From the IMG/VR virus record IMGVR_UViG_3300030333_006991: a stretch of 41,862 nt of DNA, one strand, 5' to 3'. Shown one piece after another: positions 1-41,862 of the stretch. Each line of letters starts with the position of its first letter. The first letter of the stretch is position 1. This DNA comes from an uncultured virus (IMG/VR IMGVR_UViG_3300030333_006991). Taxonomy: Duplodnaviria > Heunggongvirae > Uroviricota > Caudoviricetes. Under the pieces are notes generated by a model. The model did no database searches and was not told the origin of the DNA. It worked only from the letters and a program-made list of their open reading frames with translations. The position numbers and the translations under genes were made by a program.

Positions 1-681
1 AGCCGCAGGTTTGTATTGGAGATTGTGATACAACATTACCTCTTCGATATACCGTTCAACCTCGGCAGATTCCATTATAGGAACACTAAGTCCGAAATCT
101 CTCCTCAAGTAATCAGCCAAAAGAACAGATAATGCTTGACCTGTTCCTCCTGCTGAACGAATCGGACCTGCGAAGTTGATAGCAAGACATTTAGAACCGT
201 CTTTGTTTTTCAAGATGTGGCAATCCACAACGCCTTCCAAAGGAGCCACAAGAATCCCTTCCGTGACGACAGCCAAACCTGCACACACACCATGATATAT
301 GGCTACTCCAATATCAATATCCGTGCTATTCCCTTTTACATTGTTGAAGCGAACCTCTAAATCTTCCGCACTCAACGAGTAATCATCAACAATCGTTTCA
401 CGACAAACGAGCCGAGCGATGTCTATGGCGACTAATTCACGGTTGCCATCGTGTTTATCGTTCAAATGTCTAATTTGTTCAGCCGTTTGCCTCCCCTCTA
501 AGAACGAGAGTAATTGTTGAACACGGGAAGCCATATCTTTCGCTTGAGGTATTTCGACCCTCATTCTTGAATCGTGACCTTTTTTCCTACACGCTTCTGC
601 AAGAGTGTAAATATCATCCACATCACTTTGTAAACTATCCAAATAATCGGATTGTGAAGTAGACATAGAAACATTCGTCAT
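1..681 (-). CDS. polC: DNA polymerase D large subunit DP2 (PolD2), N-terminal ~227 aa; gene runs off the left edge
   Basis: Not in the ORF track; translated manually from ATG 681 (alt. 666): ...SQSDYLDSLQSDVDDIYTLAEACRKKGHDSRMRVEIPQAKDMASRVQQLL...GLAVVTEGILVAPLEGVV...INFAGPIRSAGGTGQALSVLLADYLRR...EVERYIEEV. AGPIRSAGGT and TEGxxxAPLEG are DP2 N-terminal signatures. Confidence 0.96.
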   Translation of the reverse strand, partial: MTNVSMSTSQSDYLDSLQSDVDDIYTLAEACRKKGHDSRMRVEIPQAKDMASRVQQLLSFLEGRQTAEQIRHLNDKHDGNRELVAIDIARLVCRETIVDDYSLSAEDLEVRFNNVKGNSTDIDIGVAIYHGVCAGLAVVTEGILVAPLEGVVDCHILKNKDGSKCLAINFAGPIRSAGGTGQALSVLLADYLRRDFGLSVPIMESAEVERYIEEVMLYHNLQYKPAA

Positions 682-705
682 ACTTCTATGTAGGACACCA
701 TGTAT

Positions 706-1026
706 TTAATTCTGTCGTATCTCTACATTGTAACCATCTGAAAGCAGGATTTCTTTGGCTCTGCGGATTTGGTTGCCTTGAAGCACGATACAGTCGTCTT
801 TAATCGTCCCACCTGTTGCACATTTCGACTTCAATTTTTTAGCAATCTTTTTCATATCGCTACCTTTCTCAAATCCTTTTACGAGAGTAACCTTTTTGCC
901 GAATCTTCGGACTTCCGTAGAAACAAATAATCGAGAGGCTTCAACATTAAGTTGGTCAAGGATGTCGCCCATACTATCAGGCACAAAACTGTCTAAGTCG
1001 TCTTTCCAACTCATCGGCTCACACAC
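706..1026 (-). CDS. sui1: Translation initiation factor aIF1/SUI1 (YciH family)
   Basis: RRFGKKVTLVKG, KLKSKCATGGTIKD and IVLQGNQ match SUI1 motifs; start may be the ATG at 1014 (MSWKDD). Confidence 0.93.
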   Translation of the reverse strand: MCEPMSWKDDLDSFVPDSMGDILDQLNVEASRLFVSTEVRRFGKKVTLVKGFEKGSDMKKIAKKLKSKCATGGTIKDDCIVLQGNQIRRAKEILLSDGYNVEIRQN

Positions 1027-1054
1027 ATTTCACTTTTCAACTATTTGACTGTTC

Positions 1055-2200
1055 TCAACGACACTCTTCTTCGTCCTTTACATTTACTCTGTAAGGGATT
1101 TTCATAGGAGTTTTTGGATAGTATTCCGCATAACCCTTTTTCAAAACGATGATTTGGAATTTTCCGATAGGTTGGAAATACTTTTTAGCGGCCTCTTTCA
1201 TGGGTAGCAAGCCCACAGGTCGTGGACTCATATTATCATCTACACCCCAATTGTAATCATCATCGAATTGTAAGTCGTATCTTTGGAATATGTTCTCTAA
1301 AGGAGAAATTAAGGTATCATTAGGGTTGGTTCCTCGGCCTGTTGAAAGAATATCTTGAGCGATACGAGGGTCTGTGTTAAAAGAAGTAACCATTGTGGGA
1401 TTCGTCAGAGAAGGGGTTTCCAATCGGTCTTTTAGCATTTGGAAAATCTTGGGAGCATGGCATTCACCAACATCGAGCGCATCAAGAGTGGATTTGAATT
1501 TATCGAAATCAATCTGCCACCATATTTCAGCGTAGTCCTTGTCTAAGTTTTTATCAGTAGCCTTGTTTGGAGATACTTGATTTCTACCAAGTGTGTTTCC
1601 ATTGAATCCCGTCATGGTTCCGTAAACTACAAGACGATGAGTGTAAATAGGTAAGAATTGAGCCTTCCATCTACCCTTGACCTTTTTGATAATGTTCACT
1701 CCATCGTGTTTTACCTTCGACATGGTTCGGACAGTTGTTTTCAATTCTCTTGCTGCCGCAGAAGCCGACTTTCCTTTCGACATAGCCCAAATGAAATCAA
1801 TTTTTTTCTGCAACGGCATCCTACGGATGAAAACCTGACCTCTCGGCCCTCGCCTAACGGTTCTAATCCCTTCTCTTTGAAGATACCTGTAAACGGTTCT
1901 TCTGTCCGTGCCAACCATTTTAGCCGCTCTATCCACTCCTATTCCTCTTCTTTCCATAAGAGCAAGTGCCTTTTTCACACGACCTATAACAGCAGGTGAT
2001 TGTTTCGGAATATCCTCAATGCCGATTTGAAATGATTTTCCCGCTCCTGAGCGCACAATTCTTTTACCTTGTTCTTGAAGGTATCTGTAAACCGTTCTTC
2101 GGTCTGTTCCTACGGACTTTGCAGCCGCATCAACACCCATATTTTGGTCTTTAATGAGTTTGATGGCCTGTAAGACCCTTTTTACAGCCTGTTCATCCAT
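1055..2200 (-). CDS. Protein with three tandem helix-turn-helix repeats and an unknown C-terminal domain
   Basis: VDAAAKSVGTDRRTVYRYL, VDRAAKMVGTDRRTVYRYL and ASAAARELKTTVRTMSKV; very basic N-terminal half. Confidence 0.75.
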   Translation of the reverse strand: MDEQAVKRVLQAIKLIKDQNMGVDAAAKSVGTDRRTVYRYLQEQGKRIVRSGAGKSFQIGIEDIPKQSPAVIGRVKKALALMERRGIGVDRAAKMVGTDRRTVYRYLQREGIRTVRRGPRGQVFIRRMPLQKKIDFIWAMSKGKSASAAARELKTTVRTMSKVKHDGVNIIKKVKGRWKAQFLPIYTHRLVVYGTMTGFNGNTLGRNQVSPNKATDKNLDKDYAEIWWQIDFDKFKSTLDALDVGECHAPKIFQMLKDRLETPSLTNPTMVTSFNTDPRIAQDILSTGRGTNPNDTLISPLENIFQRYDLQFDDDYNWGVDDNMSPRPVGLLPMKEAAKKYFQPIGKFQIIVLKKGYAEYYPKTPMKIPYRVNVKDEEECR

Positions 2201-2250
2201 CTCCCATTACTCCTGCCATGAAACATATAACCCTTCCCTCGCCATAGGGG

Positions 2251-2499
2251 TCAATCAAGAGGATGACGAATGTTTTTATCTCCTAATGTCCAACGGAGTG
2301 TTTTCACCACACCTTGTAATGCTTTGAAGTTGCGAGCGTGATACATACACTTTTTTGACCTTTTAGGGTATTTGTGCATTTCCACTTCATGGTAATTCAT
2401 TGTCCTTTCGGCCTTGTCGAGCATATCCTCAATTTCTTCCCATGTTCGGTCATAAGTGAAATGCTCAGAATCTTGATGGTCGGACAGTAATTTACCCAT
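2251..2499 (-). CDS. Small hypothetical protein (82 aa)
   Basis: Clean ORF with an upstream BRE-TATA-like GAAAGTTAAATAC (2528-2540). Confidence 0.75.
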   Translation of the reverse strand: MGKLLSDHQDSEHFTYDRTWEEIEDMLDKAERTMNYHEVEMHKYPKRSKKCMYHARNFKALQGVVKTLRWTLGDKNIRHPLD

Positions 2500-2555
2500 G
2501 TTATCACAACCCTATCTGACCCACATAGTATTTAACTTTCTCCTCTATTTGAATC

Positions 2556-4382
2556 TTAATCTTTTGATTCAAGAGATTCCAAGAGAGCGTCACTAATTGT
2601 ATCACCATCACCTTCTGTAATCAACTTCTCAGAAGATAGATTCCATCCATCCGAGATTTCGTTAGTAATAGCAAAACTTGTTTGCTCAGGTGCTTCATCT
2701 GAACAAGTTATCCACACATCACCCACTTCTTGCAGATATTGTTTATCTTTCAATTCTCTCAGACAAGAGGTGACGGTATTTAGTTTCACCTTGAGTATCT
2801 GTGAGAGTGTGGCGGCATCTACCGCCCCTCTTTCTTTGACTTCCAAATAGATGCTACGCAAAAGAGGACTTAAATCAAGGTTCAAATCTTGAAGGTCGAA
2901 GTGGGCTGAGAGAGTTTTCAACGAATGAAGAACGGCTGAATAAGATTGTCGAATATCCTCGTTTGTAATTTCTACTCGACCATTCAAGCGAGCAAAAGAA
3001 CGACAAAGATTAGCAAACTCTGACCACTTACGATTATCAGGCATTCCTCTTGCGTGGAAAGCATCTTGAAACTCTTGTTTACTTTTCAGAGTATCGAATA
3101 CGGTTTTCACTAAACCGTAGGAGTCGTATACCTTCACAGGAAGTTTGGAAACATACCTCAAGTATTCTTTGAAAAAGGCTTGCCACAGTTTCAAATCTCC
3201 TTTGACGCCACCATAATCATCCATGTTTTTGATGATGATTTCATCAACTAAATCTTGTTTACTTTCTTCAGACAGTTTCAATTGGGTGTAGATTAAGGTT
3301 AAACGAGAGATGATTTGTGGGGTGTATCTTCCAAAGGCTTCCATCATTTCTCTTTTAGACGACTTACCTTCAGTGTAATTATGAGGAGGGTTTCCCATCA
3401 TCAAGATATTCACACAAGTCGGTTTGCGAATATCTAATTTTCCTTTTGTAAGTTGAACATAGCCGTTAGCCATAGCACCCAACATTTCACCAAAAACAGT
3501 ATCTTTCCATAATTGAAACTCCGAGATAGCCAATCTCTCGTTATTCATCTTGGGTAAAAGACCTACATCTACTGAACCTAAATCATCGCCCGACATAGCA
3601 CCTACTAAACCAGGTATTGTAGTCATCTGTCCTGAAGAGGCCACACCACAAGGAACAAGAGGTTGAATGACTTTTTCAACAAGAGTGTCCTTTCCTTCTC
3701 CATGCGAAGTAATGATACCTATGTGTATCAATTCATCTTTTTTGAATGGTGAAAGGCAAAACAATAAGATGGCTTTCTTGATGTAATCAGGAGCGTAAAA
3801 CTTATCCCACAAAGTATTCATCATTAAATCTAATGGAGTTATCTCAGCCTTCTTACACTTCCTCAAAAAGGTATCGAATTGTTTAGAGGTTAGATGAGAT
3901 TGTTTAGAATCTTCATCACAGGTGATAGTGTCTACAATAAATAGTCGCTTTGTTTTGTAGGATTGAAAACGACCTTTTACACGGAGCCTTTGACCGTCAT
4001 ACTGTGCCTGAGATAACAAATCAAGAGCGTTCTTGAATTGCTCAGGGTCATCCCAACCACCTTTCAGTTGTTTATCGGTTCCGTTATGAATAGCACAAGG
4101 AGCCGCTCTTTGACCGTCACCAATAGCAAACTCAACAATAACACTATCAGAAGGAGAAACAGGTTCGTTTTTCGTCTTCTTAGGTTTAGCCATAGGATTG
4201 ATAGACAACCTGATAACAAAGCCTGAACCTTCGACTTCTTCACCCGTTACAGACGACAAGAAAACTTCAGACATACCTTGTTCAAGAGTGGGAAAACCTT
4301 CGACCTGCTTTTCGACCCAATTCCGAATATCAGTAGGAATTTTGGCAGACATTTGGGAACCCTCAATTACATAGAGTGGCAT
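2556..4382 (-). CDS. mcm: Divergent MCM-family AAA+ helicase with C-terminal winged helix
   Basis: Colinear MCM motifs: HIGIITSHGEGKD (Walker A), SSGQMTTIPGL, GLLPKMNNERLAISEF (Walker B), GAMANGYVQLTKG, ILMMGNP (sensor 1), IISRLTL (Arg finger), RKWSEFANLCRSFARLNGRVEITNEDI (sensor 2). Start may be at MSAKIP (~4352). Confidence 0.82.
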   Translation of the reverse strand: MPLYVIEGSQMSAKIPTDIRNWVEKQVEGFPTLEQGMSEVFLSSVTGEEVEGSGFVIRLSINPMAKPKKTKNEPVSPSDSVIVEFAIGDGQRAAPCAIHNGTDKQLKGGWDDPEQFKNALDLLSQAQYDGQRLRVKGRFQSYKTKRLFIVDTITCDEDSKQSHLTSKQFDTFLRKCKKAEITPLDLMMNTLWDKFYAPDYIKKAILLFCLSPFKKDELIHIGIITSHGEGKDTLVEKVIQPLVPCGVASSGQMTTIPGLVGAMSGDDLGSVDVGLLPKMNNERLAISEFQLWKDTVFGEMLGAMANGYVQLTKGKLDIRKPTCVNILMMGNPPHNYTEGKSSKREMMEAFGRYTPQIISRLTLIYTQLKLSEESKQDLVDEIIIKNMDDYGGVKGDLKLWQAFFKEYLRYVSKLPVKVYDSYGLVKTVFDTLKSKQEFQDAFHARGMPDNRKWSEFANLCRSFARLNGRVEITNEDIRQSYSAVLHSLKTLSAHFDLQDLNLDLSPLLRSIYLEVKERGAVDAATLSQILKVKLNTVTSCLRELKDKQYLQEVGDVWITCSDEAPEQTSFAITNEISDGWNLSSEKLITEGDGDTISDALLESLESKD

Positions 4383-4466
4383 TCAGTATTTATTGGTATG
4401 GATTTTGAAAGGGAGATTTTACTTGGAAAAACGACCCCCTGCGAGGTGGAATAGTGTGTTGAAAAT

Positions 4467-4501
4467 AAAAAAAAGGTGAGGCTCCCTGTGAGAGCCCCAC
4501 C
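4467..4501 (-). terminator. Hairpin plus U-tract terminator-like element
   Basis: Minus strand reads GGTGGGGCTCT-CACAG-GGAGCCTCACC (11 bp stem with two G-U pairs) followed by T8. Confidence 0.7.
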
Positions 4502-4756
4502 AAAGTTGGTTCTTTTGTTGGTTGTTGCATACTTTTGGACATTCATCACAGGTTAGTGTCCTCAATGCGGTGGTTCACAGGGGTTTCCCCTCTGTTCACC
4601 ATAGGTTCCTCTTTGTTCTCACGCTGATTCGCCCTTAGGTGCTGATACCCACATATAGTGGATAAGAGTATCTTCTCATCTTAGGTGCTAATGGCTTCGC
4701 CAATGCTAATCCTAACCCTCATATAGAGGGTGTCCGATGAGGAGGGGTATGCCCTC
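4467..4756 (-). ncRNA. Putative structured non-coding RNA (or hairpin-rich origin) downstream of the SSB-like gene
   Basis: At least six stem-loops, including ACAG-A-GGG-GAAA-CCC-CTGT (GNRA loop on the minus strand), two TATAT-loop hairpins, a duplicated AGCACCTAAG and a terminal terminator hairpin; no credible ORF. Confidence 0.5.
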
Positions 4757-5261
4757 ACTCTTCAGCCACAACTTCCTGAAGTTGGTCTTCAGGAACAGGA
4801 GGGACTTCAACAGCCTCACCTGTGTTTGTGATTTGAAGGGACAGGACATTGTATTCATTTCCTGCCTTACTCATCTTCTTGTGACGGACAAATTCAATCT
4901 CAAGAGGGAAGGAAGCACCGTTGCCGATAGCCGCATCCACGGACTTCTTCAATCTTTCCTGCTCAAAAGTGTTGGAAACCCACCATGTAAGGCGTCTTCC
5001 GTCATCAAGGCGAGCAAGAGTTACAGCAGTAGAGTCGTTGTAACCCTTTTGGGAAGGAATGTCGTAGTTTGGTGTTCGGACAATAGCAAGGTTGTTGTAG
5101 TAGTGACCCATTTCCGCATCGAAGCGGTCAGTAACCACTCTCATTTGAGGGCGGTCACTCTTCTGTGCTTCCACTCTCTCAAGGAAAGCGGTTGCTTCGT
5201 CAGTCATTACTACGGGCTCTGCGTTTACATCATCATTCTTTGGCATTCTAATCATCTCCAT
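4755..5261 (-). CDS. Putative single-stranded DNA-binding protein (OB-fold-like, acidic tail)
   Basis: Beta-rich pattern with exposed aromatics (YYNN, TWWVS, IEFVRHKKMSKAGNEYNVL), acidic C-terminus (PEDQLQEVVAEE), next to MCM, strong BRE-TATA upstream. Confidence 0.5.
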   Translation of the reverse strand: MEMIRMPKNDDVNAEPVVMTDEATAFLERVEAQKSDRPQMRVVTDRFDAEMGHYYNNLAIVRTPNYDIPSQKGYNDSTAVTLARLDDGRRLTWWVSNTFEQERLKKSVDAAIGNGASFPLEIEFVRHKKMSKAGNEYNVLSLQITNTGEAVEVPPVPEDQLQEVVAEE

Positions 5262-5300
5262 TTTTGCGTTCTTCGCTAATCTTACCTTCTGCCAACTATG

Positions 5301-5313
5301 GTATAAACTTTCG
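5301..5313 (-). promoter_or_regulatory. Canonical archaeal BRE-TATA promoter (CGAAAGTTTATAC)
   Basis: About 40 nt upstream of the 5261 start; near-identical element at 35485-35500 and similar ones at 2528-2540 and 2224-2236. Confidence 0.7.
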
Positions 5314-5425
5314 CAATTGCTCTAAAGACAACTAAGTTATCTCTTATAGTTACGCCCGTGCGAGTGTGCGTGTTTTGGGTATCAGAGTAGAGTAGAGTTA
5401 AATACAGCGTAAGAGTAGTAGAAGT

Positions 5426-6139
5426 ATGCTAACTTACGGGATTCTCGTTAAGGATGAGTTAGATTATCTTCAACAACTGCTCCCTCGGCTTATAGAGAAT
5501 AAGCATAAGGCAGACAAGATTATGGTTTTGGTGGATGAAGTTAAAACACCTGATGAGGTTTTGAATTATTTGTCGGATTTCTCGCAGGTGCGTGTTGAGG
5601 CTTTCCGCTTTCAACGAGATTTTTCTGCTATGCGAAATTACTTCAAAGAGTTATGTGAAACTCAATGGATGTTTCAAATAGATTGTGACGAGTTACCGTC
5701 AATCCATTTGATAAGGTCACTTAACGATATTCTTTTGCATATAGGTAACGAGGTAGATGCAATTGCGTTGCCCCGAATAAACACTTATGAAGGGCTGACC
5801 GAAGAGTATATTGAAGAAGAGTATTTACAGGTGGTGAGAAACGACAGAGATTGGTATTTTTGGCCTGATTATCAATATCGTTTGTGTAGGTGTGTAAAGG
5901 CGGTTGCGTGGAAAGGCGATATACATGAAACATTAACAGGGTTTCGGGACACTTTGCTGTTGCCACAAGAAGAAGATTACGCTATTCTGCATCACAAAAC
6001 ATTCTCACGGCAACAAAGCCAAACTGAGTTTTATCGCACATTTGAAAACCATGTTAAGTTGGAAACCACGCTGAAGGAGAAGCGAAAACATTTCTCAAAG
6101 CAATTAGAAGCCTTGAGGGAACGCTTCGGTATACAATAG
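5426..6139 (+). CDS. Glycosyltransferase, GT-A fold (family 2-like)
   Basis: LTYGILVKDE, DFSAMRN, WMFQIDCDE (DxD), PRIN, WPDYQYRL, WKGDIHE, ILHHK. Confidence 0.88.
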   Translation: MLTYGILVKDELDYLQQLLPRLIENKHKADKIMVLVDEVKTPDEVLNYLSDFSQVRVEAFRFQRDFSAMRNYFKELCETQWMFQIDCDELPSIHLIRSLNDILLHIGNEVDAIALPRINTYEGLTEEYIEEEYLQVVRNDRDWYFWPDYQYRLCRCVKAVAWKGDIHETLTGFRDTLLLPQEEDYAILHHKTFSRQQSQTEFYRTFENHVKLETTLKEKRKHFSKQLEALRERFGIQ

Positions 6140-6186
6140 TCCATAGGCTAAAATAGTCGGGCGACATAATCATTGTAGGTGTCCTC

Positions 6187-9100
6187 ATGGTTAGCAATCC
6201 GTTACCCCCTGTTATTCAACATTCAGTCCACGCTTTACTGAAGAGGGCTGAGTCACTTGATAGCAATTTTTCCGAGGAAAGAGCGAAGGAAATAGAAGAT
6301 ATGATTGTTCATCTTCACGCTTACTTGACCTCGGATGAAGAGCCGTGGCCCGATTATCGTAAAAGTGTGCCGTGGGATTTAGTAAACCGTGAGTTTTCCA
6401 ATCGCATTACACAGTGGAAGCGTGAAGAGCAAAATCTCAACCCGTATACAGGTAATCCAATTCAACAAATCAAGAGTATCTTAGCGGATGCAAGTTTTCA
6501 CCCTACTATTCTTGAAAACAATGAAGGAGTGACCTTTATCGGTAATCCTAAAAAGGCGGCTGAGAATGTTGAAGCACACATAGAGAGCAATCCTTTCAGT
6601 ATTGTTAAAAACCATAATGGAGGTGTTTTCCTCCGACTCGGTAGTAACTTTACAAGCATGAAACCCTCTTATTCTAAAGGTGGAACCGCCATCTATGAGG
6701 CTGAACAGTTTGATGCTGTTATCAGCGATGTAGCGCATAAAAATCCTGCATTCAAACAATTTTTGACTGAGAGTTTAGGTAGTTTACAGACCTTTGCTAC
6801 TGAAGATTTTGCTGCACCCGATTTTAGTGGTATCAAAACCACGAATACAGAGAATGCGAACATTATAGGCGGTTCTACTACTTCACAAACACAAAGCCCT
6901 GCTCCGAGCGGAAGTGAAACTTCTGATTCTAAGGAGTGTATGATTCCCAATGATTTCCTGAAAATCGTTACTTCTAATTTACATCTTTTACCTCCTGAAG
7001 TTGATACTTTAATCACCAACGAAATCGTTAAGATAGAGTGTCCGAGGGACGACCCTGACCCTGACCCACAACCACCTAAATGCCGTCCTGTTCTGAAAAG
7101 AGAACCTCCTGATGCACGGATGACTCGTATTGATGCTTACAATGCAGTTGATTCAAGTCGCCCTAATGGAGATGGTTTTGGATGGTCTATTGTTGGGCTC
7201 GCTGAGGAACAAGGTCTGTTTGGTCGGACAAGCACTGTTAAAGATGTGTTCAAAATCGCTTCAGGTCAAGCAAGTGTGCGAAAGGTGGCTGAAGTCCCTG
7301 CCGCTCCTGAAGGATGGGTTATGAATGAAACTCTTCCAATTTCTTGCGCTAATTTGGGAGGAGGGAAACTACTTCGGATTCCGTCTGTTTCAGCAGATGC
7401 GTTACCCGCCACAGCAAACTTTATCGGAGGTAAACAAGATGTTTCACCACCTGAAGATGTTCATTACTACAAAGATGGTGCTGATACGCTCTACATAGAA
7501 GTCCGAGATTACAACCCTTCTCTTCATGCTTCTATGTCGTTCACAGTTGGAATTACACATCCACCTTTCGACATGATTACTGATATTAGTAAATTGTTTG
7601 CTATCAATATGACTTTTGGAGATTATGTTGCAGGAACAGGTAAACAATTCGTTCACAATCCTGCGGAAAGTGAGATTCTTCAAGGTAAAGGATTGGCCGA
7701 TGCCGACAAGGTTCTCGCCAAGTTATCCGTTACGGCTGACTCTCCCATTGGTGAAACACTTGAAACGATGTATGATTGGTTATGGAATTGGATTTGTGAG
7801 GAAATCCCAAGAGGAAATCCAAGTATGATTGATGCCTACTTGATGACGAATGCAGGTGCTTGTCGCCACAGAACCTACATTATGTTCCTTGCTTTGAATC
7901 GTTTAGGACTTCCTTGCCGATTCTTAGGTTCTACTTGCCACGCATGGGCTGAGATATGGAATCCTGATACAGGTTCTTGGTTTCAAATGGATTTGAATGG
8001 TTGTGATGGCGACCCTGATGGATGCCCACCATGCACCATTAAAAATCCGTGGTGGGGGTTGCGAGAAAAATGCTGTCCCGAAGGATATGACTTTAACGAA
8101 TCGGGAGAATGTGTAGCAGAAGACGGAAGTGGAGATACCGAAGATGCGATTGATTGTCCTAAATGTATCGCTCGCAAATGTCCTCCCGACTACTATTGTG
8201 ACCCTCGATACGGTAAGTGTATTCCTAATTGCGAAAAGTTGTATGGCTTAGATTACATTTATGTCGGTAAAAGAGATGAATGTGTGAATTGTGCGGATGA
8301 AGACAAAGTTTATGATTACTTAACCGATGATTGTGAGTGTCCTGATTGTCTTGAAGGCTTTTACTTAGATGCGACAGGACACTGTATTGATGAAGATGGC
8401 AACCTCAGTGATGCTGCGCCCGCAGGACTCTACAAAGACCGCACAACTGATACTTGTTTACCAAAAGACGATTGTGATGACTTAATGCCAGGTGCGGTAT
8501 TCAATGAGATTACAGGACGCTGTGAGTGTATGCCTGAAACTGACGAATGGGGTAATGTTGTTCAAGTGAAGAGATGGTCTGATATTGAAGGCAGATGTGT
8601 AGATGATGATGATGAGGATTGTCCTGAAGGTCAAATGATGATTTATGATGCTTCCACAGGAAATTATCGTTGTGTGGATATTCCTGATGATGTGCCATTA
8701 CCGAAGCCTATCCCTCGACCTGACCCTCTCGACCCTGACGGTATAGAAAAGGAAGATGAGGAAGAGGAAGCGGAAGATTTGATATTTGAAGATGATGTAG
8801 TGGTCTTGAAATTAGAAAGATGGGTTAATTTCAAAAATGGAGATATATCCGACACAGACCCACAAAAAGAAGATTTCAAACGGATTCAAACTAAACAATG
8901 CCGTTTACAAGGGCGGAATAAAGAAGGAAAGGTTCACAAGACGGTTTACAATGTCTTCGGTGACTTGCATGATTTGTATGGAAAATGGATGAAAAGGGAT
9001 TTGGATAGAGAGTTAGTTATGGCCGTTCCTCCTAACAGTGATGCTAACCCTGAGTATGTAATCTATTTGGTGGCGTTAAGTGAGAGGCTTGAAGAGGCGA

Positions 9101-9237
9101 AAGCCCATGTTGAATTATGGAAAACGAGTTTACTCGATGCCAAAGATGGTATTTTCGGAGTCCGAATTGAAGAGGTTCCACAAGAGTATGATGTTGATGG
9201 AATCACGGGCGTTTTGTATGCTGTTATCCAAGAGTGA
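6187..9237 (+). CDS. Large protein with transglutaminase-like Cys-His-Asp domain and Cys-rich repeats
   Basis: GACRHRT (Cys), HAWAEIW (His), WFQMD (Asp), followed by about 230 aa of CPEG/CECP-type Cys-rich repeats and Pro/acidic linkers. Confidence 0.8.
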   Translation: MVSNPLPPVIQHSVHALLKRAESLDSNFSEERAKEIEDMIVHLHAYLTSDEEPWPDYRKSVPWDLVNREFSNRITQWKREEQNLNPYTGNPIQQIKSILADASFHPTILENNEGVTFIGNPKKAAENVEAHIESNPFSIVKNHNGGVFLRLGSNFTSMKPSYSKGGTAIYEAEQFDAVISDVAHKNPAFKQFLTESLGSLQTFATEDFAAPDFSGIKTTNTENANIIGGSTTSQTQSPAPSGSETSDSKECMIPNDFLKIVTSNLHLLPPEVDTLITNEIVKIECPRDDPDPDPQPPKCRPVLKREPPDARMTRIDAYNAVDSSRPNGDGFGWSIVGLAEEQGLFGRTSTVKDVFKIASGQASVRKVAEVPAAPEGWVMNETLPISCANLGGGKLLRIPSVSADALPATANFIGGKQDVSPPEDVHYYKDGADTLYIEVRDYNPSLHASMSFTVGITHPPFDMITDISKLFAINMTFGDYVAGTGKQFVHNPAESEILQGKGLADADKVLAKLSVTADSPIGETLETMYDWLWNWICEEIPRGNPSMIDAYLMTNAGACRHRTYIMFLALNRLGLPCRFLGSTCHAWAEIWNPDTGSWFQMDLNGCDGDPDGCPPCTIKNPWWGLREKCCPEGYDFNESGECVAEDGSGDTEDAIDCPKCIARKCPPDYYCDPRYGKCIPNCEKLYGLDYIYVGKRDECVNCADEDKVYDYLTDDCECPDCLEGFYLDATGHCIDEDGNLSDAAPAGLYKDRTTDTCLPKDDCDDLMPGAVFNEITGRCECMPETDEWGNVVQVKRWSDIEGRCVDDDDEDCPEGQMMIYDASTGNYRCVDIPDDVPLPKPIPRPDPLDPDGIEKEDEEEEAEDLIFEDDVVVLKLERWVNFKNGDISDTDPQKEDFKRIQTKQCRLQGRNKEGKVHKTVYNVFGDLHDLYGKWMKRDLDRELVMAVPPNSDANPEYVIYLVALSERLEEAKAHVELWKTSLLDAKDGIFGVRIEEVPQEYDVDGITGVLYAVIQE

Positions 9238-9244
9238 TTGCGGC

Positions 9245-9262
9245 AAGCCTTCTTATAGTCAA
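9245..9262 (+). promoter_or_regulatory. Conserved element-specific promoter motif AAGCCTTCTTATAGTCAA
   Basis: Identical 18-mer at 23855-23872; TTATA begins 26 nt upstream of ATG 9279. Confidence 0.8.
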
Positions 9263-9278
9263 TCAACAGAATAGGTTT

Positions 9279-10070
9279 ATGACCTCTCCGTGGCTAACTG
9301 AATGGAACAAATTTACCCCTCAGGCTATCGAGGAAATCAAGAAACATAATGACGACACCCATCTTGAAAAGGAATGGATGAGTTATGTGTATGAAAAAAA
9401 CGGAAGATACTACATTGGTAAAGCAAGTATGGGTGAAGAATCTGCTATTTCCATTATTCCTGCGGAAAAAACTGCGGTGGATGCCGCTACCAAAGGTTTA
9501 ACACCAAAACAAAAAAAGTGGACTATACACGGACACCCTCTAAAAGATGGCGAAATCTATAATGGAAGACAGTATTTTTCTTCGGTTGATTTGATTGATG
9601 AATTTTTAGAAGTCCGTGATAGTGATAAAAATGGAGGTCGTAGTCGTATTGTTCAGTTTATTGTTTTCCCTCACGAACAGGAAGAAAATGGAGAAACTGT
9701 TCTACATAATCGTGTTAGAGTTTTGATATTCCCTGATTCAGCGACCATCGTGAAGGCTCTGAAACAGTCAAACCCTTCTATTGACCCCTACGAGGTTACA
9801 AGAGAAAACGGAATGAATAAATCGGATGAAAACGGGACTACGATGAACGATATGAATTTAGATTGGTTTAAGTTTCAAGAGGCTTTGGGCGATATGGGTT
9901 ATATGGGAATTGTAGATATTGAGGGTAAGGGTGGAGAACATCATCATCCTCTCAGTGCGGAATCCTTCTTCGATGGATTTAACGGTTTACAAAAGTATGG
10001 AATGCTCGCTATTGCTTTCGGTGTCGGATTCTACGCTTGGGGTGAATTGACTAAGCGAATGCGTTCATAG
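9279..10070 (+). CDS. JAB/MPN-like metalloprotein with C-terminal transmembrane anchor
   Basis: EKEWMS (Glu) ... WTIHGHP ... FSSVDL gives an E-xn-HxH-xn-SxxD JAMM-like motif; AESF precedes the TM segment YGMLAIAFGVGFYAW. Start moved to ATG 9279, downstream of the promoter motif. Confidence 0.6.
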   Translation: MTSPWLTEWNKFTPQAIEEIKKHNDDTHLEKEWMSYVYEKNGRYYIGKASMGEESAISIIPAEKTAVDAATKGLTPKQKKWTIHGHPLKDGEIYNGRQYFSSVDLIDEFLEVRDSDKNGGRSRIVQFIVFPHEQEENGETVLHNRVRVLIFPDSATIVKALKQSNPSIDPYEVTRENGMNKSDENGTTMNDMNLDWFKFQEALGDMGYMGIVDIEGKGGEHHHPLSAESFFDGFNGLQKYGMLAIAFGVGFYAWGELTKRMRS

Positions 10071-10672
10071 ATTTGAGGTATCGCTTGAATCAATTCTTCT
10101 ACTGATGCGTTTTTGAATGTGTAGTCCCATTCGTAAGAGTAATCATCAAGAGCAGTTTCCGATATTTCAAAACGGTTATTCCAATGATTTTCCCAATCGG
10201 AACCGTAAACCTCTTTTACTCGCTTTAGGCGTTCTTCTTCATCAACTTCAAGACGAATTGTTACCCATCCATCTTCTTTTAACCCATTGACTTCGTTTGG
10301 AAATCGCACATCGTCACAAATAGCACAACCAATCATGCTATCTCCATCTGTTTCGGCTAACTCGTCTTGAATCTCGGCATATTCGTTAGCCCGATGGATA
10401 AGTAATTTAACCCATACCATAGGGTCTATGTTTCGGAATTGTTGGCCGATTTGTTGTAGCAAAGGGCGGTCTTTGTAATCTTCAGGCATTCCAAAATAGC
10501 GATGAGCCACCTCTTTTACAGGGTCGGCTAATGAAAATCTTTGAGCCACTTGTAGAATATCTTGGTCAGCCCCACCTGAACAAACTTCTACATCGTGATA
10601 TTCTTGAATTAGGTCTAAAAGGGTTGTTTTTCCTGAACACATCTTCCCGCTAATGGCTATTTTGAGCGTCAT
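10031..10672 (-). CDS. Deoxynucleoside monophosphate kinase (phage-type)
   Basis: KIAISGKMCSGKTT P-loop, SLADPVK, RPLLQQIG, CDDVRFPNE, ISETALD; likely start ATG 10672. Confidence 0.88.
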   Translation of the reverse strand: MTLKIAISGKMCSGKTTLLDLIQEYHDVEVCSGGADQDILQVAQRFSLADPVKEVAHRYFGMPEDYKDRPLLQQIGQQFRNIDPMVWVKLLIHRANEYAEIQDELAETDGDSMIGCAICDDVRFPNEVNGLKEDGWVTIRLEVDEEERLKRVKEVYGSDWENHWNNRFEISETALDDYSYEWDYTFKNASVEELIQAIPQIYERIRLVNSPQA

Positions 10673-10710
10673 GGCACTATTCTGTGCCAATTTCCCTAAA
10701 AGGCTTGCGT

Positions 10711-10720
10711 TCTTATAGTC
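10711..10720 (+). promoter_or_regulatory. TCTTATAGTC promoter motif copy
   Basis: Upstream of ATG 10749, with a GGTGA SD-like sequence in between. Confidence 0.75.
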
Positions 10721-10748
10721 GTCCCGACACATTGTATTCGGTGATAGG

Positions 10749-12452
10749 ATGGATTACTTTTCTACATTCAACCGATTGGCGGAAAAGTCATTAGGTTTTA
10801 GCACTGAATCTTTCGCTTCACAAGGAGCAGGGATTCTCTTGACCATCAATCAAGGAGATTCGTGTCCTTCTAATTCTTCTCCTGTTGGCAGTAGTGGGAC
10901 TCGGTGTAGATGTGATGAAGGTTATCAAGTCAATGCAAATGGTGATGGTTGTGAGGCTATTCCACCACCTCCGCCCCCACCCACATACACATATTTTTGT
11001 AAGACATACAGTGCATCTGATTTAGATACATGGGTGATTGACGAATCTATGTGGGATAATCAAACTTCTCAGAATGTTCACAATGGGGCGGTGAGGGCTA
11101 CTGTGTTTGATTGTTACCATTGGACTCTCGATTCTTCAACGGCTTCAGACCTAAACACAGCGTTGAATAATTCAATTGCATCAAGTGGAGATATTGTGGG
11201 AGTGATTTTCTATGAAATCCCATATACCGAATGTGGAGGGACAAGCACTCATAAGACATGGTTACAGAGGAATATCCTTCTCAAGAGAGCGGCTGATGGG
11301 ACTTACACTCAATTCTCAGGTTCAAGCATAAATTACTTTCAACAAATGTTGATAGGGACTAATGATTCAAGATATGATTGGGCTACCATCCACTCATCGG
11401 GGAGATACTTGAGCAGCCTATATCCTGCTTTGCGTATTACAAATGCTCAAAGAAGTAGTATAATCAGTAGCATAGTTTCATACTACGATAGTGTTTTCGG
11501 CACACATGAAACTGATGTGGGAACCGATTACGATGACTGTTTCATGCTTAATCAGAGCCCTCCGAGATGGGTCACGGATGAGAGTGGAGGTAACAGAGGT
11601 ATCGAATGGAGGGAAGCAGCGCAAGAGTGTAAATGTGGGGCGATTGAGGCACTAAAAGTTTCCATAGTTTTTGAAGTATTACAAATAGGTAATCAGCCAA
11701 GCACATCAGGACGATTTACTGCTATCACAAATTGTTATCGTAATTGGTCAGACCACACTTCTGAAATCTCTCCTGATTCCAATGGCAATTATGATAAAGC
11801 CTCTCTCCTTAGTGAATTGGAAGATTTGAAAACACGAAGTCGAAATTATTTGGCTAATTGTGACCGAGAAAAGATACAAGACACTGAAGAGTTTAGAGAA
11901 AGGATGCGAGAAGAGAGTAGGTGTGATTTAGGTTATCAAAAGGGTAACGCTTCATGCCCCGAAAATTCTTACAAACAACTGAGTGGTGGTGGAGTTGCCT
12001 TCCTCAAAGGATGGGACACTCAATGTTGGCGTTGTGTATGCACCGAAGGATATGTTTCTTCTAATTATGAGCAAGATACCGATTCCTATATTGTTCCTTT
12101 AGACGGAGTATGCACTGAAAAATCTTGTATGGAAAATGCCTTTTATGATGCTTCCCTTGATTCATGTGTTTGTTTATCGGGCTACGAGAAAAATGAAGAT
12201 GGAACCTTGTGCAATCCTAAAAACTTAACACCGATAGATGGTGAATGCACAGAACATTCTACGCTTGGCGATGATGGCAATTGTTATTGTAATGCAGGGT
12301 ATATTGCTGACGGGGGTAAATGTGTTGCCACTTCTACCAATGGTGATGAAACATGGGATATTGAATCACACCTAAAAGAATATGGTATGTGGTATGGATT
12401 AGGTTTCTTAGGTTTCGTGGCCTTGAAAGCGTTTGGCGGGAAGGGTGAGTAG
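10749..12452 (+). CDS. Cys-rich (EGF-like repeat) tail-anchored surface/virion protein
   Basis: CPxNS...CxCxxGY repeats, poly-Pro linker, C-terminal TM YGMWYGLGFLGFVALKAF; leader MDYFS...STESF. Confidence 0.8.
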   Translation: MDYFSTFNRLAEKSLGFSTESFASQGAGILLTINQGDSCPSNSSPVGSSGTRCRCDEGYQVNANGDGCEAIPPPPPPPTYTYFCKTYSASDLDTWVIDESMWDNQTSQNVHNGAVRATVFDCYHWTLDSSTASDLNTALNNSIASSGDIVGVIFYEIPYTECGGTSTHKTWLQRNILLKRAADGTYTQFSGSSINYFQQMLIGTNDSRYDWATIHSSGRYLSSLYPALRITNAQRSSIISSIVSYYDSVFGTHETDVGTDYDDCFMLNQSPPRWVTDESGGNRGIEWREAAQECKCGAIEALKVSIVFEVLQIGNQPSTSGRFTAITNCYRNWSDHTSEISPDSNGNYDKASLLSELEDLKTRSRNYLANCDREKIQDTEEFRERMREESRCDLGYQKGNASCPENSYKQLSGGGVAFLKGWDTQCWRCVCTEGYVSSNYEQDTDSYIVPLDGVCTEKSCMENAFYDASLDSCVCLSGYEKNEDGTLCNPKNLTPIDGECTEHSTLGDDGNCYCNAGYIADGGKCVATSTNGDETWDIESHLKEYGMWYGLGFLGFVALKAFGGKGE

Positions 12453-13667
12453 ATGGATTACTTTTCTATTTTCGATAAAAACATGGCGGAAATGTTGGTT
12501 TCCCACCACGCATCTGAATCTTCCGCTCCTGACGAATGGGCGTGGGGGTGGAAACCTGCACGAAATAGATACAGCACGGATGCTCGCCCGCAAACATTGA
12601 GAGAATATTATGAAATGGATTACAGTAATCCGAACAACCCCTTCAGTAACTTTGTTAAAAGAGGAGAAAATAGTTGGCAAGACGATAATCAACTGAAATT
12701 AGAAGATGTATCAGGTGGGGGTGACGGCTCTATGCACATCCGCCCTAAAGAGAAATGGCAAGTCAAAATGAGAGTTACGACTGATAATGAAGAACCAATC
12801 GCCACATTAAGTGATGCGAGTGGAGTTACACTCTACGATGCAGCAGGTGACGCCAATTACCCTAACATCTTTTACACACAGGCTAATGATGAGTATGGGG
12901 AAACTGAAGGTGAAACATGGGTCATACTTGATGGAGAAGCAGGAGATTACATTTCGATTGATATAGATGGAGAAGAATCGGATATAGGAAATCTTGTTAT
13001 CAAGGCAGGAGGTCATAGGTTTTCCACTACTGAATATGGACTCATAGACAAGGCAGGATATGAGAATTGGGCTAAAGTTAAATTGATGGGAGTGTATTAC
13101 AAACCTTCTATTTTTGGCGCAACAGGTGTGATAAAGGAATACGGAAGTTATCAAATAATGCACGATGCAGAAGCCATGCGAATCTACGCTGTGAAAACCG
13201 ATACAGGTGATGAAGTCGTTTCTACCCTTTATGGAGATAGAAATACGGACGCTGACGCTCTCCTTGAATACACCGAAGGAGTCCTTGATAAGTTGGAAGG
13301 TTCGTTATCGAATCAGTATGATGAAGATGGTTGCCCTCCTAACAGTAGTTATGATGCTGAAAAGGAAGAGTGTGTTTGCCATGAAGGTTACATGACGGAT
13401 TTATTCGGTATGGAGTGCATAGACGCCTCCACTCTTAATCCTGAGGCAGAAGAAGAAGCGGGTTGCCCTTCTAATTCTTCTTTAGATTCTGATGGCTTTT
13501 GCCATTGTGATGATGGTTACACCTTTAGCAACGGAGTTTGTGTGTTGGATGAAAGAGAGAATAATGAGCCTACTGACTATATGGAAATTGTAGAGAAATA
13601 CGGTATGTATGCTGTTTTAGGTTTGGGAACCTTGTTAGTTGTATCATTTTTGAACCCGAAAAAGTAA
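12453..13667 (+). CDS. Cys-rich (EGF-like repeat) tail-anchored protein, paralog of 10749
   Basis: Same MDYFS leader, two CPxNSS..CxCxxGY repeats, TM YGMYAVLGLGTLLVVSFL. Confidence 0.8.
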   Translation: MDYFSIFDKNMAEMLVSHHASESSAPDEWAWGWKPARNRYSTDARPQTLREYYEMDYSNPNNPFSNFVKRGENSWQDDNQLKLEDVSGGGDGSMHIRPKEKWQVKMRVTTDNEEPIATLSDASGVTLYDAAGDANYPNIFYTQANDEYGETEGETWVILDGEAGDYISIDIDGEESDIGNLVIKAGGHRFSTTEYGLIDKAGYENWAKVKLMGVYYKPSIFGATGVIKEYGSYQIMHDAEAMRIYAVKTDTGDEVVSTLYGDRNTDADALLEYTEGVLDKLEGSLSNQYDEDGCPPNSSYDAEKEECVCHEGYMTDLFGMECIDASTLNPEAEEEAGCPSNSSLDSDGFCHCDDGYTFSNGVCVLDERENNEPTDYMEIVEKYGMYAVLGLGTLLVVSFLNPKK

Positions 13668-13674
13668 TACCAAA

Positions 13675-13686
13675 CCTCTTATAGTC
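13675..13686 (+). promoter_or_regulatory. CCTCTTATAGTC promoter motif copy
   Basis: Intergenic, upstream of ATG 13703/13712. Confidence 0.75.
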
Positions 13687-13702
13687 CTACTGACCCATAT
13701 TT

Positions 13703-14800
13703 ATGATTGCTATGTCTCTTTTGAACACATTACAATTTGAATCTCCTCTTTATCACACCTTCTCCGCAGGTGGTCAAGTGAGTTTAGACCCTGTAAAGAG
13801 TGGAGGTCCTATGGACTCTCTTGACCCTGCTGACCCTGCACCTGAGAAAGGAGATTCTTGTTGTTGTGAAGGAGAGCATGGATGTATTCTAAAATATATG
13901 TTGGCTAACAATGGAAAGACCCCGCCAAAATGTAGGTGTGGTTACTCACGAAATCCGCAAGAAAAAAGATGTGGTTGTGGAACAAAAGGTTGTCCTTGCG
14001 GAGGTGTTTCCGAAGGTTCCCTAAGTGGAGATTGCCCCTGCGGAGGAGAAGGTTGTCCTGAGGGAGAGCCTCCTTGTGATAAAAAGGATGATGGCGGAGA
14101 GTTTGATGATGGTAACACAGGAAATGGTGGAACCGAAGAAGAAGAGCCTGAATCCGAAGACGAAGAAGAAGAAGAATCTCTTCCTGAGGGAGATGAAGAT
14201 TCCGAATCTCTCGATTGTAACATCCAACAGTATGCGTGGGGTGAATGGAGTGACTGTGTTTCCGATGGTGGAAGTGGTGGAATACAGACAAGAGAAAAGG
14301 AAGTAACACATAATACGGACGATGTAAGATGCGCTCAAGAAGTGAATGAGTATGCTTCCTCTTTGGTAGACGCATGGAGGAGTGAAGGACGAGATATAGG
14401 TAGTGTGGGTTTTTGGCAACCCGATGAAATGTTCGCAAGTGGGAATAAATATTGGCAACGCATTTTTGAGCATAGACCTTGTGAGTTTGTTGAAGAGGAT
14501 GAAGGCGAGGAAGATGGAGAAGCAGATAATACTGAAGAAGCCGAAGTCCAAGAAAATGAAATTGATGATGGGCGAAATGGTATGGTTATTCAAACTTCAG
14601 GTTATGTAGAGCCGACCTGTCCTGAAAACAGTGTGTATGATGAGGATGAAAAGATATGCAAGTGTAAGTTAGGTTATTCTGCTAACGAAGGTTCAAGTGC
14701 GTGTGAACGAGATACTTTGGGATTCTTGCTTGAGGCTAAATGGTGGATTCTTGGAGGAGCCGCTCTTTTAGGGGCTTACGGATATAGCCAATCGAGGTGA
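13703..14800 (+). CDS. Cys-rich acidic tail-anchored protein with TSP1-like and EGF-like motifs
   Basis: Cys/Gly cluster, WGEWSDC...GGIQTRE (thrombospondin type 1-like), CPENS..CKCKLGY, TM KWWILGGAALLGAYGY. Confidence 0.78.
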   Translation: MIAMSLLNTLQFESPLYHTFSAGGQVSLDPVKSGGPMDSLDPADPAPEKGDSCCCEGEHGCILKYMLANNGKTPPKCRCGYSRNPQEKRCGCGTKGCPCGGVSEGSLSGDCPCGGEGCPEGEPPCDKKDDGGEFDDGNTGNGGTEEEEPESEDEEEEESLPEGDEDSESLDCNIQQYAWGEWSDCVSDGGSGGIQTREKEVTHNTDDVRCAQEVNEYASSLVDAWRSEGRDIGSVGFWQPDEMFASGNKYWQRIFEHRPCEFVEEDEGEEDGEADNTEEAEVQENEIDDGRNGMVIQTSGYVEPTCPENSVYDEDEKICKCKLGYSANEGSSACERDTLGFLLEAKWWILGGAALLGAYGYSQSR

Positions 14801-15663
14801 GTGCCTTGAGTTTGATGTCTCTTTCCCCTTTCGATTTCAATTCACCCTCTTTTAGAACCCATTCTTTTAGAAGTGGGTTTTTAGGTGAAAGTTTTTTCGC
14901 CACACAGGGGGCGACCCTTCGTGATAAATGTGATTTCGTTATCCGAGACAGACATAACCGAATCGTGAAGAATGCGAGATACTTTTTGGCTGCGGATGGT
15001 TCAGCGATTGACGATTATCAATTGTTTTTAGAAGGAGTCGGTGAATCTTCAAGAGGTTGTTACTATACAGAAGATTGGTCTGATGACGCTGTTATGTGGA
15101 AAGAAGGAGGGCGATTAGTAGTAGAAACTCCTGACGGTGTGCGATATGAACAGAATAGAGGAGAAACAAATCTTGCGTTTGAAGAACGGATAGATGGAGA
15201 AATCGCTATGGATTATAGCCGAATCCGCAAATACCTTCCCAATGAACCGTGTTCCCTCCCTAATTCACACAAAGTTTACCAATGTCGGTGTAATGGTTTA
15301 CAACAAGGTAGTGGTAATCAAGCCGCTTTGAGTGAAGACAGTAGTGGGTGTGAGTGTTCCGCAGGATATGAGCGATGCACCGATGCAGAGCCTATACAAG
15401 GCGAAGCCCCGTGTCTTACTCCTTCTCAGTGTTCCAAGATTACTTCGTGTAAAAACTTAGTTGCCAATGTCGCAAACATGGAATGGTCTACCGATAAAAT
15501 GGATTGTGATTGTAAAGATGGCTACTCCTTCGACAAAAACCTTAACGAGTGTGTAGACGAGCAAGGAGAGGTGGAGAATCCTCTATGGAAATTCGTAAAA
15601 GATAATTCCTATTTGTTGATTGGTGTGGGTGTAGTATTTGGATTAGGTTCTGCGTTGCGTTGA
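14797..15663 (+). CDS. Cys-rich tail-anchored protein
   Basis: GTG start overlapping the previous stop; Phe-rich leader ending GESFFATQGA; CECSAGY and CDCKDGY repeats; TM YLLIGVGVVFGLG. Confidence 0.78.
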   Translation: MSALSLMSLSPFDFNSPSFRTHSFRSGFLGESFFATQGATLRDKCDFVIRDRHNRIVKNARYFLAADGSAIDDYQLFLEGVGESSRGCYYTEDWSDDAVMWKEGGRLVVETPDGVRYEQNRGETNLAFEERIDGEIAMDYSRIRKYLPNEPCSLPNSHKVYQCRCNGLQQGSGNQAALSEDSSGCECSAGYERCTDAEPIQGEAPCLTPSQCSKITSCKNLVANVANMEWSTDKMDCDCKDGYSFDKNLNECVDEQGEVENPLWKFVKDNSYLLIGVGVVFGLGSALR

Positions 15664-15686
15664 TATAGTCGTGCTGATTCATAGAT

Positions 15687-16490
15687 TTGGTTACTATGTC
15701 GTGGATAGGTTCATCTCCATTGGATTATCGGGCTCTTGATTTCTCGTCTGAAAGTTGTGAAGATTATCCTCATGGTTGTGATGAAAATGGCGACCCTTGT
15801 GTGATAATAAAAACATTCCCCGAAGGCGAGGGAGGTTCAGATGTATGGGCGGTGGCTGACCAATGGGGAGATTGTTGTCTAATGATGGGTCGGACTATGG
15901 TGGTTGGCTCAAATGGAGAAGTAACTTGGGAAGGAGAGCATTGGACGACTAAAGAAGAAGCGATTGCAGCCTATGGTAGGTCGGCAGCGCATTATGTTGT
16001 TGAAGGTGTCGAAGCCGATTGCCATTATTTAGAGTGGTCGGATTGGAGTGAGTGGTCTGAATGGGAAGAAGAAGTAATCAATAACGCTACTCTATTGGTC
16101 CGATTTAGAACCCGTAAAAGAGAACAGGTAGGTCCGTATTGTGGAGGTGCGGCTTGTGAAGGTGAAGGGACTTTCGTAGGAGAAGCGGATGGTCGAGTAT
16201 TTGAAATCGAAGAGGAAAAGGAAACCAAACAGCCTGAGGTGAATCCAAGCACTTCGGGACAATCTTCGGCTCCTTCAGTTTGCACTGATGAAAACGCTAC
16301 TCTGAATGACGACACAGGAGAATGTGATTGTAACATCGGTTACACGATGAACGAAGAAACTCAAGTTTGTGACTTGAATCTTATTGGCAAAATGATAGAA
16401 AATAAGTGGGTTATCGGACTTGGTGTAATCGGGTTGTTTGCCGCTACGCAGATGAGTAAAGGTTCAGGAACCACTATCACACTTAGTTGA
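15687..16490 (+). CDS. Cys-rich tail-anchored protein with TSP1-like motif
   Basis: WSDWSEWSEW...RFRTRKR...CGGAACEG (TSP1-like), CDCNIGY, TM KWVIGLGVIGLFAA; likely start ATG 15696 after GATATAGTC. Confidence 0.78.
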   Translation: MVTMSWIGSSPLDYRALDFSSESCEDYPHGCDENGDPCVIIKTFPEGEGGSDVWAVADQWGDCCLMMGRTMVVGSNGEVTWEGEHWTTKEEAIAAYGRSAAHYVVEGVEADCHYLEWSDWSEWSEWEEEVINNATLLVRFRTRKREQVGPYCGGAACEGEGTFVGEADGRVFEIEEEKETKQPEVNPSTSGQSSAPSVCTDENATLNDDTGECDCNIGYTMNEETQVCDLNLIGKMIENKWVIGLGVIGLFAATQMSKGSGTTITLS

Positions 16491-17028
16491 AATTAGCGTG
16501 GTAATCTTTTGCCAACACACCTAACTTGCGATAGTATTTTGAAGTGTGCCATTTCCACGGTGTTTTTCGGTATTCATCTTTCATACGATAAGTAAACGGC
16601 TCGGATTCTTTATTCACTTCAACCATAGGGCTACTTGAAATACGAGTGGCTATTCTCATAGGTGTTAAATCAACTTTTTTGCTTTTCAGCCTTTCTCTGA
16701 TTTGGTCTGCACTAAGGAAATTCATCTCGGATGATAACACATACAAAGTAGTCCAAAGGTAGCGGTCTTTTCTAACTGCGAAGGCGCATTGTTGATTACA
16801 GAATATATTGGTTTCACTGTGTCGTCCTTTTAGAGTATCGAAATCCTTTTGGCAATAAGCACATTGTAATTTCAAAGTGGCTCGTTGTGTTTGAGCCTTC
16901 CCCATACAAGATTTGTTACAGTAGATATTCTGCCCTTCAGTTACTTCTTTCAAACCTCTTTTTTTCAAATCAATAGAGTTTCCACAGAATGTGCAAGGAG
17001 CCTCCATTGTATAAGAGCGTTGCGTCAT
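16483..17028 (-). CDS. Zn-finger (treble-clef/TRASH-like) repeat protein with a probable winged-helix C-terminus
   Basis: CTFC...YCNKSC and CAYC...FCNQQC repeats; LSADQIRERL...RIATRI. Confidence 0.65.
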   Translation of the reverse strand: MTQRSYTMEAPCTFCGNSIDLKKRGLKEVTEGQNIYCNKSCMGKAQTQRATLKLQCAYCQKDFDTLKGRHSETNIFCNQQCAFAVRKDRYLWTTLYVLSSEMNFLSADQIRERLKSKKVDLTPMRIATRISSSPMVEVNKESEPFTYRMKDEYRKTPWKWHTSKYYRKLGVLAKDYHANFN

Positions 17029-17477
17029 ACCTTAATATCTTGCCAATTAGCACATATATCCTCTATCGTTGTGATAAAGGTGTGCAAGGGGATTGCGTCT
17101 TCTTGTCTTACACACGGGTTGCCCGTTTTTGAATTGGAAAAACAGGAAATAGGACAAAACGACCATTTTTCTCCTTTTCCTCCTACTTTGCGGAAAGCGT
17201 AAACCGTTTCCACACCGAAATCCGTAAAAACATCTTGATAGGATTGTAATTGTTCTCGTTCTCTCTCGTTAGGATAAAAGGGGAAAGGTTCGTTTTTCGA
17301 TTTAACTTCAAAGCGGATTCCGCAGAACATTATCGGACTAACATCTAACGATTTGAACATCAACACATCCACACCATCGCTATGTGCGCCCCTGTGTCCG
17401 AACCACTCCGAGCCTAAAGCCTCTTTTAGAACCTTAATCAATTCTCGCTCGTAACGGGTTCTTCTGCGATTTCTCAT
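17025..17477 (-). CDS. hjc: Archaeal-type Holliday junction resolvase (Hjc-like PD-(D/E)XK)
   Basis: RYERELIKVL, GVDVL, FEVKSK, EREQL. Confidence 0.78.
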   Translation of the reverse strand: MRNRRRTRYERELIKVLKEALGSEWFGHRGAHSDGVDVLMFKSLDVSPIMFCGIRFEVKSKNEPFPFYPNEREREQLQSYQDVFTDFGVETVYAFRKVGGKGEKWSFCPISCFSNSKTGNPCVRQEDAIPLHTFITTIEDICANWQDIKV

Positions 17478-17501
17478 ACGCTTATTTTACACGGTTAGTA
17501 T

Positions 17502-19595
17502 TTATCTCATGGCATCAAGGATATACGGTGGAACCAATCTTTCGATATTACGGGTTCTGAACCAATGTCCGAAGTGTGCATCTACGATGTATACATGACC
17601 CCAATCATCTTTTGAACGCATGGCTCTTCCGTATTGTTGTAAAAGTGTTCGCACAGTATAGGTTTGATACCATGTTTCGTTATGTTTCATCTTCAGTTTT
17701 ACTTTGGTATCACCGAGAGACAGGAACGGGAGTTTACAGATAATTACAAAGCGAATATCTTCATTATCATACCCTTGATTTGCATAAGTGCTAATCAATA
17801 TCCCATCTCCATCTCCTTCCTTGAAATCGTTGAGAACCGATTCTCGCTCGGAAGGATTCTTGGTGTGTTGAATTAAACGAGCGGCTACTTCAGGGTGGTC
17901 ATCCGACAAAATATCCACAACCGAGGACTCAATCCCGTCTGTGTAAGGCAAGATAAGTCCTTTATGGCCTTTGTAGTGGTCGGCAATTTTCGCTACGGCA
18001 TCAGCAGTTTTCTTCAAATCAGAAAATTGAATACCTTGTGCGTCTTTATTCCAAATCATTAAGCCCCCTTTCTGCGATAGGGCGAGTGGGCGTTTTTGGG
18101 ATGGGAAAGTGGATTCACAGACCCTTAAAAATACGGTTTCTTCTGCTGAAAGCCCTAATTCTTCCATAAACACTTCGGGAGAAATAATGGTTCCCGACAT
18201 GAAAACTCTCTGATTGCCGAGAGAAAGGAAACAATCTTCGGCATATTTAGATACTGATAGTGGTTCTACTCGTAACACATTTTTTACATCGTCATCATCG
18301 AATTGATAAACCCATCTTTTCCAATTCGTTTGTAATTCCGACATCATCATGTAGGAATGTTGGACGAAGGCTTTTGCGTCACCCATCTCATCGGGTTTGT
18401 AGGTTCGGTGCTTGATATTGGTTTCCACTTCTTTTACCAACGCTCGTAGCATTAAAAGAATCTTGATGCAATCTGAGCGTCTTTGGTCATCAGGAGTTTC
18501 CACTCTCATAGATTTGATACTTGGGAAATCGTGGTCTTTTCGACTCGCATTCAATTCCTTTTGAGAAGGTTTTTTCCCATAAAGGAGCCGAGCAATTCTT
18601 TTACGGCTCAGAGAAAAGCCACAAAACTTCTCGATTATCGAGGCTGCGGTATGTGCTTCATCAACTACGAGTAGAGGCCGAGTGGGTAAAACGGGTTTTC
18701 CGAATAATCTCATAGCAGTAAGATAAGTGGTGTTGCCGATAAACCAACGGTTTTTCAAGGCTTCGGCATAGGCGTTGTAGTAAGAGCAAGGTGTCTCATA
18801 AGGATTGCCACTAATTATCTCTTCTAAATCTTCCTTTTTCAAAGCATGAGGGCAATCAAAACCCTCTACAACACGACAAGGTGCGTTGGAAGCGTTACAC
18901 CCTGATAAATCTAATTCTGCTAAATCGGCCTCGTCTAATGCACAAGAGTAGTTTCCTCTACCCATAGCGGAAGCCATGAAAGGATGGTCGTTCACATATT
19001 GTGTTTGAAGACCTTTTAGAGGTGTAGAAATATAGGCTTGAGTATCGAAAACGAGAGGAAGCCAATACGAGAGTGCAGATTTACCTGAGCCTGTGGGACA
19101 CTCCACTATGATGTTCTTGTAACCTTCTTGGAGTTTTTCCGATATTAGTGGTAAAAGGTGTTGTTGTTCCATACGAGCATGGTCATAAGGGCCACCATTC
19201 TGTAAAATATCTTCGTAACCGTCCCACCCCTCACTCGGTTCAGAGGGCTTAACTTCTATCACTTCGTAACCTTTTTTCGTAGTAGTTGAAGGTAGGGTAA
19301 ATCCTTGAAGAGTATTCCCCCCACCCTTCACACTTAAATGTTCAATGGTATTCTTTTCAAAATCATCCTCATAATCGGTTTCCGTTTCCGATTCAATTTG
19401 ACCTAATCGTTCTCCATCTACCAATAAAGTAAGGCGGTTTTTCATACAATAAGACATCAAGCGAGGTAAAAGGGGTGAGCCGACACGATATTTCCCCTTC
19501 CAAGATTCTCCTTTCCACCACAATTTGAATGTGGATTTAAGAGTGTCCTTATGTTCAAAGGTTCTCCCCGCTACTTCTATGGAATGTGCCGACAC
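17502..19595 (-). CDS. DinG/XPD-family SF2 helicase with Fe-S cysteines
   Basis: ECPTGSGKS, GRGNYSC plus further Cys, VVDEAH, FMSGTI, VIICKLPF, QQYGRAMRSKDDWG, IVDAHF. Confidence 0.92.
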   Translation of the reverse strand: MSAHSIEVAGRTFEHKDTLKSTFKLWWKGESWKGKYRVGSPLLPRLMSYCMKNRLTLLVDGERLGQIESETETDYEDDFEKNTIEHLSVKGGGNTLQGFTLPSTTTKKGYEVIEVKPSEPSEGWDGYEDILQNGGPYDHARMEQQHLLPLISEKLQEGYKNIIVECPTGSGKSALSYWLPLVFDTQAYISTPLKGLQTQYVNDHPFMASAMGRGNYSCALDEADLAELDLSGCNASNAPCRVVEGFDCPHALKKEDLEEIISGNPYETPCSYYNAYAEALKNRWFIGNTTYLTAMRLFGKPVLPTRPLLVVDEAHTAASIIEKFCGFSLSRKRIARLLYGKKPSQKELNASRKDHDFPSIKSMRVETPDDQRRSDCIKILLMLRALVKEVETNIKHRTYKPDEMGDAKAFVQHSYMMMSELQTNWKRWVYQFDDDDVKNVLRVEPLSVSKYAEDCFLSLGNQRVFMSGTIISPEVFMEELGLSAEETVFLRVCESTFPSQKRPLALSQKGGLMIWNKDAQGIQFSDLKKTADAVAKIADHYKGHKGLILPYTDGIESSVVDILSDDHPEVAARLIQHTKNPSERESVLNDFKEGDGDGILISTYANQGYDNEDIRFVIICKLPFLSLGDTKVKLKMKHNETWYQTYTVRTLLQQYGRAMRSKDDWGHVYIVDAHFGHWFRTRNIERLVPPYILDAMR

Positions 19596-19609
19596 ATACT
19601 TACATTTCG

Positions 19610-19927
19610 TCAGACCATATATGAGCCTTCGCTTTCTGAGGAAGACATTGTAAAATCCGTTTCATCTTCCTTTTCTTGAGAATCTTCATCACCCACCTCG
19701 TTTTCAGGGGTCTTTTTTGATTCTAAAAGTTTTACTTTCGCTGTATCGGGTTCGATGTGTGTGTAGTAATCTAAACAATCATCTAAAACAGCCCACCCGT
19801 CAGCATCGCATAGTATACATTTAAGTTTCCATTGTTTATGGACTGACCATCCGATACCGTTACACATAGGACAACTGATTCGTTTCACACTATGAATAAG
19901 TAATCCTGCTACATAAAGCCCACGCAA
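19610..19927 (-). CDS. Small Zn-finger protein (DnaJ-like CxxCxGxG)
   Basis: CPMCNGIG ... CILCDADG, acidic tail; TTG start uncertain. Confidence 0.55.
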   Translation of the reverse strand: MRGLYVAGLLIHSVKRISCPMCNGIGWSVHKQWKLKCILCDADGWAVLDDCLDYYTHIEPDTAKVKLLESKKTPENEVGDEDSQEKEDETDFTMSSSESEGSYMV

Positions 19928-19943
19928 ACCTGTTCAACCCTAA

Positions 19944-19955
19944 CTTCTTATAGTC
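19944..19955 (+). promoter_or_regulatory. CTTCTTATAGTC promoter motif copy
   Basis: Divergent intergenic region upstream of ATG 19983. Confidence 0.78.
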
Positions 19956-19982
19956 CTTCTGCATGATTAAGGGTAAGGTGGA

Positions 19983-20828
19983 ATGAAAATGGGGATTCTA
20001 AACGCATTTTTTGATGTTGTTGCAGGAGTTTCTATTCTTGCAGGAAGGTCAAGTTTACTCGATACTCGATTAACCACGGTTGCAGGACGCAATCTTACTT
20101 TACGAACCACACTTGGAATTGGATTTTTCGGTGTCGGTTTCGTAAATCTATGGGCTGCAAGTAGACGACAAAAGAAGATAGACAAGTTGGCTAAAGGCTC
20201 GGAAACTTTCGCAGCCAATTGGTTAGAAACTCCTGACGGTATACGATATACGAAAGCAAAAGAAGATGGGACTTATCCCGATTGGTATTTTGAGCGTTAT
20301 GGCTTAACAGATAAGAAATTGACTGAAAGGACAATAAACGACCATCTCTATAAACTAATGGAAGATGTGAGGGACGGTTACTTGTATGGTGATGGTAAAG
20401 AGGGATTCGGTGAATATTGTCGAAATAGCAAATACGATTGTTGGGATGAGTGGGATTACTACAACGCTTCAAGCAGATATTTGGATGAAATAGGGCTTGA
20501 AAAGCCGTATCTTGAGGTGATGAAACCTCACCACAAAGACCTTTACGATGCTTTGATGAAAACGCTTCAAGAAAATGAGTGGGAGATTTACTCTCACAAC
20601 CTTCCTGCAAGAGAATGGGTTTGGGATGGTAGTAGATTTACTCTTGCTGATGCCTCCGCAGAATCCTTTGGCATACCGAATGCTGCCGTAATGCGAACCT
20701 ACAAGGGACGCAAAGGCCCTTCTATTTCTGCCAAGTCGGTAAAGATAGGGACTCGTAAAAGAGGAAATGATGGTCGAATGTGGCAAGTGCGTAGAGCAGG
20801 AAAAACACAGAGATGGTTCCGAGATTGA
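19983..20828 (+). CDS. Membrane protein with a basic C-terminal RKGPS...GNDG module
   Basis: Two N-terminal hydrophobic segments; SETF and AESF motifs; C-terminal RKGPSISAKSVKIGTRKRGNDGRMWQV...QRW. Confidence 0.75.
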   Translation: MKMGILNAFFDVVAGVSILAGRSSLLDTRLTTVAGRNLTLRTTLGIGFFGVGFVNLWAASRRQKKIDKLAKGSETFAANWLETPDGIRYTKAKEDGTYPDWYFERYGLTDKKLTERTINDHLYKLMEDVRDGYLYGDGKEGFGEYCRNSKYDCWDEWDYYNASSRYLDEIGLEKPYLEVMKPHHKDLYDALMKTLQENEWEIYSHNLPAREWVWDGSRFTLADASAESFGIPNAAVMRTYKGRKGPSISAKSVKIGTRKRGNDGRMWQVRRAGKTQRWFRD

Positions 20829-20840
20829 GGTGTGAGATAA

Positions 20841-22280
20841 ATGGCTATAAGTGAGGCACTATTGCGTTATGGTAATGCACATTGGGATAATTTAACTTTC
20901 CAATCAAGAATGATTTTCCTCGATGCTTACATGGGTGAGATGAATTATCCTTTGATGATATATGAGGGTGCAATCAAAATGCCTGAAACTATTCAAGAAG
21001 TTAGTCGGCTACAAGGATGGTCAAATGAAGAAACAATCTACACGCTTATGGACTTTTCAAAAAGAATGGGGTGGATAACGAAAGACGCCTTCGATATGAT
21101 GATGATGGCCTCAGAGTCAGATGCTTACACTTACGCTTACAACGAAGGACACTCAGATTCACGAAAAAATGAAGGCTATCAACCTACAATGGAAAATCAA
21201 AAAGAGGAAACTCGATTCCGCAAAATACTACGGCAACGGGCTGAAACTTTTGGTGCGGAGTTTAATGTAGATGGCGAAGATGGTCGCCCCTTGAAAATGT
21301 TTGTAGATGAAGATAGTTATGGAGTTACTATTGACTTTGAAGGGTATAGTGTTCAAGGTGCAGAAAGGAATGGTGGCGTTATCCATATAGAGAATGATGG
21401 GGGCAACCCAATCGTAAGAATATGGTCTGATATTAACCAAGAAGATTCAACACACCGTATTGATTTACAAGGTGCGAGAGAGGAAAATCGTCAGATGGAG
21501 GCTGAAACCTTTGCAGGAGAAGAAAGTTGGCAAAGTGGTGTCCGTGAATACTTCGGTGACGAAGAAATGATGGACTTCTATGATTGGATGCAAGATAATT
21601 ACAATGATGATGATGATGATTTTATCGAGTATGACGACCCTGAGGAATGGAGAGATAGGGTTCATCTCTATTTCGGTGAAGAAGAGATGATTGACTTTTA
21701 CGATTGGCTCAACAATCCTTTGTTGTCCGACTTCCCTGATAACATGGACATGAACATGGATGCTGAAGAAGATTTATCGCAAGGTCGAATAAGCCCTGCC
21801 GTTTGCATTACTTGTGACCCTGACCTACCAATAGGCCACGAAATGAGGGGTGATGGGGAAATCGGTCAATGTTCTTGTTGTGGATATGGTATTCACATTG
21901 AAGATGAAGGTTGCACAGTAATGATTGAAAACAAGCCTTTTTGTTGGAGTTGTTCAGAGTATATTGAAGGAGATTCATGTTATTTCTGCCACCGAAATTG
22001 GAAAACGGGTGTTGAGATGGATGCTGAAACTTTTGAGGCTATGATGATGCCTAAAAGATATTTGATGATTTGTCCTGAATGTGACGAATCGGTTCCTGAA
22101 ATGGATAGTTGTATTTCTTGTCTTGCCGATTTGTCTGTAAAAGAAACTCCAATGGTGGAAGTTGTTGATTTAGAAGCAGAAGAAGGAAACCTCTTCAGTG
22201 AAGTCCTAATTGTTGGACTTTGTGTTTTTGGAGTTTCCTTTTTGTTAGGGAGAGAGGCGCATCGGAGGATTAAAGGGTGA
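20841..22280 (+). CDS. Acidic modular protein with AETF-delimited segments, CxxC clusters and C-terminal TM
   Basis: Three AETF motifs, internal duplication (YFGDEEMMDFYDW / YFGEEEMIDFYDW), several CxxC pairs, TM VLIVGLCVFGVSFLLG. Confidence 0.78.
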   Translation: MAISEALLRYGNAHWDNLTFQSRMIFLDAYMGEMNYPLMIYEGAIKMPETIQEVSRLQGWSNEETIYTLMDFSKRMGWITKDAFDMMMMASESDAYTYAYNEGHSDSRKNEGYQPTMENQKEETRFRKILRQRAETFGAEFNVDGEDGRPLKMFVDEDSYGVTIDFEGYSVQGAERNGGVIHIENDGGNPIVRIWSDINQEDSTHRIDLQGAREENRQMEAETFAGEESWQSGVREYFGDEEMMDFYDWMQDNYNDDDDDFIEYDDPEEWRDRVHLYFGEEEMIDFYDWLNNPLLSDFPDNMDMNMDAEEDLSQGRISPAVCITCDPDLPIGHEMRGDGEIGQCSCCGYGIHIEDEGCTVMIENKPFCWSCSEYIEGDSCYFCHRNWKTGVEMDAETFEAMMMPKRYLMICPECDESVPEMDSCISCLADLSVKETPMVEVVDLEAEEGNLFSEVLIVGLCVFGVSFLLGREAHRRIKG

Positions 22281-23812
22281 GTAATATGTCGAGAGGTTGG
22301 ATAAGAGATAATTGGCTCGGACTTTCAATGGCAGGGGCTTGTTTAGGAGCCGCTTGGTGGGTTGGTCGAACAGACCCTTATTTTGATATGTCTGCGGAAC
22401 ATGAGTGCCAATTGGTGTGGTGTGATGATTGCGTAGAGCAGTATTGTCCTGAATGTGCAAAAGAAGTTAATGAACATGGGATAAGCGGCCTTCATACAAT
22501 GGTTGAGTTTGAAGACGGAAACTACTATTGCCGATGGTCAAGCCCTAAAGTCAGAGATGCTGATAGAAACCTCATAAAGCGGTTGAGGCCGAAGATGGAT
22601 GAGTATTGGAAAGGTGCAGAATCCTTTGAGTTAGACGATGAAGAGGCATATCCGCTCAAGAGGTCGAGTGAAGTAAAGGTAGTGAACATCACAAATGTAG
22701 GTGATAAGGTCTATGTAACAATTAGATTCCCCGATACTGATGAGTATTATGGCTACGAGGATGTGTTCGTGGGCGATATGGGAGATGTAATGCTGAACGA
22801 CTACACCAACTCAAGAGGTCAAGAAATTACTTTTGATGCTGAAGGGTTTGGGTCGGAGCAATATGAAACCGAAGGCGAAAGGTGTATGCGAAGATTAAAT
22901 GAAATGATTGATTCTATGCAAGAGTTTGCCGATGAGTATTTGGCTCGACATCCTGTGGATGGCAATTCAACCCAATATCCCGATATGAAAGTCGTTTTAC
23001 CATCCGATGACCACGAAGATTATTTGGAGGTTGATAATGGAATGGTGAAAGACACCACTCATGCTCAAGAATTAGCCGCCAACATGGTCTTGAGGGCTAT
23101 GGATATGAGAGATATGTTGGATGATTTAGACATGAACATTGAGTATGAAGCAGAATCCTTCAACACAGAAATGAATGCTGAATCTTATCATGCTGATTCA
23201 GACAAAGGCCATTGGCGATGGGTTGTAGGAGAAGGTTATTCAGGTCGAGCGAAATGTAAAGTTTGTGGAGAGATTATTTCTAAAGGGCAACCTACGATAG
23301 ATTATCATTCCACAGGAGGAATTATGTCCATCCATAGCCGTCCTGAAGATTGTGGAGTAAAGAGAGCGGAAAGTTTCAATGCTCAAATGATGCCCCCTGT
23401 CGAGGGAGAAGTGAAGATAGTAAAGGATGTAACTCCAAAGGGCGGTAAGACAACTGTGGAAGAGTGTATTGATATTCAAGCAATCAAGGCAGATGCAGGG
23501 CCGAATTACTATCGGGTAAAATTCCGTGAACCTGCGGATTTTGAAAACTTCCGTGTTCCTGCTTGGGCTGCGAGAGCAGCGAATACAATGGGTAGCAAAT
23601 ACTACGATGTTGCAGGGTCTAAGGTTACGATGGGGCAACTAAAAGATGGTGGTGCGTGGAAGATTCAATCCATCATGGTTCCGAATAAGAGTCAGGTAAA
23701 CCCTGAATTGGCCTTGAAAATCGCTAATCATATTCAGGACAGGCTTGAAAAGGAAGGGAAGTGGGCTTCCAAGAAGTGCCAAGACCGAGAAACCGTCTTA
23801 ATCGTGGGCTGA
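22277..23812 (+). CDS. Modular protein with N-terminal TM, AESF-delimited segments and a PARP-type Zn-finger-like module
   Basis: TM WLGLSMAGACLGAAWWVG; AESF x3, AESY, AEGF; YSGRAKCKVCGEIISKG...H...C. Confidence 0.78.
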   Translation: MSNMSRGWIRDNWLGLSMAGACLGAAWWVGRTDPYFDMSAEHECQLVWCDDCVEQYCPECAKEVNEHGISGLHTMVEFEDGNYYCRWSSPKVRDADRNLIKRLRPKMDEYWKGAESFELDDEEAYPLKRSSEVKVVNITNVGDKVYVTIRFPDTDEYYGYEDVFVGDMGDVMLNDYTNSRGQEITFDAEGFGSEQYETEGERCMRRLNEMIDSMQEFADEYLARHPVDGNSTQYPDMKVVLPSDDHEDYLEVDNGMVKDTTHAQELAANMVLRAMDMRDMLDDLDMNIEYEAESFNTEMNAESYHADSDKGHWRWVVGEGYSGRAKCKVCGEIISKGQPTIDYHSTGGIMSIHSRPEDCGVKRAESFNAQMMPPVEGEVKIVKDVTPKGGKTTVEECIDIQAIKADAGPNYYRVKFREPADFENFRVPAWAARAANTMGSKYYDVAGSKVTMGQLKDGGAWKIQSIMVPNKSQVNPELALKIANHIQDRLEKEGKWASKKCQDRETVLIVG

Positions 23813-23854
23813 AAGGTGTTCCTATACCCCTTAAACCTTAGCCCTTTCCAACCG

Positions 23855-23872
23855 AAGCCTTCTTATAGTCAA
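23855..23872 (+). promoter_or_regulatory. AAGCCTTCTTATAGTCAA promoter motif copy
   Basis: Exact match to 9245-9262; upstream of the 23906/23921 start. Confidence 0.8.
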
Positions 23873-23905
23873 ACGGACAGATAAGATTAGGGAAACCCCC
23901 CCACT

Positions 23906-24238
23906 ATGGAGAGTGTAAAAATGAGTGCAATTATGAAAACTGTAAAGACAATTGGAGCAGCATCGGTTCTTGTAGGTGGTCTATTCCACCTCGGAGGTCC
24001 TGCTGTATTCCGCATCCCTCTCATCGGTGGAGCATTGAATAGTATTTGGAATTTCGGTGTCGGTCCTGTGACCGTTCAGCGACTTTTCGGACTTGTTGCT
24101 GTTCTCTATGGGGCTCACGCACTTGGCTTTGACCGCCTTGTAGCAAGAGTGCCTGTTGTTGGTGCGCCTGTTAAGGACGCATTGAACACAATGGAGACAA
24201 CCTTTGTTCCTACTGAAGGCGATGTATACTCGGTCTAA
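23906..24238 (+). CDS. Small hydrophobic membrane protein (candidate virion membrane protein)
   Basis: Gly/Val/Leu-rich with 2-3 hydrophobic segments; has its own promoter copy; start may be 23921. Confidence 0.7.
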   Translation: MESVKMSAIMKTVKTIGAASVLVGGLFHLGGPAVFRIPLIGGALNSIWNFGVGPVTVQRLFGLVAVLYGAHALGFDRLVARVPVVGAPVKDALNTMETTFVPTEGDVYSV

Positions 24239-24297
24239 GCAGAATAGGAAATACAATTTGGTTTGACGGCTACTCTCCCTGAGAGCCATGTGAACAC

Positions 24298-25461
24298 TTA
24301 TTCCGAAGGTAATTTACCTGTGTTTAGGAATGACTCTGTTTCAGATGTAGATAAACGGTGCAACCTCTTTTGAAGTGGTTCATCTTCCGATATGTCGGTA
24401 TTTACTCCTTCAGGATAACAATGTTCTGTAAAAGGGCAGTAGAAACATTTGAAATCACCAACAGGTTCATTTCTATTGCTGTTGAATAAATCATATTTCG
24501 TCTTGGATAGTTGTCCTAATTGGAATAAGTCATCCGCTAATTCTTCAGGATAACGAAGGAAGTATTCACGCTCAGGGGGTTCGTCTTCGCTTAGTTTCTG
24601 TTCTAATTCAGCGAAACGGTCAATAATTCTCTCCATTGTTAAGCCTTCGATAGGCCGAGTTTCCACTTCTATCTTACAATATCTATTTGCCTGTGAATAT
24701 CTTGGATTCGGAACAATCAATTTTCCATCTCCTCTTTTCACTATCGCTTTTCCTGTATAAGAATCTTCTAATTCAACCATGAATTGCTTATCTCGGCAAT
24801 CTGCACGGTCAATATAGTATATCAGAGCGTAAGGTGATTCTCCGTGAACCTTTTCTATTGGTTTTCTAAGATGTAGATACCACATTACTTGCATGATGTA
24901 ATCCATGTGAGGTAGACCGTCAGGATAAAGGTGATTGGATTTACCGAATACATTCTTGTTGAATGTATATCCATATCCCGATTTTACTTCTACGATAACA
25001 GGATGATTTTTATGAGGGTCGAATACAATAGCGTCAATTTCTCCTGATACATTGTATTCATGGGCTCTTAGTTTCACATTATTTTGCACATAGATGCCAC
25101 TTTTTTTCCATTCGTCTTGCAGAGCGTCTTCAATCCATTGGCCGTATCTCATTCTTCTCAGTGAAACAGTGTCCCATGAGTCACCCTCATATCCTTTCGA
25201 CTTATACCATAATTGGCGGTGGCACTTCCCAATAAGTTTAGGTCTGCCTACTTCATCTACAATCTCACAAGAAGATTGGGTTACATAGAGCATTCCACTT
25301 GAACCTCGGTAAGAAGGAGCAGTAAGTTGTTTATCTGTCTCTTTGGTGAGTTGAAATGGAAATCCTTCTTCAAACTCATCTATTTCGTCATCTGTTTCTC
25401 CGATTCGTTCAAGAAACTCTAACGCTTCTTTCGTCAAATCAGAACCCATGCAATCCCTCAC
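24298..25461 (-). CDS. Cas4-like PD-(D/E)XK exonuclease with four-Cys Fe-S motif
   Basis: GKCHRQLWY, GEIDA...IVEVKS, QVMWY, CFYCPFTEHC; no CRISPR array or other cas genes in the window. Confidence 0.82.
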   Translation of the reverse strand: MRDCMGSDLTKEALEFLERIGETDDEIDEFEEGFPFQLTKETDKQLTAPSYRGSSGMLYVTQSSCEIVDEVGRPKLIGKCHRQLWYKSKGYEGDSWDTVSLRRMRYGQWIEDALQDEWKKSGIYVQNNVKLRAHEYNVSGEIDAIVFDPHKNHPVIVEVKSGYGYTFNKNVFGKSNHLYPDGLPHMDYIMQVMWYLHLRKPIEKVHGESPYALIYYIDRADCRDKQFMVELEDSYTGKAIVKRGDGKLIVPNPRYSQANRYCKIEVETRPIEGLTMERIIDRFAELEQKLSEDEPPEREYFLRYPEELADDLFQLGQLSKTKYDLFNSNRNEPVGDFKCFYCPFTEHCYPEGVNTDISEDEPLQKRLHRLSTSETESFLNTGKLPSE

Positions 25462-26285
25462 AGAATATCACGGTGAACATAGTGTTGGAGGTCTACTCCT
25501 TCACCTTCGTCAGGGAAGAAAAAGTGGAATTGAGCAAGACCTTCTTCTAATTTCTTTCTTCCTGATTCCAAAAACTCGTCAGAACATTCAAAGACCGCCA
25601 CATCTTTTGTAGCCTTATCAATACATAAGAATGTGAAAACTTCTGCTTCAGGGAACATGAGCAAATACAGATACGCTTGTAAATCATACCCATACTTGTA
25701 TGCCGAATACTTGAATTTCTTAATGTCGGTAGTGGTTTTCACATCAATAATTTGGTTTCCCTTCAAAATATCCGCCTTTGCTCTAAAAGGGGTGTTCTCA
25801 ATCATGGCTACCGCAGGGACTTCAAAATGGGCATCTTCAAGATATTCTGCCGCTTTGTTGTTTTCATGGATAACATCAGCAAGAGCGAGAGCAGTTTCAA
25901 TTTCCTTTGAAGTGTAAACTGTGCCGTATTCTTCTACTGCTGCTTTGTAGGCTTTAGTATTTTTCGACTTAACTTCAACTGTGTTTAGATTCTCAAACTT
26001 TTCAGGTTCCAATACGGCCAAATGAAGTAAACGACCATCTCTCAACGCTTGAGTTTCCTCTGTCGTTCCCAATCGAGCCTCAAGATATTGCTTAGGAGAT
26101 TTCATAAATGTCTTTAGAAGGCTACAACTCAAGGCGTTCTTACCCAAATATCCATAATAGAAATCATCATCGTGCATCTTTTTCAAAATCTCTTCGGGGT
26201 CGTGAGAAACTCCATCAAAGGTTTCTATACACTCGGCTTCCTTCTTCATTTCTAATTTTACCATCTTATCACCTCTATGCTCCAC
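25458..26285 (-). CDS. RecE/ExoVIII-like (DUF3799-type) PD-(D/E)XK exonuclease
   Basis: LSCSLLK, GRLLHLAVLEPE, KADIL...IIDVKTT, YGYDLQAYLY. Confidence 0.85.
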   Translation of the reverse strand: MEHRGDKMVKLEMKKEAECIETFDGVSHDPEEILKKMHDDDFYYGYLGKNALSCSLLKTFMKSPKQYLEARLGTTEETQALRDGRLLHLAVLEPEKFENLNTVEVKSKNTKAYKAAVEEYGTVYTSKEIETALALADVIHENNKAAEYLEDAHFEVPAVAMIENTPFRAKADILKGNQIIDVKTTTDIKKFKYSAYKYGYDLQAYLYLLMFPEAEVFTFLCIDKATKDVAVFECSDEFLESGRKKLEEGLAQFHFFFPDEGEGVDLQHYVHRDIL

Positions 26286-26733
26286 CTTCTAAAAGTTGTT
26301 GTTTTTCTCTTAGAATATCGAGTAGATTATTGAATTGTGTGGCGAGTTGGCTTACATCTTGTTTGTCGGCCTTTTCAACAGGTTCACGGTCAGGCCATGA
26401 GTATGTTGTTCTTTGATAATAGAAACCGTGTGATACCATCATGGCGAGCATCTTTCTTGCAGTTTCAAAGTTTTGAACAGAATCTAAAGCAATCGTCCAA
26501 ATCTCTCTTGTGTTTTTTACAAGGTCTTCTTCTGAATGCGCTTCTGAAAGATTAGTTGTAGCGAGAACCGCAAAACGCAAATCTTCCTCGGTTCCTTCAT
26601 CTTCGATTGCTGCAAAATGAACGATATACAGTCCATCACCATCATCGGCATTCATATCAACATTAACATCAACCAATAGTCCGTTTTCGTTCATCATCAC
26701 TTTCGCATTGGTAATTTCTTTCATTTCTTTCAC
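26275..26733 (-). CDS. Hypothetical protein
   Basis: Tightly packed in the minus-strand operon, overlapping the next gene. Confidence 0.65.
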   Translation of the reverse strand: MKEMKEITNAKVMMNENGLLVDVNVDMNADDGDGLYIVHFAAIEDEGTEEDLRFAVLATTNLSEAHSEEDLVKNTREIWTIALDSVQNFETARKMLAMMVSHGFYYQRTTYSWPDREPVEKADKQDVSQLATQFNNLLDILREKQQLLEGGA

Positions 26734-26952
26734 CTACATACTTCTGCCGACTCTTTTCATATCGGCTTTGCTTAGTTGCCCTATAACCATGACCTTTCCT
26801 GAATCACTTAGTTGCAGTAAAACATACACCTTACTTTTTTCATCAGGGTCATCCTTGAAAATCAGCACTCTTTCAGGACCCGCAGGAACAGCGATTTCGG
26901 GAGAACCCGAATCCATTAGTGTTTTCAATATTTCATCCATGTTATCACTCAA
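26734..26952 (-). CDS. Small hypothetical protein
   Basis: Abuts or overlaps both neighbours. Confidence 0.6.
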   Translation of the reverse strand: MSDNMDEILKTLMDSGSPEIAVPAGPERVLIFKDDPDEKSKVYVLLQLSDSGKVMVIGQLSKADMKRVGRSM

Positions 26953-27580
26953 TCAATTCATTGATAATAGTCGTCAATTTCTTTTCCACAAGAGCCACTA
27001 CATTATCTGCTACGGTTTCAATCACACTCAAAGTATTCCCACCATCCATTTCAATCTGCATGGAAAGTTTAGGATATTGAGTTTGGATATTTCCGTATCT
27101 CGCCTTTGACTTTACTTCAACTGTGTTCCCATAAGATACAATTATTTTCGTATCAGATTTCGTGACTGAAGCCAAATGCTCAAGAATCTGTTCAGGCTCT
27201 CCATCTTCTAAAAGAGTGGACTTTTGATTAGAGGCTTCTTTGACTTGAGGTTTCTCTTTCAGAGTTAAGGAAAAGATTTCTTCTCCGATACCAATTTTCA
27301 GGACTTCATCCCCTCCACCATCAAGCGTATACTCTTGAGTATCAGCCTTTCGATTCGATTTCTTAGGTGCAGTAAACGAAGTGTTTTCCAAATCAAAGAA
27401 TCCGCAATCGTAGCGGTGTTTGCCTTCAAACCTGTGAACATAGATTCTGTGATTTGTGTTCTTAGGGTTTGACCATAACTTGTGTCCGAAGCCGTCACTC
27501 AAACTGAGAGCGATTTCGGTTCCATCAATATCAAGCATCTCTACGGATGTTAATTCAGCCATACTCTTAATCTCCGCCAA
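26945..27580 (-). CDS. Hypothetical protein
   Basis: 211 aa ORF in the operon; TATA-like CTCATATACC just upstream. Confidence 0.65.
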   Translation of the reverse strand: MAEIKSMAELTSVEMLDIDGTEIALSLSDGFGHKLWSNPKNTNHRIYVHRFEGKHRYDCGFFDLENTSFTAPKKSNRKADTQEYTLDGGGDEVLKIGIGEEIFSLTLKEKPQVKEASNQKSTLLEDGEPEQILEHLASVTKSDTKIIVSYGNTVEVKSKARYGNIQTQYPKLSMQIEMDGGNTLSVIETVADNVVALVEKKLTTIINELIE

Positions 27581-27608
27581 TTGGTATATGAGTGTTATCT
27601 ATGTTGAA

Positions 27609-28886
27609 TCACCCTGCGAAATCTACACCTACTGAAGTCAAGTCATCTAATTTCACTACTGAAAGAATGGCGGGCTTCGGTTCAAAACCGACCATCCGTT
27701 GGAAGGAAGTTTGACCTTGCCATGTAGAAGACACCACCATTTGAACCCCTTGATATTGTTCAAGACAATGCCCATGTGTGTGACCCGTCACGAAAATTTC
27801 AGGAGTGTTTTCAATAGTCAAAAGGTCTTGAGGTTCCGAAGCGATTTGATTTTTCACACCCCATTGTGGTGCGAGATGTCTGCGTTTCAACATTTGTTTC
27901 ATGGCCTCTTCAGGATTCTCGTAAGTGGCTTCTTTGATATTCATTACCATATCATCAATACTTTTACCGTGATAAGATAAAGTGTCTACACCACCCAATG
28001 TAAACCGACAAGGATTTCCAACAAAGTGTCCTGCGTTGAAATAACTTTGCACTTCTTTCGACAAAACAGGTTGCGGTTCAGCGAGCCTAACTGCATCGTG
28101 GTTGCCAGGTAGAATTACAGGCTCTATATGTTCGGGGAGGTCTTCAAAATACTCTCCTGTGACTTTGTATTGGTCGTATAATCCATGTATTGCTAATTCT
28201 TCGTCTTGGTTAGGATAAACGCCTACACCATCTACAATATCTCCTGATACAACAAGATAACCAATACTTTGTGCAATCGGGTCATCCGACTTCAACCACT
28301 TCAACATCTTTTCCCATTCATCGGTTAGAAAGTTGTTCGCTCCGATGTGAACATCAGAAATGAAGGCGGCTGAAACAGGGTCTATACCCTCTGTGTCTCT
28401 TTCCTTCTCAATGATGTGTGGAAAAAGAGCGTGACGAATCCACATCAGACCTCCATCTTTGCTTAGGTTTCCTTCCACCGCAATAATATCATCAACGGCA
28501 ATCGTGCCAACTCTATCTTGAACATCGGGACTCACCATCGCATCTAATTCACCTGAAGGGTCTTCGATTACAAGGCGGAGATAACCTGATGCTGTTTTCT
28601 TGGCTTCGATTACCATTACAATTGCTCTCGCCTTTGAATCCCACTTACTGAATCTGCTTCTGTTATCACAAATCTCTTCAAGCGATTGAACCTTACCAAA
28701 GCCGTAAGAGTTTTGTAAGTATCTCCTTATTTTCGTGTATCGGTCTAAAAATAAATCTCTAAACGCTTCTAATTTTTCCGTGGCTTCAGTATCAGCACCG
28801 ATGGTTTGAATAATATCCACTTCAAGGTCATGCTCGGTAGCCTTTGCTTGAAATCTTTTATCCATACTATCACTACTGCCATTCAC
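27609..28886 (-). CDS. polB: DNA polymerase D small subunit DP1 (PolD1; 3'-5' proofreading exonuclease)
   Basis: OB region (IEDPSGE, DDIIAVEG) plus calcineurin-like motifs FISDVHIG, SGDIVDGVGVYPNQ, PGNHDAVRLAEPQP, SYHGKSIDD, RRHLAP, TGHTH, STWQGQTSFQ. Confidence 0.96.
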   Translation of the reverse strand: MNGSSDSMDKRFQAKATEHDLEVDIIQTIGADTEATEKLEAFRDLFLDRYTKIRRYLQNSYGFGKVQSLEEICDNRSRFSKWDSKARAIVMVIEAKKTASGYLRLVIEDPSGELDAMVSPDVQDRVGTIAVDDIIAVEGNLSKDGGLMWIRHALFPHIIEKERDTEGIDPVSAAFISDVHIGANNFLTDEWEKMLKWLKSDDPIAQSIGYLVVSGDIVDGVGVYPNQDEELAIHGLYDQYKVTGEYFEDLPEHIEPVILPGNHDAVRLAEPQPVLSKEVQSYFNAGHFVGNPCRFTLGGVDTLSYHGKSIDDMVMNIKEATYENPEEAMKQMLKRRHLAPQWGVKNQIASEPQDLLTIENTPEIFVTGHTHGHCLEQYQGVQMVVSSTWQGQTSFQRMVGFEPKPAILSVVKLDDLTSVGVDFAG

Positions 28887-28896
28887 CTTTTAATGT

Positions 28897-30339
28897 TTAC
28901 CTTTCAAAGCCTTTCAGAAAGTCATCCCAAGTTTGCTCTTCCAAAGGAACACAATGATGGGTTTTCAACCCTACTTCACTTTTGAATCGTCTTCCGCACT
29001 TTTCACAATCTTGAGGTTGGCGAGGATTTTTACGCCTCCATGAGTTTTTCTTCAAAAGAGCATCCACATCTATATTTTTATCTTCAATGGCTTGGTTGCT
29101 CGGATTATAGACCATGAAGCGTAATTTATCCTTTGGAAATCCCTTTGAAAGAAGATTGGAAACAGATTTTTCATCTGAAGTATTTGGAATGTAGAAAAGA
29201 TAAATGGTCGGTTGTTCTCTTCCTCCTTTACGAAGTAATCTTCCAATAGTTTGAATCCGAGAGCGAACCGAGCGGGTTCCTGAAACCATAATTCCTACAT
29301 CGGCATCAGGAATATCTACACCTTCAACTAAGGCTCGACAAGATAACAACAACCCTGATTCAGAAGTGGTAAAATCTGCAAGGGCTTTTCTTCTTTTTTT
29401 AGCCGTTCTTTTACTGTGATAAACTAAAGGAGAAAGGTGAGAGTATCTCTTTTCCAACTTGTCTATATCTTCGATAGATTCGTGAAACACCATTTTCTTA
29501 TTCATCTTGTGATTGTGAAGTAAAAGGTCGAGCGCAGCAAATCTGTTACGAGCCGCATCTAATACTTCTTTTCGCTCTCTGACCGCTTTTAGAAACGCTC
29601 CTACGGCACTATCATCCGTCCCATTAGCAAGCAATCTGTTACACAGAAGAATCAGATTTCCTCTATTACCATACCGACTACCGAGCGACTTGGAAAGAGA
29701 GACAATCATTTGATGTGCCTCATCATGTTTTTGTTTTTCAAAGGGAGTCAAAGGTATCTGAACGGCACAAACTTCAAAATCTGCAATAACTCCTGATTGT
29801 AACGCCTCATCGTAACCGAATTGATAAATCACATCTCCTATAAGTTGCTGAAGAATCTCTAATCCTGAATCTTCTCGTTCAGGTGTAGCCGACAAACCTA
29901 ACGCAGCATCATGGTCTATATCAAAAATCCGAGCAAATGTTGGTGCGGCCATTCGATGGCATTCATCGGCTACAATTAAATGTGAATCAAGCACACCCTT
30001 TTCGGGCAACACCTTCAAACCTGAATTAACAACCATTACATTGATACGGGCGTTCCAATCAAGTTTACCACCTCCGATTCTTCCAACTGAAAAACCCAAA
30101 ATATCATCGAGAGTTTCAGCCCATTGATTCAGAAGAGCAATCTGAGGGACTACTACGGAAACAATGGAATTGGGCTTTTTCAACCACTCAACAATTATAG
30201 AGTGTGCTACTCGGCTCTTGCCTGAACCTGTTGTCGCTTGAACAATTCCCCTATTATTTTCCGCTTTCCATTTAGAAATAGCGTCCTGTTGCCACGGATA
30301 TAGATTGTATTGTTGGCCGTTACTTTGAAAATGTCCCAT
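28897..30339 (-). CDS. SF2 helicase, XPB/Rad25(SSL2)-like, with C-terminal Zn finger
   Basis: LYPWQ, ATTGSGKS, VADECH, GLSATPER, EGVDIP, QTIGRLLR; CEKCGRRFKSEVGLKTHHC. Confidence 0.92.
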   Translation of the reverse strand: MGHFQSNGQQYNLYPWQQDAISKWKAENNRGIVQATTGSGKSRVAHSIIVEWLKKPNSIVSVVVPQIALLNQWAETLDDILGFSVGRIGGGKLDWNARINVMVVNSGLKVLPEKGVLDSHLIVADECHRMAAPTFARIFDIDHDAALGLSATPEREDSGLEILQQLIGDVIYQFGYDEALQSGVIADFEVCAVQIPLTPFEKQKHDEAHQMIVSLSKSLGSRYGNRGNLILLCNRLLANGTDDSAVGAFLKAVRERKEVLDAARNRFAALDLLLHNHKMNKKMVFHESIEDIDKLEKRYSHLSPLVYHSKRTAKKRRKALADFTTSESGLLLSCRALVEGVDIPDADVGIMVSGTRSVRSRIQTIGRLLRKGGREQPTIYLFYIPNTSDEKSVSNLLSKGFPKDKLRFMVYNPSNQAIEDKNIDVDALLKKNSWRRKNPRQPQDCEKCGRRFKSEVGLKTHHCVPLEEQTWDDFLKGFER

Positions 30340-30411
30340 TGTAATCAGCCCCCCTACGAGGTAGGTAGTATAAAAATGTTAGGGCGAAAAGGGAATGAGT
30401 TAATCGAGTCA

Positions 30412-30861
30412 TCATTCTTCTTCGTGGCACTCGGCTTCGCAGTTGTTACCGCAACATTCTTTCTCGGAATCGCTTTGGTTGTCTTCCTCAGAATCCTCGT
30501 TTTCGGGATGAGGGATGGCACGAATATACCCTGCTTTCAGAATTGAAATGTTGTTCATAGGAATCATTATCATTGAAACTGCACGGATGCCGTTATCCAA
30601 TTCTTCGCTCTCAAGACCTGTCTCGGTTAGCAACTCAACCATGATATGTGAAGGTCTTTCATGGATGCTGTTTACTACGAGGTGTTTCGGGTTGTTGGCG
30701 TCATCGAAGTTGAACGCTCCCTCTGTCTTGAGTAATTCGTTGAAGTTAGTAACTCCATACTTGTTTCCATCAAACATAGGAGGTGTTCCAACAACGAAAC
30801 TGCATCCGTCTTCAGTCATGGCTGCTATGATAGGCAATTGTAGGCTCTCTGTATCGCTCAT
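30412..30861 (-). CDS. Hypothetical protein with acidic tail
   Basis: ATG start with upstream TGATTCATATAC TATA-like element. Confidence 0.65.
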   Translation of the reverse strand: MSDTESLQLPIIAAMTEDGCSFVVGTPPMFDGNKYGVTNFNELLKTEGAFNFDDANNPKHLVVNSIHERPSHIMVELLTETGLESEELDNGIRAVSMIMIPMNNISILKAGYIRAIPHPENEDSEEDNQSDSEKECCGNNCEAECHEEE

Positions 30862-30890
30862 GGTAGTAAGAGGGACTTATTGTATATGAA

Positions 30891-31109
30891 TCATTCTGTT
30901 TTATTGTATTCTAACCAACCTTTCAGAATCATCAATTCTATCAGGTCTTCAAATAAATCTTCGTTCAACCCTAACTCGTTTTTGATTTCATCTATTTCAT
31001 CGTCTGAAGTAACAGTTTCTAATCGTGCGTAAAGGTTCTTCAATAACTTGGACGCTTCCGAGTTACTCAAATCAGTTAGCCTCTCGTAAGGGTATTCCAT
31101 ATCTCTCAT
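30891..31109 (-). CDS. Small acidic protein, possibly winged-helix-like
   Basis: IDEIKNELGLNEDLFEDLIELMILKGWLEY pattern. Confidence 0.55.
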   Translation of the reverse strand: MRDMEYPYERLTDLSNSEASKLLKNLYARLETVTSDDEIDEIKNELGLNEDLFEDLIELMILKGWLEYNKTE

Positions 31110-31160
31110 AACCCCATAAAGGTCTTCGTCTATATCAATGATTCGGTTGGGTGGGATGGG

Positions 31161-32666
31161 TTAGTTATCACCGATGCTATTCCAATAATAGAGGTTTATT
31201 CCTGAAGCGAGAGGAGATACAATAATTCCTGCTTGCGAGAATTCTTGTTTGAGAGCCTGTTCTGTTTGTTGTAGTTTTTTAGTTAGTTGCTTACGCAGTT
31301 TTACGCCTTTCTCTTCGGCAGCAATACGCTTAGGATATTCTTTTAGGACTACTTCCTTAATTTCTGTTTCTCTCTCTTTGACTCTTAATGCTCGTTGAGC
31401 GTCTACTTCCTTTTTGAAATCAGCCACCCTCTTCTTATCTTCCTTTTCCAACCTCTTTCGGTATTCATCAACTAATTTTTTTGAATCGGTTTGGGCGGTC
31501 TTCAATTCTTTCTTGTGAGATTTAAGTGAGTTAGTTAATTGCGTGATTTGGTCTTTCAATACCAATTGAGTGTTAGGCTCTTTTACATAGAAACCTATTT
31601 TTTCAATATACTCTCTGAAGGCTACGAAATCTATCGCTTTCAATCGTTGGAATTGCTTCTCTAAAAATGGACACCAAAGTAAGTAAGGGTATGTTTCGTT
31701 TACGATACCTTCAAAAAATCTCCTATTGTGCAAAGCCATATACAATTCGGCATTCGGTTTATCGCTCCATGATGTGGGTGATTCTCCTACATAGTAACCA
31801 TCTGCTTCAGGAAAAACCTTCCGTCTTCTGTTATCAGGAGCATAGGAAGGTGAAACTTTGAATAATCCGCCTTTTTTCTCCATTTCGTGAATAAAATATA
31901 GTTGTGCTAAGGCGGTCATGTAAAAATGAGCCGTATGCAAGGTGTGTAAATCTGTGTGGAAATCCTCCCAATCTTGGTCAGTAGTGAATTGGTGAGGAAG
32001 ATAGTTTCCTTGTAAGTCAATGTATTTCGCATAAGTAGCCTCGGCTGTGTCCACTAAATCTATCAAATCTTGTCGCTGTCGGTCAGAACCGCTTTTTCCT
32101 CGACCCCTTGTGTTTCTGTCGTGCCACCCTGCGTTAGGGTCGAAACGACCTGTATCGTTCTGCCAATCCTTATCCGACTCTAATTCGTCTGAAGGGCAAC
32201 ACAAACCTGCTATATGTCTAAAGCGTGAAGCGTTTGTATCACCTCGTAAAAGAAGATAGTTTGAAAGGAAATCACTTCTCCGACTTACGATTGGAGAGGC
32301 TGTGATTCCCACTTTATCTTCTGTAATATCCTTATTGAAGTAAGTTTCGTATTCCAAAGGGTCGAATCGGTGCGGTATAACTCGGAAATCCCTATACTCT
32401 ACTGTTGAAGGTATTTCTGTAATATCGGTGAATGCCTCAGTTTGTCCCGCCTTTGCCCACTCGTCATAATGTGTGTTGTTGGTTTTGTAAGGAGTTGCTA
32501 TTACATCCCAAAACTTATCCAATTTATCTTCACTAATTTTTTTGTGTGGTGGGCTCTTGTAGATGCTCCAAGATTCCGCTCTAAAGATTTCTGCACTTTG
32601 TCGCTGAGGTCGGACCATAAGATAGCCCACACCAACCATACTCAATCCTAAAAGTAAATCTTTCAT
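31161..32666 (-). CDS. N-terminally anchored coiled-coil protein (paralog of 32671-34218)
   Basis: MKDLLLGLSMVGVGYLMVRP, AEIFRAES, CCP, LWCPFL, long C-terminal coiled coil. Confidence 0.8.
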   Translation of the reverse strand: MKDLLLGLSMVGVGYLMVRPQRQSAEIFRAESWSIYKSPPHKKISEDKLDKFWDVIATPYKTNNTHYDEWAKAGQTEAFTDITEIPSTVEYRDFRVIPHRFDPLEYETYFNKDITEDKVGITASPIVSRRSDFLSNYLLLRGDTNASRFRHIAGLCCPSDELESDKDWQNDTGRFDPNAGWHDRNTRGRGKSGSDRQRQDLIDLVDTAEATYAKYIDLQGNYLPHQFTTDQDWEDFHTDLHTLHTAHFYMTALAQLYFIHEMEKKGGLFKVSPSYAPDNRRRKVFPEADGYYVGESPTSWSDKPNAELYMALHNRRFFEGIVNETYPYLLWCPFLEKQFQRLKAIDFVAFREYIEKIGFYVKEPNTQLVLKDQITQLTNSLKSHKKELKTAQTDSKKLVDEYRKRLEKEDKKRVADFKKEVDAQRALRVKERETEIKEVVLKEYPKRIAAEEKGVKLRKQLTKKLQQTEQALKQEFSQAGIIVSPLASGINLYYWNSIGDN

Positions 32667-32670
32667 TTAA

Positions 32671-34218
32671 TCACCAACCCGATATGTCGTGTATTGACCA
32701 ACGGTGTTCTGCTACTTCCTTAGGATTTACTACTACTGTTCCGCCATATTTTGCACTTGCATTCTTGTTACCGTCTTTCAAGTGTTCCTTCATTTCTTTT
32801 ATTTCACCATCCAATGCCTTGACTCTGACTTGTGCCGACTTGATATAGTCAGGATTATTTTCTTTGATATTCTCCACTTCGTATTCCAAATCTTCTTTGT
32901 GTTCCGCCAATTCCTCTTTCAACTCTTTTCGGAGTTGAGCGATTTGTTTTTTGTGAGCCTGTCTCAACTCCTCGATTTCCTTTTTGATACGCTCATCAAC
33001 ATCTTTTGCATCTCTCAACTCTTTTCTCCATTCTCGGATGTTTCTTTTTTCATCCTGCAAATCCTCTTCCACACCTGAAAGGTTGTTTTCATAATATGCA
33101 GTTTTGTTTACTGCTTCATAATGTAGTGAGGTGATACGCCCGAAGTCAATCTCTTTTAACGCATCATATTGTTGTTGTAAGAAGTCGCACCAAAGAGTGT
33201 ATACCCCGTTCCAAACACTATCAGGTAGAGTGTATTCTGCGTGATGCTGTTTGAGGTAATGATGATATTTTTTCGGGAATGCTTCAAGGAATGTAGTCAG
33301 ATGGTCCTTACTTGATTGCCCTTCTACATAGTAGTAGCCGTATAACTCAGGGTATTGTTTACGATGCCGATAGTCGGCAGGACCTTGACGAGGCCCTATT
33401 TCAAAAATACTTCCTCCTTGTGGTTGAGTAAAGCGTTTCATTATTTGGTGGAAAAACAGGACCCCGCACAGGTCTTGCCATAACCAATAAGCCTTCCTTA
33501 TCTTCTCCATGTCTTCTCCAAACCCTTCGATACTCGCTTCTGAATTGATGGATAGTGTTGTCTGCAAGTTTCCGTTAGAGTCGAGGTATTTTCTATACGC
33601 AGTTAATCCTTCATTCACAGTGTCTTGAATCGCTTGATGCTCTTCTTGTGTTTCATTGTTTATCAAACTTGGATTAGTAGGGCAACAATACTCCATTCCT
33701 AAGTGTGGTTTATCCCACCTACTTCCGTGCGGCCACCGAGATTGACGCTCAAAACTCCATGTGTTGTTCATTTTCACTCCTGTATATTGTGAATGATAAC
33801 CTCCTGATTCTGAATATCCGATTCCTGACTCGTAACCTAAAAACACGCCTAAAGGAGTGTAATTATTCAATACACTGAGGTTCACAAGAGGCTGTCCATG
33901 CCACTTATCCTGCCAACGAATATACTCCCAATCTACATTTTCTAATGCGGGGTCAGGAGCATCCCTGTTACGGAGATTATAGGTGTAAACACCTGAACCG
34001 TAACTCTCTCTATACGGAGCCAACACTTGTAAAAAGGAAGGGTCTACTTTGTCGTTAGCGATAAAATCCCACAATCTTACCCACTTGTCTAAATCCACTT
34101 TCGTTACCGCTTGAGTGGGTTGAAAGGCATGAAATGTTTCTGCCTCATGTGTGGTAGAAGGTTTCATCATCATATAGCCTACACCGACCATACCTAATCC
34201 TAAAAGTAAATCTCTCAT
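32671..34218 (-). CDS. N-terminally anchored coiled-coil protein
   Basis: MRDLLLGLGMVGVGYMMMKP (start 34218 by paralogy and GGTGA SD), AETFHA, CCP, LWCDFL, coiled coil. Confidence 0.8.
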   Translation of the reverse strand: MRDLLLGLGMVGVGYMMMKPSTTHEAETFHAFQPTQAVTKVDLDKWVRLWDFIANDKVDPSFLQVLAPYRESYGSGVYTYNLRNRDAPDPALENVDWEYIRWQDKWHGQPLVNLSVLNNYTPLGVFLGYESGIGYSESGGYHSQYTGVKMNNTWSFERQSRWPHGSRWDKPHLGMEYCCPTNPSLINNETQEEHQAIQDTVNEGLTAYRKYLDSNGNLQTTLSINSEASIEGFGEDMEKIRKAYWLWQDLCGVLFFHQIMKRFTQPQGGSIFEIGPRQGPADYRHRKQYPELYGYYYVEGQSSKDHLTTFLEAFPKKYHHYLKQHHAEYTLPDSVWNGVYTLWCDFLQQQYDALKEIDFGRITSLHYEAVNKTAYYENNLSGVEEDLQDEKRNIREWRKELRDAKDVDERIKKEIEELRQAHKKQIAQLRKELKEELAEHKEDLEYEVENIKENNPDYIKSAQVRVKALDGEIKEMKEHLKDGNKNASAKYGGTVVVNPKEVAEHRWSIHDISGW

Positions 34219-34223
34219 TTTAC

Positions 34224-35066
34224 TCACCCTGTTAAACTCTCGCTCCAATTCAGTAATCCTCGATTAGGAGATAAGCGAGCATACTTTGACGGTTTCCAAA
34301 TCCACATTTTTCTACCTTCTATACCTGTTCTCAATCCTCCTTCTCCTGCTTCAGCAGCCATCTTTTCAAAAGACAGTCCTCCCCATTTTAGTGCCTCTCC
34401 TTTAGTGGTTGAAATCCAATGAGGATTCCTCAGGAGTTTCATTGAATCCACAACCCTGTCTAAGAAACTTTCATATCCATACTCAGTAGGATTATTATTG
34501 AACCCGCTCTGCAATACAAATCTCCCTTCCCACTCATGGTCGCTTGGTGCGAGCGGAGTCAATTCAACTCTTGTTTCTCGACCTATCCGAGTTACACGAA
34601 GAGGGCCGTCTTCAGAGTTTCCTACAACCATGTAACATCCGAAAGTTGCCCGTGTCCCAACGAGGAAAAACCACACGGAGCGAGGAAAACAAGTTTCCAA
34701 CGGATTGAAGTCGAGGTCGGAATCCATAACCGAATAAGGCATCTTCAAGGATAACCGATTTTTTGGAAAACGCTTCGTTACACTTCCTATCTCATCATCT
34801 GATGCAGTTTTTCTTTCGTCAGCCTCTTTTACAAGTTGTTTGAATACGGAATTAGGAATCGTCTGCCACTCACCGTTAGTTGTTCCTTTCAAATCAAAAG
34901 GAAAAAAGTCATTTGGAGTTAGGTCTGCGGGATAGTTTTTCCCTTCTCTGAATGTGTTCTCCAAGAGAGAAGGCATTAGGGAAAATGTCCAATCACCAAT
35001 TAAATCTTGGTTGTAATAAGCCCACTTTGCAGGGGAACAAACCGTGTTATACCCTTCTCGACTCAT
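34224..35066 (-). CDS. Hypothetical protein with C-terminal GLLNW motif
   Basis: Start moved to ATG 35066 (MSREG), just downstream of the minus-strand promoter motif. Confidence 0.72.
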   Translation of the reverse strand: MSREGYNTVCSPAKWAYYNQDLIGDWTFSLMPSLLENTFREGKNYPADLTPNDFFPFDLKGTTNGEWQTIPNSVFKQLVKEADERKTASDDEIGSVTKRFPKNRLSLKMPYSVMDSDLDFNPLETCFPRSVWFFLVGTRATFGCYMVVGNSEDGPLRVTRIGRETRVELTPLAPSDHEWEGRFVLQSGFNNNPTEYGYESFLDRVVDSMKLLRNPHWISTTKGEALKWGGLSFEKMAAEAGEGGLRTGIEGRKMWIWKPSKYARLSPNRGLLNWSESLTG

Positions 35067-35084
35067 AGAATCAAGTAACCGCAC

Positions 35085-35096
35085 GACTATAAGAAA
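35085..35096 (-). promoter_or_regulatory. TTTCTTATAGTC promoter motif, minus strand
   Basis: Plus strand reads GACTATAAGAAA; heads the three-gene run 35066 to 31161. Confidence 0.78.
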
Positions 35097-35113
35097 CCGA
35101 GTGTTATAGTAAA

Positions 35114-35452
35114 TCAATCTCGTCTTTCGACAGGCTTGTATTTTTCTCGCAATTCTGCCAAGTTGTTGTTCTTTGTAAGAGCCCACACTGTAACCATGTA
35201 ACCTCTTCTACGAGAATCTCCACGGGCGACTTTCGTTTGTCCCACTTCTTGGAAGACACGACCTCCTTCAGGACTTCGCACACCTCTCAAGGAATGTGAA
35301 ACTGCACCTGTGGAAGGCAGTTGCCTCTTTCCACAATGGTTTCTCAAATATTCAATCATCTCGGTAGCCGTAGCCGCTCCACGGCCATCGGAACCTCCGC
35401 CTTCAAGGAATTTCGTAATTCTCGCTTCATACCACTTTTTTCTGTGCGCCAT
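35114..35452 (-). CDS. Small basic protein, possibly winged-helix DNA-binding
   Basis: ATATEMIEYL...STGAVSHSLR; canonical BRE-TATA at 35485-35500. Confidence 0.6.
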   Translation of the reverse strand: MAHRKKWYEARITKFLEGGGSDGRGAATATEMIEYLRNHCGKRQLPSTGAVSHSLRGVRSPEGGRVFQEVGQTKVARGDSRRRGYMVTVWALTKNNNLAELREKYKPVERRD

Positions 35453-35535
35453 TCATCTCACCCGACTCTATGAAGGAGCCATTTGGTATAAAACTTTCGG
35501 TGGGGTATTTAAGCATACTATGATTCTTATGAGAA

Positions 35536-36567
35536 TCAGAAATCGAATAAATCGGTTTGTTTATCATTACTTTTCACCTTCATTTCAACCTCAAAATGAC
35601 TCCGCCTCTTTTCAGGTATATCAGCCGTAGTCATAAAGTATGGTCCTATACAATCACTTAGAGCAATCTTCCAATATGAACCTTCCGATTCTCCCCTTGC
35701 GAGGAAAGTGGATAGAGGTAAGGTGTAGGTTACTCCTGTTTGTTCTGCTGCGACTGTGTGTTTCACGGAAAGGGCTGTCTTTCTCCAACTGATAATGTCT
35801 TCGTGGCGGGCGACCATGTAATCACCTTCGATACGGGCTAACAGACAAGGAGTTTTGATACACTTGGTTAAACCGAGGAGCCATTCGTTGTTCGCCTCAT
35901 CTAACACGGCCTTGTATAGGAAATCTGCTGCGGGAATCGAGTAAAGAGTTTCCTCTTTGGAGAATAATAGGGTTCCACTTTTTAGTGATTTTTCTTCCAC
36001 CCACTTAGACACTAATTCCGCAGGAAATCTTGCGAGTGACTTGTCTACTTTGATACCCATTTCAGGTGATTCTAAATCGTAGATTACAGGGTCTTTTCTT
36101 TTCGTGACTTGAACGGTTTGAATCTCTTGGTTGTAATCACCATTATCAGAGGAATTACCACATAAGGAACAAACTACTTCTCCGTTTCGCTCAACGAGGG
36201 TGAAGGAATAATGTTGGTCGAATGAGTAGGATTTCAAACGGGCTTCTCTTTTACGAAGTCGGATTTCTGCACCATCATCTGACCAATCAGAAGTCCATTC
36301 GTTATCATCATCTCTTTCAGCCGCAGGACTACACCATTTACAAAAGGGTCGGAGCGGCCAAACTGTTTTCAAGACACCTCTTTTCGTTTCCTTTTCTTCA
36401 ACGAAGTAATTGGGTTCTTCGGTTTTGGTTTTTGTGAATGAGCCTGTTACCGCTTCAGTAGCGGTTTCAGTGTAAAGACGGATTTCTCCATCTCCTGATT
36501 CACGGTTCTTCTTCACAGGGTCGAGAATGGGAAAGTCGCCTTTCANNNNNNNNNNCATAGTCATCAA
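35536..36567 (-). CDS. Hypothetical Zn-ribbon protein; 5' end crosses an N gap
   Basis: CKWC and CSLCG; gap at 36546-36555; the true start may be ATG 36610 (MPGYNKSVVDSLGSVDDY) in another frame. Confidence 0.65.
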   Translation of the reverse strand: MMTMXXXXKGDFPILDPVKKNRESGDGEIRLYTETATEAVTGSFTKTKTEEPNYFVEEKETKRGVLKTVWPLRPFCKWCSPAAERDDDNEWTSDWSDDGAEIRLRKREARLKSYSFDQHYSFTLVERNGEVVCSLCGNSSDNGDYNQEIQTVQVTKRKDPVIYDLESPEMGIKVDKSLARFPAELVSKWVEEKSLKSGTLLFSKEETLYSIPAADFLYKAVLDEANNEWLLGLTKCIKTPCLLARIEGDYMVARHEDIISWRKTALSVKHTVAAEQTGVTYTLPLSTFLARGESEGSYWKIALSDCIGPYFMTTADIPEKRRSHFEVEMKVKSNDKQTDLFDF

Positions 36568-36626
36568 CAGAGCCGAGGCTATCCACTACACTTTTGTTGT
36601 AGCCTGGCATTCTCTTTTTACCCATG

Positions 36627-36959
36627 CTAATTCCGACCTAATTCCTTTTTTACTTTTTCTGTAAACTCTTCTGCTGCTAAAATCGTCTTTTCTTCAAACT
36701 CTTCTACACTGACCGTCTTGTAACGATAATGTGGAGGTGCGTCACCTCTTAATGCGTATTCTCTTTTAACGAGTCCCTGTTTCAATAACACTGAAAGGGT
36801 TCTCGTTATTACGGAAGCATCAAGTCCTGTTAGGTTTTGTATCTCTCTGCTTGATAGGTCGTGTTCATTTACTTCGTTTAATTTAACAAACATTTCGTAT
36901 TGCTTCGGAGTTAAACCGAGTAGGTAACGGATGTTGTCTTCGCCTGTTTTTACTTTCAT
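36627..36959 (-). CDS. Archaeal TrmB/MarR-like winged-helix transcription regulator
   Basis: LLGLTPKQYEMF, LSSREIQNLTGLDASVITRTLSVLLKQGLVKRE, YRY. Confidence 0.82.
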   Translation of the reverse strand: MKVKTGEDNIRYLLGLTPKQYEMFVKLNEVNEHDLSSREIQNLTGLDASVITRTLSVLLKQGLVKREYALRGDAPPHYRYKTVSVEEFEEKTILAAEEFTEKVKKELGRN

Positions 36960-37065
36960 ATTAAGCCACCACTATTCGATACTTCCGACACAACCTATAT
37001 GAATCATTGTTACACAAATGCACAACGGTTAAAATAGCAAGACGCACTATTCAAGGTGTGGTAGT

Positions 37066-37263
37066 ATGGCAGAGCAACCTGAGAATGGTGAAAAACCTAA
37101 GGAAAAGGTAGGTTCAAATGTTTACTTCCACCGCATGAATATTTGCGGAACCTGTCCTCAGATGAAAAGAGGAATTATGGTCAGCCGATGTGAGTTATGT
37201 GGTTGTGTTCTCGCTTTGAAAGCACGGATGAAAAATGAAAGTTGTCCATTGGGGAAGTGGTGA
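37066..37263 (+). CDS. Small Cys-rich protein (DUF6171-like)
   Basis: RMNICGTCP...CELCGC...KARM...CPLGKW. Confidence 0.75.
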   Translation: MAEQPENGEKPKEKVGSNVYFHRMNICGTCPQMKRGIMVSRCELCGCVLALKARMKNESCPLGKW

Positions 37264-37264
37264 T

Positions 37265-37378
37265 TTGACTCATCGCAATTGGGATGACCCCCCTGATATA
37301 TCGGAAACTGCCATACCTTTAGTAGTGATAATTGGGTTGGTGTGGGGTTTAAGTCACGCCATCGGCTTACTTATTTGA
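37265..37378 (+). CDS. 37-aa single-TM microprotein (not in ORF track)
   Basis: TTG start after GGTGA; MTHRNWDDPPDISETAIPLVVIIGLVWGLSHAIGLLI; fills the intergenic gap. Confidence 0.5.
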   Translation: MTHRNWDDPPDISETAIPLVVIIGLVWGLSHAIGLLI

Positions 37379-37418
37379 TTATCAGTAAATCCAAATAGTT
37401 TCACTGAGTAATGTAATT

Positions 37419-37676
37419 GTGACTGTTGATAAACCCTATCCTGACGAAGTTTGTTCCAATACAGATAAATTGGATTTACCGTCATGGTGTGTGGAAACTC
37501 CCGATTTCACAGCAGAAGTTTTTGGACAATTGTGTTTTGAGTTTGTATTTCTCTTCGGTTTATTCGCACTCATAAGGTGGAGATACAAATTATGGCAGGA
37601 AAAAAAGCATCGTATCAGAGAGGAGTGGCCTCCACGCTCACAGTTATCAATTCATCCACCCAATCAAGAGCGTTAG
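37419..37676 (+). CDS. Small single-TM protein
   Basis: LCFEFVFLFGLFALI followed by a basic tail. Confidence 0.55.
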   Translation: MTVDKPYPDEVCSNTDKLDLPSWCVETPDFTAEVFGQLCFEFVFLFGLFALIRWRYKLWQEKKHRIREEWPPRSQLSIHPPNQER

Positions 37677-38586
37677 GAGTTTTGTAATTCAAAGGAGTTT
37701 TTGGAAACTTGCACACCTTGAAGTGAAACTTCTCAGGGTCGAAACTCCGCTTACCCTGTCGTAACACATGACCCTTTGAGAGGGGCATCGAAACTCTTAG
37801 AGTTTTAGGATGCACCGAGAACGGACACCTTCTGATACCTTGTCTTCGCATGGGGGATAAATCTGCTTCTCTAAATTCTTCTCCAACCGCTTCACGGAAA
37901 ATACGCTTCACAATTCCCCATGTTCTTTTAGCACAAGTTTGGAGTGGATAAAGGTCCCTTTCCGTCATATTCAAAACTGATTTGGCTTCTTCCCACGGAA
38001 CCACTACATGAAATCCTTTGCTTCCTGAATAGTCAATCTCAACAAAGGTCACACCATATTTGTCTCGTAGATGAGCCGCTATTTTCGCTGAAACAGTTAG
38101 AGCGTCTAAATCGCCATAAACATCATCAACATCCCAAACTAAATCTCGCCCTATACAGAATCCCTTTTTATCGAGTGTTTCGTTCCAAACCTTATCCTTC
38201 CATTCTTTGAATCCATCAATGTATTCTCTATACACCTTTTGCTCTTCTTGAGAACGAAGAGGTGGAGGTTTCAAAGCCGCATTCGGTAAAGCGGGTGCGA
38301 GCCTTTCTAATTTGGAAAAATCAAATCTCAAACAAGATTGGTAAACATGAGGGTGCTTTTGCGGATAAGCAAAATATCTCATCCACTTTTTAGCGGCTTG
38401 AGTTGTTGGCATTGAGATAGGTCGAAAGAATTTCTTTGTTCCTTCCGAGTAGGCCATAATCATTGGTCTTTCCATACTGTATTGTCTCAAATGATAGAGA
38501 ACGGATTGAGAATCATACCACGGAATTCCTGCCATAGCGTGATGTTCGGGCATTTTGCTTATGAACCCTTGCTCCGTAACCCTCAT
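37615..38586 (-). CDS. priS: Archaeo-eukaryotic primase catalytic subunit (PriS-like)
   Basis: HVYQS, RDLVWDVD (motif I), YSGSKGFHV (motif II), EADLS...IRRCPFSVHPKT (motif III). Confidence 0.88.
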   Translation of the reverse strand: MRVTEQGFISKMPEHHAMAGIPWYDSQSVLYHLRQYSMERPMIMAYSEGTKKFFRPISMPTTQAAKKWMRYFAYPQKHPHVYQSCLRFDFSKLERLAPALPNAALKPPPLRSQEEQKVYREYIDGFKEWKDKVWNETLDKKGFCIGRDLVWDVDDVYGDLDALTVSAKIAAHLRDKYGVTFVEIDYSGSKGFHVVVPWEEAKSVLNMTERDLYPLQTCAKRTWGIVKRIFREAVGEEFREADLSPMRRQGIRRCPFSVHPKTLRVSMPLSKGHVLRQGKRSFDPEKFHFKVCKFPKTPLNYKTPNALDWVDELITVSVEATPL

Positions 38587-38610
38587 ATAGTCGGCCTACT
38601 ATGTAGAGTT

Positions 38611-38841
38611 ATGAATCCATTGGCTCTACCTATGCAATACTATGAAAGTGAAGGGCTTTCGACCTATTCCATCGCCTACACAGGAGCGTTGGCTGCTATG
38701 GTCGGAGGTGTCGTGAATATTATTCCCTCTTTTAGGGATGGTTCGATGAAATGTGTAGTAGCCGATGTCGCCTTGATTGGTGTAGGGATGTATGCCGCAA
38801 CAACATTCCTAAAGAAGGCAGGAATACTTGAAGGATATTAA
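38611..38841 (+). CDS. Small two-TM membrane protein
   Basis: Start moved to ATG 38611, after the CTCATATAGTC motif (38582-38592), which avoids overlap with the primase gene. Confidence 0.65.
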   Translation: MNPLALPMQYYESEGLSTYSIAYTGALAAMVGGVVNIIPSFRDGSMKCVVADVALIGVGMYAATTFLKKAGILEGY

Positions 38842-38851
38842 GGTGAATAAT

Positions 38852-39289
38852 ATGTCGTTTTTTATGGGAGAACCTTTCACACTTCATGCCGATATGTTCG
38901 GCACAACCTTTAGAGCCCCCACCTTCCGAGCAGGGGAAAACTGCGAAGGAGATGATGATTGTCCTGAAGGTAACAAATGTTCCAAAGGGAATTGTGTAAA
39001 AGAATGTGAAAACGATTCAGATTGCCCCTCATGGCAGGATTGTGTTAGAGGGTCATGTCGAGAAGAGGAAACTGATGCTTTTGAGCAAGCGAAAAATCGT
39101 AGTCAAGGTGATACAACTGCTACTGAAGCCCCGAAAACTAAAAGTAACCCTATGAATCCTTTGACTCTTGGGTTGATTGGTGTTGGTGTTTGTGGATTAG
39201 GTTGGTTCGCTTACGATAGTTGGGTCAAGAGTAAAANNNNNNNNNNCTCAACGCTGATGCTGAGTAGCCTTCTTATAGTCCTCCTGTAA
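38852..39289 (+). CDS. Cys-rich tail-anchored protein; 3' end uncertain because of an N gap
   Basis: Leader ...TTFRAPTFRAGE, two C-x5-C-x5-C-x4-C repeats, TM LTLGLIGVGVCGLGWFAY; gap at 39237-39246. Confidence 0.7.
   Translation: MSFFMGEPFTLHADMFGTTFRAPTFRAGENCEGDDDCPEGNKCSKGNCVKECENDSDCPSWQDCVRGSCREEETDAFEQAKNRSQGDTTATEAPKTKSNPMNPLTLGLIGVGVCGLGWFAYDSWVKSKXXXXSTLMLSSLLIVLL
39266..39280 (+). promoter_or_regulatory. AGCCTTCTTATAGTC promoter motif copy
   Basis: Upstream of ATG 39310 with a GGTGA SD. Confidence 0.78.
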
Positions 39290-39309
39290 CATACAGGCGG
39301 TGAAGACCG

Positions 39310-40872
39310 ATGGAAGAGGGAGATTGGGAGTGGTTTCACAATAATATCCAAGATTTGGTTGGAACAGATGACTTTCCTTTACCGAGAGCAGATTGTTGTA
39401 ATTGTGAGGATTTAGTAGAAGAAAATTGGACAGGGCATGGTGCAGAGATTTCAGCGATATATGTGCCAACACCTGACGAGTGGTTGAAGCCTACATACAC
39501 TGAGTTTTTGAAGTTTATCTTGAAGGATTATCCTGAAATGATTCCTGACGGAGAAGTGGAGCATTTTATGGAAGGAGAGATTGCGGATGCTCTCATCAAC
39601 TTGAAGGAAGTGTGTGAAAAGGGAGAAGATGGTTACGGTCACGACTTGCGAAAAAATCATGTGATTAACTTCGATGGTGATGATTGGAAATGGAGGTGGA
39701 CAGCCTACAATTGTGATTCCACTCTTGTCGGAAATATGATTAAAGGCACACACCTCCTAACACCTCCTACTCCTTTACCCCCATCCATCGCAGACACGAT
39801 TCCTATGTGGGGGGTGGACTCTGCGAAAACCGCATGGAAACAGTTAATGTTTGAAGGAACCGTAATAGAAATCAATGAAAGAATAGATTATCTTTGGGAC
39901 CACACTAACTCTACTCATTGGTGGCGTGATTCGGAAAAACCTATAATGGTAGTGGGTAAGGACGAAGACGAAGACATGAAAGAGGCTGAAATGGAAGATG
40001 AAGATGAAGATCTTGAAGAAGTCTTACGCCAATTAGAAGCTGAAATGAATGACGAAGATGAAGAGCCTAAAGAAGAAGGCGCNNNNNNNNNNCTTTATCG
40101 GAACGATAAGCGGAAACGGAAATTTTCTACGAGTAGGTCGTTAGCGGTTGATGTAAGGGAAAATAAATCTTCTATTTCTGTGAATACCGATTGGCAGTTG
40201 AGAACATGGGAAGGCGAAGATGTTGAAGACGATAGAGAAGGGATGTTGCGGATTGCCGACCAAACATTACATTGGCGACCTCTTTTCACTTGTCCGTGGT
40301 TTGGTAAAGTGGTCATGGTTAATCGAGCAAGGAATACAATTGCCGCCACCTTTTACTACTATTTCTCCCACCTCTATAACGAAAAAGAAATGTATGATGA
40401 AATGGGAAAAAACCTAAAACGCTACATCGAATACGCTTGTAATGATAGTTTAGGAAGAGGTTTCGGCCATGATAGCGAAACGACTGAAGAAGAATTACAA
40501 GATTTTTTGAAAAAGAAACAAACCCCTCCACATTATTCCATAACTTGGGACGAGTGGTTGATGAAGCAATACAGACAAGCACAAGAACAAGCGTTCTATG
40601 AAATAAACGCACCTACAATAGTGAAAATGTTCGTGCATGAGCCTGAAATCGTGGGTTACGATTCAGAATGGACTGAGATTCCTGATGCGAGGGATAAGAA
40701 GATGTGGGGAACCACCTTTTACTCACTCCATCCGTGGTCACAGTTATTTCTCAGAAGGGAAGGCACACCGTTCATCCAATTTCGTTTCTTCACCCAATAC
40801 GAAACTTACATCGGTATGCTGAATGAGCAGTATACAGGTGCAGGGTTCGGGATGCTGAATTGGGAGTGGTAA
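39310..40872 (+). CDS. Acidic Trp-rich hypothetical protein(s) spanning an N gap, ending GMLNWEW
   Basis: Open on both sides of the gap at 40083-40092; may be two genes. Confidence 0.6.
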   Translation: MEEGDWEWFHNNIQDLVGTDDFPLPRADCCNCEDLVEENWTGHGAEISAIYVPTPDEWLKPTYTEFLKFILKDYPEMIPDGEVEHFMEGEIADALINLKEVCEKGEDGYGHDLRKNHVINFDGDDWKWRWTAYNCDSTLVGNMIKGTHLLTPPTPLPPSIADTIPMWGVDSAKTAWKQLMFEGTVIEINERIDYLWDHTNSTHWWRDSEKPIMVVGKDEDEDMKEAEMEDEDEDLEEVLRQLEAEMNDEDEEPKEEGXXXXLYRNDKRKRKFSTSRSLAVDVRENKSSISVNTDWQLRTWEGEDVEDDREGMLRIADQTLHWRPLFTCPWFGKVVMVNRARNTIAATFYYYFSHLYNEKEMYDEMGKNLKRYIEYACNDSLGRGFGHDSETTEEELQDFLKKKQTPPHYSITWDEWLMKQYRQAQEQAFYEINAPTIVKMFVHEPEIVGYDSEWTEIPDARDKKMWGTTFYSLHPWSQLFLRREGTPFIQFRFFTQYETYIGMLNEQYTGAGFGMLNWEW

Positions 40873-40873
40873 C

Positions 40874-41701
40874 ATGGCAAAGGAAGAGGTAAAATGGAAT
40901 CCTTCACCCCAATACATTATCCAAGCCTCCAACTCAGGTGAAACGAGTTACGACATCAAACGATTATCAGGGAAGATGATAGATTATTTCATCACTTACG
41001 GTCCTAATCCAAAGTATACTCCCAAAGAAATCTTTTACAAGACCTATAACCAACCTATCCGAGTCCTTGAATGGGACCACGAATGGGATGGAACACAATG
41101 GACAACCTTTTTCACAGATATACTTCCTTCGTTGGAACGAAACGCCCATTGGCTGATGGATATTTCCTATACTCTGCATGGTTTCCGCCACGGTAAACCG
41201 TTTGATAAAAACATACGAGAAATCGTGTGGGGTTATTTTTCGGGAATAAAGGAGAAGGTGATATGGGTTGGAAGTGGTATCTTTCAAGTAGATGGAAAGG
41301 CGTGGCATCTGATTGAGAGAAGTTGGTATGAAAAACATGATGCAAAGAGAGCCACTGTGAGCGATAGTTTATGGCAAAATACAATTGAGCCAAAGAGTGA
41401 GCCTACAAGATTCCCTATGTCGGAAAACTACAAAGATTATTCACCTCTTCTTTTAGCAGGGCTATGGGAGGACTCTTACCACGACCCCATTGTAAACGAA
41501 GATGGTATCGAGGAGTATAGAGAGATGGTTCTGCGCCCTGATTATTGGAAACACCATTTCACTGTAAATCACCTCGACCCGTTCAAGCGAACCGATGAAT
41601 TAGGATGGTCTTGGGGAATCAGTGACTTAGATGTGACGATTCTACTGACGGACGATAAACCTGCATTAGGGTTACTGAATTGGTTCCGCATAATGGAGTA
41701 G
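40874..41701 (+). CDS. Trp-rich hypothetical protein with C-terminal GLLNW motif
   Basis: Operonic with the previous gene; ends ALGLLNWFRIME. Confidence 0.72.
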   Translation: MAKEEVKWNPSPQYIIQASNSGETSYDIKRLSGKMIDYFITYGPNPKYTPKEIFYKTYNQPIRVLEWDHEWDGTQWTTFFTDILPSLERNAHWLMDISYTLHGFRHGKPFDKNIREIVWGYFSGIKEKVIWVGSGIFQVDGKAWHLIERSWYEKHDAKRATVSDSLWQNTIEPKSEPTRFPMSENYKDYSPLLLAGLWEDSYHDPIVNEDGIEEYREMVLRPDYWKHHFTVNHLDPFKRTDELGWSWGISDLDVTILLTDDKPALGLLNWFRIME

Positions 41702-41708
41702 TGATAAA

Positions 41709-41862
41709 ATGGCAAAAAAACCTAAACCCCCTGTTCTCGATTTAGGAGTTGATTGGGAAATACAACTCTACGAAATAATTGAAGATGCAGGTGTGGCTCA
41801 AATGATATTGGAAATCAACCGAGATAAGGATGAAGATTACCAACGAGAGGATTCTGATGCGA
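41709..41862 (+). CDS. Hypothetical protein, truncated at the right edge
   Basis: MAKKPKPPVLDLGVDWEIQLYEIIEDAGVAQMILEINRDKDEDYQREDSDA..., open to the end of the window. Confidence 0.6.
   Translation, partial: MAKKPKPPVLDLGVDWEIQLYEIIEDAGVAQMILEINRDKDEDYQREDSDA

Follow-up and report, generated by a model that had tools for sequence, protein, structure and literature searches.

A probable new conserved structured RNA at the 3' end of an OB-fold/SSB-like gene transcript from an uncultured marine element

The spacer between the SSB-like and MCM genes

The window, by which we mean the whole 41,862-nucleotide stretch of DNA analysed here, encodes PolD, MCM and SUI1, so that its host is probably archaeal, and its carrier is an uncultured marine element, probably an archaeal virus or another mobile element. 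An MCM-like helicase gene and the gene upstream of it are both read from the minus strand and enclose a non-coding spacer at 4383-4754. In one group of relatives (lineage B, described below) an in-frame stop comes after the ATG at 4382. The MCM start is probably the ATG at 4352, as in a 598-aa form of the protein that the database contains at 100% identity, and the spacer would then begin at 4353. The database search listed 257 MCM relatives with E<=0.001. The upstream protein, which begins at residue 6 in the Atlas, gave no match in Pfam or PHROG. Its AlphaFold2 model (mean pLDDT 78.4) returned RPA70N, PrgE and SSB OB folds as top Foldseek matches, with E values of 0.016-0.1 and TM scores of 0.26-0.36. 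The model is OB-fold-like, in agreement with the SSB-like label that an earlier note had given this gene, but at these values the label is weakly supported.

We identified a conserved element of about 290 nt on the minus strand (4467-4757), which runs from the stop codon of the upstream gene, overlapping it at 4755-4757, to the end of a U8 tract (Table 1). The earlier note had described a hairpin-dense non-coding stretch between the SSB-like and MCM genes, and all the features it listed are present: the minus-strand pairing of CTCATC with GATGAG (helix P2), two ATATA-loop hairpins (H2a and a second at 4649-4661), the direct repeat CTTAGGTGCT at 4634 and 4680, a minus-strand hairpin with a GAAA loop (P5), a GGACA/TGTCC stem (L1) and the terminal hairpin with its T8. 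It is not by far the largest intergenic region, as had been thought, since 36960-37614 (655 nt) likewise lacks an ORF of at least 100 aa. Folded as minus-strand RNA the stretch reaches -95 kcal/mol, against -78.4 +/- 5.0 in shuffled sequences (z -3.32, with 0 of 100 shuffles as good); the plus strand gives a z of -2.43, matched by 2 of 100 shuffles.

The proposal that the RNA is novel agrees with our family searches. Rfam 15 gave 0 matches at gathering score over the whole window, the models including riboswitches, ribozymes, pRNA, GOLLD/ROOL/IMES, C/D and H/ACA sRNAs, T-box and introns. At E<=10 over 4300-4850 there were two noise matches, both on the opposite strand (14 bits, where the gathering scores are 279 and 40), and at E<=5 seven relatives returned tRNA genes and two unrelated weak matches elsewhere, none of them on the element. 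ARAGORN found 0 tRNA or tmRNA genes in the window, and a covariance model found no second copy of the element in the 41.9-kb window or in the relatives' loci with their flanks of about 2.5 kb. To our knowledge hardly any structured non-coding RNAs have been described from archaeal viruses, and our search of the open-access literature found nothing on magrovirus noncoding RNA.

A protein-coding reading, based on the 60-aa ORF at 4367-4549 and other small ORFs, was rejected because the peptides are not kept in relatives. An insertion divides the match of the 60-aa ORF in locus L003 into two parts (aa 1-31 and 41-60), and the match in L004 shows 56% identity over 41 aa; beyond these two, matches extend over 10 residues only. 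None of the 18 sequences examined has a frame open across the whole element.

Table 1. Positions in the window of the genes, the RNA element and its parts, and features of the downstream spacer
Feature	Position	Strand	Remarks
Upstream gene, 168 aa (probably 163 aa from ATG 5246)	4755-5261	minus	OB-fold/SSB-like, weakly supported
Hairpin H1, GAGGG-CAUAC-CCCUC	4742-4756	minus	overlaps stop codon
5' domain of the window's sub-lineage	4675-4741	minus	helix P2 around H2a and H2b
Helix P2	CUCAUC 4736-4741 : GAUGAG 4675-4680	minus	encloses H2a and H2b
Hairpin H2a, loop UAUAU	4716-4730	minus	2 of 6 pairs change on both sides; all cells paired
Hairpin H2b	4681-4715	minus	inside P2
Hairpin H3, GAUAC...GUAUC around CCAC-UAUAU-GUGG	4644-4672	minus	
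Conserved motif AGCACCUAAG	4634-4643	minus	holds receptor-like strand 1, CCUAAG 4634-4639
Small hairpin GU-GAGA-AC, GNRA loop	4615-4622	minus	within receptor-closed loop
UAUGG	4599-4603	minus	strand 2 of 11-nt-receptor-like loop
Hairpin P5, GAAA tetraloop 4584-4587	4571-4601	minus	GGAAAC in 19/19, at hairpin tip, closing helix
3' domain, stem GCAU 4565-4568 : AUGC 4527-4530	4527-4568	minus	around hairpin L1
Hairpin L1	4537-4561	minus	loop holds CCUGUGA 4546-4552
Linker	4502-4526	minus	A/C-rich, G-poor, unpaired
Terminal hairpin, 10-bp stem (12 pairs, 8 G-C, as terminator-like site)	4475-4501	minus	7-nt loop UCACAGG 4485-4491
U8 tract	4467-4474	minus	likely transcription stop
Second small hairpin + T5	4427-4447	minus	contains GGGGGUCGU
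CCATACCAATAAATACTGA	4383-4401	minus	candidate TATA-like promoter of MCM; outside RNA element
MCM-like helicase gene	2556-4382	minus	downstream; Pfam MCM 1.9e-9

Relatives, covariation and transcription

The order of OB-fold/SSB-like gene, spacer and MCM gene is kept in 31 of 35 marine metagenome loci, the remaining four being cut contigs. The element itself is kept in lineage A (seven distinct sequences, including the window) and lineage B (12-13 sequences). Although the flanking proteins of the two lineages share only 65-74% identity, the motifs AGCACCUAA, GGUG, GGAAAC and CCACC are invariant across both, and CACCUA and GGAAAC each occur in 19 of 19 sequences. An nhmmer profile of lineage A spans 4756-4468 of the window. 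Sequence profiles detected no homology between A and B; the lineage-B covariance model reaches only the window's own sub-lineage, and weakly (E 0.025 and 0.15), with no match in sub-lineages A2/A3 or in lineage C. The spacer of lineage C has no detectable similarity to the element and we do not claim it as a member; it also has sense-strand structure (L025, z -4.90 sense against -1.66 antisense). Further afield, a phage collection contained nothing similar at the DNA level and one distant MCM match, IMG/VR contained a single MCM relative (L001, 43%) and no match to the conserved-motif pattern, and GTDB genomes gave no MCM relative with our search peptides. An Atlas search with a 501-aa neighbour protein, made to ask whether the carrier is viral or cellular, gave no match.

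In both lineages compensatory exchanges and G-U pairs preserve the helices. Over the 96 pairs of 11 lineage B sequences, 96.0% of cells are paired; both partners have changed in 21 pairs, where shuffles give 9.0, and the covariation score is 0.203 against 0.127. None of 500 shuffles reached either value, and slid controls score 0.03-0.05. For lineage A (seven sequences, 44 pairs) the corresponding figures are 94.2% of cells paired, a score of 0.231 against 0.115 and 23 cells changed on both sides against 11.3, again with 0 of 500 shuffles reaching either value. Two of the five whole-structure measures fail to beat shuffles in lineage A, namely pairs with a both-side change (9 against 7.5, reached by 119 of 500) and further pair types (16 against 16.0, reached by 315 of 500). 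The receptor helix, the base of P5, the GCAU:AUGC stem and, within each lineage, the kissing pair are invariant and give no covariation signal.

Individual positions illustrate these exchanges. A pair of H1 (columns 12:23) is U-A in four lineage A sequences and G-C in three, and a pair of P5 (columns 210:228) is G-C in four and A-U in three. Lineage B forms a hairpin of different sequence at the H1 position, with UUCCU/AGGAA in L016 against UUGCU/AGCAA in the others. H1 also has an alternative register, in which UGAGG (4753-4757) pairs with CCUCA (4738-4742). Apart from H2a the 5' domain varies between sub-lineages, and at the H3 position lineage B carries CCCACU...UAUAUUAGUGGG, immediately preceding AGCACCUAA.

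The structure belongs to the sense strand of the upstream gene. RNAalifold gives lineage B -103.1 kcal/mol in the forward direction against -71.5 for the reverse complement, and the forward pairs comprise 155 G-U cells against 5 A-C cells. Sense folds better than antisense in all four sequences tested, for example with z scores of -5.23 against -2.64 in L018 and -3.86 against -2.55 in L006.

Metatranscriptome contigs of three runs, belonging to two studies, extend across the upstream gene's stop codon (X2, 4520-5184; X4, 4675-4876; X5, 4626-4805), and together the RNA contigs span 4512-4769 of the element region, running on into the upstream gene. Being assembled contigs, they carry no information on strand, ends or level of expression, and the RNA libraries may contain residual DNA. 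Both X2 and X4 have 4589 C>T together with 4582 G>A (plus-strand letters), which turns the P5 pair G4589-C4582 into A-U. Contigs from two studies stop within the linker, at 4520 and 4512, a weak hint only. RNA contigs of four runs leave 4155-4511 uncovered, terminal hairpin included; as contigs lose their low-coverage ends, this gap says nothing firm on the 3' end.

Covariation, sense-strand folding, the excess of G-U pairs and the bridging RNA contigs all support a minus-strand RNA co-transcribed with the SSB-like gene, which was one of the two readings in the earlier note. That note had named three tests beforehand, and in each the outcome went its way: the fold beats shuffles, covariation is present and the 60-aa ORF is not conserved. 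The element is very likely a real, functional sense-strand RNA, and 4467-4757 on the minus strand is probably a new conserved, multi-domain structured RNA that makes up the 3'-terminal 290 nt or so of the OB-fold/SSB-like gene transcript.

Complementary loops and a tetraloop beside a receptor-like motif

The loop of the terminal hairpin is the exact complement, over seven bases, of CCUGUGA in the loop of L1. The L1 stem forms in all seven lineage A sequences, where stem sequences differ and the loop is identical; likewise the terminal loop is invariant in 7/7 and five of the ten stem pairs change on both sides. In lineage B the loops read CCUACAA and UUGUAGG, which are also complementary, with three positions changed on both sides relative to lineage A. 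The pair is perfect, without variation, at all seven lineage A loci and at 10 of the 13 lineage B loci, the exceptions being L013 and L020, where it is imperfect, and L016, which has no evident kissing pair. In local folds both partners fall in hairpin loops, in 7/7 sequences of lineage A and in those of lineage B that have CCUACAA/UUGUAGG. In an unbiased duplex scan the L1 loop was the best partner of the terminal loop in four of seven A and 10 of 12 B sequences, and a complementary 7-mer of this kind arises by chance in 6-30 of 500 shuffles per sequence. We predict that this is a kissing-loop contact between L1 and the terminal hairpin, whose complementarity has been kept through sequence change. 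P5 of the window's sub-lineage holds a second CCUGUGA, whose pairing with the terminal loop is stronger still (-14.2 kcal/mol).

The terminal hairpin (minus strand, 4501-4475), followed by TTTTTTTT, resembles an intrinsic terminator. A hairpin with a T run is also found in L003, L004, L006, L007, L021 and L016; L005 and most lineage B sequences have a weak T run.

The sequences GUGAUGA/UUGAG were also considered as a K-turn or an archaeal C/D box sRNA, a reading rejected on the sequences of the relatives. The GUGAUGA of the L1 loop reads GUGAUAA or GUGACAA in relatives, the strand facing UGA is AAAAGU with no in-register G-A/A-G, and the element has neither a D box at the proper distance nor an Rfam C/D match.

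Upstream of L1, an invariant GAAA tetraloop adjoins, at the sequence level, a canonical 11-nt-receptor sequence. Modules of this type are described for group I and II introns and RNase P (PMC2615604, PMC2275092), the former paper giving the receptor consensus CCUAaG/UAaGG. The pattern occurs once in the window, on the minus strand at 4599-4639, and with its flanking bases CACC (4637-4640) can pair to GGUG (4597-4600) and GG (4632-4633) to CC (4604-4605); bare CCUAAG...UAUGG is expected 0.36 times per window by chance and was present in 30 of 100 shuffles. The receptor-like sequence of the window is canonical, and all highly conserved positions are retained in six of the seven sequences of lineage A. 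Variation within lineage A falls on the two lower-case positions of the PMC2615604 consensus, where strand 1 has A or C and strand 2 has U, A or C, with L004 the sole exception, and the receptor-like loop of lineage B has a deviant closing pair. Between lineages the inner helix covaries (GG:CC, GGGA:UCCU, GGGAUU:AAUCCU, ACCG:CGGU, AGCCGU:ACGGCU) and the outer helix CACC:GGUG is invariant.

The motif AGCACCUAAG is single-copy in three of seven lineage A and 11 of 12 lineage B sequences; its second copy in the window, at 4680-4689, is confined to the closest relatives, and L018 alone has a second CACCUA, far upstream. The small GNRA hairpin recurs in relatives as GC-GAGA-GC (L004), UUGCU-GAGA-AGUGA (L005) and CUCC-GAGA-GGA (L006). 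The base of P5, in which GGUG pairs with CACC/ACCA, and the receptor helix compete for the same GGUG and are mutually exclusive. At the sequence level the element resembles the intron and RNase P modules, with a G-C-closed GAAA loop and a candidate receptor CCUAAG...UAUGG flanked by CACC/GGUG and GG/CC. Unlike them it has no intron or RNase P core and no Rfam match, and its candidate receptor helix excludes pairing at the base of the tetraloop hairpin.

Possible roles of the element

One possible, and still tentative, main role is that of a 3'-end lock and insulator. Transcription would enter the element from the upstream gene and end at the U8 tract; the RNA would then fold compactly, loop-loop pairing tying the terminal hairpin to the 3' domain. 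In this way the abundant upstream message may gain a defined, nuclease-resistant 3' end and may be set apart from MCM, which has its own promoter-like motif. That motif, CCATACCAATAAATACTGA, is conserved in lineage A and has a counterpart, CTAAATACTG, in lineage B; it is not enriched elsewhere in the window (7 matches against 6.97 expected, at <=2 mismatches). The folded body may also bind a partner (a protein, a ligand or a second molecule of the same RNA), to judge from its invariant motifs, both single-stranded and tertiary. A G+C-rich hairpin with a U tract is also the mark of intrinsic terminators, and 3'-UTR-derived small RNAs likewise come from the 3' end of a coding transcript. The element differs in adding about 260 structured bases with tertiary-type motifs, and its terminator loop is conserved and complementary to an upstream loop.

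The same loops could instead join separate molecules, together with the GAAA loop and its receptor, in a free-standing or processed RNA that acts in trans, possibly as a self-assembling particle whose dimers or rings would serve replication, packaging or counter-defence. In phi29-family pRNAs loop sequences differ and complementarity is kept, and the interlocking loops of phi29 pRNA join molecules; here too loop complementarity is kept though the loop sequences differ between lineages. The GAAA loop also lies a few pairs from the candidate receptor, which would make docking within one molecule geometrically awkward, and the unpaired invariant motifs hint at a partner. We nevertheless consider a trans-acting RNA doubtful, since the structure begins at the stop codon and leaves no room for a separate promoter, RNA contigs link it with the upstream gene at similar contig depths, and the linker of 25-50 nt permits loop pairing within one molecule. 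The element is like phi29 pRNA in being a virus-encoded structured RNA of a few hundred bases or less, with two complementary loops that diverge in sequence between related viruses and stay complementary. It is unlike it in lacking a covariance-model match (pRNA is an Rfam family, and none appeared to E 10 in 4300-4850), in a complementarity of 7 bp where phi29 pRNA has 4 bp, in its position at the 3' end of a protein gene without its own promoter, in a host that is probably archaeal and in that no packaging genes were seen near it.

A tRNA gene adjoins the element in some relatives, tRNA-Ala(UGC) lying downstream in L005, L006, L007 and L021, and tRNA genes are frequent neighbours of large phage RNAs, ROOL and GOLLD included. 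With GOLLD, ROOL and IMES the element also shares its discovery as a large, conserved and intricate RNA in environmental sequence; it differs in being smaller (about 290-350 nt), part of an mRNA 3' end and without an Rfam model match. That it might be the first large, tertiary-structured self-assembling RNA of marine archaeal viruses, forming dimers or rings like phi29 pRNA or particles like those of ROOL and GOLLD, is an analogy that we regard as rather unlikely to hold; were it true, assembly would work with the flanking OB-fold protein and MCM.

A large structured RNA immediately before a strong terminator-like site and MCM could also be a cis-regulatory sensor, riboswitch-like or akin to the processive antitermination RNA put of HK022, which would control passage past the hairpin and U8 into MCM and, in relatives, the downstream tRNA. 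Conserved exclusive pairings would suit such a switch, as GGUG can pair with upstream CACC or downstream CCACC. The terminal loop can also pair with an upstream loop and, in the window's sub-lineage, better still with the CCUGUGA copy in P5. However, the 25-nt unstructured linker between the fold and the terminal hairpin leaves no overlapping antiterminator evident, MCM carries a conserved promoter-like motif of its own, and the interval from terminator to MCM takes variable insertions (a tRNA gene, a 49-codon ORF). In addition no known aptamer family matched and the host is probably archaeal; archaeal termination relies on U tracts and not on hairpins. Taken together, these points make a sensor quite improbable.

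The second reading in the earlier note, a DNA-level replication origin beside the helicase gene, whose hairpins and repeats would bind an initiator or serve unwinding, was not supported. In archaeal replication origins ORB repeats flank an A+T-rich unwinding region next to a replication gene, and the element likewise adjoins MCM and has direct and inverted repeats and hairpins; the minimum of the cumulative GC skew of the window also falls in the 4001-5000 bin. That minimum, however, coincides with a switch of gene direction at 5262-5425, outside the element. G+C content over 4400-4799 is 0.45-0.51, compared with 0.38-0.45 for 1-kb bins across the window (about 41-42% overall), so the element contains no A+T-rich unwinding stretch. 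The direct repeat is not conserved beyond the closest relatives, and the element appears in RNA contigs. The 155 G-U pairs would be A-C mismatches on the other strand, with A-C itself seen only 5 times, and stems that change sequence yet stay paired are expected of RNA and not of protein-binding repeats. An origin is unlikely given the G+C-rich stretch, the unconserved direct repeats and the strand-specific pairing, and we would give it very little weight. A spacer that is hairpin-rich by chance, with no function beyond termination, is hardly credible: only the terminal hairpin and U8 have an obvious role, the 5' domain differs among sub-lineages and the lineage C spacer lacks detectable similarity, but motifs are invariant between loci whose flanking proteins have diverged, covariation exceeds controls, the loop of the terminal hairpin is conserved and its stem is not, and folding of the lineage C spacer is much stronger than that of shuffles in the sense direction only.

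Read as the structured 3' end of the upstream transcript, the candidate has the hallmarks of a folded machine, with many covarying helices, a tetraloop accompanied by a receptor-like motif, and a covarying loop-loop contact in which the terminator hairpin takes part. It lies between two replication genes, is found in metatranscriptomes and recurs across many ocean samples. Such an RNA would offer a tractable new fold for RNA structural biology and a handle on the control of expression or replication in abundant, as yet uncultured viruses. The family D DNA polymerase of the carrier would itself be unusual if the carrier is a virus. In the spacer downstream of the element, GGGGGUCGU is similar to the start of the tRNA-Ala gene found there in relatives.

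A conserved structured RNA between the upstream gene and MCM

The spacer at 4383-4754 separates two minus-strand genes and contains a conserved structured RNA, which is read on the sense strand, is linked to the transcript of the upstream gene and finishes with a hairpin followed by U8. The two ATATA-loop hairpins, the direct repeat CTTAGGTGCT, the CTCATC/GATGAG pairing, the GGACA/TGTCC stem, the minus-strand GAAA-loop hairpin and the terminal hairpin preceding T8, all described in an earlier note, are present in the window, the last with 12 pairs. The claim that this is the largest gene-free stretch is not clear-cut, as 36960-37614 also lacks any ORF of at least 100 aa. That 655-nt region, between MarR-like and primase-like genes, shows positive GC skew and no ORF longer than 85 aa; it could contain another non-coding element or small genes on the plus strand.

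Positions of the features discussed; window coordinates unless a related locus is named
Feature	Position	Strand	Remark
PolD large subunit DP2, N-terminal part	1-681	minus	Pfam 1.8e-53
SUI1/eIF1-type translation initiation factor	706-1026	minus	Pfam 3.4e-19
MCM-like ORF	2556-4382	minus	one flank of spacer
U8	4467-4474	minus	
Terminal hairpin	4475-4501	minus	
A/C-rich linker	4502-4526	minus	
GCAU/AUGC stem around hairpin L1	4527-4568	minus	
CCACC		minus	3' of P5
P5 with GAAA loop	4571-4601	minus	
UAUGGUG		minus	after GAGA-loop hairpin, before P5
Short helix and small GAGA-loop hairpin		minus	3' of AGCACCUAAG
Invariant AGCACCUAAG	4634-4643	minus	
H3	4644-4672	minus	
5' domain (P2, H2a, H2b)	4675-4741	minus	
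H1	4742-4756	minus	overlaps stop codon
168-aa ORF	4755-5261	minus	other flank of spacer
DP1-like small subunit	27609-28886	minus	DNA_pol_E_B, Metallophos, OB domains
X2 RNA-library contig	4520-5184		bridges stop codon
X4 RNA-library contig	4675-4876		bridges stop codon
X5 RNA-library contig	4626-4805		bridges stop codon
tRNA-Ala(UGC)	L005 2309-2382		
tRNA-Ala(UGC)	L006 2332-2405		
tRNA-Ala(UGC)	L007 2312-2385		
tRNA-Ala(UGC)	L021 2295-2368		

For comparison we used 35 loci, 34 from metagenomes and one from IMG/VR. The order upstream gene, spacer (149-576 nt), MCM was found in 31 of them, the remaining four being cut contigs. Grouped by MCM identity to the window, the loci form lineage A (82-100%; seven distinct spacers, one identical to that of the window), lineage B (~73%; 11 full spacers together with L020 and a partial L011) and lineage C (56-60%; nine distinct spacers). 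Starting at the stop codon, lineage A can be aligned as far as the terminal hairpin, and the DNA 3' of the hairpin cannot. CACCUA and GGAAAC occur in all 19 sequences of lineages A and B, which also share GGUG and CCACC and the same motif order. Sequence profiles found no link between the two lineages. Outside lineage B, a covariance model of the core of that lineage gave its best matches in L003 (18.3 bits, E 0.025) and, with 14.9 bits and E 0.15, at minus-strand positions 4566-4659 of the window, both at the syntenic place; it matched nothing in the remainder of lineage A or in lineage C. Sub-lineages differ in the 5' domain; the conserved core is the central and 3' parts of the element. At the same place lineage C (L022-L035) carries a different spacer of ~230-250 nt (for example L025 2179-2425), with a long covarying helix and no detectable similarity to the element.

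The minus-strand RNA of the window folds at -95 kcal/mol, which none of 100 shuffles equalled (z -3.32, against -2.43 for the antisense strand). Sense and antisense z-scores were -3.86 and -2.55 for L006 of lineage A, -5.23 and -2.64 for L018 of lineage B, and -4.90 and -1.66 for L025 of lineage C, whose spacer beats its shuffles by far on the sense strand only. On a curated lineage B structure of 96 pairs, 96.0% of cells were paired and 21 pairs changed on both sides, compared to 9.0 in shuffles (reached by 0 of 500); the covariation score was 0.203 against 0.127 (0 of 500), with slid controls at 0.03-0.05. The 44 pairs of lineage A (94.2% of cells paired) gave a score of 0.231 against 0.115 and 23 cells with both-side changes against 11.3 (0 of 500 for each). 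Counted as pairs with both-side changes (9 against 7.5; 119 of 500) or as further pair types (16 against 16.0; 315 of 500), lineage A did not exceed its shuffles. RNAalifold gave -103.1 kcal/mol for lineage B in the forward direction versus -71.5 for the reverse complement, and the forward pairs include 155 G-U cells and five A-C cells. None of the small ORFs that cross the element is conserved, and every reading frame through it is interrupted in the 18 sequences examined.

One search identified six RNA-library runs containing part of 3900-5300, and we examined the contigs of four. From these contigs neither the strand nor the real transcript ends can be read, and the libraries may contain DNA; three of them, from three runs and two studies, cross the stop codon and extend more than 31 bases to either side of it. 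A further contig, from run X1, spans 4558-4769. In run X2 the contig with the upstream gene and the element has a depth of 28.7, versus 3 for the only MCM piece, and since contig depths cannot rank genes this is only compatible with termination before MCM. Contig ends of two studies, at 4520 and 4512, fall within the unpaired linker and are at best a weak hint. The X2 and X4 contigs represent a variant strain: in plus-strand letters, both carry 4589 C>T and 4582 G>A, a double change that converts one P5 pair from G-C to A-U.

Predicted loop-loop contact and receptor-like motif

CCUGUGA is present in the L1 loop of all seven lineage A sequences and is perfectly complementary to UCACAGG, the 7-nt loop of their terminal hairpin. 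The L1 and terminal stems vary in this lineage, with both-side changes in five of the ten terminal-stem pairs. The corresponding lineage B loops are CCUACAA and UUGUAGG; therefore three positions change on both sides between the lineages. The lineage B pair is perfect in 10 of 13 loci, contains a bulge in L013, matches at six of seven positions in L020 and is not evident in L016. A complement to the terminal loop arose upstream in 6-30 of 500 shuffles per sequence. When partners of the terminal loop were sought by an unbiased duplex scan, the L1 loop ranked first in four of seven lineage A and 10 of 12 lineage B sequences; a second copy of CCUGUGA, in the P5 3' strand, outscores it in the window's sub-lineage. 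Such a contact would account for the conserved loop of a terminator-like hairpin, and argues that this hairpin belongs to the fold.

The GAAA loop of the window is closed by G-C, and just upstream is CCUAAG...UAUGG, flanked by CACC/GGUG and GG/CC. The 11-nt receptor consensus published in PMC2615604 is CCUAaG/UAaGG, and with the exception of L004 the lineage A variation is confined to its two lower-case positions. The inner helix covaries between lineages. We call the motif only receptor-like because chance alone would give the bare pattern 0.36 times per window, the outer helix shows no variation, this helix and the P5 base compete for one GGUG, and the closing pair deviates in lineage B.

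Proposed role and alternatives

We infer that transcription would halt at U8 and that the loop-loop contact would lock the fold, which would give the message of the OB-fold protein a defined, protected 3' end and separate it from MCM, a gene with a conserved TATA-like motif of its own. The invariant unpaired and tertiary motifs suggest a partner. An RNA that acts in trans or assembles with itself is an unlikely alternative to this role in termination and protection, and a switch that permits read-through is less probable again. A replication origin, as also considered in the earlier note, is very improbable: the G+C content of the element speaks against it, the repeats are not conserved, the pairing is strand-specific, and the skew minimum follows the change of gene direction at 5262-5425. 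That the region is a spacer that does nothing more than terminate transcription is scarcely credible.

If there is an origin in this neighbourhood, 5262-5425 is a better candidate than the element. This divergent spacer of 165 nt lies between a glycosyltransferase-like gene and the upstream gene, at the point where GC skew and gene direction switch, and includes TATAAA and short GAGTA repeats.

No Rfam family matches the element, and the open-access papers searched contained nothing joining magrovirus and 'noncoding'. To our knowledge such structured RNAs are hardly known in archaeal viruses, and in that setting the element forms a new family from building blocks that are already known in RNA.

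Carrier and neighbouring genes

The window encodes archaeal-type replication and translation genes (PolD, SUI1, MCM-like and weak Hjc-like and primase-like proteins), phage-type nucleases, a dNMP kinase and many ORFs without a family. Relatives of its MCM are common in ocean metagenomes (257 proteins), nearly absent from IMG/VR and not found in GTDB species genomes within the reach of the search peptides. We take the window to come from an uncultured virus of marine archaea or from another mobile element. Magroviruses are described with PolB, genomes of 90-100 kb and 31.5% G+C (PMC10768690, PMC5434244); the window has PolD and ~42% G+C and is not a typical magrovirus by that description. PolD on a virus-like element would be unusual, as magroviruses have so far been described with PolB (PMC10768690).

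The upstream gene matched no Pfam or PHROG family. An AlphaFold2 model of its protein (19 sequences; mean pLDDT 78.4) gave weak Foldseek matches, mostly to OB-fold single-strand-binding domains (E 0.016-0.1, TM 0.26-0.36), and the Atlas offers a Phi29-SSB lead (40% of one cluster, score 0.92). The earlier label of SSB-like is plausible without being established.

A conserved TATA-like TAAATACTG lies at 4383-4401 and in lineage B loci, ~30-40 nt ahead of the start of MCM; four lineage B loci have two copies of the AAATAACAAACC that precedes it. Because an in-frame stop follows the ATG at 4382 in lineage B, 4352 is the probable start of MCM. In L003, the closest relative (97% MCM identity), an insertion of ~200 nt 3' of the terminal hairpin (about 2225-2450) contains a 49-codon ORF that the window lacks. 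In four lineage A relatives, the interval from the terminal hairpin to MCM contains a gene for tRNA-Ala(UGC). The window has no such gene, yet keeps GGGGGTCGT (4431-4439), which resembles the first bases of tRNA-Ala(UGC) and suggests a deletion in its sub-lineage. In L001 a tRNA-Ala gene lies nearby on the opposite strand.

What the first reader, a model, noticed from the sequence alone, without database searches (positions are those of the whole stretch)
9245..39280. Private promoter motif (AAGC)CTTCTTATAGTC defines a putative late regulon on both strands
Seen: copies at 9245-9262 and 23855-23872 (identical 18-mer), 10711-10720, 13675-13686, 19944-19955, 39266-39280 and minus-strand 35085-35096. 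Variants at about 15662 (GATATAGTC), 38582 (CTCATATAGTC), 6151 (AAATAGTC) and 5341. Nearly all lie about 16-50 nt before a start codon of a membrane or AE-motif gene (the 5341 variant is further away). The upstream flank is pyrimidine-rich rather than the purine-rich BRE, whereas several replication-side genes have canonical GAAAGTTTATA-type promoters. Inference: two temporal classes, the second needing an element-encoded TFB/TBP-like factor or activator. The motif also corrects several start calls (9279, 35066, 38611).
Basis: partly seen in the sequence, partly recalled or inferred. Interest (0 to 1): 0.72.

Follow-up and report, generated by a model that had tools for sequence, protein, structure and literature searches.

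The report
Private promoter of marine archaeal virus
A 12-letter sequence in front of nine gene blocks of a large, uncultured marine archaeal virus-like element is almost certainly their shared promoter, and it marks the membrane and structural-looking genes as a set controlled apart from the DNA-replication genes.

Summary
CTTCTTATAGTC and close variants occur nine times in the window. Each copy lies in sense orientation 16-35 nt before a start codon. A weight matrix built only from relatives ranks exactly these nine sites first.

The 12-mer is kept at five orthologous positions in related marine contigs: 58 of 60 motif columns are invariant, against 125 of 250 flank columns.

Its TCTTATAG part sits 20 nt before the ATG. 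That is the spacing of the window's TTAAATAC boxes and of the relatives' own stereotyped TATA words. The motif is therefore a TATA-box core promoter with a pyrimidine-rich stretch where a BRE is expected and a GTC after the box.

It heads 18 genes, none with a DNA-metabolism or regulator domain, against 13 of 25 other genes (p=1.6e-4).

"Late" timing and a dedicated factor are inference. No RNA data exist. No TFB or TBP homologue was found. A conserved Lrs14/Sta1-like winged-helix gene at 36627-36959 is the best candidate.

This is a new member of a known kind: virus-specific promoter words, as in SIRV1/2.

The parts
9249..9260 (+). Class I promoter word CTTCTTATAGTC, 18 nt before ATG 9279 (263-aa protein with a C-terminal anchor)
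   Evidence: the orthologous sites in L022, L024 and L026 are identical
10709..10720 (+). Class I word GTTCTTATAGTC, 28 nt before ATG 10749 (unit 10749-13667). It overlaps the first codons of the minus-strand dNMP kinase gene 10031-10732
   Evidence: all five wobble positions under the motif are invariant in 4 sequences
13675..13686 (+). Class I word CCTCTTATAGTC, 16 nt before ATG 13703 (unit 13703-15663)
15659..15670 (+). Variant GTTGATATAGTC, 25 nt before ATG 15696
   Evidence: (matrix score 14.4, rank 8)
19944..19955 (+). Class I word CTTCTTATAGTC, 27 nt before ATG 19983 (unit 19983-23812, the AE[TS]F-motif proteins)
23859..23870 (+). Class I word CTTCTTATAGTC, 35 nt before ATG 23906 (110-aa hydrophobic protein, 85-90% identical in relatives)
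35085..35096 (-). Class I word TTTCTTATAGTC, 18 nt before ATG 35066 (unit 35066 to 31161)
   Evidence: (score 8.1, rank 9)
38581..38592 (+). Variant CCTCATATAGTC, 18 nt before ATG 38611 (unit 38611-39289). It overlaps the start codon of the minus-strand primase-like gene
39269..39280 (+). Class I word CTTCTTATAGTC, 29 nt before ATG 39310 (unit from 39310 to beyond 41861)
6148..6158 (+). Hybrid promoter CTAAAATAGTC (A-rich TATA box followed by TC), 28 nt before ATG 6187 (1016-aa Cys-rich transglutaminase-like protein)
5398..5405 (+). Example of a class II box: TTAAATAC, 20 nt before ATG 5426. Others are at 701-708(-), 2527-2534(-), 17497-17504(-) as ATAAATAC, and TTTTATAC at 30368-30375(-) and 35486-35493(-)
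36627..36959 (-). 110-aa winged-helix protein, the candidate reader of the motif (inference only)
   Evidence: Pfam MarR_2 29.7 bits (cut-off 27). NCBIfam Lrs14 30.3 bits (cut-off 90) and Sta1 28.6 bits (cut-off 80). 74-76% identical copies elsewhere
1055..2200 (-). 381-aa protein with two HTH regions, the second candidate regulator
   Evidence: Pfam HTH_29 and HTH_23; only weak NCBIfam transposase- or excisionase-type HTH hits

Best explanation
The motif is the core promoter of at least nine transcription units of a large, uncultured marine archaeal virus-like element. The element encodes PolD, an MCM-like helicase and a primase, and its contig is at least 166 kb.

Within the 12-mer, TCTTATAG is the TATA box bound by the host TBP. 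Transcription probably starts about 19-20 nt after the GTC. That is at the A of the ATG for 9279, 35066 and 38611 (leaderless mRNAs), and 7-17 nt before the ATG for the others, whose short leaders often begin with a GGTGA-type Shine-Dalgarno.

Two features set this class apart from the element's other promoters, which have TTAAATAC, TTTTATAC or TCATATAC boxes behind purine-rich BREs. First, a conserved pyrimidine stretch (C-Y-T-C) occupies the BRE position. Second, there is a conserved GTC-N3-C-N-G and an invariant T 12 nt after the box.

The class heads the genes for terminally anchored, Cys-rich and AE[TS]F-motif proteins. These are presumably virion or envelope components.

Inferred, not shown: because the flanks are conserved far beyond what TBP needs and are poor TFB sites, a class-specific factor probably reads them and gives this module its own timing or level. 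The conserved Lrs14/Sta1-like winged-helix protein at 36627-36959 is the best candidate in view.
For: Placement and orientation:
- 9 of 12 TATAGTC and 7 of 7 CTTATAGTC lie in sense-upstream windows that cover 3.1% of strand space.
- The matrix built from relatives ranks the nine sites 1 to 9.

Purifying selection:
- 58 of 60 motif columns are invariant against 125 of 250 flank columns, in five orthologous promoter sets.
- The sets span three lineages (W; L022/L026; L024/L025) whose proteins are 33-87% identical.
- Wobble positions of the overlapping kinase codons are invariant.

TATA-box identity:
- TCTTATAG + 20 nt + ATG holds at three genes. The same spacing holds for TTAAATAC at DP2, 5426 and 17477.
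- Relatives use their own words at 20-21 nt: TTAAATAG in L029 (5 of 7 at 21 nt), TATAAATAGT in L049 (4 of 6 at 20 nt, one at 19), TTAGATAG in L039/L035/L031/L045, and TTAAGTATC in L044.
- T stands at -1 of the ATG in 29 of 35 such configurations, the pattern of an initiator for leaderless mRNA.

Archaeal machinery: PolD DP2 and DP1, SUI1, MCM, Hjc and primase domains.

Gene partition:
- DNA-metabolism or regulator Pfam domains in 0 of 18 class I genes against 13 of 25 others, p=1.6e-4.
- Hydrophobic segment in 9 of 18 against 4 of 25, p=0.02.

Precedents:
- GTC after the TATA box as a virus-specific element in SIRV1/2 (PMC5569661, passage).
- Consensus regulatory sequences around BRE/TATA for SIRV2 early genes (PMC11065993, passages).
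- Sta1 binds at the core promoter and activates viral promoters when TBP or TFB is limiting (PMC1635249, abstract and passages).
Against: - No transcript data exist, so the start site, promoter strength and timing are all unmeasured.
- An invariant T-purine step 12-13 nt after GTC (25 of 25 instances), and full GAGGTGAT Shine-Dalgarno matches in L022 and L024 that a start at +19 would cut, fit a start at +13 better. That would put the TATA-like 8-mer unusually close to the start.
- The two classes are not sharply separated. 6187 has an A-rich box plus GTC. In L025 a helicase promoter reads GAAAG..TTTAATATAGTC.
- Orthologous copies are not independent, so the effective sample is about nine promoters in three lineages.
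- No TFB or TBP homologue was found.
- The winged-helix protein misses both NCBIfam cut-offs.
- The motif has no dyad symmetry of the kind dimeric winged-helix proteins usually bind. Only a partial GTC-N5-GAC is present, in 3 of 9 window copies.
- The function of every class I protein is unknown: no hit in PHROGs, NCBIfam or PDB.
- Gene calls and transcription units are my own.
Confidence: 0.7

Rival explanations
1. It is an ordinary strong promoter and nothing more. The 12-mer is simply this lineage's best-fitting site for the host TBP/TFB, kept before highly expressed structural genes. No dedicated factor and no separate timing are involved. The two 'classes' differ only in strength or ancestry.
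For: Every related lineage has its own stereotyped TATA word before most genes, at the same spacing. In L029 one word serves nearly all units. Intermediate forms exist: 6187, and the L025 helicase promoter. No TFB or TBP homologue was seen. PMC11065993 (passages) reports that identical strong BRE/TATA cores also occur before highly expressed host genes.
Against: The BRE position is pyrimidine-rich. With TCTTATAG as the box, G stands at -6 in 0 of 9 and A at -3 in 2 of 9. That is the opposite of the TFB preference quoted in PMC11065993. Positions outside any TBP footprint (C+4, G+6, T+12) are conserved. The split by gene function inside one genome is clean, and both types are kept side by side in relatives.
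Confidence: 0.2
2. The conserved flanks are an operator. An element-encoded repressor, for example the Lrs14-like winged-helix protein, sits on the TATA box region of these nine promoters and keeps the module off until it is released.
For: Per the review PMC5569661 (passages), most characterised archaeal and archaeal-virus regulators are repressors that occlude TBP/TFB or RNA polymerase, Lrs14 among them. The window encodes an Lrs14/MarR-type winged helix that is conserved in relatives. Conservation extends downstream of the box, where repressors often bind.
Against: The motif has no clear inverted or direct repeat. A weak BRE argues for a need for activation rather than repression. There are no binding data. 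This reading is compatible with the best explanation in everything except the sign of the control.
Confidence: 0.12
3. It is not a promoter at all. It would be a DNA site for recombination, packaging or homing, or an RNA-level signal in the 5' leader, that happens to lie between genes.
For: Identical 18-mers could arise by gene conversion. The unit 35066-31161 carries its copy to a place where relatives lack the unit. An HNH endonuclease gene lies in the region.
Against: The orientation is strictly sense and the distance to starts is fixed. The core is TATA-like and aligns with the canonical TATA words of relatives at the same spacing. At 9249 no other TATA-like element exists between the upstream stop codon (9237) and the start (9279). 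Rfam finds nothing.
Confidence: 0.03

Closest known systems
SIRV1/SIRV2 (Rudiviridae) promoters with a GTC trinucleotide directly after the TATA box (Kessler et al. 2004, as quoted in the review PMC5569661; the original paper was not held)
   Same: Host-type TATA box plus a virus-specific conserved GTC immediately downstream, present in many promoters of one virus. Here GTC follows the box in 9 of 9 class I sites.
   Different: The virus and host are unrelated: hyperthermophilic Sulfolobales against a marine mesophilic element. In SIRV most promoters carry the GTC and a normal BRE. Here it marks one gene class, and the BRE position is pyrimidine-rich. The shared GTC may be coincidence.
Consensus regulatory sequence around a near-identical BRE/TATA core before SIRV2 early (anti-defence) genes, and virus-specific versions in other archaeal viruses (PMC11065993, passages read)
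   Same: Many genes of one viral genome share a nearly identical core promoter with conserved flanks, while the genes themselves diverge. The motif differs between viruses. A small wHTH protein (Aca8) is proposed to read it.
   Different: There the core is a strong purine-BRE + TTTAWATA promoter before small single early genes, and timing is backed by transcriptomes. Here the BRE is non-consensus, the units are multi-gene blocks for large membrane or Cys-rich proteins, and timing is unknown.
Sta1, a host-encoded winged-helix activator of SIRV1 promoters (PMC1635249, abstract and passages)
   Same: This is a working model for how a small wHTH protein bound at the core promoter can rescue promoters when TBP or TFB binding is limiting. 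The window's 110-aa wHTH aligns over 85 of 100 positions of the Sta1 model.
   Different: The score of 28.6 bits is far below the family cut-off of 80, so it is not a member. Sta1 is host-encoded, while this protein is element-encoded. The Sta1 site is an imperfect inverted repeat (ATNT-N8-A/TNAT), which the motif does not resemble.
Late-gene promoters of other viruses that use a deviant TATA-type word and a virus-supplied reader. One example is the beta/gamma-herpesvirus late promoters and viral pre-initiation complex (PMC6541308, search listing and abstract start only). The other is the phage T4 late promoter TATAAATA (recalled).
   Same: In concept only: structural genes are marked by a short non-canonical box-type word, so that the host polymerase needs a viral factor.
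   Different: The machineries are different, and no viral reader has been identified here.
   Same: A marine archaeal virus with one near-identical promoter before a functional block of genes, no host-type upstream element, a conserved stretch after the TATA box, and relatives that have the same layout with their own sequence.
   Different: A different genome and virus type. There the word marks the non-structural blocks.

Membership tests
Archaeal TBP/TFB-dependent core promoter | A TATA-like 8-mer at a fixed distance upstream of the start (centred near -26) | tested here: met
   TCTTATAG ends 20 nt before the ATG at 9279, 35066 and 38611. The window's TTAAATAC boxes have the same spacing (20 nt), and the relatives' words sit at 20-21 nt. 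The distance is measured to the ATG, not to a mapped start site.
Archaeal TBP/TFB-dependent core promoter | A purine-rich BRE directly upstream of the TATA box (G at -6, A at -3, as quoted in PMC11065993) | tested here: not met
   With TCTTATAG as the box, G stands at -6 in 0 of 9, A at -3 in 2 of 9, and a pyrimidine at -1 in 9 of 9 (read). A purine run (AAG or AAA) lies 2-3 nt further upstream in 5 of 9.
Archaeal TBP/TFB-dependent core promoter | Transcription start about 22-27 nt after the box, with a pyrimidine-purine initiator | not testable with these tools
   No RNA run holds the stretch. Indirect evidence: T at -1 of the ATG in 29 of 35 box-to-ATG configurations across nine loci.
Virus-specific consensus promoter class (SIRV2 early-gene type) | Several genes of one genome share a near-identical core promoter with conserved flanks | tested here: met
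   Nine sites, four of them with an identical 12-mer and two with an identical 18-mer.
Virus-specific consensus promoter class (SIRV2 early-gene type) | The class corresponds to a temporal expression class | not testable with these tools
   No RNA holder is listed. Only the split by gene function is shown.
SIRV-type 'GTC after the TATA box' element | GTC immediately downstream of the TATA box | tested here: met
   9 of 9 class I sites and the hybrid at 6148-6158. None of the window's TTAAATAC, TTTTATAC or TCATATAC promoters has it. This is a likeness of layout only. Common descent is not implied.
Sta1 / Lrs14 family (for the protein at 36627-36959) | A score at or above the NCBIfam curated cut-off | tested here: not met
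   Sta1 28.6 bits against 80; Lrs14 30.3 bits against 90. Pfam MarR_2 is met: 29.7 against 27. The best PDB hit is a MarR-type regulator at E=0.097.
   No such Pfam hit in 43 window ORFs or in 83 ORFs from eight related loci. About 124 kb of the 165,862-bp contig could not be read.
Bacterial sigma-70 promoter (TATAGT as a -10 box) | A bacterial host or polymerase, with a -35 partner 17 nt upstream | tested here: not met
   The replication and translation genes are of archaeal type (PolD, MCM, Hjc, primase, SUI1). The conserved positions upstream read AGCCT or AACC, not TTGACA. I did not run the sigma-70 scan tool.

The most novel reading that the evidence does not exclude
The element carries its own transcription switch. 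A virus-encoded DNA-binding protein recognises the BRE-less word CYTCTTATAGTC-N3-C-N-G and recruits the host TBP, TFB and RNA polymerase to the structural and envelope module only. The protein could be the conserved Lrs14/Sta1-like winged helix at 36627-36959, or a TFB/TBP-like protein in the unseen part of the genome. This would be an archaeal counterpart of phage and herpesvirus late-gene systems. The different stereotyped words in sister lineages (TATAAATAGT, TTAAATAG, TTAGATAG, CTTTAAGTATC) would then be co-evolving pairs of factor and promoter.
Probability: 0.25. Interest if true: 0.75.

Novelty: new member of a known kind. Interest (0 to 1): 0.45.

Why it matters
Positive control of transcription in archaea, and how archaeal viruses time their gene expression, are known from only a handful of hyperthermophile and halophile systems. 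This finding offers a clean, conserved two-promoter layout in an abundant-ocean lineage that has no cultured member.

One promoter type is canonical (purine BRE + TTAAATAC) and precedes replication genes. The other lacks a BRE and precedes the membrane and structural-looking module. That yields a directly testable pair of short templates and a 110-aa candidate factor for in vitro transcription.

The motif also has practical uses. It fixes start codons (9279, 35066, 38611; by the same geometry 19888 and 27562). It delimits transcription units. It can serve as a marker for finding and annotating relatives of an element family that IMG/VR and GenBank phage records do not contain.

Tried and rejected
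- Whole-genome scan: no genome is held for the window, and the records behind L022, L026, L035, L039 and L049 are not held. The motif could therefore be scanned only in the window and in fetched loci.
- RNA evidence: no RNA holder is listed. Three runs of one study hold the DNA as contigs. I did not lay reads, because contigs cannot show starts.
- IMG/VR: no relative was found with protein 20841-22280, DP1 or alignment A1.
- The 16-mer AAGCCTTCTTATAGTC gave 21 single hits in IMG/VR. By my own estimate a collection of that size should give roughly that many by chance, so I dropped them.
- GenBank phage collection: no tblastn hit with DP1.
- GTDB genomes: alignment A1 found nothing. The DP2 N-terminus found only 29-38% identical matches in unrelated archaea and one bacterium, so there is no host assignment and no host-promoter comparison.
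- Structure: the conserved C-terminal domain of 22277-23812, folded with 11 sequences, gave mean pLDDT 42.5. That is too poor for a fold search, and none was run.
- PDB sequence searches of 9279-10070, 40874-41701 and 34224-35066 gave nothing below E=0.2.
- PHROGs and NCBIfam gave no informative hit for any class I protein.
- tRNA and Rfam scans of the window were empty.
- Repeats in the 1-kb non-coding stretch 4383-5425 were only short two-copy families.
- Bacterial -10 reading of TATAGT: rejected on gene content and the lack of a -35.
- Start site at +13 after GTC: considered because of the invariant T-purine step and the Shine-Dalgarno matches. I rank it second because it breaks the family-wide spacing from box to ATG.
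- Literature: three searches on PolD-encoding or marine archaeal viruses and one on magroviruses turned up no description of this element family. In PMC11706807 the terms PolD and promoter do not occur. These searches do not prove that it is absent from print.

Full report
WHAT THE WINDOW IS

The 41,862-bp window (about 41% G+C) is 93.5% coding by my gene calls. Its informational genes are of archaeal type:
- PolD large subunit N-terminus, 1-681(-)
- SUI1, 706-1026(-)
- an MCM-like helicase, 2556-4382(-)
- an Hjc-like nuclease, 17025-17477(-)
- an XPD-type helicase, 17502-19595(-)
- PolD small subunit, 27609-28886(-)
- an SF2 helicase, 28897-30339(-)
- a primase-like protein, 37615-38586(-)
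- two PD-(D/E)XK nucleases

There is also a phage-type dNMP kinase and an HNH endonuclease. No tRNA, Rfam family, ribosomal gene or metabolic gene was found.

One of its proteins is on record on a contig of 165,862 bp. The DP2 fragment is only 29-38% identical to the cellular matches found. The nearest Atlas cluster of DP1 is labelled mostly viral, and the next is Thermoplasmatota. I found no relative in IMG/VR or in the GenBank phage collection. Relatives come from marine metagenome contigs. I therefore treat the window as part of a large, undescribed marine archaeal virus-like element with an unknown host. Three 10-base N runs are masked.

Within 2 mismatches the 12-mer CTTCTTATAGTC occurs 12 times against 4.1 expected, and no shuffle out of 100 reaches 12.

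Placement is more telling than count. 9 of 12 TATAGTC and 7 of 7 CTTATAGTC lie in the 60-nt sense-upstream windows of genes. Those windows are 3.1% of all strand positions (p about 5e-12 and 3e-11). The three genic TATAGTC copies lack the upstream CYTCT.

A weight matrix made from 16 sites of relatives, with no window site in it, puts the nine window sites at ranks 1 to 9. All nine are in sense orientation, 16-35 nt before a start. Rank 10 scores 7.4 and is genic.

The '5341 variant' is not part of the set. The 6151 copy is a hybrid, TAAAATAG+TC.

CONSERVATION IN RELATIVES

Alignment A1 of a conserved protein module retrieved 33 loci.
- L023 is practically the window itself and was left out.
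- L022/L026 and L024/L025 are two further lineages. They are syntenic with window 9-32 kb, and their proteins are 33-87% identical to the window's.

At five orthologous promoters the 12-mer is invariant in 58 of 60 columns. The 30 nt before it and the 20 nt after it are invariant in 125 of 250 columns (Fisher p 4e-13).

At 10709-10720 the motif overlaps the first codons of the opposite-strand kinase gene, and all wobble positions are kept.

The extended logo from 25 instances, about nine independent promoters in three lineages, reads ..agccTTCTTATAGTC-N3-C-w-G-N5-T. The T that lies 12 nt after the GTC is invariant in 25 of 25.

WHY I READ IT AS A TATA BOX

Other genes of the window have TATA-type 8-mers (TTAAATAC, ATAAATAC, TTTTATAC, TCATATAC/G, TGATATAG). 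These end 20-22 nt before the start, or further away when a GGTGA-type Shine-Dalgarno intervenes.

TCTTATAG ends exactly 20 nt before ATG 9279, 35066 and 38611.

More distant relatives have their own stereotyped words at the same place:
- TATAAATAGT: six copies in about 12 kb of L049, L047 and L053 (five in L046); in L049, 20 nt before the ATG in four and 19 nt in one.
- TTAAATAG in L029: seven copies, five of them at exactly 21 nt.
- TTAGATAG in L039, L035, L031 and L045.
- CTTTAAGTATC in L044: four copies.

Across nine loci, 29 of 35 box-to-ATG configurations have T at -1 of the ATG. This set was picked by a regular expression and includes a few likely false sites. T at -1 is the pattern expected if transcription starts at the A of the ATG, giving leaderless mRNA.

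The same geometry fits the longer class I leaders. A start 19-20 nt after GTC leaves leaders of 7-17 nt. At 10749, 19983 and 39310 these leaders begin with GGTGAT, AAGGTGGA and GGTGAA.

A competing reading puts the start at +13, right after the invariant T. It would keep the full GAGGTGAT matches in L022 and L024 inside the mRNA. It would also place the box unusually close to the start. Only 5'-end mapping can decide between the two.

TWO PROMOTER TYPES AND WHAT THEY HEAD

Class I has pyrimidines where a BRE should be. Taking TCTTATAG as the box, G stands at -6 in 0 of 9, A at -3 in 2 of 9, and a pyrimidine at -1 in 9 of 9. GTC follows the box.

Class II boxes follow purine runs (GAAAG, CAGAA, AGAG, TGAG) and are not followed by GTC.

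Both types are kept in the relatives. Examples are GAAAGTTTTATACC before the 112-aa gene, ATAAATA before the Hjc-like gene, and GAAGSCTCATATA before the helicase.

By my unit assignments, class I heads 18 genes: 9279-10070; 10749-13667; 13703-15663; 15696-16490; 19983-23812; 23906-24238; 35066 down to 31161; 38611-39289; and 39310 onward. None of the 18 has a DNA-metabolism or regulator Pfam domain, against 13 of the 25 other genes (p=1.6e-4).

Many class I proteins have a Gly-rich hydrophobic segment at one end, Cys-rich EGF-like repeats, or repeated AE[TS]F motifs. By a crude hydropathy cut, 9 of 18 against 4 of 25 have such a segment (p=0.02).

What these proteins do is unknown. 'Structural' and 'late' are therefore inferences from analogy with other viruses.

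The boundary between the classes is not absolute. 6187 has an A-rich box plus GTC. In L025 a helicase promoter combines GAAAG with TTTAATATAGTC.

WHO READS IT

No TFB, TBP or RNA polymerase domain was found in 43 window ORFs or in 83 ORFs from eight related loci. Most of the element is out of reach.

- 16483-17028 is an HNH endonuclease.
- 1055-2200 has generic HTH regions of transposase or excisionase type.
- 36627-36959 is a 110-aa MarR_2 winged helix. It aligns over nearly the whole Lrs14 and Sta1 models, but far below their cut-offs (30.3 against 90 bits; 28.6 against 80). 74-76% identical copies are on record elsewhere.

Sta1 is the Sulfolobus protein that binds at the core promoter of SIRV1 genes and activates them when TBP or TFB is limiting (PMC1635249, abstract and passages). 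That makes the 110-aa protein the best candidate in view. It is a lead, not a result, and the motif shows no clear dyad.

COMPARISON WITH WHAT IS KNOWN

- SIRV1/2 promoters carry a virus-specific GTC right after the TATA box. I saw this as a review passage. The 2004 paper itself was not held.
- SIRV2 early genes share a conserved regulatory sequence around a near-identical strong BRE/TATA core. Other archaeal viruses have their own versions (PMC11065993, passages).
- An earlier unchecked note of this scan describes a private promoter in a tailed Poseidoniales virus.

The present case is the same kind of thing in a new and undescribed element family. It has three particular features. The word lacks a consensus BRE. 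It marks the membrane and structural-looking module rather than small early genes. It coexists with a canonical class in one genome.

VERDICT

- The promoter reading is well supported by placement, conservation and geometry (about 0.7 including the 'separate class' part; higher for 'promoter' alone).
- 'Late' timing and an element-encoded reader are open.
- Novelty: a new member of a known kind.
- Interest is moderate. Most of it lies in the testable two-promoter design and in the unusual element that carries it.

Noticed in passing
window 19983-23812 (also 9279-10070 and 32671-34248); proteins P0002-P0014: Proteins built of conserved modules separated by a repeated AE[TS]F motif (RAETFGAE, EAETFAGE, DAETFEAM, GAESFEL and similar). 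Relatives shuffle the same modules between different proteins. The pattern looks like polyproteins with a fixed cleavage signal after Glu.
   Followed up: partly
window 10749-16490: Five consecutive proteins share one layout: a short N-terminal leader ending in ESF/ESS/TFS (two begin MDYFS), Cys-rich EGF-like repeats, and a C-terminal Gly-rich hydrophobic anchor with a short basic tail.
   Followed up: partly
window 9279-10070: A 263-aa protein, 82% identical in relatives, contains IHGHP...SSVD. This resembles the JAMM/MPN metalloprotease signature (recalled, no Pfam hit). It is followed by SAESF and a C-terminal anchor. It may be the protease for the AE[TS]F sites.
   Followed up: no
window 1-681, 27609-28886 and 706-1026: Both PolD subunits and a SUI1 (aIF1) homologue sit on a virus-like element. 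DP2 is only 29-38% identical to the cellular matches found. The element family is absent from IMG/VR and from GenBank phage records, by the searches I ran.
   Followed up: partly
L029, L039/L035/L031/L045, L044, and L046/L047/L049/L053: Each related lineage has its own stereotyped TATA word (TTAAATAG, TTAGATAG, CTTTAAGTATC, TATAAATAGT), placed 20-21 nt before most start codons, with T at -1 of the ATG.
   Followed up: yes
window 31161-35066 against L026 18657-19749 and L025 12408-13475: The class I unit 35066-31161 (three genes: an N-terminal anchor, an AETF motif and long coiled coils) is missing in relatives from between the SF2 helicase block and the 112-aa gene. It is therefore a block that moves or is lost together with its promoter.
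   Followed up: partly
window 4383-5425: About 1 kb without a convincing gene lies between the divergent MCM-like and glycosyltransferase genes. It contains CTCTTATAGTT at 5341-5351 and only short two-copy repeats. It could be an origin or a non-coding RNA region.
   Followed up: partly
window 19610-19927 and 26945-27580: The rule 'box + 20-21 nt' moves two more starts. The CPxC zinc-finger gene starts at GTG 19888 (CTTTATGT box at 19911-19918; relatives start at the matching codon). The 211-aa gene starts at ATG 27562 (TCATATAC box at 27584-27591).
   Followed up: partly
L025 12806-12830 (minus strand): In one relative, TATAGTC sits inside a perfect 6+6 inverted repeat, CTGCAT-ATAGTC-ATGCAG, directly before a start codon. 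This may be an operator.
   Followed up: no
L029 5355-7563; L039, L044, L045: More distant relatives carry VWA and HerA/FtsK-type ATPase genes, class II ribonucleotide reductase, PCNA and ERCC4 nuclease. Pfam detected no HK97-type capsid, portal or terminase in 83 ORFs.
   Followed up: partly
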